Assembly: GCA_003663045.1 (NCBI GenBank)
Contig: QMZG01000009.1
Location: 1-16,212 of the forward strand
DNA from: Candidatus Altiarchaeales archaeon
GTDB taxonomy: Archaea > Altiarchaeota > Altiarchaeia > IMC4 > QMZM01
Reading direction: 5' to 3'
Length of the DNA stretch: 16,212 nt
This document shows, piece after piece, positions 1 to 16,212 of this stretch. The translations under genes and the position numbers were made by a program. The notes below the pieces were generated by a model that had not been told where the DNA came from, did not search any database, and was given only the letters and a program-made list of their open reading frames with translations. How positions within the stretch are numbered: the first letter of the stretch is position 1; each line of letters begins with the position of its first letter.

Positions 1-33
1 CAACATATATAGGTATGTTAGATTTTTTACGCT

Positions 34-53
34 AGAAATCCTAAAGGATTTCT
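34..53. terminator. Perfect 8-bp inverted repeat AGAAATCC-TAAA-GGATTTCT preceded by a T6 run (23-28). It may be an intrinsic-like terminator for a gene upstream of the window, or an operator.
   Basis: Seen directly: 34-41 AGAAATCC, loop 42-45 TAAA, 46-53 GGATTTCT is the exact reverse complement. The oligo-T at 23-28 is typical of archaeal termination signals. The position upstream of the virB3/4 promoter would suit either role. Confidence 0.25.
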
Positions 54-237
54 ACATAGCTATAATTATATTATGATAAAGAAGATAGATCTGAAAAAGT
101 TTGACAAGTTATCCACAGAGAAACAATACGAGAATTAGTTGGATAGAGAGTAGGTTATTTGAAAATATCTGTGATTATTACCTTTATTCTTATTTTAACT
201 GAATCTGATCTTCTGAAATATATCCCACAAAAAACAA

Positions 238-258
238 ATATTTATAGGAGTTTATATA
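238..258 (+). promoter_or_regulatory. TATA-like boxes (AAATATTTATA / TTTATATA), about 24-31 nt upstream of ATG 282. Candidate archaeal promoter giving a leaderless or short-leader virB3/4 mRNA.
   Basis: TTTATATA at 251-258 is centred about 27 nt upstream of ATG 282, which is the archaeal TATA-to-TSS spacing. GGGAGA at 274-279 could alternatively act as an SD. Confidence 0.3.
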
Positions 259-281
259 ATGTTGTAATTAACAAGGGAGAA

Positions 282-1160
282 ATGCCATATAAAATTCCCA
301 CTGACATAAGATATGAGGAAAGGTTATTTGGACCATTAACCGTGAAGCAATCCATATACGCCTTAGTAGCAGCTATTTTAATTCTCTATCTTATATTTTT
401 CTCCGGTTTAGAGTTTTATGTATACATCATACCTGTCTTTTTAGTAGCTATTCTGGCTATAGGCTTTATAATGTTCAATCTGGATATGTATCTCTTAAAT
501 TATCTCTACTATATTAAGGGGATGAAAGAGTCATCATGGATTTCACCCGCTGCAAGGAAGTTGATGGAGATTAGATCAATTAGAGCGGATGCGGTATTTT
601 TGAAGGACGGTCGCGTTCTTGGTGTGATAAAGGTAAAGCCCATTAACTTTGGGGTCCTGAGTAGAGAAGACCAAGATACGGTGATATATGGATTCTTAGA
701 ATTTATAAATTCATTGAGTTTTCCTATACAGATTGTGATGAAGTCTGTTAACCTTGATTTAAGTGATTATCTAGGAGCATTGAAGAGAAGGATTGTGCAA
801 AGAGATGATAAGATGGCTCTTGCCTATTATGAACATTTTTCAGAGTATATGTATGATTATATAAAGGCCAATAAAATTAATGACAGATTATTCTACATAA
901 TAGTTCCCGCCAAAAGGTTTGCAGATGAAAAGAAGACGATCATGAATCTGGAGGATAGATGTAAGGCGGTTATTGAAACCCTGGGTCTTTCGGGAATTAT
1001 TGCAGAAAGACTGGGTAATAGGCAACTTCTTAGCCTTTATTCATCCTATTTCACAGAGTCATTTAAATTAGATGAGGAATTTGTTTCGCCTATTACCATG
1101 TATAAAAGGATGTGGCATGAAGCACCTAAAAAGGTTTATTATGTAGAAGAGGAACTATAA
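282..1160 (+). CDS. VirB3-like membrane hairpin fused to the VirB4 N-terminal domain, i.e. the N-terminal part of a split T4SS VirB3-VirB4 ATPase. The ORF track starts it at TTG 159. ATG 282 is the more likely start.
   Basis: With ATG 282 the N-terminus reads MPYKIPTDIRYEERLFGPLTVKQSIYALVAAILILYLIFFSG...IPVFLVAILAIGFIMF. A short cytoplasmic segment, the 'LFxGLT' motif and two TM helices form the classic VirB3/TrbD/PrgI layout. The following stretch AVFLKDGRVLGVIKVKPINFGVLSREDQDTVIYGFLEFINSLSFPIQIVMKS matches the conserved start of the VirB4/TrbE N-terminal domain ('dGsl..v.r..g.d...s.ee.e.....l..ll..l'). ATG 282 has GGGAG 5 nt upstream and a TATA box at -27. The longer TTG start adds a hydrophobic 41 aa of uncertain reality. 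Confidence 0.7.
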   Translation: MPYKIPTDIRYEERLFGPLTVKQSIYALVAAILILYLIFFSGLEFYVYIIPVFLVAILAIGFIMFNLDMYLLNYLYYIKGMKESSWISPAARKLMEIRSIRADAVFLKDGRVLGVIKVKPINFGVLSREDQDTVIYGFLEFINSLSFPIQIVMKSVNLDLSDYLGALKRRIVQRDDKMALAYYEHFSEYMYDYIKANKINDRLFYIIVPAKRFADEKKTIMNLEDRCKAVIETLGLSGIIAERLGNRQLLSLYSSYFTESFKLDEEFVSPITMYKRMWHEAPKKVYYVEEEL

Positions 1161-1165
1161 TCAAA

Positions 1166-3481
1166 ATGGAATTTCCAGATATAAAGCTTCCCTCTGGTTT
1201 GTCTCTACCAATGTTTAAGAAAAAGAAAAAGACAACGGTAGAAGAGGGAGGGGTGTATGAATATGAGGACAAACTCATAGGGTATTTGACATCCCCTTCA
1301 ACCATAATAAAGCATATAGATGACATTCAGATAGAGAAATTTCACAGGATAATAGCTGCCATAAATTATCCTCGCTTGGTAGAACCGGGATGGTTAACTA
1401 GGTTAATTGAGATGAATCTGGATTTTGATTTAAGTATTCATATCTCACCCTATTCCATTGAATCTACTGTGAAATTATTGGAGACTGAGATAAAGAAGCA
1501 AAAAACTGACCTTTATGGACTAAAGGCTGAGGGTAAAATTGTACCTCAGGAATTGATACAGAAGCATGAGGATACCAAGGCTTTATTGGAAGCAATTCAA
1601 AATGGTACAGAGAAGATGTTTACAATGAGCCTTTATATTGATGCTAAGGCTTATGATAAAAAGACCCTGGAAAAGGTGACGACTATGATAAAAGCAAAGA
1701 TGAGTTCTATTATGATCACCCCAAAGGTTCCTTCCTTTCAGATGTATAAAGCACTTAAGTCTGTATTGCCCATACAGGATGACCAACTCCATATAACCAG
1801 AGAGATTACATCATCCGCCGTATCTGCATGCTTTCCCTTTGCTATCACCTCTTTAGAACACCACGCTACAGGAATTCTGATAGGATTTAATCAGATAAAT
1901 AATATACCCATTATAATTGATCCATTTGAATTAAGCAATCCCAATATACTAGTTCTGGGGACATCCGGCGGGGGTAAGAGTTATACTATAAAATTACTAT
2001 TGATGAGGGAATTCATGGAGGGCGTGGATATAAATATTATTGACCCGCAGGCCGAGTATACCGACTTGGTTAAGACATTTAAAGGAAAGACCATTAGAAT
2101 TGCCCCAGATTCTGACTCCATAATAAACCCATTTGATCTTATGGGTCAACCCCTGGATGAAAAGAAGCTTTCGCTTTTAGCATTCTTTAGGGTTCTTCTT
2201 GGGGAACTAAATGAGGGACAAAGGGCTATCCTCGATGATGCCATTGACAGTACCTATGAGGATGCTGGAATTACCAAGGATCCCAAGACCTGGTCAAAGA
2301 GGCCCCCAATATTAGAAGACCTTTATGATCATATTCTACCCCTGACCAGATCCGAAAAGGAGATCATCTATAGGCCTGCTATGTCTATTGTGAATAGACT
2401 AAAGGCCTATATATTTGGACCACTAAAATTTTTGAACCAGCAGACTAAGATAGAGCTTGACAACAGGATGATTTCCTTTGATATTAGGGATATACCAGAC
2501 ATTGGTAAAGGAACTATTATGTTCCTGATCTTGGAATATGTCTATACCCAGATGAAAAGAAGCAGGAAGAGAAAGGTCCTGGTTGTTGATGAGGCGTGGA
2601 GTGTTTTTTCTGCGGGCGATGAAGGTGAGTACATACTAAGACTAGTAAAGACCTGTAGAAAATTCAACCTATCATTGGTTATGATAACTCAAGACGTGGA
2701 GGACGTTCTCACCTCAAGGGCTGGCAGGGCAGTAATGAGTAACACCGCCACTAAGATATTACTAAAGCAGGATACTACGGTAGTTGATGCTATCAGTGAG
2801 AAATTTAAACTTAATGAGGCTGAAACTAGGTTCTTGAGGATTGCCAGCGTGGGTACAGCATTATTGATTGCAGAAAATCTTCGGGTGCCAATTCATGTTC
2901 AGGCATCCCCAGAGGAGCACAGGATTATAACCACCAGACCAGATGAACTCTTAGAAATGATAAGGAGAGAGGGAAGACCAGAGGTGGATAGAGAAATGAA
3001 ACCTGAGTTGGATATTACTGACGTGGTTCAGAATAAGATTAAATTAACCAATGAACAGATAGAGGCTTTAATGGATATAGGATTTACTGAAGTTAGGGTT
3101 AATTCACTGGATGGTAAGAGTGAACTCTACATCATAAAGAATGAGACAGAGGATACTGATGAACATTTTGTCTTACAGCATCTTATCTTCAAGGAGGTTA
3201 AAAAATATACGGACAAGGTACTGATACACTACACAAAGTTGCCAGACATAACATTTGAAACTCCCGATGGGAGATTAATTGCTATAGAGGTAATCGCCGA
3301 CTTGGGTTTAAAAGCAAACATAGAATCTATGGAAGAAAAACTACCTATATTAAAGAAATATAATGATTATTTCTATGTAGTCAAAGATCCTGAGCTGAGG
3401 AAATATGAAAGCTTTGGTGAGATCCTAGTTAGAACACAGGTTCCAACCAAGATCAGATCATACTTTGAAGCTGGCAGTTAA
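1166..3481 (+). CDS. virB4: VirB4/TrbE/CagE/TraC-family type IV secretion/conjugation ATPase (C-terminal ATPase part of a split VirB4). It carries an extra roughly 170-aa C-terminal extension made of a predicted wHTH plus a restriction-endonuclease-like (PD-(D/E)xK-type) fold.
   Basis: Walker A ILVLGTSGGGKSYT (nt 1958-1981 = GTSGGGKS). Walker B KVLVVDEAWSVF (DEAW at nt 2588-2599), the VirB4/TraC hallmark. Sensor motif LVMITQDVEDV ('ITQ'). The start is 5 nt after the stop of the VirB3/VirB4-N ORF. C-terminal aa about 620-771: LTNEQIEALMDIGFTEV (HTH-like), then EHFVLQHLIFKEVKKYTDKVLIHYTKLPDITFETPDGRLIAIEVIAD. The pattern E...D...E-V resembles the core of a PD-(D/E)xK / Hjc-like nuclease fold. 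That last point is an inference. Confidence 0.88.
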   Translation: MEFPDIKLPSGLSLPMFKKKKKTTVEEGGVYEYEDKLIGYLTSPSTIIKHIDDIQIEKFHRIIAAINYPRLVEPGWLTRLIEMNLDFDLSIHISPYSIESTVKLLETEIKKQKTDLYGLKAEGKIVPQELIQKHEDTKALLEAIQNGTEKMFTMSLYIDAKAYDKKTLEKVTTMIKAKMSSIMITPKVPSFQMYKALKSVLPIQDDQLHITREITSSAVSACFPFAITSLEHHATGILIGFNQINNIPIIIDPFELSNPNILVLGTSGGGKSYTIKLLLMREFMEGVDINIIDPQAEYTDLVKTFKGKTIRIAPDSDSIINPFDLMGQPLDEKKLSLLAFFRVLLGELNEGQRAILDDAIDSTYEDAGITKDPKTWSKRPPILEDLYDHILPLTRSEKEIIYRPAMSIVNRLKAYIFGPLKFLNQQTKIELDNRMISFDIRDIPDIGKGTIMFLILEYVYTQMKRSRKRKVLVVDEAWSVFSAGDEGEYILRLVKTCRKFNLSLVMITQDVEDVLTSRAGRAVMSNTATKILLKQDTTVVDAISEKFKLNEAETRFLRIASVGTALLIAENLRVPIHVQASPEEHRIITTRPDELLEMIRREGRPEVDREMKPELDITDVVQNKIKLTNEQIEALMDIGFTEVRVNSLDGKSELYIIKNETEDTDEHFVLQHLIFKEVKKYTDKVLIHYTKLPDITFETPDGRLIAIEVIADLGLKANIESMEEKLPILKKYNDYFYVVKDPELRKYESFGEILVRTQVPTKIRSYFEAGS

Positions 3482-3496
3482 TTAACAGTTAATTAA
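3475..3496. repeat. Tandem direct repeat of 11 bp, CAGTTAATTAA x2, each containing the palindrome TTAATTAA. It overlaps the virB4 stop codon and lies 26-47 nt upstream of the SPFH ATG, so it is a probable promoter/operator element.
   Basis: Seen directly: 3475-3485 cagttaattaa and 3486-3496 cagttaattaa. TTAATTAA is TATA-like, and the second copy is centred about 28 nt upstream of ATG 3522. Confidence 0.4.
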
Positions 3497-3521
3497 GCTA
3501 ATTTATTAAATTTAATTTAAT

Positions 3522-4682
3522 ATGGCGTTGATACCATTGGGTGAGAAAGAGGCTGAAGGGGAGGTCTATGTCCCAGAGGAGAAAAAAACAGGGATAGATA
3601 TCATAGAAAAATTCATAGAAAAATGGAGGGATGGGATATTTACCATCCTCGTTATCGCTTTTATAACAGCAATTTTTATTCCAGATATATTCCTGGGGGA
3701 TATTGGGATTAATCTTAAGTTGATAATTTTTGTTATAATAATTTTTTTAATCATTAGGATATCAGTTGTAAGATTACTTGAGTATGAAAGAGCAGTTGTA
3801 TTCCGACTGGGTAAATTTCACAGGGTAGCTGGTCCGGGTTGGGAATTGATTTTTCCAATAGTGGAGAAGTTTGTGAGGACGGATCTGAGATTAAAGGTTT
3901 ATACCATAGAACCGCAGGAGATAGTCACAAAGGATAAGGTAAGATTCTTGGTCTCTCCGGAGATATTCATGTACGTTTCTAATCCAAAGGATGCGGTGAT
4001 AAATGTGGACAATTACGAGAAGGCAGTTCTTTCTTATGTAAATTCAGCCCTGACCCATGTGGGCGGTGATTCAACCTCCGATTACATAGTAGCGCATATG
4101 GATGATATAAGCGAGATGCTGGAGCACAGTGTTGAAAAAATATCCACATTACCGGGAAGGGAGTGGGGGGTAATTGTACCAAAAATTAAGTTGGGGTTCA
4201 TCAGATTTCCAGATGAGGTTCAGTCCGCTATGCATAAAAGGGTCGCAGCCGGGCAACTAAAGTTGGCGGCACATGAAAAGGCAGATGCTACTAAGATTGA
4301 AATAGACGCCATAAGAGAGGCTGGCTCAAAACTTACTGATCCAGCAATTACCTATCTGTACCTAGAAGCATTGGATAAGATAGCTAAAGGAAAAGCTACG
4401 AAGATGATATTGCCTCTAGAAATATCCAAGATTGCAGAGAGCATAACCAAGAGAACTGGTGCTTTACCAGAAACACCTGAGGTCAGTTTACCCAAAGATT
4501 TAATTCGGAAATATAAGGAGTCTGTGGATAGGTATGATAAAAAACTGAAGGAGATAGAGGATAAACTGGCTAAAAGGGAGATAAAAGAAAGGAAAGAAAA
4601 GTCAGAGAAAAAAGAAACTGGGGAAGAACTTAATGAATACAAGGAGAGGATTAGAGAGATAAAAAAGAGGATCGGTATATAA
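3522..4682 (+). CDS. SPFH / Band-7 (stomatin/prohibitin-like) membrane protein with an N-terminal TM anchor and a C-terminal K/E-rich coiled coil.
   Basis: N-terminal TM segments FTILVIAFITAIFIPDIF / LKLIIFVIIIFLIIRI are followed by the canonical stomatin signature VVRLLEYERAVVFRLGKFHRVAGPGWELIFPIVEKFVRTDLRLKVYTIEPQEIVTKDKV. The pattern 'V.EYERaVvfRlGk....PG...i.P..d.v..vdlr......p.q.v.TKD.v' is classic SPFH. The tail EIEDKLAKREIKERKEKSEKKETGEELNEYKERIREIKKRI is a coiled coil. Confidence 0.85.
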   Translation: MALIPLGEKEAEGEVYVPEEKKTGIDIIEKFIEKWRDGIFTILVIAFITAIFIPDIFLGDIGINLKLIIFVIIIFLIIRISVVRLLEYERAVVFRLGKFHRVAGPGWELIFPIVEKFVRTDLRLKVYTIEPQEIVTKDKVRFLVSPEIFMYVSNPKDAVINVDNYEKAVLSYVNSALTHVGGDSTSDYIVAHMDDISEMLEHSVEKISTLPGREWGVIVPKIKLGFIRFPDEVQSAMHKRVAAGQLKLAAHEKADATKIEIDAIREAGSKLTDPAITYLYLEALDKIAKGKATKMILPLEISKIAESITKRTGALPETPEVSLPKDLIRKYKESVDRYDKKLKEIEDKLAKREIKERKEKSEKKETGEELNEYKERIREIKKRIGI

Positions 4683-4853
4683 GGCAATGGCACTTTGACA
4701 TTAACTTTGTTAAAGGCGCGTTTGCGTCCCTTATGAGGACTAATGACACCTTGATTTACGCTTTGTTAGTAACACCGATGCTTAAATTCTCTTCATATTG
4801 AGGATATTAGTATTGATTAATTTGAATGAAATCTAAAGATTATAAAATCCAAA

Positions 4854-5126
4854 ATGGATGATAAAATCGATACACAGAATATCTACATCGATCCAGAGAA
4901 AAAATTTGTTACTATAAGAGTAAATCCAAGGATTTATAAGATTCATACTATTATGAACGCTGCGGATGAATTCATAGAGACGGCAGAATTGGTAATAGAC
5001 GGAGATCCAGAAAAGGAGATCATCGTCAAGATGATCCCAAAGAAGAAGGATCTGACCGAGGAAGAATTGCTAGAATATGCCTACAAATTTAACACTTATT
5101 TGATATCCCATAGTGCTACGAGATAG
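4854..5126 (+). CDS. Small hypothetical protein (90 aa), acidic, no TM. It sits in a 170-nt / 100-nt intergenic context, implying its own promoter.
   Basis: ORF MDDKIDTQNIYIDPEKKFVTIRVNPRIYKIHTIMNAADEFIETAELVIDGDPEKEIIVKMIPKKKDLTEEELLEYAYKFNTYLISHSATR. TATA-like TATAAAA at 4841-4847 and TTGATTAATTT at 4813-4823 lie upstream. No recognisable motif. Coding status rests on ORF length and codon usage similar to its neighbours. Confidence 0.5.
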   Translation: MDDKIDTQNIYIDPEKKFVTIRVNPRIYKIHTIMNAADEFIETAELVIDGDPEKEIIVKMIPKKKDLTEEELLEYAYKFNTYLISHSATR

Positions 5127-5194
5127 AACCTGGATTAATTCAACTGATTCTTATTAAAATTCTCAATCAGCAATAAAGCATTTAAATAGCTTCT

Positions 5195-5208
5195 CAAAAT
5201 ATATATCA
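5195..5208 (+). promoter_or_regulatory. TATA-like box AAATATATAT centred about 26 nt upstream of ATG 5227. Candidate leaderless promoter for the Mrr-PAP2 gene.
   Basis: Seen directly: 5197-5206 aaatatatat, ATG at 5227. The spacing is typical for archaeal leaderless transcripts. An additional TTTAAATA sits at 5181-5188. Confidence 0.35.
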
Positions 5209-5226
5209 AACATAACATGACATAAT

Positions 5227-6990
5227 ATGGACGACTTTGAAAGATTTTGGATGGAAAGGGAAAGAGAAGAACTGGAGATAGAACCGGAGAAACTTAGAAA
5301 GGTTCTATCGAAGATACTTAAAGAGTTTAATCTGGAGTTAAAATCAATTGAAGAAACCGAAGAGAAAGACCTGGTAGCTACATGCTTAGATAAATTGGGG
5401 AGGGAGGTAACATCCTTAATAAGAATTCGTGCCGATACCGAAGGGATCGAAAGGGATGATGTAGAGGACTTTTATGAGGATATGGTAGAGAAAAGGGCTG
5501 TAGCTGCTATCTTTATCACTACCTCTTATTTTTTTAAGGATGCCAAGGATTTTGTAGAAGGGCTTCCCATAAGGCTGGTTGATAGAACACAGTTATCAGA
5601 AATTATAGCTGAGATCGAGGCCATAAAGGTTGAGAAGGCATTTGTTTCTGGGATGAATGACTCACAGGTGGTGAAATATTTCCAAAAAAAGACAAAGGGG
5701 AGGGTATTAGGTAGATTTGGAATGCCTGAGAATATCGAAGAGATAGATCGCAGGTATCTACCCATGGGGTTTTTCAGTCTCAAGAAAATCGAAGAAAACG
5801 TTGAAAGGAGAAAATTTGCATACATAGATCTCAGCAGTGGCGATCTCTTCTATATAGATGAAGGACGTATAAAGAAGGATGATATCATAAAGAATATTCT
5901 TAATCTTCCTCCAGAATCCAGGGAACACCTCATGGATTTGATTGAGCATGGAGAACTGCCTCATGAACATATAGATGGGAAGTATTTGCTCATACTGAAA
6001 AAAAGAGGGTTATTAGGAGAGTATGAAGAGGGTAGAGGGGGTGGAATCCTCAGTACTATGGTAAATGGAATCATGAGTTTAGTGATGATAATAATCGATA
6101 CAGCAGGGGAATTTATTGGCATTCCAAGATCAGAACATGTTCCAAAGGGGGGTACTGCTCAACCAAAGAGAGTTAAAGCGAGAGTCAATATCCCCATCTT
6201 TGATCAAGCCTATAATCTGGAGAATTTTATGGAGGTTTCAAATGCCAGTGAGGAATTTGATCCGGATCCCATGAAGTATAAACCAGAGGAGGTAGAGGAT
6301 ATTCTGAGGAAAATCACCGGGTATGAGGTAAAATTCGAGAATATGGTTTATTTTCCCTATTACCTGTGCAAATATTCTGGTCCAAGGGGGGAGAGGTACA
6401 GAAGGTTATATTCAGTGAAATTTAAAGAATTTTTTCCGAGGCCGGGAACATATAATGTATTGTATCATATTATAGACAAGTTTCCAGAATTGCCTTATCT
6501 CATACTGGCTGCTCTTTATATCCATTTTAATATCAGTGAAACGGAAAAATTAATGCATGTATTCTCTTCTTCCTTTCTTTTCCTGATTATATGCGTTTTC
6601 ACAGGGACGTTGTTAAAGGCTATCTTCAAGACGGAAAGAGTAACACCCTACTACGGTGTATCAGTTTTTAGATACGGATTTCCATCCATGCACAGTTTAG
6701 CCTCCATCGGTGCTATAGGGTTTGTATATTTTATAGAACCCATGGGGCCTTTACTTTCACTAGTACTGGTACCAATAGGTCTGCTCTATGTCTATTCCAG
6801 AATCAAGATAGGCGCTCACAGCGTGACCGATGTTATTGGGGGGGCAATCATTGGCCTTATCATGGGGATAATCTCTGGTATGCATCTACTGAAGATTCAT
6901 CTTCCATATCCTTTGGAGTTGATATCCACCACACTTTTTGTTATCATGCTATTTATCTTTATTATAATTAGAATTAAGTATATACACTAA
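5227..6990 (+). CDS. Fusion protein with an N-terminal Mrr-type restriction-endonuclease-fold domain (Mrr_cat-like), a central linker/wHTH-like region, and a C-terminal polytopic PAP2-superfamily (type 2 phosphatidic-acid phosphatase / haloperoxidase fold) membrane domain.
   Basis: N-terminus: LSKILKEFNLELKSIEETEEKDLVATCLDKLGREVTSLIRIRADTEGIERDDVEDFYEDMVEKRAVAAIFITTSYFFKDAKDFVEGLPIRLVDRTQLSEII. This follows the Mrr_cat pattern (D..D core, 'QcKr'-like LIRIR, 'gi.vTTs.Ft.eA..fa....i.LidgeeL'). Note R replaces the usual catalytic K. The C-terminal TM bundle carries the three PAP2 motifs: KAIFKTERVTP (KX6R-like, aa 464-474), FPSMHS (PSGH-type, nt about 6682-6693), and YSRIKIGAHSVTD (SRX5HX3D, nt 6796-6831). 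Confidence 0.8.
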   Translation: MDDFERFWMEREREELEIEPEKLRKVLSKILKEFNLELKSIEETEEKDLVATCLDKLGREVTSLIRIRADTEGIERDDVEDFYEDMVEKRAVAAIFITTSYFFKDAKDFVEGLPIRLVDRTQLSEIIAEIEAIKVEKAFVSGMNDSQVVKYFQKKTKGRVLGRFGMPENIEEIDRRYLPMGFFSLKKIEENVERRKFAYIDLSSGDLFYIDEGRIKKDDIIKNILNLPPESREHLMDLIEHGELPHEHIDGKYLLILKKRGLLGEYEEGRGGGILSTMVNGIMSLVMIIIDTAGEFIGIPRSEHVPKGGTAQPKRVKARVNIPIFDQAYNLENFMEVSNASEEFDPDPMKYKPEEVEDILRKITGYEVKFENMVYFPYYLCKYSGPRGERYRRLYSVKFKEFFPRPGTYNVLYHIIDKFPELPYLILAALYIHFNISETEKLMHVFSSSFLFLIICVFTGTLLKAIFKTERVTPYYGVSVFRYGFPSMHSLASIGAIGFVYFIEPMGPLLSLVLVPIGLLYVYSRIKIGAHSVTDVIGGAIIGLIMGIISGMHLLKIHLPYPLELISTTLFVIMLFIFIIIRIKYIH

Positions 6991-8987
6991 TCATCATCTC
7001 TTCCAAATTCCTCTTCTTTCCTTTCTCTGGTATCTATACGGACATCAATAATGCTTCTCAAACCATCTTCTGTGTTAAACACAATAATTCCACTGTATAA
7101 TCTTCTTTCTATATCCTCTTTTGTAGTGATCACCATTTTTATTATCTTCTCTTCACCCCTCTCCAATCTGAATCTATTTTCCTTATAGTTTATAAATATT
7201 CCAGCTGTAAGTAGTTCTTCATCATATACTATAACCCTTGAGAATGAATGATCCTCATCGTTTCTTAAGGCGATTTCTACCAATCTGGTCTCACCGGGCT
7301 GAACATTCACAGTAAGGGATGGTGGTACCGGTTTTTGTGGCAGGGTTGCCGTGACTATCCCCTTTCTCCTCTTCCTGGGAACCTCGGATGGAGCACGAGA
7401 ACGTATCTCATCCATCATGTATGGCTTTGCCTTCTCTTCTGAGACAACCCTGAATCCGTATTCATCCCCGATATATTTTTCTATTGAGGTCTTTCTCTCC
7501 CTCGCTGCTTTGACAAGTAATTCATAAAGATTTTCATTTCTCTGAATCTTTTCTATGGGTATCTCGCCCTTGATATTCGCCATACCTCTTAATGCGTCCT
7601 TTAGGGTTGCCCTGATTGGCCTAATTGGAGCATGAGAGGGTATCTTCTCTTCTCTTGGCTTAACCCTCTTAGTGACTCCGGGTTTGATGTAAGGAACTCC
7701 CACTCTTACACCTTTTTTAGAAGTAATTTTGAATCCGTATTGTATATTAACAAATTCCTCTACTGACATCCTTTTCTCCCCTGCAACACGAATTAGTGAG
7801 TTATGAAGCCTCTCATTTTTTTGGATTTCCTCCAGGGATATTTCACCCCTGATGTTGGCCATCTTTTTTAATGTAGAACCAATCTCCTCTCTGGACAACT
7901 CTCCTTTCTCAACGACCCTCTCATAGCCCCTCACACCAACCGCTGCTCTTGGTTCTTCTTCGGGCTTTTCTTCCTCTTTTTTCTCAAGTTCTATCTCAGG
8001 TTTCTCGAAGAATACTATCATCGGCGCCAGAGACTCGATAAAGATTACTGAGATGACAGCAAATGCACCAAACCAATTCATTAACCCGAATATGATCAAT
8101 GGCGATATTATCAGTAGAAGGGCCCCAGAGATATTTACCAGATCAGAGATTTCCGGTATGAGGGTAGTAAGAATCTGACTACCTACAGCTATTATTACCA
8201 ATGCAAGGGCATATCCTACCGGAAGAAAGATCCAGAAGAGCAGTTGCTTTATGATTATCTTTCCTATGTTCTTTGTAAGATAGAACAAACTGAGGAATAT
8301 TGCAAATGGAAAAAATATGATTAAAAAGATTAAAAGGATGTATCTAGCAACTAAGATGGCAAATATACCTAAAGTTAAGATAAATGTGAATATCAAAAAG
8401 GGTATACTTATTGCTATATCAATCCAGATAAAATCTACCGTCCTATAATTTAGATAATCTATGGCATTCTTATATGTAATCCCTATATCTAAGGGCCCCT
8501 GGGATAGAATACCCCTAGTTAGAACCTGCGATACATCGAGTAGTAACTGCATTATATGTAGGGAAAGTGAAATGATAACCATACCCACCAACAGCCTTAA
8601 CATCATGGACTTTGCCCTTGATCTGCCTCTTGGTGATCCTGAAAAGAACATCAGATAGATCCCTGTCAGTACTATGGCTGCGATATAGAATGGCTCCAGG
8701 ACTTTGACGAAGTAACCCCCAATATCTATTATCATCGGGTCTCTTAACGGAATTTCTTCCAAGAGATATGCATGAAGGTTATCATAGATTTCATCCTTCA
8801 TAACATCTATCTTGCCCCAGATCATTCCCAAGAATGTCAACCTTCTTGATAGTTCTGAAAAGAATTTTAGTATGGCATCGGCAGTAGACTCAAGAAATTC
8901 ACCAAATTCTGGCGGAATTGCGTATGCTACAGATGATAAGAGTAATGATACCGCGAATATAAATATTATAAATGTTCTACATTTCAT
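6987..8987 (-). CDS. Polytopic membrane protein, paralog 5 of 5 (VirB6/TrbL/TcpH/CedA-like by architecture). It has a roughly 340-aa hydrophilic C-terminal extension containing an internally duplicated roughly 65-aa module. It is the last gene of the minus-strand operon.
   Basis: Signal peptide MKCRTFIIFIFAVSLLLSSVAYA. Family motifs VLEPFYIAAIVLTGIYLMFFSGSPRGRSRAKSMML and FFPFAIFLSLFYLTKNIGKIIIKQLLFWI, with at least 6 TM helices. After aa about 325 comes an acidic linker EKPEIELEKKEEEKPEEEPR. Two repeats follow: (aa 371-435) STLKKMANIRGEISLEEIQKNERLHNSLIRVAGEKRMSVEEFVNIQYGFKI and (aa 460-523) ATLKDALRGMANIKGEIPIEKIQRNENLYELLVKAARERKTSIEKYIGDEYGFRV. A predicted beta-rich domain and a DDD tail end the protein. 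The stop overlaps the convergent Mrr-PAP2 stop. Confidence 0.8.
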   Translation of the reverse strand: MKCRTFIIFIFAVSLLLSSVAYAIPPEFGEFLESTADAILKFFSELSRRLTFLGMIWGKIDVMKDEIYDNLHAYLLEEIPLRDPMIIDIGGYFVKVLEPFYIAAIVLTGIYLMFFSGSPRGRSRAKSMMLRLLVGMVIISLSLHIMQLLLDVSQVLTRGILSQGPLDIGITYKNAIDYLNYRTVDFIWIDIAISIPFLIFTFILTLGIFAILVARYILLIFLIIFFPFAIFLSLFYLTKNIGKIIIKQLLFWIFLPVGYALALVIIAVGSQILTTLIPEISDLVNISGALLLIISPLIIFGLMNWFGAFAVISVIFIESLAPMIVFFEKPEIELEKKEEEKPEEEPRAAVGVRGYERVVEKGELSREEIGSTLKKMANIRGEISLEEIQKNERLHNSLIRVAGEKRMSVEEFVNIQYGFKITSKKGVRVGVPYIKPGVTKRVKPREEKIPSHAPIRPIRATLKDALRGMANIKGEIPIEKIQRNENLYELLVKAARERKTSIEKYIGDEYGFRVVSEEKAKPYMMDEIRSRAPSEVPRKRRKGIVTATLPQKPVPPSLTVNVQPGETRLVEIALRNDEDHSFSRVIVYDEELLTAGIFINYKENRFRLERGEEKIIKMVITTKEDIERRLYSGIIVFNTEDGLRSIIDVRIDTRERKEEEFGRDDD

Positions 8988-10110
8988 TTTCTATTCTTTT
9001 CCCGCTCTCAAAGTATGCCGTTGTCATTGCTGCAGGCTTCAGGAAGATGGCCGATATCAGAGCAAGAGAACTTATCCAGCTCATTATTCCCATGGCTATT
9101 AATGGGGCAAGGATTAACATTAAAAATCCAGAGAATACCACAAAGGTGTTTAAATCCAGCAATACCCCTGTGGCAGGTTCCGGGATAGAGAATATGCTAT
9201 TATAGGCAATCCAGGTAACCAGGAGTATTATAGCATCGATAACTGGGACAAATATCCAGATAATTGTTTGATTAAGAAGGATTCTCCCAACCCTTTTGGT
9301 AGCAAAGAAGGAATAAAGCAGGATCGTAAATGGGAAGAATATTGTTAGGAGAATCACCATAAAATATCTGATCGCCAGCACCATGAGAACACCGGCCGGT
9401 AGGAGAATGAGTAGGGCTAAGAATGGAAGTCCAATAAAGATCTCAAAAAATGTCACTACCAAGAAGTATTTTATAAAGAATTCCTTAGCCAACATAAACA
9501 TCTCAACGTTTATGGGAGATTCCGGGCTGGGAATTGATAAAAGAACTGATGTAAGATAGTGGGAGGTCTCTAAGAGCATCTCTATTATGGGTAACGTTAA
9601 TGTGATAATCCCAAGCCCGAGAATCAGTTTTATGAGGGTGGATTTTGCCCGTGCCCTGCCCAGTGGCGATCCGGAAACGAAAAGGAGATATACTGAGGTT
9701 ATCAGTATGGCAAGCGCATAAAATGGTTGAAGTATACTGATAAAGAGATTTAGGATCCCCAAAACTGCAGGGGCCCTTAACAGTGCTGGTGTATCCTTTA
9801 TTGTATTTCCCTGAAAAAGATCCCTCTGGTATATGAAGGGGATGAGGTTTTCAGAATATATCTTCATTAGCGCATCAATTCTATCTGCGATATAAAAATA
9901 GAAATCTATCCGCCTCGTTATCTCCATGCCCATCTTTGGGTACTCTCTCGAGACCTCATCCATCAGATCCTTCAACTTTGATGCTAACGACGGTTCAAGT
10001 GCGGGGGAAGCATGCTGTGCCGTGACATGGATGATACTAACCGTAACCAGAAGCATGACAATTGCTAATCTTCCCATTATTTTTTCTTTACCTTTTCCAT
10101 TCATTTTCAA
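8977..10110 (-). CDS. Polytopic membrane protein, paralog 4 of 5 (VirB6/TrbL-like candidate). The track start is TTG 10110. ATG at 10104 (MNGKGKEK...) or 10077 (MGRLAIV...) is the more likely start.
   Basis: Signal peptide or TM GRLAIVMLLVTVSIIHVTAQHA. Family motifs ILQPFYALAILITSVYLLFVSGSPLGRARAKSTLIKL and FFPFTILLYSFFATKRVGRILLNQTIIWI, with multiple TM helices. It abuts the upstream paralog with no gap. GGGGG lies 8-12 nt upstream of ATG 10104. Confidence 0.8.
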   Translation of the reverse strand: MKMNGKGKEKIMGRLAIVMLLVTVSIIHVTAQHASPALEPSLASKLKDLMDEVSREYPKMGMEITRRIDFYFYIADRIDALMKIYSENLIPFIYQRDLFQGNTIKDTPALLRAPAVLGILNLFISILQPFYALAILITSVYLLFVSGSPLGRARAKSTLIKLILGLGIITLTLPIIEMLLETSHYLTSVLLSIPSPESPINVEMFMLAKEFFIKYFLVVTFFEIFIGLPFLALLILLPAGVLMVLAIRYFMVILLTIFFPFTILLYSFFATKRVGRILLNQTIIWIFVPVIDAIILLVTWIAYNSIFSIPEPATGVLLDLNTFVVFSGFLMLILAPLIAMGIMSWISSLALISAIFLKPAAMTTAYFESGKRIENEM

Positions 10111-11064
10111 TTAAGGCAAAAACCCCCTGAATAATCTTACAAATATGAAGGGGGTAAGCATTAACATCAACAAACCGGCCAATTCCATGATGAATTTTAA
10201 TCCAGTAGGAACGATAAAGCTCGTTATTAAATCTGTGAGATTCATTCCTATCGCTATTATAACGAGCACGAATGCCATCGCAGCCTGAGCTAATGTCCAG
10301 AGAAGTGTTTGTTCCAGTAGCAATCTTCCCATTCCCCGGGAGGGTAAAAAGGAATAGAGAAGGATTGTAAATGGCAATATCATGGAGAGGATAGCTACCA
10401 TGTAGAACCTCAATTTTAGGATAAGGAATATCCCCTCCAAAAGAGCATAAGGGATAAAGAGGAGGGGAATTCCGGCCCTCTCCACGCCCAGTGACCAGCC
10501 ACTGGCACTGTGCGACATTATATGCCTGCCCATGTTGAGTATATATTCCGTTGCATGTATAAAAGGATCATTCTTGTTTACCGGAGCCAATGATAGAATA
10601 TTTAGGGTAATTGCCTCCGAGATACCAAAGAATATCATCAGAATATAGGGCGAAACGGATATGATTGCAATGCCGATAATCAACAGTAATAGGGAGGATT
10701 TTGCACTGGCTCTCTTTTCTGGTGAGCCAGAAAAGAATATCAGGTAGATTCCAATGAGGATTATTACTGTAACATATATTGCCTGTAAAATGGAGATGAA
10801 GTAATCCATAATCTTCTTGGTATTTGATTCCAGTATTGAGGGATTCTCCAGTATCAGATCATCTATATTCCTAAGTGTTTCTATCTTTTCCATTATCAAC
10901 CTTTCGTAATTTTCAGATACCTTTTCTCTAAGGAATGCCTCCGCTGCCTCTTCGGTCAGTGGATAGATGATCCCCGATACCGAATTTGACAAAAACAGCA
11001 ATATTACAATAACTATCAATAATGAAATTCCTCTGATTTTTGGGTTGATTGAATCTTTTTTCAT
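10111..11064 (-). CDS. Polytopic membrane protein, paralog 3 of 5 (VirB6/TrbL-like candidate).
   Basis: Signal or TM LLIVIVILLFLSNSVSG. Motifs ILQAIYVTVIILIGIYLIFFSGSPEKRASAKSSLLLL and ILPFTILLYSFLPSRGMGRLLLEQTLLWT. C-terminal ...FVRLFRGFLP. The start ATG (11062-11064) overlaps the TGA of the upstream paralog (ATGA-type coupling). GGAGA lies 8 nt upstream. Confidence 0.82.
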   Translation of the reverse strand: MKKDSINPKIRGISLLIVIVILLFLSNSVSGIIYPLTEEAAEAFLREKVSENYERLIMEKIETLRNIDDLILENPSILESNTKKIMDYFISILQAIYVTVIILIGIYLIFFSGSPEKRASAKSSLLLLIIGIAIISVSPYILMIFFGISEAITLNILSLAPVNKNDPFIHATEYILNMGRHIMSHSASGWSLGVERAGIPLLFIPYALLEGIFLILKLRFYMVAILSMILPFTILLYSFLPSRGMGRLLLEQTLLWTLAQAAMAFVLVIIAIGMNLTDLITSFIVPTGLKFIMELAGLLMLMLTPFIFVRLFRGFLP

Positions 11065-11990
11065 GGTAAAAATCTCCTAACCATTGTTATTAGCATTATG
11101 GGTGATATGATTACCACCAGAAATGTTGATATACCTATTATAGTTCTTAGATCCCCGCTAAAGCCTAAAATAGTGATTCCCATATTTGCAGTCACTATAA
11201 GCAAGGCAATTATTACCTGGAGGAATGTCCACAATATGGTCTGTTCCACTATAAACCTGCCAATGTCCCTCGTTATGTTAAATGTATACAGGAAGATGCC
11301 TATGGGGAATATCAATGTGAAGATCAAAAGAAGGAGATATCTCAGAGTAAGAACAGAAAAGATACCTATTATCATGAAGAATATGAATAAAAGGAAGAGG
11401 TGACCCCCTTCGAATGTGGTTAATGTGGATGCAGTAAAGATTCTCACAAGATCATTTATTGTGTCCAGGAATATCCTCCCTATCCCCACTGGACTCTTAT
11501 CCAGTATATCCTTAGACAATTCATAGGAAACATTTGAAATCAGTTGCAGTATGGGGAAGGTGAGGGAAACAATTACCATACTGGCAATCAACTTGGGAAA
11601 GAGTAATTTCGCTTTTCTTCTACCCTTTGGCGATCCGGAAAGAAACATTAGGTAGATTCCAGTAATTAATATTGCCATAACATATAATGGTTCTAAGACG
11701 GTGATGAAGTATTCTATTATATGATTTATCAGATGATCATCAAGTGGGGGATTCATCAGGATTAAATCACGCAGACTATCAAAGATTTCCAATAATCCAT
11801 GACCTACCGGTTTTCCAATAAACGTCCCATGGAGCAGGTAATAGATAAGCAGGATGAATATCCCCCTGAATTTTAATTCGATTGCTTCATGCTTCACGGC
11901 CATTTCCCCAAACCATTCTGAGGTTATTGAGGGGATTAATATGATGCAGATGCATACCCCCATTATCAATTTTTTATTTATTTTTCTCAT
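11061..11990 (-). CDS. Polytopic membrane protein, paralog 2 of 5 (VirB6/TrbL-like candidate).
   Basis: Signal or TM LIMGVCICIILIPSITSE. Motifs VLEPLYVMAILITGIYLMFLSGSPKGRRKAKLLFPKL and FPIGIFLYTFNITRDIGRFIVEQTILWT. C-terminal ...MVRRFLP. 4-nt overlaps at both ends (11061-11064, 11987-11990). Confidence 0.82.
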   Translation of the reverse strand: MRKINKKLIMGVCICIILIPSITSEWFGEMAVKHEAIELKFRGIFILLIYYLLHGTFIGKPVGHGLLEIFDSLRDLILMNPPLDDHLINHIIEYFITVLEPLYVMAILITGIYLMFLSGSPKGRRKAKLLFPKLIASMVIVSLTFPILQLISNVSYELSKDILDKSPVGIGRIFLDTINDLVRIFTASTLTTFEGGHLFLLFIFFMIIGIFSVLTLRYLLLLIFTLIFPIGIFLYTFNITRDIGRFIVEQTILWTFLQVIIALLIVTANMGITILGFSGDLRTIIGISTFLVVIISPIMLITMVRRFLP

Positions 11991-12919
11991 GGTAAGAAAT
12001 CCCTCAAAAAGCTTACGGTAGCTATAGGGACCACTATCAGGGCTATAATTCCTCCCAATTCCAACAAAATCAATACCTCACGCGTCAACAAGGAGGAAAA
12101 CACCACGATTATGGTAGCTATTGAGGTTAATGCTATTGCCTCCGTTACCTGTACAGAAATCCAGAGCAGTGTTTGTTCCATCATCCTTCTGCCTATCCCT
12201 CTGGTAGGCATGAAGAGATAGAGGAATATCGTCAATGGGAATACTATGGTAAATAGAGCAACGACGATATACCTTGAAAATATAACAAACAGGAGTGCAG
12301 AAATAATTATCAGAGAAAGAAACAGAAATGGTACCGATGCCTCTGAAGAATACCATGTGATATTATGAAATTTTGACATAAGATAATCTATTGGATTTAT
12401 GTCTTTATCTAAGGGTAGTAGAATGCCTACAGGATCACCCGGTCCCTGAGATATTATACCATCCGATAGGGTTTCAGAAAAACTGAAAATCACACTCATT
12501 ATATACGGTGAGATAGCAATTAATACCATTGCTATAATAATTCCCGGTAATAAAGATTTTATCTTTGCCCTGATTCCGGGCGAACCAGAAAAAAATATCA
12601 TATATATCCCACTGAAGATTATGGCAAAGACAAACAATGGCTCCATGATGGTCACAATATATCTGGTAATACCCAAGACATCTGGATTCATTGGGTTCGG
12701 ATTCAGTAGCAATATCTCCACAAAATGATCCCTGCATATATCCATGGCATATACTACAAGATCCTCACCAATCTTGTTAAGATTCATTCTCAGAAGAAAA
12801 TCTAATAGTACCTTAACTGCTGCCGCTTCCCCAATGAAAGCTGACGATGATGATGCGAGGAATAAAACTACTATAACCGGGAATGTTAATTTAAACAAGA
12901 TCTTCCTTATTGACTTCAT
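11987..12919 (-). CDS. Polytopic membrane protein, paralog 1 of 5 (VirB6/TrbL-like candidate).
   Basis: Signal peptide LTFPVIVVLFLASSSSAFIGEAAA. Motifs IMEPLFVFAIIFSGIYMIFFSGSPGIRAKIKSLLPGI (nt about 12553-12594) and VFPLTIFLYLFMPTRGIGRRMMEQTLLWI. C-terminal ...SFLRDFLP. Start ATG is at 12917-12919, 12 nt after the upstream gene. Confidence 0.82.
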   Translation of the reverse strand: MKSIRKILFKLTFPVIVVLFLASSSSAFIGEAAAVKVLLDFLLRMNLNKIGEDLVVYAMDICRDHFVEILLLNPNPMNPDVLGITRYIVTIMEPLFVFAIIFSGIYMIFFSGSPGIRAKIKSLLPGIIIAMVLIAISPYIMSVIFSFSETLSDGIISQGPGDPVGILLPLDKDINPIDYLMSKFHNITWYSSEASVPFLFLSLIIISALLFVIFSRYIVVALFTIVFPLTIFLYLFMPTRGIGRRMMEQTLLWISVQVTEAIALTSIATIIVVFSSLLTREVLILLELGGIIALIVVPIATVSFLRDFLP

Positions 12920-12931
12920 TTTTCTAAAGGG

Positions 12932-14038
12932 TTATTTTCTGATGAATTTGAAATATCCCGCTACCAAGATTATCACAGAGATTAAGAGTATCAGGTAATT
13001 GAGCCATTCCACTTTCATGCAATCTGGATCTTCTCCACTCTTACAGTCTGGATCACATTTTCCATCCTCTACCTTATCACAGTAACCATCCTCTCCTCCA
13101 GAAGCACAGTCTTGAGGACAATTGAGATAATTTTCAATACCCATCTCACAGATGTTGTCGTTATTGCAGATACAATCTATATCCCCCTCCCTATGACAGT
13201 CGGGGTCACATATCCCATCTCTTATTCCATCACAATAATTGTCCCTGGAGCCAGAACAGTCCTCTGGACAATTCCAGTAGTTTTCACCATGGTCACAGAC
13301 ACCATTTTTATTGCAGGTTTCTATTACGATAACCTCTATCGTATCTTTTACGGAGATATTCTCAAAATCGATAACCTCAAGGGTAATCTTATGAATTCCA
13401 GCAGAGAGATTATCAATCCTCGTTATATCTTTATCTAATTCCTTCCCATCCAATTTCCAGATAAGGGTATATGGCTTTTTACCACCATAGACAGAGGGAA
13501 TCAGGTTGATGAAATCCCCCCTTAGGTATGTAGTATTCTTTGGCGATAGGATAGATACTGTTAAAGGAATTTTCTTTATTACTACCAGAGAGATATCCTC
13601 CCTTACCTCCAAACCGGTACTATCCCGGACCTTGAGGGTAATCTCATGCGTGTTCACAGACAGGTTCTTTATAGTGAATTCTCTATCTCTTCCTATAACC
13701 CCGTCTATATTCGATACCCATTCAAATCTGTAGGGTGGTGTGCCACCAAATACAAACGCCTCAAAGTTTATAGGACCTTCTTCATAGATGTGTGGATAAC
13801 CAAATGGAGATATAATAGATGCCGTGAGTTTTTGGGTTATACCCTCGTCCCCTACTAATTCATCCAATGGATCTGGAGTAATTTTAATATTTTCATGACT
13901 TGTATTATCTGGATCTAATTCGGGATATGCGGGATGAGAGTGGTAGGAATGGCATCTCTCACAGACTCCCCCAGCGTAATAAATTAATGCAAGCAGCATT
14001 ACTACTATTTCTATTCCGGTTGTCATAATCCTCCTCAT
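12932..14038 (-). CDS. Secreted/surface protein. It has an N-terminal signal-anchor, two PKD/Ig-like domains ('GGxPPYxFxW' type), a duplicated Cys/Asp-rich module pair (candidate Ca-binding, TSP3/EGF-like), and a C-terminal TM anchor.
   Basis: N-terminus TGIEIVVMLLALIYYAGG. PKD-like signatures FVFGGTPPYRFEWVSNIDG and YGGKKPYTLIWKLDGKEL. Sequons include NLS, NTT and NIS. The Cys-rich array at aa 242-340 (nt 13019-13315) is built as [CNKNGVCDHGENYWNCPEDCSG + DNYCDGIRDGICDPDCHREGDIDC] then [CNNDNICEMGIENYLNCPQDCASG + DGYCDKVEDGKCDPDCKSGEDPDC]. C-terminal TM WLNYLILLISVIILVAGYF followed by KFIRK. Confidence 0.8.
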   Translation of the reverse strand: MRRIMTTGIEIVVMLLALIYYAGGVCERCHSYHSHPAYPELDPDNTSHENIKITPDPLDELVGDEGITQKLTASIISPFGYPHIYEEGPINFEAFVFGGTPPYRFEWVSNIDGVIGRDREFTIKNLSVNTHEITLKVRDSTGLEVREDISLVVIKKIPLTVSILSPKNTTYLRGDFINLIPSVYGGKKPYTLIWKLDGKELDKDITRIDNLSAGIHKITLEVIDFENISVKDTIEVIVIETCNKNGVCDHGENYWNCPEDCSGSRDNYCDGIRDGICDPDCHREGDIDCICNNDNICEMGIENYLNCPQDCASGGEDGYCDKVEDGKCDPDCKSGEDPDCMKVEWLNYLILLISVIILVAGYFKFIRK

Positions 14039-16212
14039 TTTCTACCCATGAATTCATCCCACATTTCATAGATATCTAATCTACCTTCCCTGAACCATCT
14101 ATATGAAAAGGCTAAGAGGATCAGTATCATGAAGAGTAGGAGAACCTCCGGGGAAAGGAACCACCAGAATCTGCTTAGAGAGTAGACATTTACGTAAGTG
14201 GTATCTTCACTTGGCGTATACCTGCTATGATACAAACATCTAACCCTTGTGCTCTGGTCTGTGGTTGTGAATTTAAACTCGGCTTTTCCATCCATATCTG
14301 TTGTCACCTTTGCAGAGATGCCATACGCTTCCAATTCTATGGTTACCTCTTCATATGGAATTCCCTTACCGGTAAGAACATCCAAGAGCGTAACATGGAT
14401 GATAACCTCATCTCCAGGATTTACAGATTCTGGTATTGCTTCACATATCACTCTGGATGCATTCCTCATCGTAACATTTATATAGATGTTGGCATAGGGT
14501 CTTGTTTCGGTACGTGGCGGAAACAATGGAAAGGTCTGAGTAGAAAGATTATCCCTGAAGTGGATAAATATGGTGATATTTGCATTTTCAAGGTCAAAAT
14601 ATGGAGTGCCACAGCAGCATTGTTGTGAATCCCAATCAGCACTACAAGATAGATTACAATCCTCTATACATGACTCATTATCTGCTTTAATACAGTGCAC
14701 ACATCTTTTGAGTGACGTGTTTAGAGGACAATTACATTCAGAAATAGAAATCTGGTTTCTTGCTTTACAAAACTCCTGGCAGTTATCTCCGAGAGAGGAG
14801 TTATACCAGCTTAGGTTCCTGTACTTGATCAAAGGATAGGGAAAATTCATGGCTTCAAAATCAAGGATATATCTGCCACTCACCTCTTCAACAACCTCAT
14901 GCTTGAGGGTTTTATTATGGCAGATCTTCCATATGTTATGACCCGACATATCGCTGTAGGTGTATGGCCCATCTCCGACCTCAGCGGTGCATAGACGAGA
15001 ACCGGTAGTGCTATTCAATTTTGTCGCATCGTCTGAATCGCGATTTACAGCCCACACATTTCCATCGAAGTCTACGGTCACACCTATGGGACCTGTTCCA
15101 ACACCATATCTGCCCAGAACCTCACAGTTAGAACCATTTACCTTAATTACCTCATCGGATGTATAGTCTGCAACCCACGCGTTATTATCCCAATCCACAA
15201 CTATGCCCCTGGTATAACCGGCAATCCTATTTTTACATATAACGGCCCCGGTTGTTCCGTTCACCTTGTATACATTACCTGATCTCGCACCACCCAACCA
15301 GATGTCTCCATTGCTGTCTATACCTATGCCGTACGCATCGCCACCTATGCGATAACCTCCAGGGGGCGATACAACAACGCCATCTGATGTTCTTATCTTG
15401 AAGAGCCTGTCATCCTTATCATAACCATTACATATTATCCATACATAACCATGACAGTCATAGACTCCACCGTAGGGATATAATCCAACTGGAATTGGAG
15501 ATGAGTCTATGGGACATGTTGGATTTCTTGCTGGATCACCTATAATACATTCACCCGTAGTTCCATTCAATTTCCATACATTATTATCCAGAGCATTGCC
15601 CACCCAGATATTGTTGTCATCATCTGCCGCTATTGGCCTGGGACCGCGTCCAACGGGATAGGTATCTATAACCTTGCATGTATTGCCATCCAATCTGGTT
15701 ACATCGTTTGAGTTTCTGTTAGCTACCCACACCTCACCCTTGAGGTCTACCGCTGTTCTTGATGGATTTGATCCAACATCATATGTACATACCTCCTTAC
15801 AATCATGTGTTCTTACCTTGCTTACCGTGTTGTCTTTAGAATTGGCAATGAAGATGTAGGTTGTATTAAATGTTTTCTTACTTATATCGTGAGTGACCTC
15901 CCCCCTAAGGTCTCCAGTAAAAACCGGATTCGTTCCAAGTTGATCCATGAGTTTTATATTAGAAACCTCCTCTGTCTCGAGATCAACAAAGTCAAAGTAG
16001 TAGCCTTCTTCCTCGTGGAATGTCCTATCGGAGGTACATGGAAATTTGTAGCTGTGTCCCTTTGGAGGAAGACAAACGCAGTCCGTTCTCTTGTATTTAT
16101 TGCCATTTTCATCTATACAGGTGACATCTGTTATATCATCCTCAGGACATGTACAATCTGCGGGACATATCTTCTTACACTGCTCTGGATAGTTAAAGTA
16201 AGAACTTTCATA
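14035..16212 (-). CDS. Large surface protein (partial, with its 5' end beyond the window edge). It has an N-terminal Cys-rich region, a YVTN/NHL-type beta-propeller repeat domain, a second Cys-rich region, and a C-terminal TM anchor. It is heavily sequon-decorated and so probably N-glycosylated.
   Basis: The frame is open from the track's Met (15948) up to nt 16212 (...CKKICPADCTCPEDDITDVTCIDENGNKYKRTDCVCLPPKGHSYKFPCTSDRTFHEEEGYYFDFVDLETEEVSNIKL-MDQLG...). The true start is therefore upstream of the window. Repeats such as YDVGSNPSRTAVDLKGEVWVANRNSNDVTRLDGNTCKVIDTYPVGRGPRPIAADDDNNIWVGNALDNNVWKLNGTTGECI match the roughly 40-residue YVTN/NHL beta-propeller blade pattern ('G.P.giavd..gn.WVan...n.V.k.d'). 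It contains more than 15 N-x-S/T sequons. C-terminal TM FWWFLSPEVLLLFMILILLAFSYRWF. Its stop overlaps the start of the downstream gene (14035-14038). Confidence 0.8.
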   Translation of the reverse strand, partial: YESSYFNYPEQCKKICPADCTCPEDDITDVTCIDENGNKYKRTDCVCLPPKGHSYKFPCTSDRTFHEEEGYYFDFVDLETEEVSNIKLMDQLGTNPVFTGDLRGEVTHDISKKTFNTTYIFIANSKDNTVSKVRTHDCKEVCTYDVGSNPSRTAVDLKGEVWVANRNSNDVTRLDGNTCKVIDTYPVGRGPRPIAADDDNNIWVGNALDNNVWKLNGTTGECIIGDPARNPTCPIDSSPIPVGLYPYGGVYDCHGYVWIICNGYDKDDRLFKIRTSDGVVVSPPGGYRIGGDAYGIGIDSNGDIWLGGARSGNVYKVNGTTGAVICKNRIAGYTRGIVVDWDNNAWVADYTSDEVIKVNGSNCEVLGRYGVGTGPIGVTVDFDGNVWAVNRDSDDATKLNSTTGSRLCTAEVGDGPYTYSDMSGHNIWKICHNKTLKHEVVEEVSGRYILDFEAMNFPYPLIKYRNLSWYNSSLGDNCQEFCKARNQISISECNCPLNTSLKRCVHCIKADNESCIEDCNLSCSADWDSQQCCCGTPYFDLENANITIFIHFRDNLSTQTFPLFPPRTETRPYANIYINVTMRNASRVICEAIPESVNPGDEVIIHVTLLDVLTGKGIPYEEVTIELEAYGISAKVTTDMDGKAEFKFTTTDQSTRVRCLYHSRYTPSEDTTYVNVYSLSRFWWFLSPEVLLLFMILILLAFSYRWFREGRLDIYEMWDEFMGRK

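Follow-up and report, generated by a model that had tools for sequence, protein, structure and literature searches.

A type IV secretion-derived locus of Candidatus Altiarchaeota with a nuclease-like domain on its VirB4 ATPase, probably part of a host-encoded nucleic-acid transfer apparatus

The window, a stretch of 16,212 nucleotides, derives from a member of Candidatus Altiarchaeota, a DPANN-affiliated lineage recovered from hydrothermal-vent metagenomes. We consider it rather likely that the locus forms the core of an Altiarchaeota machine for moving nucleic acid, derived from a type IV secretion system (T4SS), fixed in the chromosome and passed on vertically, and that it belongs to neither a plasmid nor an integrative conjugative element (ICE). 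A VirB3/TrsD-like gene and the VirB4 ATPase gene are followed on the plus strand by genes for an SPFH protein, a 90-aa protein and an Mrr-PAP2 fusion. A convergent block on the minus strand encodes five VirB6-like paralogs along with two surface proteins:

1–154, no strand: strain-variable spacer at the left contig edge; a gene for a VirB2-like pilin is found directly upstream, beyond the window
282–1160, plus: VirB3/PrgI-like membrane anchor and TrsD/TraC-like domain in one protein
1166–3481, plus: VirB4-family T4SS ATPase, 771 aa, MPF-FATA-like
2936–3478, plus: VirB4 C-terminal domain (residues 591–771), comprising a PD-(D/E)xK nuclease-like core preceded by a small N-terminal subdomain, from structure model and fold searches
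3522–4682, plus: SPFH/Band-7 membrane protein with coiled-coil tail (Band_7, 5.7e-25), a lineage-specific accessory gene
4854–5126, plus: 90-aa cytoplasmic protein, recognised by conservation
5227–6990, plus: three-domain membrane protein with Mrr-like restriction-endonuclease fold (Mrr_cat, 8e-12), unassigned middle domain and PAP2 phosphatase (1.2e-8)
6987–8987, minus: VirB6-like paralog 1, 666 aa, an “extended VirB6” (paralog alignment; precomputed weak TrbL_3 match)
8977–10110, minus: VirB6-like paralog 2, 377 aa (paralog alignment; T4SS_pilin, 0.0056)
10111–11064, minus: VirB6-like paralog 3, 317 aa (T4SS_pilin PF18895, 1.7e-6, above cut-off; AlphaFold model)
11061–11990, minus: VirB6-like paralog 4, 309 aa (paralog alignment)
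11987–12919, minus: VirB6-like paralog 5, 310 aa (paralog alignment)
12932–14038, minus: surface protein of 368 aa, rich in Cys, its N-terminal signal or TM segment and C-terminal TM anchor read from the hydrophobic ends
14035–16212, minus: surface-protein gene running off the window, with its last 726 codons present (full-length product about 1866 aa; VWA, Vgb_lyase and beta-propeller matches)

Profile searches, alignment and a fold match bear out the gene content given in the initial annotation, namely a VirB3-VirB4 pair, five VirB6-like genes and surface proteins, and support its reading as a gene set of the mating-pair-formation/T4SS type. In agreement with that annotation, Pfam and NCBIfam searches of the window yielded no integrase, VirD4/TcpA, relaxase or hydrolase; the window likewise contains no tRNA genes, and has no DNA match in plasmid records. 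Positions 155–16212 are about 99% identical to the sibling contigs L006–L016, while positions 1–154 have no match in L002 or L006–L009.

VirB4 matches the Pfam families P-loop_TraG (4e-25), AAA_10 and DUF87, the NCBIfam models conju_CD1110 (3e-91, 307 bits, cut-off 325) and VirB4_plasma (1.5e-72), and the VirB4 structure PDB 4ag5 (4e-38), as compared to 57 bits for CedB (1e-15, cut-off 700) and 62 bits for CedD. Judged by these matches, the ATPase is MPF-FATA-like, not CedB-like, and is related to CedB/TedB at the superfamily level and no closer; the suggestion that the system is of the Ced/Ted type thus finds no support in the sequence. Relatives of VirB4 occur in species-representative genomes at least 569 times. 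Among the best 80 of these loci, roughly half (about 40, with VirB4 63–90% identical) are of Altiarchaeota type, IMC4/SM1 among them; more than 100 VirB4 clusters share 63–99% identity, and those with a named source stem almost all from Altiarchaeota/Altiarchaeales. Identities are 38–43% to relatives in other DPANN archaea, 27–33% to matches on bacterial plasmids and 24% to those on haloarchaeal plasmids.

The VirB3/PrgI-like reading frame is open from TTG 159, with ATG 282 as the likely start. It matches PrgI (PF12666; 32.7 bits, cut-off 27; E 1.1e-7), TrsD (1.5e-5) and positions 22–278, within the N-terminal 280, of the model VirB4_plasma for VirB4 of Mycoplasma ICEs (1.3e-13); the 292-aa gene calls of this protein match the TraC-like family PF26593. 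The gene adjoins that of VirB4 in 88 of 97 loci. In many DPANN relatives both genes are replaced by a single VirB4 reading frame of 960–1100 aa (PF26593 on P0116–P0120), in which the VirB3/TrsD-like part appears fused to VirB4; from these profile matches, the separate gene is the counterpart of the N-terminal portion of long VirB4 proteins, split off from the rest.

The structure of the VirB4 C-terminal domain was predicted with confidence, and two fold searches both point to PD-(D/E)xK nucleases. The domain is present in all 74 VirB4 relatives examined, in which Walker A and Walker B are invariant; across these proteins D694 and E708 do not vary at all, and K725 and H667 are near-invariant, at an overall identity of only 38–43%. 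Conservation of D694, E708 and K725 across such divergent lineages is the pattern of a catalytic site. None of the 2682 plasmid matches covers the domain and, as far as these alignments indicate, plasmid VirB4s are devoid of it. Most likely, the nuclease-like domain cleaves or processes nucleic acid where the channel opens into the cytoplasm, and a machine built around such an activity would therefore move DNA, possibly RNA.

The array on the minus strand (6987–12919) indeed comprises five VirB6-like paralogs, which are 31–35% identical in alignment, share the motif Y..F.SGSP..R...K and each possess a pilin-like N-terminus (hairpin); in paralog 1, the hairpin and polytopic core are followed by a hydrophilic C-terminal part, about 330 aa long and containing two internal repeats. 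Searching with a profile of the paralogs retrieves 227 proteins from 81 loci, and the exact protein of paralog 5 is present on 23 contigs. For the AlphaFold model of paralog 3 (pLDDT 85.2), TrwI/VirB6 of R388 takes the first four places among the PDB matches (E 7e-3 to 1.6e-2, probability 1.0, TM 0.37–0.50), as opposed to E 0.15 and TM 0.19 for the next match. The earlier statement that no VirB2-type pilin is present proved misleading: in those siblings which reach far enough (L002, L006–L009), a gene for a 138-aa VirB2-like pilin (L007:8348–8764; T4SS_pilin 1.4e-12, TrbC 1e-6) ends just upstream of the window, adjacent to a GT-C glycosyltransferase gene, and paralog 3 itself passes the PF18895 cut-off. 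Contig L001, which matches from window position 61, carries the 3' end of the pilin gene 64 nt further upstream.

The Cys-rich surface protein matches no Pfam family; it shares a segment with a flanking DUF333 protein. The 637-aa reading frame at 14035–15948 belongs to the C-terminal 726 codons of the surface protein of about 1866 aa, whose frame remains open to 16212 and whose full gene, present in L012–L016, codes for VWA, NHL/YncE-type beta-propeller and Ig-like domains and a C-terminal TM anchor.

The genes described as accessory cargo were all found, but they do not behave as random cargo, being kept beside VirB4: the Mrr-PAP2 gene in about 13 Altiarchaeota species loci, the SPFH and 90-aa genes in about 9–10. 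SPFH adjoins VirB4 in about 9–11 such loci and has no PADLOC match; the 90-aa gene, which travels with SPFH and Mrr-PAP2 in about 9–10 loci, has no significant family match in Pfam or NCBIfam. The Mrr-PAP2 architecture is preserved in about 11 species loci, and two more lack the PAP2 part; in L010 and L023, only part of the middle domain is left, directly upstream of PrgI/VirB4. The Mrr-like domain, whose match to NA-iREase1 is weak, is probably inactive, as its (E/Q)xK motif is not conserved among 11 orthologs. A seemingly dead catalytic domain so close to VirB4 counts against the reading as a nucleic-acid transfer apparatus.

In the Altiarchaeota, the module is located among the housekeeping genes eRF1, PheT/PheS and RFC, on contigs of 0.5–1.56 Mb. 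One group keeps the order eRF1-PheT-...-PMT2-pilin-PrgI-VirB4-...-RFC, another the order ...-VirB4-pilins-PheS-...; in several species eRF1/PheT bracket the module within 7–9 kb, with RFC or PheS directly adjoining. The GC content of the module equals that of its flanks in genomes ranging from 38% to 57% GC, and VirB4 identity between species tracks that of eRF1, PheT and RFC (96/93/87/88; 85/85/68/68; 58/70/59). The Altiarchaeota module is therefore chromosomal and vertically inherited. For the lineage of the window this status is extrapolated from relatives with VirB4 58–70% identical, because its own contigs are at most 46 kb long and none carries housekeeping genes. Integrase, att-type tRNA, VirD4 and relaxase genes were absent from the 10–20 kb flanks of near-identical contigs, as were integrase, tRNA, coupling protein and relaxase genes from the surroundings of the locus in about 40 other Altiarchaeota species, a search of flanks and loci that leaves room for a T4CP, relaxase or integrase elsewhere in the genome; all other P-loop proteins encoded nearby are housekeeping proteins. 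Together with chromosomal location and vertical inheritance, these absences indicate a host-encoded apparatus rather than a plasmid-style system, so that the proposal of such an apparatus outside the Crenarchaeota holds.

The locus might instead be part of a large ICE or integrated plasmid, that is, an ordinary if divergent archaeal conjugation system with its partners beyond the sequence seen. The ATPases closest to VirB4 are indeed conjugative MPF-FATA proteins, the contigs of the window's own lineage end at 46 kb without a housekeeping gene, and relatives in Woese-, Pace- and Nanoarchaeota lie 6–8 kb from tyrosine integrases abutting tRNA genes. Absence of a relaxase says little here, because no conjugative relaxase is known in archaea, and archaeal conjugative plasmids lack a recognisable one anyway (PMC12857230). 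However, integrase genes accompany none of the 40 Altiarchaeota loci, as compared to 12–13 of 40 DPANN loci, and tRNA genes are likewise missing; considering also the adjoining housekeeping genes and co-divergence with them, the GC content ameliorated to each genome, and the lack of plasmid DNA matches and of a nearby T4CP, a mobile element appears very unlikely.

The machine is probably a host-owned device for DNA movement between cells. The VirB2-type pilin, encoded upstream beside the GT-C glycosyltransferase, would be inserted into the membrane and polymerised on a platform of the five polytopic VirB6-like paralogs, powered by VirB4, which may be tethered to the membrane via the VirB3/TrsD-like protein. 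The nuclease-like domain could stand in for the missing relaxase and coupling protein, and cell contact might be provided by the adjacent membrane-anchored adhesins and pilin-domain fusion proteins. DNA, possibly RNA, would thus pass between neighbouring cells, as in Ced/Ted of Thermoproteota or the T4SS of Patescibacteria; in Sulfolobales, DNA import is carried out by a minimal VirB2/VirB6/VirB4 set that lacks a relaxase (PMC9905601, PMC11868833).

A T4SS-derived apparatus for pilus formation, adhesion or protein delivery that does not transport nucleic acid, with the VirB4 C-terminal domain as a regulatory or binding module, seems fairly unlikely, and the same estimate extends to the role it would assign to pilus and surface proteins in cell-cell attachment, biofilm formation or symbiont exchange. 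The wealth of surface proteins (VWA/beta-propeller, Cys-rich, PKD), the fusions of pilin domains to a papain-like protease and to VWA, and the inactive nuclease fold which the Mrr-like domain sets as a precedent within the locus are consistent with such a function. Moreover, the T4SS of Patescibacteria, with its pilin arrays, is needed for epibiotic growth for reasons other than competence (PMC12857230), and nanohaloarchaeal VirB4-type ATPases beside giant adhesins have been proposed to deliver effectors (PMC10266531). Nevertheless, the VirB4 domain keeps its acidic and lysine residues invariant across very divergent lineages, the DPANN versions of the module are linked to integrases and DNA methyltransferases, typical of DNA-transfer elements, and neither a candidate effector nor a T4CP-type substrate receptor was found.

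Nutritional uptake, in which DNA or RNA of neighbours is taken in and broken down by the nuclease domain of VirB4 as a source of nucleotides, not for recombination, would fit the nuclease fusion universal in this VirB4 family. DPANN relatives commonly lack nucleotide synthesis, “type IV secretory pathways” of vent DPANN MAGs have been suggested as a nucleotide supply (PMC8091004), and a cultivated patescibacterium acquires host RNA and bears tubular structures, possibly T4SS pili (bioRxiv 10.64898/2026.06.21.733656). We nevertheless regard it as quite unlikely, since autotrophy, not obligate symbiosis, is described for SM1-type Altiarchaeota (as reported in PMC8275790); direction and substrate, moreover, are what we infer, and uptake for nutrition is a sub-case of the preferred explanation, not a fully separate model. 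The locus is best read as a domesticated T4SS-derived apparatus that would transfer nucleic acid.

Among known systems, archaeal conjugative plasmids (pNOB8 type; pT33-3 of Thermococcus) share VirB4-dependent transfer, presumed here, without a recognisable relaxase, but they are self-transmissible and encode only VirB4 and VirD4 in recognisable form (PMC12857230), whereas the Altiarchaeota locus is chromosomal, lacks VirD4 and has recognisable VirB2, VirB3 and VirB6 homologues. The MPF-FATA conjugation systems of Firmicutes, Actinobacteria, Tenericutes and haloarchaeal plasmids (PrgI/PrgJ/PrgH; CD1110-family VirB4; TrsE) provide the top VirB4 matches, the PrgI-type VirB3 and the TrsD-like domain; they reside on plasmids or ICEs with T4CP, relaxase and cell-wall hydrolase and lack a VirB2 pilin, in contrast to the chromosomal locus described here, which has none of the three and whose VirB4 bears the extra C-terminal domain. 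VirB4/TraG-type ATPases of Nanohaloarchaeota, likewise DPANN, adjoin giant SPEARE adhesins and have been proposed to function as a T4SS during cell-cell interaction; there, the ATPase domain lies inside the giant protein and no pilin/VirB6 set is described (PMC10266531), whereas the C-terminal 1422 residues of the giant neighbour here comprise HEAT repeats and a methyltransferase, without ATPase. Ced of Sulfolobales and Ted of Thermoproteales are host-encoded, domesticated archaeal T4SS derivatives with a VirB2-like pilin, a VirB6-like channel with pilin-like N-terminus and a VirB4-like ATPase, and without relaxase or coupling protein (PMC9905601, PMC11868833), but they belong to a different phylum and show no specific sequence relationship to the present system, which has a VirB3/TrsD component and lacks the Rad50/HerA/ParA neighbourhood of Ted.

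The closest compositional analogue is the chromosomal, relaxase-less, pilin-bearing T4SS of Patescibacteria/CPR, derived from MPF-FATA (Quinonero-Coronel et al. 2025, PMC12102498; Wang et al. 2023). It is lineage-wide in small-celled uncultivated hosts, comprises VirB4, PrgI/VirB3, TrsD, VirB6 and VirB2-like pilins, the latter often in arrays, lacks a nearby relaxase, and has a VirB4 related to monoderm MPF-FATA ATPases. Patescibacteria require this T4SS for epibiotic growth, and DNA is not its established substrate, which counts against a transfer function by analogy. Neither a VirB1- nor a VirB8-like component was detected in the Altiarchaeota system, nor a VirD4 homologue in the flanks examined. 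It differs from that of Patescibacteria in its archaeal host, in the array of VirB6-like proteins, not only pilins, and in a VirB4 that carries a C-terminal PD-(D/E)xK nuclease-like domain.

The genes of the window are arranged in two convergent blocks, one on the plus and one on the minus strand:

159/282-1160, plus strand: VirB3-like anchor with the detached N-terminal part of long VirB4 proteins (PrgI, TrsD and Mycoplasma-ICE VirB4 models)
1166-3481, plus strand: VirB4 ATPase (P-loop_TraG, 4e-25; NCBIfam conju_CD1110, 3e-91; PDB 4ag5, 4e-38)
3522-4682, plus strand: SPFH protein
4854-5126, plus strand: 90-aa ORF
5227-6990, plus strand: membrane protein composed of an Mrr_cat domain, an unassigned middle domain and a PAP2 domain
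6987-12919, minus strand: five VirB6-like paralogs, 31-35% identical, with the signature Y..F.SGSP..R...K
12932-14038, minus strand: Cys-rich anchored protein
Right window end, minus strand: C-terminal 726 codons of a VWA/beta-propeller surface protein of ~1866 aa

The initial annotation, which had read this gene content as a conjugation-like module, was largely right, except that a pilin gene is located just outside the window and that the last ORF is incomplete. Since the gene for the ~1866-aa protein crosses the right window end, the 637-aa ORF of that annotation is a truncated gene, which explains why an exact database look-up of this ORF retrieved no record. Scans of the window for Rfam families, tandem repeats and tRNA genes gave no match. 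The Cys-rich protein, the middle domain of the Mrr-PAP2 protein and the hydrophilic tail of the 666-aa VirB6-like paralog lacked significant Pfam matches.

The ORF at 159/282-1160 matches PrgI (PF12666) above the cut-off as well as TrsD, and aligns with the first ~280 positions of the Mycoplasma-ICE VirB4 model. A corresponding gene adjoins virB4 in 88 of 97 loci, and the product represents the VirB3-like membrane partner of VirB4. The Walker motifs of the ATPase are intact, with GKS and DE invariant across 74 relatives. The protein scored 307 bits against the MPF-FATA model CD1110, 245 bits against the Mycoplasma-ICE model and ~140 bits against TraC-F and VirB4/CagE, whereas the NCBIfam equivalogs CedB and CedD yielded 57 bits (cut-off, 700) and 62 bits (cut-off, 600), respectively. 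Its nearest plasmid-borne homologs are from Firmicutes and Actinobacteria (27-33% identity), those of haloarchaeal plasmids share ~24% identity, and no plasmid match covered 80% of the query. The ATPase is therefore FATA-related, falls outside the characterised plasmid clades at useful identity, and is no member of the Ced family. The apparatus is very probably derived from a type IV secretion system (T4SS) and, judged by these profile scores, is of MPF-FATA ancestry, not a member of the Ced family and probably not of the Ted family. The suggestion that it might be a Ced/Ted-type DNA apparatus thus holds with respect to a host-encoded, T4SS-derived machine in a DPANN-affiliated phylum, but apparently not with respect to ancestry.

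Among the five paralogs (666, 377, 317, 309 and 310 aa), the 317-aa protein matches T4SS_pilin (PF18895) above the cut-off. In a fold search of the PDB with its AlphaFold model (pLDDT 85, 29 homologs), the best four matches were TrwI/VirB6 of the R388 T4SS (probability 1.0, TM 0.37-0.50), and the next match dropped to TM 0.19. A weak TrbL_3 match supports the VirB6-like identity. A sequence profile of the paralogs searched against PDB sequences gave only insignificant CorA matches, so that the evidence for VirB6 is at the level of the fold; on this model, a VirB6-like polytopic channel protein is predicted to be part of the system. The paralogs carry pilin-like hairpins. CedA, as compared to CedA1, and VirB6, as compared to VirB2, have been reported to consist of such a hairpin and a polytopic core that follows it (PMC9905601). 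A second Altiarchaeota species also possesses an array of exactly five VirB6-like paralogs (L035:1164-6456), which share 27-38% identity with those of the window. Because there is no 1:1 orthology between the two arrays, an anciently fixed set of five is not supported; either the two arrays arose by separate expansions, or their divergence is very rapid. Any connection of the five paralogs to the pentameric VirB6 of R388 would be pure speculation.

In sibling contigs, i. e., contigs near-identical to the window (~99% identity to window positions 155-16212), a 138-aa VirB2-type pilin is encoded directly to the left of the window (T4SS_pilin, 1.4e-12; TrbC, 1e-6). In view of this neighbour and of the hairpins of the paralogs, the statement that a VirB2-type pilin is lacking is misleading. 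In several species, the pilin gene is preceded by a glycosylation cluster (L043:1841-8246; L010:2967-7106; L007:6479-8119) coding for a GT2 Dpm-like enzyme, two or three GT-C/PMT_2-like enzymes and a PAP2-like phosphatase; glycosylation of the pilin or of associated surface proteins is a possibility. Besides, T4SS pilin-like N-terminal domains occur fused to PKD and a papain-family protease, to VWA, or to PKD alone (L012:1360-3207, minus strand; the homologous proteins P0145-P0147; L010:18620-19948), suggesting that the system is associated with enzymes and adhesins displayed on a pilus or on the membrane.

Residues ~591-771 of VirB4 match no Pfam family. The AlphaFold model of this C-terminal domain (pLDDT 89.9) was submitted to two fold searches, which agreed; Foldseek matches comprised NucS/EndoMS, YaeQ, Hjc, VRR-NUC and Can2/Card1. 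The predicted fold is PD-(D/E)xK, with an alpha-beta-beta-beta-alpha-beta core, conserved acidic residues and a lysine. When conservation was counted over the VirB4 proteins of 36 Altiarchaeota and 38 DPANN archaea, D694 and E708 were invariant in all 74, and K725, H667 and P693 were present in 73, 71 and 60 of them, respectively. At E <= 1e-3, an exhaustive search of 1.84 billion representatives recovered the domain in no more than 177 proteins, most of which are fusions with VirB4 or are short or fragmentary; it was found in none of the plasmid VirB4s. The modelled nuclease-like domain is the strongest clue that the substrate might be nucleic acid, and suggests a possible route to DNA processing that would dispense with a relaxase and a coupling protein. 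In some Altiarchaeota, the P-loop ATPase region of VirB4 is split by an intein that contains a LAGLIDADG homing endonuclease (P0154, of 1426 aa, P0107 and P0112).

PADLOC analysis of the SPFH protein, the 90-aa ORF and the Mrr-PAP2 protein identified no defence system, the only match being a weak one of the Mrr domain to a type IV REase. A role of the Mrr domain as an active membrane nuclease was considered but abandoned, since its (E/Q)xK motif lacks conservation; as judged from its sequence, the domain is probably inactive. The three-domain protein is kept beside VirB4 in about eleven species loci, and two further loci encode it without the PAP2 part.

Beyond the 138-aa pilin, the left flank of the sibling contigs contains genes for a PMT_2 GT-C glycosyltransferase, three small genes and then a giant ORF, which on a 46-kb contig codes for 6758 aa (L007:1-4271). 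Its last 1422 residues comprise HEAT/ARM repeats and a SAM-dependent methyltransferase instead of the SPEARE-like VirB4/TraG ATPase domain that had been considered; neither an ATPase nor an adhesin domain was detected in this stretch. The right flank encodes the remainder of the 1866-aa protein, a fusion of a pilin domain with PKD and a papain protease, a DUF333 protein and a 704-aa protein. The pilin gene terminates just before the window start, and its 3' end is retained in the sibling contig L001, whose match to the window begins at position 61. Window positions 1-154 are a strain-variable spacer between the pilin and VirB3-like genes, at which most assemblies break. At least two unrelated versions of the spacer occur among strains otherwise 99% identical (window 1-154; L001:1-124; L002:1-515; L007:8765-8990). 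Positions 1-60, which include a hairpin with a 9-bp stem at 33-54, have no match in any other contig, and L001:1-43, at the start of ERZ27227320 k141_135720, is a Nextera transposase adapter and hence an assembly artefact. Some siblings carry an extra 60-190 nt between the genes of the 377-aa and 317-aa paralogs (window ~10093-10135; L008:18970-19034; L012:12818-12999), reflecting either strain variation or an assembly problem; in L012, part of the extra stretch is a scaffolding gap filled with Ns, after which the junction 'CCTTAATTGAAAATG' occurs in duplicate.

The VirB4 of the window recurs, unchanged or at 99% identity, in the MAG GCA_029933415.1 and on metagenome contigs from hydrothermal vents. 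More than 100 clusters of homologs share 63-99% identity with it, and those with a named source are almost all from Candidatus Altiarchaeota/Altiarchaeales. A scan of one genome per species detected at least 569 relatives. Among the best 80 of these, all were labelled archaeal save one 3-kb contig binned as a Spirochaetia bacterium; about 40 are Altiarchaeota-type loci (VirB4 63-90% identical), including an SM1-type IMC4 genome and contigs of 0.5-1.4 Mb, and the rest are from Woese-, Pace-, Nano- and Iainarchaeota (38-43% identity over the full length). Profiles derived from the window proteins were run against the ORFs called in every locus. Almost all loci code for a VirB3/TrsD partner, at least one short pilin and at least one VirB6-like protein. 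In the Altiarchaeota, two gene orders were observed, namely eRF1-PheT-glycosylation genes-PMT2-pilin-PrgI-VirB4-(SPFH-90aa-MrrPAP2)-RFC, and giant VirB6-Zn-ribbon-VirB6-x-PrgI-VirB4-pilins-PheS, followed by further genes. The unit of the other DPANN archaea is compact, comprising a pilin, one or two VirB6-like proteins and a fused VirB3-VirB4. The cluster occurs in vent lineages and also in the SM1-type IMC4 genome, and is therefore not confined to one type of Altiarchaeota; a candidate role in the assembly of hami appendages was considered in this context. Some Altiarchaeota-type genomes harbor two loci (L050 and L057 in isolate LFW-28; L046 and L058 in SCGC AAA252-I15), one with an Altiarchaeota-type VirB4 (64-69% identity to that of the window) and one with a DPANN-type VirB4 (42%) adjoining type I restriction-modification genes.

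As the initial annotation had noted for the window, no integrase, VirD4/TcpA-type ATPase or relaxase family was detected, and the same holds, as it does for tRNA genes, for 10-20 kb on either side in the sibling contigs. A profile of the tyrosine integrases of DPANN loci matched 12-13 of 40 DPANN loci, with the integrase gene always located 6-8 kb upstream of virB4 and, in four loci, abutting a tRNA gene; it had no match in 40 Altiarchaeota loci or in the sibling contigs of the window. A coupling protein (VirD4/TraG/TcpA) was found neither in the window and the 10-kb flanks of its siblings nor near VirB4 in ~40 Altiarchaeota loci, where the other P-loop proteins are all housekeeping proteins (LonB, Drg, FeoB, FtsY, eIF2-gamma, ABC transporters, RadA, KaiC, RFC). 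The absence of relaxase families from the Pfam/NCBIfam results for the window and from the annotated flanks carries little weight because archaeal relaxases are unknown (PMC12857230). Megablast against a plasmid collection gave no match for the window; neither an integrase with tRNA/att boundaries nor a plasmid replicon was recognised in the window or in the Altiarchaeota loci. The GC content of the module equals that of the flanks in Altiarchaeota genomes ranging from 38% to 57% GC, and the identity of VirB4 between species tracks that of the adjacent eRF1, PheT and RFC (96/93/87/88, 85/85/68/68, 58/70/59). The missing integrase, the matching GC content, the co-divergence and the housekeeping P-loop neighbors together argue for a chromosomal, vertically inherited system in Altiarchaeota, whose domestication we consider probable. 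For the lineage of the window itself, the chromosomal location is deduced from these relatives, its own contigs being at most 46 kb long and free of housekeeping neighbors.

The DPANN cousins look like small integrative elements. Nine compact units (L065, L071, L074, L077, L079, L087, L089, L091 and L096) encode a tyrosine integrase, an N6/N4 DNA methyltransferase, a pilin, two VirB6-like proteins and a fused VirB3-VirB4-nuclease, without a coupling protein; in four loci, the integrase gene adjoins tRNA-Asp, tRNA-Leu or tRNA-Ser. Att-like repeats of the tRNA genes were not found within 22 kb in four DPANN loci, nor were the ends of the elements located within this distance. These units are candidates for minimal integrative conjugative elements of DPANN archaea.

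The most likely function of the apparatus would be nucleic-acid transfer between cells via a VirB2-type pilus and a VirB6 channel, driven by the VirB4-nuclease, although the chances that the substrate is nucleic acid at all appear evenly balanced. Tentatively, and as a possible rather than a probable reading, the loci may represent a third, independent archaeal lineage of T4SS-derived nucleic-acid transfer machines, domesticated phylum-wide on the chromosomes of Altiarchaeota for exchanging or acquiring DNA and mobile in many other DPANN archaea, with the VirB4-fused nuclease replacing relaxase and coupling protein. If so, it would be the first of its kind beyond the Thermoproteota, and could explain how Altiarchaeota and other DPANN archaea obtain genes or nucleotides from neighbors. 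Apart from this reading, the locus points to a system comparable to Ced/Ted and to the T4SS of Patescibacteria that is fixed in the chromosome of a whole archaeal phylum, and its apparently mobile, integrase-linked cousins are spread across DPANN. The diagnostic feature of the family is the VirB4-nuclease fusion, which points to nucleic acid and hints at how transfer might proceed in the absence of relaxase and coupling protein. For work on gene flow and on interactions between cells in uncultivated archaea of small cell size, residues D694, E708 and K725, the pilin and the five VirB6 paralogs are concrete targets.

In the literature searched, which covered few subscription journals, so that an earlier description is possible, no account was found of the VirB4-nuclease fusion, the VirB6 arrays or the Altiarchaeota system as a whole. 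Type IV secretory pathways have been mentioned, in a single sentence, for almost all vent DPANN MAGs, with nucleotide supply as the suggested role (PMC8091004), and nanohaloarchaeal SPEARE-VirB4 loci have been proposed to form a T4SS (PMC10266531). In known archaeal conjugative plasmids, VirB4 and VirD4 are the only recognisable components (PMC12857230). Host-encoded archaeal T4SS derivatives have so far been characterised only as Ced and Ted of Thermoproteota, which are the nearest archaeal analogues in logic (PMC9905601, PMC11868833). However, the Ced system of Sulfolobales, which imports chromosomal DNA upon DNA damage, relies on CedB/CedD-type ATPases, of which the VirB4 of the window is not one, and the Ted neighborhood of Thermoproteales includes VirC1/ParA, Rad50 and HerA-like genes, whereas none of ParA, Rad50 and HerA was seen beside the Altiarchaeota loci. 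The nearest analogue in build is the enigmatic T4SS of Patescibacteria, which is chromosomal, relaxase-less and MPF-FATA-derived, with PrgI, TrsD, VirB6 and VirB2 arrays (PMC12102498), and which has been reviewed as essential for epibiotic growth (PMC12857230). The Altiarchaeota loci share its composition of VirB4, PrgI, TrsD, VirB6 and VirB2-like pilins and its chromosomal context, with no relaxase family in the annotated flanks, a correspondence that describes the build of the two systems and not common descent.

Follow-up and report, generated by a model that had tools for sequence, protein, structure and literature searches.

The VirB4 gene of the archaeal locus studied here is split in two, and this split is a genuine, long-conserved two-gene arrangement, neither damage nor a sequencing error. 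It is a variant of an arrangement that is already known. The window analysed is a stretch of 16,212 nt from a Candidatus Altiarchaeales archaeon (contig QMZG01000009.1), and its features are collected in Table 1. We consider it very probable that ORF1 and ORF2 are both functional genes, are transcribed together and supply between them the parts of a VirB3-VirB4 unit; its division at a flexible inter-domain linker would go back to an ancient gene fission, or to a fusion that was never completed.

The two ORFs are separate and lie in different frames on the forward strand, ORF1 at 282-1160 and ORF2 at 1166-3481, with a spacer of 5 nt (1161-1165). An earlier note, made from the sequence alone, had given these frames, coordinates and gap, and they are reconfirmed here. 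A TTG-extended form of ORF1 begins at 159, but the true start is the ATG at 282; the ORF1 homologues have the N-terminus MxYxIP and a length of ca 292 aa. The frame of ORF2 is open upstream to nt 1130, the closing stop being a TAA at 1127-1129 (the TAG at 1144-1146 belongs to the third frame). The range in which an indel could fuse the ORFs is therefore ca 31 nt; the earlier note had placed the limit at 1148 and the range of a 1-nt indel at 13 nt (1148-1160). Eight of the 15 loci have GGAG/GAGG at -20 to -4 of the ORF2 start (background 13.5%, binomial p = 2.9e-4). Before the ORF1 starts there is no enrichment of Shine-Dalgarno-like motifs, GGAG/GAGG occurring in only 2/15 loci.

Table 1. Positions of the two genes, their domains and motifs, and neighbouring genes in the window.
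Feature	Position	Strand	Basis or remark
ORF1, 292 aa: membrane-anchor / N-module subunit, VirB3/PrgI hairpin plus TraC-like (TrsD-like) first VirB4 N-terminal subdomain	282..1160	+	
Hydrophobic VirB3/PrgI-type hairpin with two predicted TM segments (aa 19-73)	336..500	+	Kyte-Doolittle 19-residue window >1.6
Cytoplasmic alpha/beta domain, aa ~85-260, TraC-like / TrsD-like	534..1061	+	hhalign vs pSK41 TrsD
Variable C-terminal tail of ORF1, putative remnant of the inter-domain linker	1116..1157	+	aligns to low-pLDDT linker of fused relatives
Shine-Dalgarno-like GAGGA within ORF1 3' end, upstream of ORF2 start	1149..1153	+	
Gene junction: ORF1 stop TAA 1158-1160, 5-nt spacer, ORF2 ATG 1166-1168	1158..1168	+	same in six independent assemblies
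ORF2, 771 aa: ATPase subunit of VirB4 type, soluble; colinear with pSK41 TrsE but with an extra C-terminal domain	1166..3481	+	
ORF2 N-terminal tail, variable; contains the polybasic run KKKKK (nt 1217-1231) and a hydrophobic (I/L)P(F) motif	1166..1270	+	
Second subdomain of the VirB4 N-terminal region, kept in ORF2	1283..1870	+	PF03135; TIGR00929; P0122 residues 340-520
RecA-like ATPase core	1931..2827	+	P-loop_TraG; Walker A, Walker B, MITQD
Walker A GTSGGGKS	1958-1981	+	
Walker B LVVDEAW	2579-2599	+	
MITQD motif	2681-2695	+	
C-terminal restriction-endonuclease-like (PD-(D/E)xK) fold domain, small helical/strand element before it	3026..3478	+	
Conserved C-terminal-domain motifs	DEH 3155-3169, PD 3239-3256, IEV 3278-3301	+	
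666-aa protein, weakly VirB6/TrbL-like	6987..8987	-	precomputed weak PF19590 TrbL_3, identical protein in same-strain contigs
Two proteins, 377 and 317 aa, with T4SS_pilin-like segment	8977..11064	-	Pfam PF18895

The same genes of 292 and 771 aa are present in six independent assemblies of this strain, made from six samples with three pipelines (ENA, Logan and JGI, two assemblies each), and the 140 nt at 1101-1240 are identical in all of them, every A-run included, apart from one substitution (SNP) at 1196. The comparison with orthologous loci that the earlier note had proposed shows that the two-gene organisation is conserved: the stop and restart are kept in 15/15 loci from different Altiarchaeota species. 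All 224 homologous clusters, with identities down to 55-63%, are split, none being fused among either the ORF1-type (n = 120, 220-360 aa) or the ORF2-type ones (n = 104, 687-806 aa). Across related loci the frame of ORF2 relative to ORF1 is 0, +1 or +2, most spacings are -4 to +9 nt, and the operon-type junctions include TAAATG (L001), TAGATG (L002, L012), TAAaATG and an ATGA overlap; in L001, L002 and L012 both genes are in one frame, with a stop and then a start between them. Since close relatives have the genes in the same frame with stop and start, or with the ATGA overlap, the frame offset in the window is incidental. The earlier note's title, which spoke of a single frame change, is thus misleading for a pair that relatives keep in all three relative frames. 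Compared with L001, dN/dS is 0.060 for ORF1 and 0.045 for ORF2, with dS >1 and saturated synonymous sites, and both genes are under purifying selection.

Three options had been offered in the earlier note: a genuine two-subunit VirB4 in which the N-terminal subunit tethers the ATPase to the membrane, an assembly error and a recent inactivating frameshift. The first is supported, and the other two are refuted. A miscalled homopolymer might be suspected in this A-rich region, with its A5 runs at 1127-1132 and 1220-1230, and one long-read-looking MAG (L004/L017) has frame breaks elsewhere in these genes. However, an error of this kind has practically no probability, because the six independent assemblies have the same junction, and other species conserve the gene boundary as well. 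Were the locus instead a decaying VirB3-VirB4 fusion pseudogene, a lone 1-nt indel within 1130-1157 would suffice to join both frames; the resulting fusion of ca 1,065 aa (ca 1,070 aa in the earlier note) would also fit the real fused relatives of 1,071-1,110 aa. We regard this as next to impossible, because the two-gene state is found in all related loci and clusters and dN/dS is low (ca 0.05) in both halves. In several relatives, moreover, an in-frame stop precedes a new start, and identity to the closest fused proteins is no higher than 41-44%.

We now turn to the proteins themselves. The N-terminus of ORF1 is of the PrgI/VirB3 family, with a two-TM hairpin and a match of PF12666 (PrgI) to aa 4-74 that lies above the Pfam gathering score (33.1 bits vs a cutoff of 27). 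ORF1 also covers positions 22-278 of the 894 in the NCBIfam profile NF045975 (VirB4_plasma), with 50 bits, and the two matches bear out the VirB3-like TM hairpin and VirB4 N-terminal start noted earlier. The hydrophobic segments are confined to ORF1, ORF2 having none. In the model of a fused relative (P0122), the hairpin helices are at residues 23-41 and 47-67, and residues 91-258, equivalent to the alpha/beta domain of ORF1, fold at pLDDT 83-95. Homologues of ORF1 carry the precomputed PF26593 'TraC-like' annotation, and beyond the conserved SPITMY(K/R)xMW motif their tails vary in sequence and length.

ORF2 has the P-loop core of the VirB4/TraC/CagE superfamily (Walker A, Walker B and a TraG/VirB4-type domain), and the VirB4 ATPase domain that the earlier note saw here is confirmed, with Walker A, Walker B and MITQD located. 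P-loop_TraG (PF19044) matches aa 256-554 (E 4e-25, 88.8 bits vs a cutoff of 25.8), and DUF87 and AAA_10 also exceed their Pfam cutoffs. The best NCBIfam match is CD1110 (profile 202-737, E 3.3e-91), and positions 295-893 of NF045975 are covered as well. All curated NCBIfam cutoffs are missed, those of CD1110 (306.7 bits vs 325), VirB4_plasma (244.6 vs 590), TIGR00929 (136 vs 643) and TraC-F (147 vs 567), as are those of the Ced ATPase families CedB (NF041017, 57.3 vs 700) and CedD (NF053655, 62.1 vs 600). Judged by these profiles, ORF2 is a VirB4 relative without membership in any curated equivalog.

In the N-terminal part of ORF2, CagE_TrbE_VirB (PF03135) matches aa 46-178 weakly (E 0.0029), and the TIGR00929 match starts at profile position 229. 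The N-termini of the homologues have 'FPxIKLP...KKKK' in common, followed by a conserved YEDKLIEYLTSPS block. The Lys-codon run, positioned one nucleotide too early in the earlier note (1216-1230), was considered as a slippage site and rejected, the polybasic motif being conserved at the protein level in homologues. The C-terminal domain has the restriction-endonuclease-like alpha/beta fold of the PD-(D/E)xK superfamily. The D of PD(I/V)xF and the E of AIEV are near-invariant or invariant; two residues past this E there is I, E or T instead of K, and a conserved K lies ~17 residues further down.

VirB3-VirB4 fusions are known from some MPF_T systems, from the Mycoplasma ICE Mbov_0397 family (NF045975) and from the uncultured archaeal proteins P0122 and P0124. 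The fused relatives have ca 1,070-1,110 aa, the nearest being 41-44% identical and others less. ORF1 and ORF2 together are colinear with the whole fusion as described by NF045975, and the archaeal fused relatives have every ORF1 and ORF2 domain, the C-terminal nuclease-like one included. The difference is that there are two polypeptides here, with the break at a linker for which the fused model shows disorder: the split site corresponds to a length-variable, unconserved stretch in the fused relatives, which in P0122 models at pLDDT 36-61 between well-folded domains. The N-terminal domain and the ATPase are thus not in one polypeptide, and instead of a single protein with more than 590 bits over the whole NF045975 profile we find two pieces of 50 and 244.6 bits (sum ca 295). 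The model of P0122, which is 44% identical to ORF2, matches full-length TrwK/VirB4 (8rtd_O; E 1.8e-27, 919 columns, TMt 0.60) and the VirB4 CTD (4ag5; TMt 0.85). As modelled, P0122, standing in for the window proteins, has the VirB4 fold (NTD plus RecA-like CTD), with an inter-domain packing that is uncertain since the pTM is just 0.56. The NJ tree is unsupported, and the change may have been either a fission or a fusion.

The locus resembles that of the staphylococcal conjugative plasmids pSK41/pGO1 (MPF_FATA, pGO1 subclass), where the gene order is pilin, VirB3-like TrsC, TrsD and the VirB4 ATPase TrsE. BLASTP aligns ORF2 aa 57-620 with pSK41 TrsE aa 54-655 (E 5e-29); the two ATPase genes begin at equivalent points (aa 57 and aa 54, respectively), and ORF2, as in a TrsD/TrsE-type split, directly follows the N-module gene. 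The ORF1 family profile aligns with pSK41 TrsD by hhalign (probability 70.5%, E 3.9e-5, 153 columns, ORF1 aa 98-250 to TrsD aa 41-208), and the TrsD family NF041427 gives 25.3 bits (E 1.1e-5) vs a curated cutoff of 200. From these modest matches, the ORF1 domain is probably homologous to TrsD, though outside the curated NF041427 family. The ORF1 hairpin matches pSK41 TrsC weakly (hhalign probability 50%). Since the gene boundary coincides with that of TrsD and TrsE, ORF1 can be equated with VirB3/PrgI joined to a TrsD-like N-subdomain of VirB4, and ORF2 with a VirB4 ATPase of the TrsE kind. TrsD is described as a remote homologue of the N-terminal portion of VirB4 whose gene usually adjoins virB4 (PMC12102498). 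TrsD-VirB4 pairs are widespread in Patescibacteria. A distant archaeal relative (L027, 30% identity) has the same layout as the locus studied here, with a pilin and a PrgI/TraC-like protein (289 aa), then an ATPase (580 aa).

In contrast to pSK41, a single polypeptide combines the VirB3-like hairpin with the TrsD-like domain here, which gives two genes rather than three; the host is archaeal (Altiarchaeota), the locus is seemingly chromosomal, and ORF2 has the extra nuclease-fold domain of ~150 aa, which TrsE lacks. For TrwK/VirB4 and TrwM/VirB3 of plasmid R388 (cryo-EM 7O3J-7O43, 8RTD), the overall VirB4 fold matches in the fused relative's model, at a sequence identity of ~13%. There VirB3 is separate and VirB4 undivided, whereas here the N-terminal region of VirB4 is itself cut, and its first piece carries VirB3. 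The N-terminal domain of R388 VirB4 contacts VirB3 and the membrane (PMC12857230).

Two further explanations have to be weighed. Programmed -1 ribosomal frameshifting at AAA AAG (1128-1133) could add some fused VirB3-VirB4 beside the separate proteins: CCT AAA AAG stands exactly where the ORF2 frame opens and resembles the slippery A AAA AAG, and a -1 slip would enter the ORF2 frame, with the expected junction peptide ...APKK-GLLCRRGTIIKMEF.... However, the heptamer begins with T instead of A, and the AAA AAG codons encode a conserved protein motif, (E)APK(K/Q). Neither the motif nor the frame relationship is conserved, L003 having AAA CAG at the same offset, L001, L002 and L012 in-frame stops, and L008 and L011 no or minimal overlap. 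We therefore consider such frameshifting very unlikely. Somewhat less improbable, though still unlikely, is that ORF1 (VirB3 plus a TrsD-type factor) has a role of its own as an accessory or anchor protein and does not complete the VirB4 fold, ORF2 being a self-sufficient, short TrsE-like VirB4. Indeed, pSK41 TrsE (672 aa), which is taken to be the VirB4 there, starts where ORF2 does. In one distant relative (L028), moreover, no ATPase gene adjoins the ORF1-type gene, so that the N-module may have a further role separate from VirB4. On the other hand, the ORF1 domain is the contiguous VirB4 N-terminus in the fused relatives and in the Mycoplasma-type VirB4 profile, the fused relative's model aligns with full-length TrwK over ~900 columns, and the N-terminal domains of R388 VirB4 mediate dimerisation and VirB3/VirB8 contacts (PMC12857230).

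A VirB2-like pilin of 136-153 aa (PF18895, E 1e-10 to 1e-11, and TrbC) is encoded directly upstream of the pair in L002, L006 and L020-L024. Within the window, PF18895 is above cutoff in the 317-aa protein (E 1.7e-6) and below it in the 377-aa protein (E 0.0056); the 666-aa protein has no match in the Pfam scan of the window. Neither the window ORFs scanned nor the same-strain loci (14 kb) contain T4CP (VirD4) or relaxase domains. With a VirB2-like pilin and a VirB6-like membrane protein nearby, the pair looks to be part of a minimal T4SS-like module, and the locus looks chromosomal. The archaeal Ced/Ted DNA-import systems (CedB/TedB) are likewise minimal and chromosomal, combining a VirB2-like pilin, a VirB6-like protein and a VirB4-like ATPase, and they too have no T4CP or relaxase nearby. 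In the description of Ced/Ted in PMC9905601, VirB3 is not mentioned, and neither a TraC-like N-module nor a split is described.

In the mechanism that we propose for the conserved two-gene VirB4, ORF1 is the membrane subunit, composed of the VirB3/PrgI two-helix hairpin and the first alpha/beta subdomain of the VirB4 N-region, the part found as separate TrsD in the T4SSs of the pGO1/pSK41 type and of Patescibacteria. ORF2 is the soluble subunit; it consists of the second N-subdomain, the ATPase core with Walker A/B and the C-terminal nuclease-fold domain. Its translation starts from its own ATG 5 nt past the ORF1 stop, probably coupled to that of ORF1 through the GAGGA inside the end of ORF1. 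The two proteins would associate non-covalently, ORF1 docking an ORF2 hexamer to the membrane, and would work with the VirB2-like pilin encoded just upstream of the window and with the VirB6-like protein at 6987-8987. Like Ced/Ted and the systems of Patescibacteria, the whole set would be a minimal chromosomal T4SS-like machine that assembles pili, transfers DNA or does both.

Two adjoining plus-strand open reading frames, 5 nt apart and in different frames, open the window, just as the earlier note had described. They are complementary pieces of one known architecture: of the 894 positions of NCBIfam NF045975, a VirB3-VirB4 fusion family of Mycoplasma ICEs, ORF1 covers 22-278 and ORF2 covers 295-893. 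The VirB3-like hairpin proposed for ORF1 is confirmed by a Pfam PrgI match over aa 4-74 (33.1 bits, cutoff 27), and the only strongly hydrophobic stretch of the protein is aa 19-73; its TraC-like label rests on precomputed PF26593 matches. ORF2 indeed carries the VirB4 ATPase, with a VirB4-type P-loop domain (PF19044, E 4e-25; also DUF87 and AAA_10 in Pfam) and both Walker motifs, and no hydrophobic segment was found in it. A sequence search of the PDB gave no match at E <= 1 with a 44-sequence ORF1-family profile, and a chance match only with the C-terminal segment of ORF2. The observation is thus real, with minor coordinate errors. Of the two starts named for ORF1, the ATG at 282 stands and position 159 does not, since homologues start with MxYxIP and have a length of about 292 aa, and the ORF2 frame, thought to be open to 1148, is open to 1130, behind a TAA stop at 1127-1129.

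Coordinates of the features discussed (nt for DNA, residues for the P0122 model)
Feature	Sequence	Position	Strand	Remark
ORF1	window	282-1160	+	292 aa from ATG 282; TTG-extended reading from 159
ORF2	window	1166-3481	+	771 aa
Walker A of ORF2	window	1958-1981	+	
Walker B of ORF2	window	2579-2599	+	
GAGGA motif	window	1149-1153	+	5' of ORF2 start
SPFH/Band-7 (HflK-like) protein	window	3522-4682	+	PF01145, E 5.7e-25; directly 3' of ORF2
Mrr-type + PAP2 protein	window	5227-6990	+	587 aa; PF04471 (E 8e-12) and PF01569; unusual fusion
Seven-gene operon	window	6987-15948	-	637-aa YVTN beta-propeller, three of 309-368 aa, two pilin-like, one of 666 aa
VirB2/TrbC-like pilin	L020	4348-4764		
VirB2/TrbC-like pilin	L002	5240-5701		
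VirB2/TrbC-like pilin	L006	5451-5861		
Junction, 5-nt gap	window, L003			
Junction TAAATG	L001			
Junction TAGATG	L002, L012			
Junction TAAaATG	L006			
Junction, ATGA overlap	L008, L011			
Helical hairpin	P0122 model	23-81		
Confident alpha/beta domain	P0122 model	91-258		
Low-confidence segment	P0122 model	261-339		pLDDT 36-61
Next folded domain	P0122 model	from 340		

Three readings had been offered for the split, namely a genuine two-subunit VirB4, a recent inactivating frameshift and an assembly error, and the comparison of orthologous loci shows the first to be the right one. A protein search with ORF1 gave, among the matches listed, 120 clusters at 55-100% identity, most of them carrying the label Candidatus Altiarchaeota or Altiarchaeales; their lengths all fall within 220-360 aa (median 296), and none of the 120 is a fused protein. 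The 104 clusters found with ORF2 (56-99% identity) are all 687-806 aa long, and none of them carries the N-module, that is, the VirB3 hairpin with the first, TrsD-like VirB4 N-subdomain. The two-gene layout is kept in all of the 15 loci compared, which come from different GTDB species: the homologue of ORF2 lies directly 3' of that of ORF1. The junctions are of the operon type, and the reading frame of the second gene is offset from that of the first by 0, +1 or +2; one shared frameshift cannot therefore explain them, while a fixed gene boundary with a freely drifting spacer can. Against L001, the closest relative and the only pair for which dN/dS is given because dS is saturated in all others, dS exceeds 1 and the ratio is 0.060 in ORF1 and 0.045 in ORF2. 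The conserved two-gene state, the varied frames and these ratios together refute a recent lesion or pseudogene, and we conclude that two separate genes are the wild-type condition across an entire archaeal lineage. A GGAG or GAGG motif stands 4-20 nt 5' of the ORF2 start in 8 of the 15 loci (background 13.5%, p = 2.9e-4) and ahead of ORF1 in 2 of 15, a distribution that fits ORF2 being an internal cistron with a putative initiation site of its own.

The assembly-error reading fails on independent data. P0272, a protein 99% identical to ORF2, occurs on contigs of six independent assemblies, from two samples each of ENA, Logan and JGI, and in all of them 5 nt lie between the 292-aa gene and the 771-aa gene. 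Aligned over 1101-1240, the window and the six contigs are identical at all positions but for a substitution at 1196, and the A-runs are of equal length. In one MAG (MFD04492.bin.2.19), frame breaks absent from other relatives occur in the ORF2 N-tail and in ORF1 (L004 2951-3111 and L017 6001-6617); unlike the clean junction of the window, these look like indel errors of that assembly. We have also considered programmed frameshifting, in which a -1 slip at CCT AAA AAG (1125-1133) would read into the frame of ORF2. However, neither the motif nor the frame relation is kept among relatives, and the AAA AAG codons encode a conserved APK(K/Q) motif, so this mechanism is very improbable. That ORF1 is an independent TrsD-like factor which does not complete a VirB4 we consider unlikely.

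The two-gene state reaches beyond Altiarchaeota, since in a distant archaeal relative (L027, 30% identity) a pilin gene is followed by a PrgI/TraC-like protein of 289 aa and then by an overlapping ATPase gene of 580 aa. The N-module gene can also be unlinked from that of the ATPase: a distant ORF1-type gene (L028 5619-6491; PrgI and TraC-like, 290 aa) precedes genes of the opposite strand and has no adjacent VirB4 ATPase. Two contigs with clear Altiarchaeota-type pairs (68-69% identity) sit in bins labelled 'uncultured Spirochaetia bacterium' (L005, CAZSCZ010000229.1) and 'Methanobacteriota archaeon' (L008, JAKFXM010000017.1), labels that probably reflect mis-binning or coarse taxonomy. The Altiarchaeota VirB4 clusters P0378 (641 aa) and P0383 (652 aa), 71-74% identical to ORF2, contain PF14890 (Intein_splicing), and the ATPase gene of some relatives thus holds an intein.

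We now turn to the fused relatives. An exhaustive HMMER search with ORF1 of 1.84 billion representatives returned 1,405 relatives. Counted over the best-scoring representatives and a few added family members, with the whole N-module covered, 55 are stand-alone N-module proteins of about 275-330 aa and 18 extend more than 400 residues past the module, most of the latter being full-length fused proteins of 883-1,110 aa. Fused and split states are interleaved on a rough neighbour-joining tree of the N-module, which has no support values and is read for interleaving, not for direction. The nearest fused proteins (P0122, whose source contig looks archaeal, P0387, P0389 and P0124) share 41-44% identity with the window proteins. 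In the fused forms, the end of ORF1 and the start of ORF2 align to an unconserved stretch of about 0 to 60 residues, flanked by the conserved blocks ...SPxTxY(R/K)xM and ...SPxxI...YHRxxxxxxYPxxVxxGWL. As a stand-in for ORF1 and ORF2, an AlphaFold2 model of P0122 from a mixed alignment (mean pLDDT 80) matches 4ag5, a structure of the VirB4 C-terminal domain (TMt 0.85), and, over 919 alignment columns, full-length TrwK/VirB4 of R388 (8rtd_O; E 1.8e-27). In Altiarchaeota the tails that flank the split are variable and K/E-rich, a pattern to be expected if they are what is left of a linker. Most ORF2 homologues have near the N-terminus a hydrophobic 'FPxIKLP / LPF' motif and then a KKKKK run (window 1175-1231, aa 4-22), which may be a membrane- or partner-binding peptide; this conserved polybasic run accounts for the lysine codons flagged earlier, which lie at 1217-1231 rather than 1216-1230.

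The arrangement has a counterpart in the staphylococcal plasmid pSK41, with the gene order CagC-type pilin, TrsC (VirB3-like, 135 aa), TrsD (227 aa) and TrsE (672 aa, DUF87). TrsE aa 54-655 correspond to ORF2 aa 57-620 (E 5e-29), from near the first residue, and TrsD aa 41-208 to ORF1 aa 98-250 in the ORF1-family profile (probability 70.5%, E 3.9e-5); ORF1 also matches NCBIfam TrsD (E 1.1e-5), and TrsC aligns weakly to the profile. A 2025 survey describes TrsD as a remote homologue of the N-terminal part of VirB4 that usually adjoins virB4; no other T4SS component is as abundant in Patescibacteria, where the survey found no VirB3-VirB4 fusions (PMC12102498). A separately encoded VirB4 N-module is therefore a known arrangement, and the split in the window is a variant of the TrsD/TrsE type, not a lesion. 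It differs in the fusion of VirB3 to the N-module, in its host, an archaeal phylum, and in an extra C-terminal domain on ORF2. In R388, the N-terminal domains of VirB4 are embedded in the membrane, link protomers to each other and touch both VirB3 and VirB8 (PMC12857230); by analogy, ORF1 would be the membrane adaptor of ORF2. The paper on the archaeal Ced/Ted DNA-import systems mentions neither VirB3 nor a split, and TrsD is absent by name from the main text of the 2014 paper on T4SS classes. We found no literature on Altiarchaeota or Altiarchaeales with VirB4 or type IV secretion, and none on a lineage-wide module.

A VirB2-like pilin gene (136-153 aa; PF18895 and TrbC) lies just 5' of the ORF1 homologue on same-strain contigs, in L002 and in L006. 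As the same-strain gap is about 350 nt, the pilin gene would lie just past the 5' end of the window, which takes in all 16,212 nt of its contig and whose position 1 falls just after that gene. In the minus-strand operon, the 666-aa protein (6987-8987) has a weak TrbL_3 (VirB6-like) match, two neighbour proteins have T4SS_pilin-like segments, and the three proteins of 309-368 aa gave no family match; these genes are possibly further parts of the same apparatus. The module looks chromosomal, because the flanks in L006 are housekeeping genes (IF5A-like, DRG-type GTPase, glycosyltransferases) and contigs that carry homologues measure 1.39 and 1.56 Mb. The scanned ORFs of the window and same-strain loci showed no T4CP, relaxase or integrase. 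Just 3' of the VirB4 pair in the window, on same-strain contigs and in L002 (9354-11168) is the Mrr-PAP2 gene, with the Mrr end N-terminal and the PAP2 membrane phosphatase end C-terminal. The SPFH/Band-7 gene is absent from that position in L002 and L006.

It is worth stressing that adjoining ORFs which jointly span a single known protein need comparative data before they are annotated as a frameshifted pseudogene. The frameshift question itself is minor; of modest note are the fusion of VirB3 with TrsD, the presence of a nuclease-fold domain in the ATPase and, in Altiarchaeota, a so far undiscussed T4SS-like module that is apparently chromosomal and lineage-wide. The first VirB4 N-subdomain stands alone in pSK41 and Patescibacteria, is fused to VirB3 in the window, and is joined to both VirB3 and the ATPase in the fused archaeal relatives. 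This range of states identifies a flexible linker at which the machine can be cut, and also supports the idea of the TrsD-like subdomain as the membrane/VirB3 adaptor of the ATPase. A wider reading, offered tentatively and rather doubtful as a whole, is that Altiarchaeota possess a vertically inherited chromosomal minimal T4SS-like machine. Besides a VirB2-like pilin and a VirB6-like protein, it would have an anchor that fuses VirB3 with TrsD and a VirB4 ATPase containing a PD-(D/E)xK nuclease-fold domain. Assembly of this ATPase would obligatorily take two polypeptides, and its nuclease domain would process DNA as it is taken up or exported. If true, Altiarchaeota would exchange DNA by an apparatus that differs both from Ced/Ted and from plasmid conjugation.

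Follow-up and report, generated by a model that had tools for sequence, protein, structure and literature searches.

A predicted restriction-endonuclease-like domain at the C-terminus of the VirB4-type ATPase in a relaxase-less T4SS-like locus of Altiarchaeota

The VirB4-type ATPase of a chromosomal T4SS-like locus of Altiarchaeota carries, beyond its ATPase body, a C-terminal tail whose predicted structure has the restriction-endonuclease (REase) fold of the PD-(D/E)xK superfamily. With a probability of about one half, we take this tail for a nuclease module that is tethered to the VirB4 motor of a relaxase-less T4SS-like apparatus and processes or binds DNA. The window is the whole stretch of DNA that was analysed, 16,212 nt in length, and its relevant features are the following.

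159 to 1160, plus strand: separate gene for a VirB3/PrgI-like membrane segment and a TraC-like (VirB4 N-terminal-type) domain (PrgI 32.7 bits, above the cut-off; PF26593; positions 22-278 of the Mbov_0397 VirB4 profile)
1166 to 2935, plus strand: VirB4/TraC-type ATPase body, aa 1-590 (Pfam P-loop_TraG, AAA_10 and DUF87; NCBIfam CD1110; Walker motifs)
2936 to 3022, plus strand: acidic linker, aa 591-619, about 29 residues (pI 4.57; pLDDT 61-68; variable, with indels)
3023 to 3139, plus strand: small beta-alpha-beta-beta subdomain, aa 620-658 (secondary structure from the model, pLDDT >95)
3140 to 3478, plus strand: predicted PD-(D/E)xK restriction-endonuclease-like core, aa 659-771 (topology alpha-beta-beta-beta-alpha-beta(-alpha-beta-alpha))
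6987 to 12919, minus strand: five paralogous polytopic membrane proteins of 666, 377, 317, 309 and 310 aa (VirB6/TrbL- and T4SS-pilin-like)

The region 1166-3481 of the plus strand is a single ORF coding for a VirB4/TraC-type ATPase of 771 aa. In a profile scan of this protein, P-loop_TraG matched with 88.8 bits over aa 256-554 (Pfam cut-off 25.8), and both AAA_10, with 58 bits, and DUF87 were also above their Pfam cut-offs; the Walker A motif GTSGGGKS is at aa 265 and the Walker B motif VLVVDE at aa 471. The best NCBIfam match of the ATPase body was the CD1110-family VirB4 (NF045971), with 306.7 bits over aa 52-579, which is below the equivalog cut-off of 325 bits, and TIGR00929 (VirB4_CagE) gave 136 bits versus a cut-off of 643. 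Since no curated cut-off of a named VirB4 family was reached, the protein is, on profile scores, a member of a divergent VirB4-like clade outside the named equivalogs.

The NCBIfam VirB4, TraC and CedB/CedD profiles all stop at aa 579-588 of the query, having run to their own C-terminal ends (position 737 of 752 for CD1110, 893 of 894 for Mbov_0397 and 524 of 527 for CedD), so that about 180 residues lie beyond them; a sequence-only reading of this DNA had proposed an extension of about 170. Codons 600-771 of the ORF, with the stop codon, correspond to positions 2963-3481, and the three peptide strings quoted in that reading were all found in the translation. A chance extension of the ORF is ruled out at the sequence level, because about 120 homologous proteins carry the tail in alignable form, with identities of 26-100%, and an exhaustive HMM search with it retrieved 259 cluster representatives. 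Neither single-sequence nor profile searches gave a significant match of the tail in Pfam, NCBIfam or PDB sequences; the best PDB sequence matches, ubiquitin and enterotoxin B, were considered as chance matches.

A usable AF2 model of the tail was obtained from a diverse alignment of 44 sequences (pLDDT 92.3), while with only 6 close sequences the pLDDT was 42. The linker, which is acidic as had been noticed from the sequence (pI 4.6), is the low-confidence region of the model, the rest being above 90, and it varies with indels among the homologs except for a conserved P592-D593. The winged helix-turn-helix that had been read into aa 620-658 was rejected, because this subdomain is modelled as beta-alpha-beta-beta, with a first strand at 621-623, one helix at 629-637 and two further strands at 641-646 and 652-657, whereas a winged helix has a core of three helices: LTNEQIEALM forms its single helix, DIGFTEVRV is a beta-strand in a hairpin, and no HTH family of Pfam matched. 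The residues conserved in the subdomain are L635, F640, E642 and G650.

The remaining part of the model has the alpha-beta-beta-beta-alpha-beta core fold of the PD-(D/E)xK superfamily, and the best structural matches were nearly all nucleases of the restriction-endonuclease fold, so that the nuclease-like fold suggested by the sequence-only reading is borne out by structure prediction. Sub-threshold Pfam matches of family members were to VRR_NUC, DUF4143, Hjc, AHJR-like, HSDR_N_2 and pPIWI_RE_REase, that is, to the REase clan. Two specific relationships were discarded. Precisely, a significant match to the archaeal Holliday junction resolvase Hjc with an E...D...ExK motif was not obtained; and a duplication of the Mrr_cat domain encoded nearby was discarded since the alignment of the family profile with hhalign had a probability of 0.1, hence no relationship.

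Conservation was evaluated in three sets, namely 123 Altiarchaeota sequences, the diverse set of 44 sequences and 32 stand-alone homologs. The candidate active-site positions are given below, with the counts in these sets in the same order.

3164 to 3166, plus strand: codon of H667, first core helix (115 of 123; at least 90%; 32 of 32)
3242 to 3247, plus strand: codons of P693-D694 ('PD'), just ahead of the second core strand, 695-698 (D694 in 121 of 123; at least 90%; 32 of 32)
3287 to 3295, plus strand: codons of E708-V709-I710, third core strand (704-710), at the (D/E)xK position (E708 in 123 of 123)
3338 to 3340, plus strand: codon of K725, second core helix (715-729), candidate relocated catalytic lysine (119 of 123; at least 90%; 32 of 32)

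H667, P693-D694, E708 and K725 are therefore near-invariant down to about 21% identity, at canonical active-site positions of the fold, and E708 is the sole fully invariant column of the diverse set. In PD-(D/E)xK enzymes the canonical catalytic positions are an Asp just before core strand 2 and an Asp or Glu in strand 3 (PMC3424549), and in the tail D694 begins core strand 2 while E708 lies in core strand 3. These two residues, kept in all or nearly all of a range of sequences that share just 21-65% identity, are probably a metal-binding pair. The acidic spacing pointed out by the sequence-only reading thus holds for the residues of its D(ITF) and E-V segments, D694 and E708, but not for the lysine that should complete the motif two residues past E708: position 710 is Ile in this protein, E, I or V across Altiarchaeota, and E in DPANN versions, where the motif is EVETG with an invariant acidic residue. 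In the PD-EXX-K variant the lysine has moved to the second core helix, with Pa4535 (PDB 1y0k) as a precedent (PMC3424549), and K725, as modelled, would fit this variant. An acidic residue is missing at both 710 and 712 in 26 of the 123 Altiarchaeota sequences, which could reflect a relaxed catalytic constraint.

The missing lysine with Ile at 710 counts against the preferred reading, as does the overall acidity of the module (pI 5.2), which disfavours non-specific DNA binding. The same two observations speak for a rival reading, a degenerate and catalytically dead REase-fold domain that would cap the VirB4 hexamer in a structural, oligomerisation or regulatory role, or offer another protein a place to dock. 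PD-(D/E)xK domains often persist as inactive binding or structural units, and inactive homologs are well documented (PMC3424549); moreover, the tail evolves faster than the ATPase body, with a mean identity of 55% versus 70%. However, D694, E708, K725 and H667 are almost always kept from Altiarchaeota to the stand-alone DPANN proteins and sit exactly at the metal-binding and catalytic positions of the fold (PMC3424549), which a merely structural role does not easily account for, and we regard a dead domain as rather unlikely.

As regards the neighbourhood, the gene 159-1160, whose TraC-like PF26593 domain derives from precomputed annotation, is directly upstream of the ATPase gene; in DPANN relatives the PrgI, TraC-like and VirB4 parts are fused in one protein of 1000-1100 aa. 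The five membrane paralogs are 30-41% identical to each other and have syntenic counterparts in a second locus (L011). The one encoded at 10111-11064 matched T4SS_pilin in Pfam with 28.4 bits, the 666-aa protein had a weak match to TrbL_3, and the five probably belong to the channel and the pilus of this T4SS-like system. With a TrbC/T4SS_pilin gene upstream of the VirB4-type ATPase gene, along with the PrgI and TraC-like gene, and with the TrbL_3/T4SS_pilin-like membrane proteins downstream, the locus displays the association with VirB2-, VirB3- and VirB6-like genes that is expected of a VirB4/TraC-type T4SS ATPase. It is chromosomal, with housekeeping genes on both sides in a contig of 1.56 Mb. 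The cluster also encodes another REase-type protein, Mrr_cat-PAP2 according to Pfam.

A Pfam scan of the ten largest ORFs of the window gave no MOB relaxase, T4SS-DNA_transf or TraG-D_C match; the 309- and 310-aa paralogs (11061-12919), judged by precomputed annotation instead of the Pfam scan, belong to no relaxase or VirD4 family. The annotation of L001-L003 and L011 shows neither VirD4 nor a relaxase or integrase in the 10 kb to each side, and the absence of VirD4 and relaxase remarked on from the sequence extends therefore beyond the window.

The module was observed in two settings only, attached to VirB4 in Altiarchaeota and DPANN, and in DPANN also as a stand-alone protein with a membrane anchor. 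A scan of the genome collection with close sequences as query found Altiarchaeota-type MAGs only. Among 146 new profile matches, 35 had a recognisable VirB4 ATPase sequence, 71 were short proteins or fragments without a clear assignment, most short matches being indistinguishable from VirB4 fragments, and 40 were other proteins; of 10 longer matches examined with Pfam, 7 proved to be fragments of VirB4 or fusions of the PrgI-TraC-VirB4 type. Because these 35 matches keep a VirB4 sequence and 7 of the 10 scanned are of VirB4 type, the link of the module to the VirB4 motor appears ancient and maintained. The true stand-alone forms adjoin neither T4SS nor recognisable defence genes, and on these grounds we rejected a general stand-alone defence nuclease; since they lack adjoining T4SS genes, the job of the module would not be intrinsically tied to the T4SS.

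The same structural and conservation evidence could also be read as an active nuclease for uptake or degradation, cutting incoming or host DNA that leaves the motor. Its purpose could be recombination, the exclusion or restriction of foreign DNA or, in DPANN with their reduced genomes, the salvage of nucleotides. DNA import is known from the related archaeal Ced system (PMC9905601), the module is widespread among DPANN lineages, which the retrieved literature describes as host-dependent, and Mrr_cat-PAP2 is a further REase-type protein of the cluster. On the other hand, Mrr_cat-PAP2 is missing from the syntenic L011 and the Altiarchaeota locus has an ordinary chromosomal setting, so we consider this role as distinctly improbable.

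In Woesearchaeota-type contigs the stand-alone homologs adjoin genes of Xer-like tyrosine recombinases at 3 of the 6 loci examined. VirB4, FtsK and HerA are usually grouped in one FtsK-HerA ATPase superfamily, and FtsK carries a C-terminal DNA-binding domain; a module that acts as partner of site-specific tyrosine recombinases, as FtsK gamma does with XerD, recognising or cleaving DNA structures at recombination sites with a role in chromosome resolution or element excision, would be consistent with this. Three loci are few, however, and proximity to an integrase may merely mark mobile islands; the neighbouring recombinases score below the XerA cut-off and neither the window nor L011 has a recombinase close to its VirB4 locus. 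We judge this partnership very improbable.

Returning to a DNA-handling module tethered to the motor, the 771-aa protein would drive, as its VirB4-type motor ATPase, a minimal T4SS-like apparatus encoded on the chromosome of Altiarchaeota, which further comprises a VirB2-like pilin, the VirB3/TraC-like protein and the VirB6-like channel paralogs. The acidic linker would tether the beta-alpha-beta-beta subdomain and the PD-(D/E)xK-fold domain to the C-terminus of the motor. By analogy with solved bacterial T4SS structures, the C-terminal ATPase ring of VirB4 would face the cytoplasm, and because of this orientation the tethered modules would sit where the hexamer opens to the cytoplasm. Their most likely task in that place, we infer, would be to bind DNA and to nick or cleave it, and so to create or hold the end which the motor passes into the channel; they would stand in for the missing step of relaxase and coupling protein much as NurA works with HerA. 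In its strongest form, an active motor-tethered endonuclease would replace both relaxase and coupling protein, with VirB4 cutting or nicking the DNA hydrolytically as well as pumping it through the VirB6-like channel; we hold this form to be doubtful. If true, conjugation-like transfer in Altiarchaeota and DPANN would rely on a way of processing DNA that is distinct and self-contained.

We found no description of a fusion of VirB4 with a nuclease-like domain in literature searches, the FtsK-HerA comparative genomics of Iyer et al. 2004 being outside their scope, and no Pfam or NCBIfam model for the domain family, its membrane-anchored stand-alone forms included. Archaeal conjugative plasmids and the Ced/Ted systems have yielded no relaxase, and the cutting of DNA and its hand-over to the channel have been called an open conundrum (PMC9905601). 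The conserved nuclease-fold module on the VirB4 motor of Altiarchaeota and DPANN is a concrete candidate for relaxase-less DNA handling, and it argues that the T4SS-like loci of uncultivated archaea, widespread and uncharacterised in these lineages, handle nucleic acid and are not limited to pilus assembly or protein secretion.

Compared with known systems, the protein resembles the VirB4/TraC/TrbE ATPases of MPF-FATA type (CD1110 and Mbov_0397 families) in its P-loop_TraG/AAA_10 body, its Walker motifs, the VirB3/PrgI and TraC-like part upstream and the pilin- and VirB6-like neighbours, but the MPF-FATA profiles end before the 180-aa REase-like tail and, unlike those systems, the Altiarchaeota locus has no VirD4 or relaxase partner. 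The Ced/Ted systems (CedB/CedD/TedB) are likewise archaeal, chromosomal, minimal sets of VirB2, VirB4 and VirB6 homologs without relaxase (PMC9905601); CedB and CedD, however, which one paper places in the HerA clade of the FtsK-HerA superfamily, are only weakly similar to the 771-aa protein (57-62 bits), with profiles that end at the ATPase domain and no nuclease-like tail, and their hosts are Crenarchaeota, whereas the tailed VirB4 is found in Altiarchaeota and DPANN.

The modelled tail shares its core topology with the PD-EXX-K nucleases (Pa4535, PDB 1y0k), Hjc, VRR-NUC and NucS, and with the PD-EXX-K variant also the placement of three residues, with Asp ahead of strand 2, Glu in strand 3 and Lys in the second core helix. 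It differs from PD-(D/E)xK nucleases in matching no Pfam REase family significantly, in its additional N-terminal beta-alpha-beta-beta unit and in the conserved His on helix 1; moreover, those nucleases are free-standing or attached to helicases, whereas the domain of Altiarchaeota is fused to a secretion ATPase. As for the general layout, HerA-NurA, the motor and nuclease of archaeal end resection (PMC9905601), and FtsK with its gamma domain likewise place a module for DNA handling where the ring of a hexameric ATPase opens. However, NurA is a separate protein of RNase-H fold and FtsK gamma a winged helix without a catalytic site, whereas the tail described here, with its predicted REase fold, is covalently fused to the motor.

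The ORF at 1166-3481 (+ strand) is single and uninterrupted and encodes a protein of 771 aa, in the translation of which all three peptides quoted in an earlier, sequence-only reading of this DNA are present. The region that this reading had assigned to an extra C-terminal part, 2963-3481, covers codons 600-771 and the stop codon. In its body, the protein is an ATPase of the VirB4/TraC type: the Pfam models P-loop_TraG (aa 256-554), AAA_10 and DUF87 were all matched above their cut-offs, Walker A is GTSGGGKS at residue 265 and Walker B VLVVDE at residue 471, and the top NCBIfam match was CD1110, a family of conjugal ATPases similar to VirB4 (306.7 bits, just below its equivalog cut-off). Since the C-terminal ends of the VirB4, TraC, TrbE, CedB and CedD profiles all map to residues 579-588, about 180 residues lie beyond the known VirB4 end, as had been claimed. 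This tail gave no match in Pfam, NCBIfam or PDB sequences, and no model of Pfam (2025) or NCBIfam (2026) covers it.

To judge from its homologs, the tail is conserved and no accidental extension. Searching a database with the whole protein gave about 120 clusters, 750-806 aa in length, all aligned through the tail (43-100% identity) and belonging, wherever named, to Candidatus Altiarchaeota/Altiarchaeales; four relatives of about 1100 aa also aligned through the tail, at 26-31% identity. Among the GTDB species representatives we found 13 loci, every one in an Altiarchaeota-type MAG. Mean identity was 55% in the tail and 70% in the ATPase body, the tail hence being the faster-evolving part. In 123 sequences, the following tail residues were conserved: N659 (122/123), D665 (118/123), H667 (115/123), H688 (119/123), D694 (121/123), F697 (121/123), E708 (123/123), K725 (119/123), Y732 (121/123) and R756 (109/123). 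When 1.84 billion cluster representatives were searched exhaustively with a profile, 259 proteins reached E ≤ 0.001; in a diverse alignment of 44 sequences (21-65% identical to the query) E708 is invariant, and H667, D694, F697, K725 and R756 are conserved in at least 90%.

The tail was modelled by AlphaFold2 with the 44-sequence alignment as input (model residue n being protein residue n+590), with a pLDDT of 92.3 and a pTM of 0.83; with six close sequences the pLDDT was 42. The modelled parts are:

Residues 591-619: linker, of low model confidence
Residues 620-658: small unit, with strand 621-623, helix 629-637 and strands 641-646 and 652-657
Residues 659-771: core, with helix 665-679, strands 685-687, 695-698 and 704-710, helix 715-729 and strand 734-739, then alpha-beta-alpha

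The restriction-endonuclease-like fold has the topology alpha-beta-beta-beta-alpha-beta (PMC3424549), which is also the order of the core elements in the model. Foldseek, a check that the sequence-only reading had proposed for its nuclease-like domain, did return a nuclease-type fold: YaeQ, NucS/EndoMS, Hjc, VRR-NUC, Card1 and EcoO109I against the PDB (probabilities ≤ 0.98, E-values only about 1e-3), endonucleases and VRR-NUC proteins against viral models. The three structure searches concur on a restriction-endonuclease-like fold, and the sub-threshold Pfam matches of family members belong to the REase clan (VRR_NUC, DUF4143, Hjc, AHJR-like, HSDR_N_2, pPIWI_RE_REase). On these three lines, the predicted fold of the core is well supported; a close relationship to any single nuclease family is not. 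The winged helix-turn-helix of the same reading does not agree with the model, in which one helix (TNEQIEALM) is followed by a beta-hairpin and DIGFTEVRV is mostly strand; we rejected a winged helix in residues 620-658, as the predicted unit is beta-alpha-beta-beta without a three-helix core.

The canonical fold has its catalytic Asp where core strand 2 begins, and its (D/E)xK on strand 3 (PMC3424549). In the model P693-D694 immediately precedes strand 695-698 and E708 is within strand 704-710, hence the "D(ITF)" and "E-V" acidic residues first pointed out from the sequence alone occupy the canonical catalytic positions. The proposed PD-(D/E)xK likeness thus held for the fold and for the Asp and Glu positions, but not for the canonical Lys: at position 710 (+2) the protein has Ile, where Altiarchaeota as a whole have E, I or V and the DPANN relatives have E (motif EVETG). 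H667, together with D665/E666, is placed on the first core helix, from which an extra catalytic residue comes in many families of the fold. The near-invariant K725 is placed on the second core helix, the same Lys relocation described by Steczkiewicz et al. as "PD-EXX-K" in Pa4535 (PDB 1y0k; PMC3424549). From the topology, we infer that H667, D694, E708 and K725 would converge in space. The absence of the canonical Lys counts against activity, as do the loss of the acidic residue at 710 in this protein (26 of the 123 sequences have none at either 710 or 712) and the acidity of the domain (pI 5.2). An inactivated REase-fold domain, with a cap or docking role, is a rather unlikely alternative.

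The profile search had added 146 new representatives, which fall into three groups. VirB4 ATPase sequence is still recognised by an Altiarchaeota ATPase profile in 35 of them; another 71 are short, with ≤ 60 residues ahead of the module; the remaining 40 are different proteins, whose N-terminal part is longer and unmatched. Most of the short ones are unassignable; some visibly start with the VirB4 C-terminal tail and are therefore gene fragments. By Pfam scan, seven of ten longer matches were fragmentary or full-length VirB4, and one further carried an intein. Inteins occur in some homologs of this VirB4: in P0127 (1426 aa) Intein_splicing and a LAGLIDADG_3 homing endonuclease lie inside the ATPase domain and the C-terminal module is retained; two others (P0113, P0118) have a precomputed Intein_splicing match each. 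Full-length tail-bearing VirB4 proteins have 750-1100 aa (named examples in Diapherotrites and Nanoarchaeota), and in the longer ones PrgI, TraC-like domain, VirB4 and tail are fused into a single protein. On the DPANN-type contig with such a 1099-aa fusion (L012), 18069-22253, 5-9 kb downstream, encodes XPB-type helicase, YgjP-like and DUF790 proteins, followed by a serine resolvase; we take the DUF790 protein to be of the Bax1 nuclease family.

A second architecture (about 270-370 aa; named examples in Woesearchaeota and Micrarchaeota) starts with hydrophobic helices, one to four in number but mostly two, and continues with the module. All 32 of the stand-alone proteins examined retain H, PD, F, K and Y, and nearly all retain E-x-E-T-G. 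Loci with such homologs, in DPANN, include:

L004, 10001-10954: stand-alone homolog
L006, 6176-7021: stand-alone homolog
L010, 1935-2900: stand-alone homolog
L008 and L009: stand-alone homologs

At six loci examined, no T4SS genes adjoin the stand-alone gene; a SLFN_AlbA_2/HATPase_c_4 ATPase protein does at three, and Xer-like tyrosine recombinase genes do at three (best NCBIfam match recomb_XerA_Arch, below its cut-off). These Xer-like neighbours suggest a recombinase-linked role, which we nevertheless regard as very improbable. Occurring both fused to VirB4 and membrane-anchored on its own, the module has evolved as a unit of its own in Altiarchaeota and DPANN. Its place is always at the membrane or close to it, most frequently on VirB4.

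The gene order around VirB4 is common to three independent assemblies:

Upstream of the window: TrbC/T4SS_pilin-like gene
159-1160: PrgI+TraC-like gene, directly before VirB4
3522-4682, + strand: SPFH/Band-7 protein, a membrane scaffold whose long coiled-coil tail is charged, directly after VirB4
4854-5126, + strand: conserved 90-aa ORF, after the SPFH/Band-7 gene
5227-6990, + strand: Mrr_cat-PAP2 fusion, 587 aa, with N-terminal Mrr_cat (45.7 bits) and C-terminal multi-pass PAP2 phosphatase domain
6987-12919, - strand: five tandem paralogous polytopic membrane proteins of 666 (TrbL-like), 377, 317, 309 and 310 aa

The Mrr_cat-PAP2 protein is a second membrane-anchored REase-fold protein at this locus, inside the T4SS-like cluster. 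The five paralogs are 30-41% identical, have in common a FSGSPxGRxxAK-type motif and weakly match T4SS_pilin/TrbL_3; VirB6/VirB2-like components are unusually expanded in this array. At locus L002 (1-8119), upstream of the window's left edge, the pilin gene is preceded by genes for a giant protein, 6758 aa long in the full contig, and for a nucleotidyltransferase and a PMT_2 glycosyltransferase. This is reminiscent of nanohaloarchaea, in which giant 'SPEARE' surface proteins are encoded beside VirB4-like ATPases (PMC10266531). A more distant syntenic relative (L011, 67% identity), which on its 1.56-Mb contig is flanked by eRF1/PheRS genes on one side and by additional pilin-like genes on the other, has the same core genes without the SPFH, 90-aa ORF and Mrr_cat-PAP2 genes; the first two are therefore accessory. 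The locus is chromosomal, with a minimal VirB2/B3/B4/B6 set, and, as noted at first sight, lacks VirD4 and relaxase: by Pfam and annotation, neither these nor an integrase was found within 10 kb on either side, in the window and related loci.

In solved bacterial T4SS structures, VirB4 touches components in the membrane with its N-terminal part, and its C-terminal ATPase ring is in the cytoplasm; the module, tethered to the very end of the protein by an acidic linker of about 29 residues, would in that case be positioned at the ring's cytoplasmic opening. The reading with the best support, to which we give a probability of about 0.5, is that it may be a DNA-handling unit that binds DNA, probably nicks or cleaves it and delivers an end to the motor, standing in functionally for the missing relaxase/coupling-protein step. 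That it is instead an active nuclease for import, degradation or exclusion seems improbable, more so than an inactivated domain.

In full-text literature searches we found no description of a nuclease-fold domain on VirB4 or of a T4SS in Altiarchaeota; papers on archaeal Ced/Ted, Patescibacteria T4SS and nanohaloarchaea likewise describe neither. What appears to be new is a VirB4 motor with a fused module of predicted PD-EXX-K type. It is a candidate answer, open to direct test, to the long-standing question of how DNA is processed by archaeal T4SS-like systems that lack a relaxase. The logic of motor plus DNA-handling module resembles that of HerA with NurA. The archaeal Ced/Ted DNA-exchange systems have a minimal VirB2/VirB4/VirB6-type composition (PMC9905601); the locus described here has the same composition, whereas its sequence kinship to them is only distant.

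Follow-up and report, generated by a model that had tools for sequence, protein, structure and literature searches.

We analysed a window of 16,212 nucleotides from a contig (QMZG01000009.1) of an uncultivated Candidatus Altiarchaeales archaeon. On its plus strand, a VirB3-like (PrgI) TM hairpin fused to a VirB4 N-terminal domain (159..1160; 333 aa from a TTG start, 292 aa in public gene calls) precedes a VirB4-family ATPase (1166..3481; 771 aa, the last ~180 of which form an extension without a Pfam or PDB match). An SPFH/Band-7 gene (3522-4682), a 90-aa ORF (4854-5126) and an Mrr_cat nuclease-like + PAP2 phosphatase fusion (5227-6990), all on the plus strand, lie between VirB4 and a convergent minus-strand array, with the stop of the fusion gene overlapping that of the last array gene. 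The array comprises two genes for Cys-rich surface proteins, g1 (14035..16212) and g2 (12932..14038), followed by those for five VirB6-like paralogs: p1 (11987..12919; 310 aa), p2 (11061..11990; 309 aa), p3 (10111..11064; 317 aa), p4 (8977..10110; 375-377 aa, with a further hydrophobic segment towards its C-terminus) and the extended p5 (6987..8987; 666 aa).

All seven minus-strand ORFs of the initial annotation are present, including the first, listed there from its stop at 14035 to 15948, and the junctions of -4, +12, -4, -4, 0 and -11 nt are right for the ORF ends. The tight head-to-tail packing stands, although with the starts assigned in public contigs the overlap at g2 and the abutment at p4 turn into small gaps. 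For g2 this start is the second ATG, 8 nt downstream of a GGAGG, and the protein then has 364 aa of a possible 368; for p4 it is an ATG giving 375 aa. Judged from the spacing, a single transcript and translational coupling of the seven genes are plausible. The window does not hold the complete operon, as g1 is cut by the window edge: only the 3' 725 codons of a gene encoding 1866 aa (1430-7030 on the parent contig, L001) are present, and the frame stays open to the edge with no in-frame upstream stop.

The giant g1 protein contains, in order, a signal peptide, an Ig domain, a VWA domain, a beta-propeller, an Ig-like region and, towards the C-terminus, a TM anchor (593-620 in the numbering of the window ORF). 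The VWA domain scored 30.4 bits against a Pfam cut-off of 23.8, with further Pfam matches to Vgb_lyase/NHL/YNCE propeller and Big_7/Big_1 models. The Ig/PKD-like g2 protein has a signal or anchor at its N-terminus and a TM anchor at its C-terminus; its orthologs show faint PKD, Ig_3 or SprB matches, and a PHROG search returned a Hoc-like Ig domain (1e-6). Both proteins deserve the description Cys-rich, with 4.6% (window part of g1) and 4.9% Cys compared with 0-2 Cys per paralog. The location of g2 directly upstream of the five paralogs is kept in 8 loci.

Pairwise BLASTP confirmed that the last five products are true paralogs, with scores of 84-130 bits (E 1e-17 to 1e-35, scaled to a 1e8-residue database) and mutual identities of 26-33%. 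These scores greatly exceed chance, the best of 40 composition-preserving shuffles giving 26 bits. Each paralog has a signal/anchor and an extracytoplasmic helix, then a VirB2-pilin-like TM hairpin whose cytoplasmic loop is basic; ~45 extracytoplasmic residues follow, and after them three more membrane helices. Both conserved blocks are found in the paralogs as originally noted. In p3 (the member that was structurally modelled) the hairpin spans residues 84-142 (10639..10815, minus strand) and contains the SGSPxxRxxAKS loop, and the second block spans residues 229-256 (10297..10380, minus strand; ILPFTILLYSFLPSRGMGRLLLEQTLLW), its basic loop being predicted on the cytoplasmic side. The three R(x)FLP termini likewise check out, as RDFLP (p1), RRFLP (p2) and RGFLP (p3). 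In p5, the VirB6-like domain occupies residues 1 to ~330; beyond it lie one more TM and an acidic linker, and then two small alpha/beta repeats (366-422 and 456-515) and an Ig-like beta-sandwich (545-652). This C-terminal domain is conserved among p5 orthologs (1e-16 to 1e-68); the membrane part of p5 was poorly modelled.

The predicted fold of p3 resembles that of VirB6. An AF2 model of p3 obtained without templates (pLDDT 84.9, pTM 0.73) was searched against the PDB using Foldseek, and TrwI/VirB6 chains occupied ranks 1-5 and 8 with a probability of 0.97-1.00 and TM scores of 0.44-0.53 on target, compared with TM <0.3 for every other match. The suggested structural comparison supported the proposal, with TrwI the sole top match by two structure-comparison methods. 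The match is near full-length (~270 columns) at a structural-alignment identity of ~14-18%. Mean net loop charges across 67 members (-1.5, +3.0, -1.5, +1.8, -1.0 and +0.7) fit an N-out, five-TM, C-in arrangement, the topology that Jakubowski et al. reportedly described in 2004 for A. tumefaciens VirB6.

In sequence searches the links to VirB6 are weak. Placement in the Pfam VirB6/TrbL families failed, as no window paralog reaches the TrbL, TrbL_3 or TraG_N threshold; a precomputed 'TrbL_3 (weak)' flag on p5 was not reproduced, and a profile search of PDB sequences gave no match. The initial annotation had left the shared motifs unplaced. The first is the hairpin loop of VirB2/T4SS_pilin (PF18895): the p3 hairpin scores 28.4 bits against a Pfam cut-off of 26.6, and 18 of 22 family members match, with p2 below threshold. 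The second was found to align, weakly, with the invariant VirB6 block GP.FI..L.W.PT..FF..W (hhalign against a 10-sequence R388-type VirB6 alignment; probability 15%, P 0.0018). A profile of Altiarchaeota pilins also matches the paralog hairpins, including that of p3, and the poly-pilin protein P0161 matches the family profile at positions 76-148 only. Two NCBIfam models were matched over the hairpin only and far below their cut-offs of 150 and 40: the conjugation TM protein pLS20_p028 (NF045890; p1, 22.7 bits, 3.9e-5, covering N-terminal positions 35-129 of 377) and the pilin-like ICE protein Mbov_0395 (NF045849; 17.8 bits, 0.002).

The VirB3-like protein matches PF12666 PrgI (32.7 bits, cut-off 27) and the N-terminal part of NCBIfam VirB4_plasma (1.3e-13), and carries a precomputed PF26593 TraC-like annotation. 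VirB4 matches the CD1110-family VirB4 of NCBIfam (3.3e-91) and P-loop_TraG, AAA_10 and DUF87 in Pfam, whereas with the CedB and CedD models, whose cut-offs are 600-700 bits, it reaches no more than 57-62. Contigs 99% identical to the window place a PMT_2 gene and a stand-alone VirB2-like pilin just upstream of the window's start, so that the gene order reads PMT_2, VirB2-like pilin, VirB3-like, VirB4 and then the convergent array. The order of the SPFH/Band-7, 90-aa ORF and Mrr_cat-PAP2 genes is the same in L035-L037, and L022 has a counterpart of the central part of the Mrr-PAP2 protein beside VirB3/VirB4; these three genes may or may not belong to the system.

The five paralogs are ancient and fixed in order, each with its own orthologs. 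In 8 loci p1 to p5 group by position, with same-position identities between loci of ~30-82% (usually at least 36%) and ~23-37% outside the orthogroup. Two further locus types also have five paralogs, and position-specific orthogroups were found in at least 12 loci altogether. We consider it likely that p1-p5 belong, as highly divergent VirB6-type subunits, to a chromosomal T4SS-like machine conserved across Altiarchaeota, operating along the lines set out further below. Taken locus by locus, co-occurrence with VirB4 is only partial: several independent loci have both side by side, but most modules lie >10 kb from VirB4. Genomes carry two or more modules, mostly away from VirB4; there is none within 10 kb in L005, L008-L013 and L017-L019, several of these contigs being short. 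In the MAG that provided the window, the genes flanking a second module are PfkB and a Cdc48-like AAA gene, and adhesin-like genes are the array's constant partners. These distances could indicate that the module, though VirB6-derived, is a self-sufficient apparatus that inserts, anchors or displays giant surface proteins, with no need of VirB4 or pilins and only incidental VirB4 adjacency. We regard this as unlikely, though it is the most serious competitor. Four independent locus types have the family beside VirB2/VirB3/VirB4: the window with L035-L037; L015, where a pilin, five paralogs, a pilin-domain protein, VirB3 and VirB4 follow each other on one strand; and L023 and L024, where the paralog domain (E 8e-25 to 1.5e-34) occurs in genes upstream of VirB3/VirB4, one of which matches PF04610 TrbL/VirB6 (E 0.009). 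Moreover, the module encodes no alternative energy source, and VirB4, apparently widespread in the phylum, could act in trans. Fold, topology, VirB2-like N-terminus and linkage together support the original proposal of a new archaeal VirB6-like T4SS membrane family associated with VirB3/VirB4.

As T4SS_pilin is the only Pfam model matched above threshold, and Altiarchaeota encode many pilin-hairpin fusions (pilin+PKD, pilin+PKD+papain protease, and proteins with a C-terminal pilin hairpin), the five proteins might instead be specialised pilins, VirB2 derivatives with extra helices that sit in or cap a pilus as minor pilins do, with no platform. This appears improbable: the paralogs have 300-666 aa and at least five hydrophobic helices, compared with 98-139 aa and a single hairpin in true neighbouring pilins, and their full-length fold matches VirB6. 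A pilin-like start is itself known from VirB6 and CedA proteins, whose N-termini share homology with VirB2 and CedA1 (Beltran et al. 2023, PMC9905601).

Less probable still, the locus could provide mating-pair formation for an MPF-FATA integrated conjugative element or plasmid that moves its own DNA. The best VirB4 models (the CD1110 family and Mycoplasma ICE VirB4) are conjugative ATPases, relatives of VirB4 on plasmids are mostly on conjugative ones, and an Mrr_cat nuclease-like domain is nearby. However, VirB4 is 63-90% identical across Altiarchaeota (>100 clusters, scaffolds up to 1.56 Mb), a conservation well above that of the paralogs, and it sits among housekeeping genes (PheRS, ThrRS, eRF1, prefoldin and SRP54-type); the window and the ~40 kb of related contigs examined showed no relaxase, coupling protein or integrase; and the VirB6-like family has no relatives in IMG/VR or PLSDB. 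These findings point to a domesticated, chromosomal system that looks vertically inherited, not plasmid-borne. That the proteins form an unrelated polytopic family, for instance of transporters, with convergent or compositional likeness to VirB6 and VirB2, is scarcely credible given the near full-length structural match, the recurrent pilin-model hairpin and linkage to VirB2/3/4, and the lack of any Pfam or NCBIfam transporter match.

Among known systems, VirB6/TrwI of R388 (MPF-T) forms a pentameric stalk base that carries a VirB5 pentamer and recruits VirB2 pilin, and extended VirB6 proteins are known (PMC12857230). Given this structure, 'channel' in the initial annotation is better read as a pentameric platform or stalk base. 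R388 has a single VirB6 gene, in contrast to five distinct paralogs below Pfam thresholds on an archaeal chromosome, with no VirB5, 7, 8, 9, 10 or 11 or coupling protein detected in the system. The Ced/Ted DNA importers (VirB6-like CedA/TedA, VirB2-like pilin CedA1/TedC, VirB4 CedB/TedB; PMC9905601) are likewise minimal, domesticated chromosomal archaeal derivatives with VirB2, VirB6 and VirB4 homologs, no relaxase and a VirB6-like protein that begins pilin-like. The Altiarchaeota system differs in its MPF-FATA/CD1110-type VirB4, separate VirB3/PrgI-like gene, five VirB6 paralogs and giant adhesin genes, and in having more than one module in a genome; DNA import, the Ced/Ted function, is no more than a possibility here. 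Patescibacteria (CPR) share a chromosomal, near-universal MPF-FATA-related VirB4, PrgI-type VirB3, VirB6, VirB2-like pilins and the lack of a relaxase, co-opted there for a non-conjugation function (PMC12102498). These bacteria amplify the pilins (PF18895/PF04956 arrays of 2-11 genes) and have no detected adhesins (PMC12102498), whereas Altiarchaeota amplify the VirB6-like gene to a fixed five and add giant adhesin-like genes. Tandem VirB6 paralogs are also kept together in Rickettsiales Rvh (RvhB6) and Ehrlichia (four paralogs), and Bartonella Trw, which functions in adhesion and has no coupling protein, co-amplified trwJ/I/H modules (VirB5/VirB6; PMC2883598); extended VirB6 proteins with large hydrophilic domains, as in p5, occur in this set (PMC12857230). 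All three are MPF-T systems of proteobacteria in which the VirB set is complete, their paralogs arose independently of those in Altiarchaeota, and orthology of the Bartonella copies is blurred by recombination, unlike the clean orthologs at each of the five positions here.

Returning to the VirB6-type reading, the five different subunits would build one hetero-oligomeric platform; as VirB6 of bacteria is pentameric, a heteropentamer would be the simplest form. This platform would be energised by the VirB3/VirB4 ATPase and would recruit pilin subunits, and the presumably co-transcribed, C-terminally anchored, Cys-rich g1 (VWA/propeller/Ig) and g2 may replace a VirB5-like tip or adhesin. Several modules, each of an adhesin and five VirB6 proteins, would share a single VirB4 motor within a genome and could provide alternative surface specificities. 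The output would most likely be adhesion through a pilus or cell-contact organelle; DNA exchange of the Ced/Ted kind is possible, and plasmid conjugation is not expected, as the loci examined showed neither relaxase nor coupling protein nor integrase. In the literature searched, no description was found of five ancient VirB6-like paralogs arranged, in fixed order, behind two large adhesin-like proteins and beside a chromosomal pilin/VirB3/VirB4 core conserved across the phylum.

An ORF check of the minus strand gave seven head-to-tail ORFs, whose coordinates agree exactly with the initial annotation: g1 (14035..16212, -) and g2 (12932..14038, -), which encode Cys-rich surface proteins, followed by five tandem VirB6-like paralogs, p1 to p5 (6987-12919, -). 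In reverse complement, the window corresponds to the terminal 16.2 kb of a 41-kb ENA contig from a Candidatus Altiarchaeales MAG (locus tags DRO76_...); its sequence was also found on near-identical contigs of other samples. The proposed seven-gene operon stands as to gene order but is not complete in the window: the first ORF (14035-15948) has no upstream stop before the window edge and corresponds to the C-terminal 725 residues of a 1866-aa protein, and the operon promoter falls beyond the window. In public gene calls, g2 and p4 both begin at an ATG further downstream; with these starts, two of the six junctions, previously described as an overlap and an abutment, become short gaps, while the other four stand. 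A scan for sigma-70 promoters and terminators returned chance-level results, the model being irrelevant for an archaeon, and no tRNA or Rfam features were found. Purine-rich, Shine-Dalgarno-like strings (GAGGG, AGGAG, AGGGGG) lie inside the (R/K)xFLP codons that end p1, p2 and p3 (11990-12010, 11064-11085 and 10110-10135, all on the minus strand), 14-18 nt 5' of the next start codon. Because the peptide motif is kept in orthologs with Lys for Arg, the constraint on it acts at least partly on the protein.

The last five products are genuine paralogs, as had been claimed, sharing 26-33% identity in a multiple alignment and scoring 84-130 bits pairwise, against at most 26 bits for composition-preserving shuffles. 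AlphaFold2 yielded a confident model of p3 (pLDDT 84.9, pTM 0.73; 22-sequence alignment, no templates). When this model was compared with the whole PDB using Foldseek, TrwI/VirB6 chains occupied ranks 1-5 and 8, with probabilities of 0.97-1.00 and target TM-scores of 0.44-0.53 over 270-290 columns at 14-18% identity, and no non-VirB6 match exceeded a TM of 0.3. The suggested kinship with the solved R388 VirB6 (TrwI) was thereby borne out at the level of fold. The topology of A. tumefaciens VirB6, which is N-out with five TM helices and C-in, serves as reference. The predicted topology of the paralogs is likewise N-out, five TM and C-in, with a ~45-aa extracytoplasmic loop after TM2, and so is of VirB6 type as a prediction from hydropathy, AF2 helices and alternating loop charges. 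Mean net loop charges across 67 family members are -1.5, +3.0, -1.5, +1.8, -1.0 and +0.7, an alternation that requires the hydrophobic stretch 197-240 to be a single pass, as in the AF2 model.

The first conserved block of the family, ...GIYL.FFSGSP.GR..AKS..., forms the loop of a two-helix TM hairpin matching PF18895 (T4SS_pilin, VirB2-like). The match lies above the gathering threshold in p3 (28.4 bits vs 26.6) and below it in p2 and p4, and PF18895 is matched by 18 of 22 family members at E <1. A profile built from genuine pilins adjoining Altiarchaeota VirB4, which are 98-139 aa long, matched only paralog hairpins in the window (p3, p5 and p4), and these pilins share the loop motif, in the form S..DP..R..AK. 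NCBIfam gave weak matches over the hairpin to two conjugation families, pLS20_p028 and Mbov_0395 pilin-like. The N-terminal region of the paralogs is thus homologous to VirB2 pilin. Given that the N-termini of VirB6 and CedA are homologous to the VirB2 and CedA1 pilins (Beltran et al. 2023, PMC9905601), a hairpin followed by further membrane helices corresponds to the VirB6 architecture. The paralogs do not fit the pattern of VirB2/T4SS pilins themselves (PF18895, PF04956), which are ~70-140 aa with a signal peptide and one TM hairpin; they are 309-666 aa with at least five hydrophobic helices.

Membership of the Pfam VirB6/TrbL family did not hold for any window paralog by HMM at the gathering threshold: PF04610 (VirB6/TrbL), PF19590 (TrbL_3) and PF07916 (TraG_N) gave zero matches in the window paralogs at E up to 10, and a precomputed 'TrbL_3 (weak)' flag on p5 was not reproduced in repeat profile searches. 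The best TrbL score in the wider family, 16.3 bits vs 25.9 (E 0.009), belongs to a 770-aa protein of the related locus L024, whose gene adjoins VirB4; among p5 orthologs, TrbL was matched by two of ten at E 0.88 or worse, and TraG_N at E 3.2. Alignment of the family with ten R388-type plasmid VirB6 proteins by hhalign gave a weak score, which does not serve as proof (probability 14.8%, P 0.0018), with 154 colinear columns in which the invariant blocks are superposed, the family FP.TI.LY.F.PTR...EQT.LW falling on the VirB6 GP.FI...W.PT..FF..W. The same comparison with the single TrwI sequence was not significant, the family alignment, used as a profile against PDB sequences, returned nothing relevant, and PHROGs gave no match for the paralogs. 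No Pfam or NCBIfam model currently covers the family. Because these sequence-level links are weak, we describe the paralogs as VirB6-like rather than as Pfam family members, an assignment supported by fold, topology, N-terminal homology and genomic context. The VirB6 interpretation of the initial annotation is supported in this form, while its 'channel' subunits are better read as a pentameric platform than as a channel.

The genomic context is provided by the plus strand of the window, which encodes a PrgI/VirB3-like hairpin fused to a VirB4 N-terminal domain (159..1160), a VirB4 ATPase of the monoderm CD1110/MPF-FATA type (1166..3481; 3e-91), and then an SPFH protein, a 90-aa ORF and an Mrr_cat + PAP2 fusion (3522..6990). 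Position 1 of the window is a contig end. On longer, 99%-identical contigs a stand-alone, 138-aa VirB2-like pilin is encoded ~350 bp upstream of the VirB3-like gene, preceded by a PMT_2 glycosyltransferase, and the order PMT_2, pilin, VirB3, VirB4 was found again in L015 and L022. The window locus and its flank therefore contain a minimal set of VirB2, VirB3, VirB4 and VirB6. The expected co-occurrence of the family with VirB4 was seen in the window with its matching loci L035-37 and in L015, L023 and L024, but not within 10 kb in L005, L008-L013 and L017-L019. Immediately 5' of VirB3/VirB4, L023 and L024 have genes for extended proteins of 682, 770 and 1665 aa that contain the same VirB6-like domain.

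The window VirB4 carries a C-terminal extension of ~180 aa (residues 590-771; 2933-3481, +). Plasmid VirB4s that are ~30% identical are without it, their matches ending near residue 600; Altiarchaeota VirB4 homologs are of similar length to the window protein, mostly ~750-806 aa. Pfam and PDB sequence searches with the extension gave no match; by reading only, its motif PDITFETPDGRLIAIEV may resemble a PD-(D/E)xK nuclease core. Directly 3' of VirB4, the SPFH/Band-7 protein (3522-4682, +) has a long Lys/Glu-rich C-terminal coiled-coil; its position is kept in L035-L037 and is taken by pilin genes in L022-L024. The fusion protein (5227-6990, +) consists of an Mrr_cat restriction-endonuclease-like domain (17-126), an uncharacterised middle and a PAP2 membrane phosphatase (478-549), and its gene is convergent with p5, the stops overlapping by 4 nt. 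The middle region (~164-400) is found again in two places: in a 255-aa protein adjoining VirB3/VirB4 in L022, and N-terminally in a Cdc48-like AAA protein encoded next to the second module in L005. Past window position 1, in the region L036:1-4271, a gene whose product is 6758 aa long (4398 aa in a second contig) terminates ~4 kb before the pilin gene; an NTP_transf_2 gene and then the PMT_2 glycosyltransferase come after it. PMT_2 immediately precedes the pilin in three locus types, a hint of pilin or adhesin glycosylation.

The g1 protein comprises, in order, a signal peptide, an Ig domain, a VWA domain (above threshold), an NHL/YncE-type β-propeller, an Ig-like domain and a C-terminal TM, and contains 92 Cys; g2 is Cys-rich and Ig/PKD-like, again with a C-terminal TM. 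Both look like anchored adhesins, which would fill a VirB5-like tip or adhesin role. Archaeosortase/PGF-CTERM sorting of g1 and g2 was ruled out, as their C-termini are without the PGF motif. A link to the Altiarchaeum hami grappling hooks was dropped for want of supporting evidence, the hamus paper giving no gene context and its protein being a soluble 97-kDa Sec substrate. The last paralog, p5, is an 'extended VirB6': its core is followed by one additional hydrophobic stretch and an acidic linker, and then by two small alpha/beta repeats and a sandwich of Ig-like type (pLDDT 75-87). The full-length p5 model was poor in the membrane domain, and the C-terminal sandwich matches generic Ig, PapD or MSP folds only. 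Judging by the extra TM and the acidic tail, the extension would be extracellular, a feature that is not universal among orthologs.

Just past window position 16212 and divergent from g1, the parent contig (L001:1-1359, -) encodes a ~592-aa protein that starts with a VirB2-like pilin hairpin, above the PF18895 threshold at 33.1 bits, and continues with a PKD domain and a cysteine protease of the papain family; it looks like a pilin-anchored protease. L022 encodes related proteins of 442, 372, 211 and 381 aa, which either join pilin and PKD or carry a pilin hairpin at the C-terminus. Outside the window, the 1775-aa protein P0161 is made up of ~14-17 tandem T4SS_pilin/TrbC (VirB2) repeats (PF18895, 302 bits over 14 stretches) and looks like a 'poly-pilin' polyprotein. 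In some family members (P0025-P0027 and L020:5037-11084), a single polypeptide combines the VirB6-like domain with a VWA domain (~500 aa) or with a very large extension (2015 aa). Platform parts can thus be joined covalently to adhesin-like ones, in keeping with g1 and the paralogs being functionally linked.

An exhaustive HMM search identified 603 family representatives at 50% clustering. Of ten distant representatives sampled, five had a source name, which was Altiarchaeota in every case. A GTDB scan likewise returned Altiarchaeota only, a result biased to close relatives because its peptide patterns were drawn from both invariant blocks. Homologs of VirB4 with 63-90% identity form >100 clusters (90% clustering) on scaffolds of up to 1.56 Mb, and those with a name are nearly all from Altiarchaeota. 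On three large scaffolds VirB4 neighbours PheRS, ThrRS, eRF1, prefoldin, ribose-5-phosphate isomerase and SRP54-type genes, with two to four small pilin genes flanking VirB3/VirB4. The ATPase type would be compatible with a conjugative T4SS (MPF-FATA) element; this was rejected on account of the conserved chromosomal context and the lack of any relaxase, coupling protein or integrase in the window or any related locus examined. Searches of IMG/VR and PLSDB gave no relatives of the VirB6-like family. VirB4 conservation, housekeeping neighbours, missing transfer genes and the IMG/VR and PLSDB results together give what appears to be the pattern of a domesticated, vertically inherited chromosomal machine conserved across the phylum.

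The family profile, together with the proteins of the window, served to annotate 24 loci. A module consisting of a g1-like giant gene, a g2-like Ig gene and exactly five paralogs, the last being the longest, is present in L001, L005 and L008-L013, and five paralogs are found in two further locus types (L014/L015/L017 and L018/L019). Orthology is strictly position-specific, with p1-p5 each clustering with the same-position gene of other loci; identity is about 30-82%, usually at least 36%, at the same position and about 23-37% outside the orthogroup. At least two modules occur per MAG in DRO76 (L001, L005), JAWAEV01 (L013, L017), IMC4 (L018, L019) and MAG126 (L007, L011), and only some adjoin VirB4 (the window with L035-37, and L015). 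As judged from these comparisons, the five-fold set is old, non-redundant and kept as a unit, which is the signature of a hetero-oligomer.

Solved VirB6 is pentameric, carrying a VirB5 pentamer and recruiting VirB2 (PMC12857230; primary structure, PMC9259494). The conserved number five is no more than suggestive of a pentamer at the stalk or pilus base, and in the simplest model one copy of each of p1-p5 would form a VirB6 heteropentamer. Each genome would then combine a single VirB2/3/4 core with several platform-and-adhesin cassettes. The complete reading, an asymmetric T4SS stalk built on a heteropentamer of five VirB6 paralogs, with interchangeable giant-adhesin cassettes on a shared VirB2/VirB3/VirB4 core and serving as a cell-contact or pilus organelle, is offered tentatively, as a possible and on balance doubtful one. 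The SM1 clade of Altiarchaeota has a double membrane.

Bartonella Trw, in which trwH is the VirB7 homolog, provides the nearest precedent for one core with several platform-and-adhesin cassettes. In that system, the trwJ-trwI-trwH modules, whose trwJ and trwI are homologs of VirB5 and VirB6, have been amplified along with the trwL pilins; it lacks a coupling protein and acts in adhesion (PMC2883598). The closest domesticated parallels are the archaeal Ced/Ted systems (PMC9905601) and the essential T4SS of Patescibacteria (PMC12102498), the latter paralleling the MPF-FATA type of the Altiarchaeota system. Compared by gene content, the Altiarchaeota locus equals the Ced/Ted gene set plus a separate VirB3-like gene; the window VirB4 is not a CedB equivalog, since it scores 57 bits on the CedB model vs a cut-off of 700. 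Nothing relevant on Altiarchaeota with VirB4 or type IV secretion was found in the literature searched.

VirB6 is among the least understood core T4SS subunits. Its role as a pentameric platform for VirB5 docking and pilin addition was revealed by the R388 structure alone. If the five positions are indeed occupied by five separately conserved proteins, Altiarchaeota would offer a natural experiment on VirB6, in which each subunit-specific contact with pilin, tip protein or ATPase could be traced to one of the paralogs, and which would bear on whether the multi-VirB6 systems of Rickettsiales work alike. Domesticated chromosomal derivatives of the T4SS occur in two other archaeal lineages, Sulfolobales (Ced) and Thermoproteales (Ted); Altiarchaeota, some of which have a double membrane and elaborate surface appendages, would be the third. 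Equipped with giant VWA/propeller adhesins, a conserved machine of this kind for adhesion or pilus formation would bear on the attachment and cell interaction of these uncultivated subsurface primary producers.

Follow-up and report, generated by a model that had tools for sequence, protein, structure and literature searches.

Locus and Chromosomal Setting

The window, a 16,212-nucleotide stretch of a Candidatus Altiarchaeales archaeon contig (QMZG01000009.1), contains a gene whose product combines an Mrr-type nuclease fold, a conserved middle module (MID), and a PAP2 membrane domain. The locus also includes VirB2-, VirB3-, and VirB6-like genes. The genes of immediate interest are the following:

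159-1160, + strand: PrgI (VirB3-like) protein fused to a TraC/VirB4 N-terminal-like region
1166-3481, + strand: VirB4-family T4SS ATPase (NCBIfam conju_CD1110, 306.7 bits; Pfam P-loop_TraG)
3522-4682, + strand: SPFH/Band_7 membrane-scaffold protein (Pfam Band_7, 88.8 bits)
4854-5126, + strand: orf90, a conserved protein of 90 aa that has no assigned family and is invariably located between the SPFH and Mrr-MID-PAP2 genes
5227-6990, + strand: the whole Mrr-MID-PAP2 ORF (Mrr-like domain, MID module, and PAP2 membrane domain; 587 aa plus stop)
6987-8987, - strand: convergent gene for a 666-aa polytopic TrbL_3/VirB6-like protein, its 3' end overlapping the Mrr-MID-PAP2 stop codon by 4 nt

The Mrr-MID-PAP2 gene is co-oriented and contiguous with VirB3-VirB4 and/or the SPFH-orf90 pair, and all 16 loci show one of three arrangements: PrgI-VirB4-gene, PrgI-VirB4-SPFH-orf90-gene, or SPFH-orf90-gene. 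The initial annotation had suggested a survey for recurrence beside VirB4, and the gene does often adjoin it: VirB4 is syntenic in 10/16 loci, as is SPFH. In 5-6 of the 16, the 5-8 kb of upstream flank contains no VirB4, indicating that the T4SS link is not universal. Neither a relaxase nor VirD4 was found in the minimal T4SS-like gene set, which consists of VirB2, VirB3, VirB4, and VirB6 homologues. Pfam and NCBIfam scans assigned the Mrr-MID-PAP2 protein itself to no known T4SS component family (VirB1-11, VirD4, or relaxase). The N-terminus of the VirB6-like protein is homologous to pilin-like paralogues.

The locus is chromosomal; its gene order is shared by divergent members of the Altiarchaeota, and housekeeping genes lie on its flanks (Lon, TsaD, tRNA-splicing endonuclease, chorismate synthase, and fumarase). 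Neither a tRNA gene nor an Rfam family is present in the window, no integrase was seen, and there is no compositional break around the gene, the GC content being uniform at 0.35-0.43. These observations speak against the mobile-element island that had been proposed as the setting of the gene.

A Single Conserved Gene with Three Modules

The protein is organized as follows (all on the + strand):

5275-5604: Mrr_cat-type PD-(D/E)XK fold domain, aa 17-126
5617-6033: N-terminal half of the MID module, aa 131-269, with long β-hairpins followed by a winged helix-turn-helix
5884-6027: winged helix-turn-helix of MID, aa 220-267
6034-6162: amphipathic linker, aa 270-312, poorly conserved and of low confidence, not a conserved transmembrane segment
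6163-6486: C-terminal half of the MID module, aa 313-420, a β-hairpin unit
6487-6987: PAP2 membrane domain, aa 421-587, with six predicted transmembrane (TM) helices
6616-6648: PAP2 motif C1, K464-x6-R471-x2-P474 (KX6RxxP)
6682-6693: PAP2 motif C2, P486-S487-M-H489 (PSMH)
6796-6831: PAP2 motif C3, S524-R525-x5-H531-x3-D535, in which H531 is by correspondence the nucleophilic His of the family

The fusion of the Mrr-type fold with the PAP2 domain lies in one ORF with a continuous frame, and both profiles score above their cut-offs, which bears out the fusion reported in the initial annotation. We identified 18 full-length homologues, 10 species-level genomes with the gene, and 30 PAP2-fused sequences in total. 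The same architecture, at 576-607 aa, recurs in independent assemblies (NCBI, ENA, JGI, and Logan) and in the 10 species-level genomes, each of which has a single locus in conserved synteny (41-60% identity). The ORF is one conserved gene encoding one protein with three folds. An assembly or annotation artefact joining two separate genes, a possibility that had been raised at the outset, is vanishingly improbable in the face of the continuous frame, the recurrent architecture, and the fact that the stretch between the Mrr and PAP2 domains is a conserved module too. A literature search returned no paper naming Mrr together with PAP2, in agreement with the earlier statement that no such protein was known to have been described, and none linking Altiarchaeota with VirB4.

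The Mrr-Like Domain

Residues 17-126 match the Mrr_cat profile (PF04471) at 45.7 bits against a cut-off of 21, and the domain has the α/β fold of the PD-(D/E)XK group. D48 (nt 5368-5370) is retained and an acidic helix, D78-V-E80-D81-x-Y83, is conserved. The catalytic, metal-binding E/Q position is occupied by R66 (5422-5424), which is invariant in the PAP2-fused clade, and the catalytic Lys position by R68 (5428-5430). The initial annotation had described Arg as replacing the catalytic Lys; this is correct for the present sequence but is not a family trait, as the position varies among R, E, D, S, W, and Q in orthologues. The clade thus shows the pattern D48...R66-x-[R/E/D/S/W/Q] and not the canonical triad D...(E/Q)-x-K. 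In the same alignment, the soluble paralogues P0044 and P0131 keep a canonical D..ExK or D..QxK, and the Mrr_cat score of P0131 is 120 bits versus 45.7 bits here.

With the canonical catalytic triad missing, a role in binding or sensing is more plausible for the domain than nuclease action, as had been suggested. Judging from these residues, nucleic-acid binding rather than cutting is its most likely function, and nuclease activity would have been lost. We assume from the folds that the degenerate Mrr domain and the winged helix of MID would bind DNA.

In sequence profile and fold, the domain resembles the PF04471 domains of Mrr, MspJI, and AspBHI type (type IV, modification-dependent, PD-(D/E)XK), and E. 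coli Mrr and winged-helix-fusion endonucleases are described as also pairing a nuclease fold with a winged helix (PMC11037411). In contrast to these enzymes, the Altiarchaeota protein has the reverse order, with the nuclease fold first, carries R66-x-variable for the E/Q-x-K half of the triad, and is membrane-anchored with no evident restriction function or defence context. Degenerate catalytic residues are also a feature of NA-iREase1 domains (PF22722, an "inactive REase" family), which are matched by 26/116 family members. The match in this protein is weak (17.6 bits, under the cut-off of 27) and stronger in its paralogues; unlike NA-iREase1 proteins, it has no attached NACHT/STAND NTPase.

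The MID Module

The approximately 300 residues separating the Mrr and PAP2 domains are not a spacer but form a conserved module that includes a winged helix. MID spans roughly 290 aa, with two long β-hairpin units flanking the winged helix-turn-helix. IDRRYxP and YIDL motifs within the long β-hairpins are invariant in its N-terminal half (MIDN), as are D347, Y351, P377-Y378 (YFPYY), and F399 in its C-terminal half (MIDC). Apart from the winged helix, MID has no match in Pfam, NCBIfam, the PDB, or viral structures. When the family alignment was searched as a sequence profile against the PDB, only PAP2 enzymes were retrieved and no relatives of Mrr type or of MID; annexin matches in that search (E ~0.1) were attributed to chance.

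With 117 representatives in 1.84 billion proteins, MID is a previously undescribed small protein family that is expanded in Altiarchaeota. Outside this protein, it is present in soluble Mrr-MID proteins, as a stand-alone module, or in fusion with Cdc48-like AAA+ ATPases. We considered whether the soluble Mrr-MID paralogues are T4SS-linked genes and rejected this, as they lie beside genes for acetolactate synthase, KARI, GatB, and a methyltransferase and not beside VirB4.

The linker between the two halves of MID (pLDDT 34-46; identity 0.32) is hydrophobic in this sequence; across the family, its hydropathy is about 1.05. A TM helix at aa 283-303, which would place residues 305-420 outside the cell, was rejected because the corresponding helix (aa 276-297) is amphipathic in homologues (3.6 charged residues, µH 0.40), because its pLDDT is low, because soluble relatives have a linker of ~25 aa instead, and because MIDN and MIDC co-occur in every case as one module.

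The PAP2 Membrane Domain

TM helices are predicted at residues 422-434, 439-467, 488-500, 507-528, 533-554, and 561-585. The domain matches the PAP2 profile (PF01569) at 35.2 bits against a cut-off of 27.2, matches PgpB (5jki) by phmmer with an E of 3.8e-4, and has the PAP2 core helix-bundle fold, with PgpB and LpxE as its best structural matches. A homologue search using the PAP2 domain alone returned no matches. The three diagnostic motifs named in the initial annotation were confirmed: all 30 PAP2-fused sequences share K464, R471, P474, P486, S487, H489, R525, H531, and D535, and S524 is conserved in 29/30. This pattern indicates strict purifying selection on the PAP2 catalytic residues.

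The closest known proteins are PAP2 lipid phosphate phosphatases, namely B. subtilis PgpB/YodM (5jki/6fmx), A. aeolicus LpxE (6ebu), and E. coli PgpB. Relative to these, the canonical first TM helix is missing from the Altiarchaeota domain and an additional helix has been gained at the C-terminal end. The charges of its loops run the other way, predicting a site that faces the cytoplasm, and it carries a 420-aa cytoplasmic extension of nucleic-acid-binding type.

Two family members, P0019 and P0022, have Mrr-MID joined to another membrane domain (a weak ArsP_1 match, under the Pfam cut-off) and sit in the same VirB4-SPFH-orf90 context as the PAP2-fused gene. PAP2 chemistry is therefore dispensable in at least one lineage. 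This substitution, together with the lack of any membrane domain in the majority of MID family members, would be expected if PAP2 were a membrane anchor alone, with the Mrr-MID head doing the work and phosphatase chemistry irrelevant; such a lineage-specific anchor variant would be of modest, taxon-restricted interest. However, the nine catalytic residues stay invariant down to ~35% identity, and H489, H531, and D535 are among them though an anchor would not need them, so we consider a pure anchor very unlikely.

Orientation of the PAP2 Site

PAP2 action had been expected at the extracytoplasmic face, which is probably wrong for this protein, although it is on the outer membrane face that the well-studied bacterial membrane PAP2 phosphatases act. 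Charge counts under the positive-inside rule, the parity of the helices, and an N-terminal part of cytoplasmic type together place the site probably on the cytoplasmic side of the membrane, where the putative DNA-binding head would also lie. The catalytic-side loops contain 4.74, 2.68, and 1.95 K+R, with a further 4.11 just before TMa, versus 1.0, 0.05, and 0.68 in the opposite-side loops; PAP2 active sites are intrinsically K/R-rich, which inflates the catalytic-side count, but the bias holds without the three catalytic K/R (about 6.4 vs 1.7). No signal peptide is present on the 420-aa N-terminal part, whose relatives are soluble proteins of cytoplasmic type. Combined with the missing first helix and the extra last helix, this leads to a predicted N-in/C-in topology. 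As controls we used five bacterial PAP2 enzymes, all outward-facing (PMC7413402), in which the charge pattern is the reverse and the c-d-equivalent loop contains 3 (E. coli PgpB), 1 (YbjG), 2 (LpxT), 4 (B. subtilis PgpB), and 2 (LpxE) K/R. Among the controls, the three enzymes from E. coli have 3-6 K/R in their cytoplasmic tails.

Alternatively, the domain may keep the canonical orientation, with the short first helix lying at the interface of the membrane, an active site that points outward as in the periplasm-facing bacterial controls (PMC7413402), and a cytoplasmic head that is only regulatory. PAP2 could then function in the recycling or remodelling of polyprenyl diphosphate or envelope lipids for assembly of a pilus or mating structure; envelope remodelling for mating, which the initial annotation had also raised, is a possible alternative role. 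Consistent with this arrangement, PgpB and LpxE are the best structural matches, a PMT-family glycosyltransferase gene and pilin-like genes occur in the same locus, and TMa is short, with only 13-20 uncharged residues in all sequences but one. However, TMa is uniformly hydrophobic with at most one charge and is not amphipathic (µH 0.21), the supposed cytoplasmic loops would be those with 0.05 and 0.68 K/R and conserved acidic residues, and the K/R-rich C-tail would be outside, opposite to all five controls. Trimming of head groups by PAP2 for a lipid-containing conjugative-type pilus was also considered and finds no support in PMC9905601, where the archaeal conjugative-type pilus structures retain phosphate/sugar head groups. 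We regard the canonical orientation with its envelope role as unlikely, and favor the cytoplasm-facing site.

A Possible Role in Defence

A cytoplasm-facing PAP2 beside a DNA sensor would fit a sensor-effector design, and the initial annotation proposed a defence or abortive-infection effector. The Mrr-like/winged-helix head would sense foreign or modified DNA and switch on PAP2, which would deplete an essential lipid phosphate or carrier and damage the membrane. Some soluble paralogues, with their canonical Mrr triad, could be type IV restriction enzymes, and the NA-iREase1 matches within the family and the MID-AAA+ ATPase fusions, which resemble conflict-system architectures, are in line with such a role. 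The only PADLOC-DB match of the protein, to mREase_IV (25.7 bits, E 1.6e-6, aa 54-130), points the same way but is weak and confined to the Mrr part; as a whole, the effector reading gains no positive support. The SPFH, orf90, and VirB6-like neighbours have no PADLOC-DB matches, the match of VirB4 to mad8/HerA stems from its P-loop ATPase domain, and no known defence system with its partners was found.

Nearby defence genes and mobile-element hallmarks are likewise absent. Defence genes typically have a patchy distribution; the single orthologue in conserved synteny looks vertical. Moreover, the four structured segments of the protein evolve at a similar rate (identity 0.50-0.54), with no fast-evolving sensor. 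We therefore judge a DNA-sensing, membrane-damaging effector to be unlikely.

Proposed Function and Comparison to Ced/Ted

The best explanation, to which we assign a probability of roughly 0.4, is that the gene encodes an Altiarchaeota-specific, three-module inner-membrane protein with a cytoplasm-facing PAP2 domain. It would serve as a membrane-anchored nucleic-acid receptor or tether beside a T4SS-like/SPFH assembly, to which it may be functionally coupled. The PAP2 domain may dephosphorylate a lipid phosphate of the inner leaflet, or a different phosphomonoester presented on the cytoplasmic side of the membrane.

The locus resembles Ced/Ted, the chromosomal systems for "domesticated" T4SS-like DNA transfer that are known in archaea solely as VirB2/4/6 sets (PMC9905601), in its chromosomal minimal set of a VirB2-like pilin, VirB4, and a VirB6-like protein. 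A further resemblance is the homology of the VirB6-like N-terminus to pilin-like paralogues. Neither relaxase nor VirD4 is found in either system; for Ced/Ted, no relaxase homologue is known and the DNA-processing proteins are called "elusive" (PMC9905601). The Altiarchaeota locus differs in belonging to another archaeal phylum and in containing VirB3-like PrgI, SPFH, and Mrr-MID-PAP2, none of which turned up in term searches of the Ced/Ted paper (PMC9905601).

MID constitutes an unstudied family found joined to Mrr domains, AAA+ ATPases, or membrane domains. If the predicted topology is right, an inward-facing conserved site would widen the PAP2 substrate range, with inner-leaflet archaeal lipid intermediates and non-lipid phosphoesters as candidate substrates. 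A nuclease-fold and winged-helix membrane protein that is conserved phylum-wide and often encoded beside VirB4 is a candidate for archaeal DNA handling in transfer, and for the DNA-processing step described as elusive in Ced/Ted (PMC9905601) the Mrr-MID-PAP2 protein offers a concrete, testable candidate.

A conserved three-module protein of Altiarchaeota

The gene in question encodes a protein with two known domains, joined by a middle module (MID, residues 131–420) that the initial annotation missed:

5227..6990, + strand: Mrr-MID-PAP2 ORF, ATG start, 587 aa
aa 17–126: Mrr_cat (Pfam, 45.7 bits; cut-off 21)
aa 478–549: PAP2 (Pfam, 35.2 bits; cut-off 27.2)
K464-x6-R471(-x2-P474): PAP2 motif C1
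P486-S-M-H489: PAP2 motif C2
S524-R-x5-H531-x3-D535: PAP2 motif C3

The fusion of Mrr and PAP2 domains in a single ORF, proposed at the outset, is borne out: 18 full-length homologues from NCBI, ENA, JGI, and Logan assemblies (41–98% identity) share this architecture, a scan in which each GTDB species was represented by one genome yielded 10 loci encoding it, and near-identical copies of the window's locus occur in several metagenomes. Because the architecture recurs in these independent assemblies and genomes, a joining of two genes by assembly error is excluded, and the chance that the ORF is an artefact is negligible. Nine of the 10 species-level loci are labelled Altiarchaeota, Altiarchaeales, or Altiarchaeia, and one is a generic "Euryarchaeota archaeon"; as far as sequence searches indicate, the architecture is restricted to one archaeal phylum. 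NCBI automatically names these proteins "phosphatase PAP2 family protein" or "restriction endonuclease", and a literature search found no paper on them. In our view the protein combines known domains in a new way and adds one uncharacterised module, and its anatomy is more interesting than first described.

Catalytic residues and the MID family

We compared the Mrr catalytic positions in a single alignment of all Mrr domains of the family. Some soluble members retain the canonical D...(E/Q)xK triad (homologues P0044, D..EVK, and P0131, D..QVK). Close PAP2-fused orthologues retain D48 but carry an invariant Arg (R66) at the E/Q position and R, E, D, S, W, or Q at the Lys position; in more distant PAP2-fused sequences D48 and R66 are gone too. 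In line with this loss of the triad, the Mrr_cat Pfam score drops from 120 bits in P0131 to 45.7 bits here, and the Mrr domain of PAP2-fused proteins appears catalytically degenerate. This domain also has a conserved acidic helix (D78-V-E80-D81-x-Y83) peculiar to the family, which makes an unconventional Mrr active site conceivable.

In the PAP2 domain, K464, R471, P474, P486, S487, H489, R525, H531, and D535 are invariant in 30/30 PAP2-fused sequences. This is one conserved gene with three folds, a degenerate nuclease triad, and strictly conserved PAP2 residues. Since the nine PAP2 residues are invariant while the Mrr triad is degenerate, selection is predicted to act on phosphatase and not on nuclease chemistry; set beside this invariance, a PAP2 domain serving as a mere anchor is very unlikely.

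Mean pairwise identity is 0.50–0.54 for each of the Mrr domain, the two halves of MID (MIDN and MIDC), and PAP2, and 0.32 for the linker at 270–312; residues 131–420 match both named domains in conservation. A profile of the MID region matched only 117 proteins among 1.84 billion cluster representatives, with these architectures:

Mrr-MID-PAP2
Mrr-MID with a different membrane domain (P0019 and P0022; weak ArsP_1 match)
Soluble Mrr-MID, 370–490 aa (the majority type)
MID alone, ~260 aa
MID with two or three Cdc48-like AAA+ domains

In P0019 (locus L004, 2318–3964) and P0022 the PAP2 domain is replaced by a different polytopic domain, which matches the ArsP_1 permease at 22.5 bits, below cut-off, in the same VirB4-SPFH-orf90 context (orf90 encodes a 90-aa protein). 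The soluble Mrr-MID paralogues, where the source gives a name, are altiarchaeal too, and occur as tandem pairs (~380 aa and ~460 aa) or beside a MID-AAA+ gene (612 aa), at L007 8001–10614, L009 3946–6460, and L008 8001–11043. Their conserved surroundings are housekeeping genes (acetolactate synthase, KARI, GatB, methyltransferase), and VirB4 is not adjacent.

Genomic context

The gene is syntenic with VirB3/VirB4 and/or SPFH-orf90. A tblastn survey with the window's own proteins, covering 16 distinct loci, revealed three arrangements:

PrgI(VirB3-like)-VirB4-gene
PrgI-VirB4-SPFH-orf90-gene (the window's type)
SPFH-orf90-gene, no VirB4 within the 5–8 kb upstream flank

Loci of the third type have upstream genes with no relation to T4SS; in one of these loci VirB4 and PrgI lie on the opposite strand, ~600 bp downstream. 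In one altiarchaeal genome, a further gene ~2 kb upstream of the SPFH-orf90-Mrr-MID-PAP2 trio codes for a stand-alone 354-aa protein of the PAP2_3 family (L021, 1861–2925 (-)).

The window's extended locus encodes a VirB2/TrbC-like pilin and a 666-aa TrbL_3/VirB6-like protein, along with four pilin/VirB6-like paralogues and a large VWA protein; it showed no relaxase, VirD4, or integrase. Flanking genes in other genomes include Lon, TsaD, tRNA-splicing endonuclease, and ribosomal protein L39, or chorismate synthase, fumarase, and EPSP synthase. Based on these housekeeping flanks, the locus is chromosomal and appears vertically inherited. It is closer to the "domesticated" Ced/Ted systems (PMC9905601) than to the mobile-element island originally envisaged, which finds no support. 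For a gene so placed, a role as a defence sensor-effector is quite unlikely.

Across altiarchaeal loci (L001, L005, L016–L020, and L025 compared to the window), VirB4 is 71–90% and PrgI 56–85% identical, where Mrr-MID-PAP2 is 41–60%; such unusual conservation of VirB4 and PrgI suggests that the T4SS-like ATPase is strongly constrained in Altiarchaeota. Neighbouring genes show further features:

159–1160, +: upstream of VirB4; PrgI (VirB3-like) domain and VirB4/TraC N-terminal-like region (NCBIfam VirB4_plasma positions 22–278; TraC-like in homologues)
1166–3481, +: VirB4; PADLOC mad8 match (92 bits) and HerA defence models
6987–8987, -: 666-aa TrbL_3/VirB6-like protein
8977–12919, -: its tandem paralogues
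14035–15948, -: 637-aa β-propeller (YVTN-repeat) ORF, matching part of a product that is annotated as 1866 aa, with a weak VWA match, on near-identical contigs L010–L012

The VirB4 N-terminal domain seems to be encoded separately, fused to VirB3. The mad8/HerA matches most likely reflect a shared HerA/FtsK-type P-loop ATPase domain, not a defence role. The N-terminal ~300 aa of the VirB6-like protein are 39% identical to a 309-aa tandem paralogue (E 3e-34), and the neighbouring 317- and 377-aa paralogues have weak T4SS_pilin matches, a kinship echoing the VirB6/VirB2 and CedA/CedA1 relation of Ced/Ted systems. In the C-terminal half of the VirB6-like protein, the predicted soluble tail contains a ~55-aa segment twice (…MANIRGEISLEEIQKNERLH…YGFKITS…; …MANIKGEIPIEKIQRNENLY…YGFRVVS…), which was assigned to no family.

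Membrane topology and proposed function

The stretch at aa 283–303 was rejected as a conserved TM helix: it has a family hydropathy of ~1.05, a mean of 3.6 charged residues, amphipathic character (µH 0.40), and pLDDT of 34–46, and is a short linker in soluble relatives. Residues 1–420 therefore probably all lie on one side of the membrane, predicted to be the cytoplasmic side because relatives are of cytoplasmic type (AAA+ fusions) and the strongly charged N-terminus (MDDFERFWMEREREELE...), read directly from the sequence, has no signal peptide.

Six helices are predicted in the PAP2 domain (422–434, 439–467, 488–500, 507–528, 533–554, and 561–585; a–f). The first is short (13–20 uncharged residues, with a single sequence as exception) but hydrophobic throughout (µH 0.21). 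As motif C1 lies at its end, helix 439–467 would be equivalent to PgpB TM3, and with one helix only before it, canonical TM1 is missing. Compared to PgpB, the protein thus lacks TM1 and has one extra helix after the last canonical one, which would place both termini on the catalytic side. Mean K+R over 19 orthologues is distributed as follows:

Catalytic side, segment before helix a: 4.11
Catalytic side, C1–C2 loop: 4.74
Catalytic side, C3 loop: 2.68
Catalytic side, C-tail: 1.95
Opposite side, loop a–b: 1.0
Opposite side, loop c–d (conserved D/E present): 0.05
Opposite side, loop e–f: 0.68

The same count gives the reverse pattern in enzymes with periplasm-facing sites (PMC7413402). In the loop equivalent to c–d, the number of K/R residues is 4 for B. 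subtilis PgpB (VKHLPFLSKHKKM), 3 for E. coli PgpB (PRRRTLT), 2 each for LpxT and LpxE, and 1 for YbjG; the three E. coli proteins among these have 3–6 K/R in their cytoplasmic tails. Loop charges and helix count thus point to a PAP2 active site facing the cytoplasm (probability roughly 0.6–0.65) and do not support the extracytoplasmic action first assumed; a canonically oriented envelope-lipid phosphatase is unlikely. That an inward-facing site acts on bound DNA, standing in for the missing relaxase, is highly improbable.

With a cytoplasm-facing site, the protein would be anchored N-in/C-in, displaying both a nucleic-acid-binding head and the PAP2 active site at the cytoplasmic face. The substrate of the phosphatase may be a lipid phosphate of the inner leaflet or some other phosphomonoester, and the protein could serve as a DNA receptor or tether beside a T4SS-like/SPFH assembly.

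Follow-up and report, generated by a model that had tools for sequence, protein, structure and literature searches.

Two Cys-rich, adhesin-like membrane proteins at the head of a T4SS-like operon in Altiarchaeota

Introduction

What is the role of two Cys-rich, surface-type proteins whose genes stand at the head of an operon of channel-like membrane genes? The question is raised by a 16,212-nt stretch of an Altiarchaeales contig (QMZG01000009.1; hereafter the window), in which two such genes precede an array of paralogous membrane-protein genes. A preliminary description, made from the DNA alone, proposed that they encode candidate tail-anchored adhesins, which could act in mate-pair formation or in receptor binding. 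We asked which parts of this proposal hold once gene models, domain content, gene neighborhoods and distribution are taken into account.

Results

Gene models and operon structure

In agreement with the preliminary description, two co-oriented ORFs on the minus strand head the paralog array, one at 12932-14038 and the other from 14035 onward. The upstream ORF had been read as a complete 637-aa protein; however, its frame does not close before the window edge at nt 16212, and its counterpart in a contig that is 98.6-99.5% identical in DNA (L001, 4404-10004) encodes 1,866 aa and displays 99.7% identity to the window fragment across 725 shared residues. Thus, of this giant surface-protein gene the window covers only the part for the C-terminal 725 residues (14035-16212, minus strand, 725 codons plus stop), the start of the operon lies outside the window, and the "637-aa propeller protein" is an artefact. 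The second gene, which we call PKD-Cys (12932-14038, minus strand, 368 codons as called), likely starts at the ATG at 14026, which is preceded by GGAGG, giving a product of 364 aa. The same 364 aa were called in an independent assembly, and orthologs start at the equivalent position.

The stop codon of the giant gene overlaps the PKD-Cys ATG (ATGA at 14035-14038), and only 12 nt (12920-12931) separate the PKD-Cys stop from the ATG of the first VirB6-like paralog, a spacer with no room for a terminator or promoter. A scan of the minus strand from 12900 to 16212 revealed no terminator-like site. Together with the overlap and the short spacer, this result predicts co-transcription with the channel genes, as was originally suggested. 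The downstream part of the operon (6987-12919, minus strand), assigned by profile matches and synteny, encodes four VirB6-like paralogs of 310, 309, 317 and 377 aa followed by a TrbL-like protein of 666 aa. The 317-aa paralog matches T4SS_pilin (PF18895) at 28.4 bits (cut-off 26.6), while matches of the array to pLS20_p028 (22.7 bits vs a cut-off of 150) and TrbL_3 were weak.

Synteny was measured using full-length PKD-Cys homologs with readable flanks, which span 39-98% identity. Every one of these, at no fewer than 8 distinct loci, sits between a giant VWA gene and a paralog array, so that the homologs, far from never co-occurring with the array, do so at each of these loci. The order giant, PKD-Cys, four VirB6-like paralogs and TrbL-like gene is likewise kept at 8 or more distinct Altiarchaeota loci, the genes overlapping or nearly abutting, and a single MAG carries two diverged copies of the operon (L012 and L016). 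Even in more distant lineages, the gene directly upstream of the paralog array is that of a Cys-rich giant. In most comparisons between pairs of loci, no gene of the operon is less conserved than PKD-Cys (39-52% identity vs ~47-69% for the paralogs), L003 being an exception. The neighbor transcribed divergently encodes a papain-like protease. Taken together, gene order and spacing support placing the giant and PKD-Cys in one unit with the membrane-paralog array.

Domain organization of the giant protein

A signal peptide opens the full-length giant. Ig-like repeats and a VWA domain come next, then the middle module, which is variable, and finally another Ig-like domain, one TM helix and the cytoplasmic tail. 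The VWA domain lies outside the window; its PF00092 score (cut-off 23.8) is 30.4 bits for the near-identical giant of L001 and 45-54 bits for those of L002 and L003, and a conserved VVLVSDxSGSM strand, possibly belonging to a MIDAS motif, is found on the C-terminal side of the profile match. Within the window (all coordinates on the minus strand), residues 1-113 of the fragment form a Cys-rich block directly upstream of the variable module (15874-16212), the most conserved block of the giant, with an identity profile of 0.56-0.70 across 8 orthologs. It is through this block that the distant giants of L035 and L070 match, and nt 16005-16197 are ~90% identical to L003 and L004, yet the giant proteins of those loci are only 42% identical overall.

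Residues 114-444 (14881-15873) correspond to the exchangeable module, which in this lineage is a roughly 7-bladed β-propeller identified by profile matches and repeats. The YVTN/NHL-like character noted earlier is supported by Pfam matches to Vgb_lyase (E=2e-9, 36.9 bits vs a cut-off of 50), NHL (20.1 bits vs 20) and YNCE (17.4 bits vs 27.1), and by NCBIfam matches to the YVTN family TIGR02276 (E=4e-5, 23.5 bits vs 27.85) and TIGR03866 (E=4e-11). Six clear D..G.vWv repeats, recognized from sequence only, are spaced 41-55 residues apart, and the N- and C-terminal half-repeats could probably close a split seventh blade. Among propeller homologs at 34-39% identity are members of the Vgb_lyase, NHL and SGL families. 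The propeller is present in L014 but has no counterpart in orthologs L002, L003, L005 and L006, unrelated domains replacing it in giant orthologs; identity between orthologs is 0.15-0.30 over this region compared to 0.5-0.7 in its flanks. Such swapping of the middle module would be as expected for a recognition module.

The module is followed by a second Cys-rich, sequon-rich segment (residues 445-540, 14593-14880), delimited by Cys and sequon positions and poorly conserved (identity profile 0.19-0.30), and by a predicted membrane-proximal Ig-like β-sandwich (residues 541-675, 14188-14592) with weak matches to Big_1 and CarboxypepD_reg, which is kept in all giant orthologs at 0.47-0.59 identity. 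The TM helix (residues 681-708, 14089-14172, from hydropathy) and the cytoplasmic tail WFxEGRLDxYxMWDExxGRK (14038-14088) are near-invariant in the alignment of 8 orthologs.

PKD-Cys and its Cys/Asp-rich cassette

PKD-Cys (all features on the minus strand) starts with a signal/anchor segment (13958-14038; hydropathy, predicted helix at residues 3-22) that is conserved in orthologs. Two Ig-like β-sandwiches of the PKD/SprB/Big_7 type follow (residues 72-154 and 160-239, 13322-13825); each holds a GGxxPYxxxW motif, the two being the previously noted GGTPPYRFEW and GGKKPYTLIW. The AlphaFold2 model contains both sandwiches at pLDDT 90-98, and Foldseek searches of the PDB returned tandem FnIII/Ig domains with E values down to 5e-11. 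Thus, the proposed PKD-like nature of the protein stands with regard to fold, and orthologs P0008 (32.3 bits) and P0009 (36.3 bits) exceed the PKD cut-off of 23.5, while P0010 passes that of SprB and the Ig_3 cut-off is also passed among orthologs; PKD-Cys itself, however, falls below every Pfam threshold. The whole protein matched no Pfam family at E≤0.1, and the Ig region alone reached 21.5 bits for Ig_3 against a cut-off of 30, with Big_7, K319L-like_PKD and SprB also below threshold. A C-terminal TM helix supported by hydropathy, orthologs and the model, followed by the short basic tail KFIRK, ends the protein (12938-13006; hydrophobic helix at residues 340-368).

Between the Ig-like domains and this helix lies the duplicated two-part Cys/Asp-rich cassette, found exactly where it had been described (residues 242-340, nt 13019-13315). 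It consists of two tandem 49-aa units (13172-13315 and 13019-13168) that form a juxtamembrane stalk module, and all 8 Cys of one unit align with those of the other. In the full AlphaFold2 model the cassette has a pLDDT of 83-93 and no regular secondary structure. It resembles EGF-like, thrombospondin type 3, LDL-receptor class A and MopE-type repeats in being a short, disulfide-rich, Asp-rich extracellular repeat with little regular secondary structure. However, the suggested kinship to EGF or TSP3 modules did not hold: tests of profile and structural similarity to EGF-like, thrombospondin type 3 and LDLa Ca-binding modules found none, and searches of Pfam, NCBIfam and the PDB returned no matching entry. 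The cassette does recur in 1,274 cluster representatives, mostly together with other ectodomains such as DUF333, and its carriers include many unrelated ectoproteins, among them proteins of DPANN lineages not known to be two-membraned. Of 119 homologs, 103 have a TM helix no more than 30 residues from the end of the cassette, and an N-terminal hydrophobic segment is present in 104 of 120 cassette proteins. Judged by this distribution, the cassette serves DPANN/Altiarchaeota surface proteins in general as a juxtamembrane module; it is neither restricted to this apparatus nor a specialized binding module of it.

Composition and topology

Both proteins are dense in Cys, as originally reported, with 18 in the 368 residues of PKD-Cys and 33 in the 725 of the giant fragment compared to 0-3 in each of the other nine window proteins. 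The claimed abundance of N-x-S/T sequons applies fully to the giant fragment (15 vs 6.7±2.2 expected from shuffles), while PKD-Cys exhibits only a mild excess (5 vs 2.2±1.4). Both proteins are probably disulfide-bonded and N-glycosylated. Each has the C-terminal hydrophobic helix described earlier, but since PKD-Cys also has an N-terminal signal segment and the full giant a signal peptide, both are predicted to be type I membrane proteins and not tail-anchored. Ig-like, VWA and propeller domains, sequons and Cys together support an extracellular, adhesin-like character for the pair.

Relation to T4SS components and to conjugation

The window also encodes a VirB4 (P-loop_TraG 88.8 bits, AAA_10 58 bits, DUF87 51 bits) and a PrgI/VirB3 protein (32.7 bits, cut-off 27); among the VirB3-, VirB6- and VirB2-like components, only the PrgI and pilin-domain matches exceed thresholds. 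VirB4 and VirB3 adjoin the operon only in window-type loci; one MAG has them on a separate scaffold. The link to T4SS consequently depends on the VirB6/VirB2-like paralogs, which match Pfam and NCBIfam families weakly, although in L089 the paralog family lies directly upstream of PrgI-VirB4. In other Altiarchaeota, VirB4/PrgI are found away from the operon among genes for FtsZ, ribosomal proteins, IF5A and aminoacyl-tRNA synthetases, and VirB4 is 63-99% identical across the phylum, as is typical, on sequence comparison, of a core chromosomal gene. Neither the window nor the 10-kb flanks of L001-L006, L088 and L089 revealed a relaxase or a coupling protein (VirD4/TcpA type), in a search that covered the inner part of the 41.5-kb contig. 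Taken together, the housekeeping neighborhood of VirB4/VirB3 and the lack of a relaxase or coupling protein in the region searched leave the mating role proposed in the preliminary description unsupported.

Discussion

We give about an even chance to the explanation that the giant and PKD-Cys act in contact or recognition outside the cell, as subunits of a T4SS-derived machine encoded on the chromosome. As the first two products of the conserved Altiarchaeota operon, both would be exported via their signal peptides and held in the cytoplasmic membrane by a single C-terminal helix each. The five VirB6-like paralogs encoded directly downstream would form the membrane part of the machine, and the adjacent VirB3/VirB4 pair would power it. 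The scaffold of Ig-like repeats and VWA in the giant would display the exchangeable middle module, here the propeller, while its invariant TM helix and cytoplasmic tail would dock it to the machine. PKD-Cys, as partner or co-receptor of the giant, would carry its two Ig-like domains atop a rigid stalk of two Cys/Asp-rich units. For both proteins, we infer that they are exposed at the surface, associate physically with the paralogs and bind a target cell or surface. The middle module, whether propeller or one of its alternatives, could be an enzyme instead of a binding domain, and with the two membranes of these organisms (PMC4460559), an inner-membrane anchor may prevent the proteins from ever being exposed on the cell.

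The last point leads to a different explanation, in which the two proteins are no adhesins but envelope-spanning structural parts. Anchored in the inner membrane, they would serve as the stalk or scaffold for a T4SS-like channel or pilus that crosses the inter-membrane space, the role that VirB8/9/10 play in diderm bacteria. A double membrane has been reported for Ca. Altiarchaeum (PMC4460559), the strict one-to-one synteny with the VirB6-like array and the invariant TM helix and tail of the giant would fit such a part, a rigid, disulfide-rich juxtamembrane cassette suits a spacer of fixed length, and Pfam searches detected no VirB8/9/10 homolog in the window. However, a purely structural part is not expected to have a 330-aa module swapped for unrelated domains between close relatives, nor to be the fastest-evolving gene of its operon; the combination of VWA, Ig-like and propeller domains is one typical of adhesins, and the cassette is also carried by unrelated ectoproteins, including those of DPANN lineages not known to have two membranes. 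We therefore consider this explanation unlikely. More doubtful still is that the pair are PrgB-like mating-pair adhesins of a conjugative mobile element, promoting donor-recipient aggregation for DNA transfer. The best plasmid relatives of the window VirB4 are indeed CD1110-family VirB4 proteins of monoderm Firmicutes and Actinobacteria (27-33% identity), surface proteins also head the channel operon in pCF10 (prgA/B/C), and two diverged operon copies in one MAG, an Mrr-like nuclease fusion adjoining the locus and contigs of three assemblies that end just upstream of the PrgI-like gene would all suit a mobile element. Against it stand the lack of a relaxase, coupling protein or integrase in the window or the 10-kb flanks read, the strongly conserved VirB4/PrgI set among housekeeping genes elsewhere, and the finding that no PKD-Cys relative occurs in 72,556 plasmids or in IMG/VR.

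It is least likely, in our view, that the two genes only happen to lie beside the membrane genes and encode surface proteins with an unrelated role, for instance in catalysis or nutrient binding, with the propeller a lyase or hydrolase and the alternative modules other enzymes. Although virginiamycin B lyase is the best family match of the propeller, the score falls short of the family cut-off; and while the divergent neighbor is a papain-like protease gene and the cassette is common to many proteins without T4SS context, gene order, overlaps and copy number are kept in at least 8 loci with identities as low as 39%, the link between giant and paralogs persists in distant lineages and the cytoplasmic tail of the giant is conserved.

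Known systems offer partial parallels to contact subunits of this kind. In Enterococcus pCF10, the surface adhesins PrgA, PrgB and PrgC are encoded at the head of an operon with VirB6-, VirB3- and VirB4-like channel genes. Here too, anchored adhesin-like proteins head the channel operon of a monoderm-type (MPF-FATA-like) T4SS. In contrast to PrgB, neither protein matches a PrgB-related Pfam family or has sequence or domain homology to it, and the anchor is a C-terminal TM helix instead of LPXTG/sortase; in contrast to pCF10, the locus looks chromosomal, without relaxase or coupling protein, and the giant has VWA and propeller domains with a swappable module. The analogy drawn earlier to PrgB/TcpC-type adhesins thus holds for PrgB but not for TcpC, which is no adhesin but belongs to the channel as a VirB8-like component. 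PilY1/PilC, the tip-associated adhesins of bacterial type IV pili, combine a VWA-type domain and a β-propeller in one large protein. They are associated with a filament machine, as the giant, which unites the same two domains, would be. The parallel is one of analogy: no PilY1/PilC Pfam match was obtained, domain order and the C-terminal TM anchor differ, and the propeller is optional here.

The chromosomal T4SS of Patescibacteria/CPR (PMC12102498) likewise have a monoderm-type VirB4 with VirB3/PrgI and VirB2-like T4SS_pilin (PF18895) domains, lack a relaxase and occur in uncultivated lineages with reduced genomes. The Altiarchaeota system differs in being archaeal and in its five-fold VirB6-like array preceded by giant VWA and PKD-Cys proteins; in searches by term, that paper has no mention of such surface proteins and a single one of DPANN (PMC12102498). 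The Ced/Ted DNA import systems of Crenarchaeota are domesticated, chromosomal, T4SS-derived archaeal machines with VirB4-, VirB6- and VirB2-like parts (PMC9905601). Their VirB6-like protein has an N-terminal pilin-like region, as do the paralogs described here. They are reported without an adhesin, a word that occurs zero times in that paper (PMC9905601). The hamus subunit of Ca. Altiarchaeum is a 97-kDa soluble protein with an S-layer-like N-terminus and without a C-terminal anchor (PMC4460559), a description that the giant (1,866 aa, TM-anchored and Cys-rich) does not fit. Finally, in CPR bacteria a T4SS pilin domain is fused to the same type of propeller as that of the giant (P0221 and P0225).

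Conserved linkage of two surface proteins to the VirB6-like array

The minus strand of the window carries a string of genes in which those for a giant surface protein (14035-16212, cut by the window edge) and for PKD-Cys, a small Cys-rich surface protein (12932-14038), are followed by four VirB6-like paralogs of 310, 309, 317 and 377 aa and a TrbL-like protein of 666 aa. This string converges on five plus-strand genes, which encode a PrgI/VirB3-like protein (159-1160), a VirB4-like ATPase (1166-3481; P-loop_TraG, 88.8 bits), a Band7 protein, a 90-aa ORF and an Mrr_cat and PAP2 fusion (5227-6990). For each protein tested, the nearest relatives were found in Candidatus Altiarchaeota MAGs. The TGA of the giant gene overlaps the ATG of the PKD-Cys gene, a spacer of 12 nt separates the latter from the first paralog, genes further downstream overlap by 4 nt, and the minus strand shows no terminator-like site from 12900 to 16212. 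In the full contig L001, the giant gene is the first on its own strand, and a spacer of 77 nt (4327-4403) separates it from a gene transcribed in the opposite direction.

The order giant, PKD-Cys, four paralogs and long TrbL-like protein was observed at at least 8 distinct loci (window/L001, L002/L012, L003/L004, L005/L015, L006/L007, L013, L014 and L016), two of them from one MAG, with identity down to 39%. The linkage of both surface proteins to the paralog array that the preliminary description had proposed was clearly borne out, since their homologs do co-occur with the array. At L035 and L070, from more distant Altiarchaeota, a Cys-rich giant is still encoded directly before VirB6-like paralogs, and the PKD-Cys gene is missing from the position between them. 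The other side of the giant gene is always occupied by divergent genes, which encode a T4SS_pilin-PKD fusion (at some loci also including a papain-like protease), a protein of ~700 aa (range ~525-870) and, in most loci, a DUF333/cassette-bearing protein (the cassette is described below). A Pfam search with the upstream ~704-aa protein returned nothing significant.

Just past the right edge of the window, the minus strand of L001 (2524-4326) encodes a 600-aa fusion, divergent from the giant gene, in which VirB2-like T4SS_pilin (32.5 bits), PKD (69.6 bits) and papain-family Peptidase_C1 (117.9 bits) domains are joined. It may represent a protease-displaying pilin. Its orthologs at other loci retain the pilin and PKD domains, and the protease is often absent.

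The giant protein combines conserved ends with a variable middle module

A 637-aa ORF model of the giant proved to be an artefact of the window edge, as the frame is open to nt 16212. In L001, a JGI contig with 98.6-99.5% DNA identity to the window, the gene encodes 1,866 aa, and the window fragment matches its C-terminal 725 residues with 99.7% identity. This correction, from 637 to 1,866 aa, is relevant to any annotation of the locus. The full protein starts with a signal peptide, followed by two Big_7-like repeats and then by Cys-rich stretches and a VWA domain (residues 837-989; Pfam, 30.4 bits). In the part encoded in the window, a very conserved Cys-rich block is followed by a predicted propeller and then by a second Cys-rich block, after which an Ig-like domain leads to a TM helix and a 17-residue cytoplasmic tail. 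The propeller, with six clear repeats and a probable split seventh, matched the Vgb_lyase, NHL, YNCE and YVTN families with scores at or below their cut-offs. Its nearest relatives are bacterial (Myxococcota/Deltaproteobacteria and CPR; 34-39% identity), and two CPR proteins carry a propeller of the same type fused to a T4SS pilin domain. The giant is probably not a hamus subunit, as it does not fit the published description of these structures (PMC4460559).

All eight giants share VVLVSDxSGSM, a canonical first VWA strand bearing a MIDAS-like motif (L001 giant, ~1005-1015). It lies C-terminal of the Pfam match, whose own N-terminal motif reads DDTTGT, and the region could be a permuted VWA domain or contain a second, unrecognised one.

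We compared eight giants with the window-type protein by means of an identity profile. Identity was 0.5-0.7 over residues 480-1260, fell to 0.15-0.30 over the propeller and second Cys-rich block (1261-1680), and rose again to 0.47-0.59 from the Ig-like domain through the TM helix to the tail. At the position of the propeller, which is present in the L014 giant, a different domain stands in those of L002, L005 and L006 (~340 aa), and that of L003 has one of ~160 aa. Pfam searches with these replacement modules, L002-type and L003-type, gave no match; a ThuA/GATase-like fold is conceivable for them. The TM helix and tail (WFxEGRLDxYxMWDExxGRK) are nearly invariant, and the most conserved part of the protein is the block immediately upstream of the variable module. 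Within it, 193 nt (16005-16197) are ~90% DNA-identical to L003/L004, whose giants are overall only 42% identical in protein. The sequences display the pattern that would be expected of a scaffold with one end docked to a conserved partner and the other presenting a swappable module. The 16005-16197 stretch borders the variable module and could serve as a recombination anchor.

PKD-Cys and the topology of both proteins

The small ORF at 12932-14038 (368 aa) is a real gene. A look-up of its exact product retrieved no entry, and the homolog P0001 is 98% identical to it. Its probable start is the second ATG, at 14026, with GGAGG upstream; an independent assembly calls the protein at 364 aa, and orthologs start at the same position. 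Structure prediction covered PKD-Cys and its cassette. In the AlphaFold2 model of the protein (81-sequence alignment, mean pLDDT 85.5), an N-terminal helix is joined by a disordered linker (25-70) to two beta-sandwiches (residues 72-154 and 160-239; pLDDT 90-98), which are followed by ~100 residues of cassette without regular secondary structure (pLDDT 83-93) and a C-terminal helix (345-367). The earlier assignment as PKD-like holds at the level of fold and clan: Foldseek with the whole protein retrieved only generic tandem FnIII/Ig-type structures, the orthologs P0008 and P0009 exceed the PKD threshold, and P0010 exceeds that of SprB. The window protein itself matched no Pfam or NCBIfam family and lies below every Pfam threshold. 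No relatives of PKD-Cys were found among plasmids and viral contigs. In most orthologs a Cys directly follows the signal hydrophobic core ([GA]-C, lipobox-like; alignment columns 25-35), reading GGVC in the window protein; on the basis of this motif, the protein may be lipid-modified as well as anchored by its C-terminal TM helix.

Both proteins are Cys-rich, as had been claimed (4.6-4.9% Cys in the giant fragment and PKD-Cys vs 0-0.6% in nine other window proteins). The giant fragment is likewise rich in sequons (15 vs 6.7+-2.2 expected), PKD-Cys contains 5 vs 2.2+-1.4 expected, and in both proteins the sequons are confined to the stretch from the signal sequence to the TM helix. The description of the two as tail-anchored was wrong: both bear N-terminal signal segments and are thus predicted type I membrane proteins.

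An 8-Cys, Asp-rich cassette recurs next to TM helices

The duplicated cassette located at nt 13019-13315 corresponds exactly to residues 242-340 of PKD-Cys. Each unit of 49 residues is composed of two halves, A (C-x(3-5)-G-x-C-x(3-6)-E-N-Y-x-N-C-P-x-D-C) and B (S-G-x-x-D-x-Y-C-D-x(3)-D-G-x-C-D-P-D-C-x(4)-D-x-D-C), and the sixteen Cys and many of the Asp are invariant among homologs. The cassette alone matched no Pfam or NCBIfam family even at E<=10, and PDB sequence searches with it or with a 19-sequence profile yielded chance-level matches only (semaphorin and SAM synthetase). When a profile was run against 1.84 billion cluster representatives, it matched 1,274 of them at E<=1e-3. Full units, 1-3 each, occur in >100 proteins from Altiarchaeota, Aenigmatarchaeota, Woesearchaeota, Nanohaloarchaeota, Micrarchaeota, Iainarchaeota and some Archaeoglobales, where they are joined to other ectodomains, often DUF333, and often set apart by Thr-rich linkers; the cassette is not specific to the giant/PKD-Cys operon. 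A TM helix starts <=30 residues past the last unit in 103 of 119 homologs (median gap 2 residues), 88 of which have it at the extreme C-terminus. The most economical reading of these sequences is a rigid, disulfide-locked, possibly Ca-binding juxtamembrane stalk, its disulfides and Ca binding being predicted from composition only. The cassette is a recurrent domain outside Pfam-A, NCBIfam and the PDB that marks membrane-anchored ectoproteins across DPANN archaea and is useful for annotation and surface-proteome prediction.

The second unit of PKD-Cys (13019-13135) is 88.9% DNA-identical to the cassette of a DUF333 gene ~8 kb away on the same contig (L001 1701-1817). This similarity far exceeds that over the rest of both genes and points to gene conversion, or an exchange of the module, in the recent past. 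In another homolog, P0045, a C-terminal outer-membrane beta-barrel domain (OMP_b-brl, E=9e-10) replaces the TM helix, which is curious given that Altiarchaeota are reported to have two membranes, although the host of P0045 may belong to another lineage.

A probable chromosomal machine derived from a T4SS

VirB4 homologs with 63-99% identity were present in >100 Altiarchaeota clusters, on contigs of up to 1.56 Mb. At L088 and L089, VirB4, PrgI and small VirB2-like pilins sit amid genes for FtsZ, ribosomal protein L39e, IF5A and aminoacyl-tRNA synthetases, and in one MAG VirB4 (L088) and the giant/PKD-Cys operon (L013) lie on different scaffolds. Directly upstream of PrgI-VirB4 in L089 are genes for proteins of 1,665 and 682 aa whose N-terminal parts are homologous to the window paralogs, an arrangement that links this family with the ATPase.

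We infer function for both surface proteins from sequence throughout. Our preferred reading, for which we judge the chances to be about even, is that the giant and PKD-Cys are extracellular accessory subunits of a T4SS-derived machine. The giant would be docked through its conserved TM helix and tail, extending toward a target its Ig-like domains, its VWA domain and a module that differs between lineages. The target may be cellular (another cell or a symbiont) or a surface, of matrix or mineral. PKD-Cys would be produced in fixed proportion to it by translational coupling and, standing beside it on a stiff Cys/Asp stalk, would supply two fast-evolving Ig-like domains. Since Altiarchaeum has two membranes (PMC4460559), the two proteins might instead form an inter-membrane scaffold, which we regard as unlikely. 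That they are true conjugative mating adhesins is more doubtful: no relaxase, coupling protein or integrase was found in any stretch read. The nearest plasmid VirB4s (CD1110-type, from Firmicutes and Actinobacteria) are 27-33% identical. Rather than a conjugative plasmid, the system more closely resembles the chromosomal T4SS without relaxase of Patescibacteria (PMC12102498) and the domesticated Ced/Ted systems (PMC9905601). Least probable to us is that they are surface enzymes or binders unrelated to the machine.

A more far-reaching version of the accessory-subunit reading is speculative, and we rank it between the scaffold and the mating adhesins in likelihood. It would have a phylum-wide chromosomal contact machine derived from a T4SS use the giant VWA protein as a programmable recognition subunit. 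Recombination at the ultra-conserved flank 16005-16197 would swap the middle module of this protein, propeller or unrelated domain, and this would set the partner cells, e.g. biofilm kin or episymbionts such as Huberarchaeota; the 8-Cys Asp-rich juxtamembrane domain, so far undescribed, would be a general surface-protein anchor in the same lineages. Altiarchaeota are uncultivated archaea that fix carbon in the subsurface, and the phylum is abundant worldwide. If the reading is true, the outward-facing parts of their secretion-like machine are identified, together with a concrete candidate, bearing a swappable module, for recognition of partners, biofilm mates or symbionts. In the literature that could be searched, we found neither protein, nor any T4SS-like system of Altiarchaeota, described. 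Adhesin-like proteins heading a T4SS operon are a known theme (PrgA/B/C); not previously known are the archaeal chromosomal system, the giant VWA protein with its apparently swappable module, and a partner protein, PKD-Cys, that carries a domain not represented in the libraries searched (Pfam-A, NCBIfam and PDB).

Other features of the locus

The TrbL-like protein (6987-8987) contains a motif of ~50 residues duplicated in its cytoplasmic C-terminal half (MANIRGEISLEEIQKNERLH... and MANIKGEIPIEKIQRNENLY...) and, after it, a C-terminal domain rich in beta structure; neither motif nor domain matched a family. Between the VirB4 module and the paralog operon, the gene at 5227-6990 fuses an Mrr-type restriction-endonuclease domain (45.7 bits) to a multi-TM PAP2 phosphatase domain (35.2 bits), and is kept in the identical or near-identical contigs L001 and L008. 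Upstream of the PrgI-like gene (1-158), contigs of three independent assemblies (L008, L009 and L011) terminate 90-220 nt from it, and these shared ends hint at a repeat or a strain-variable junction.
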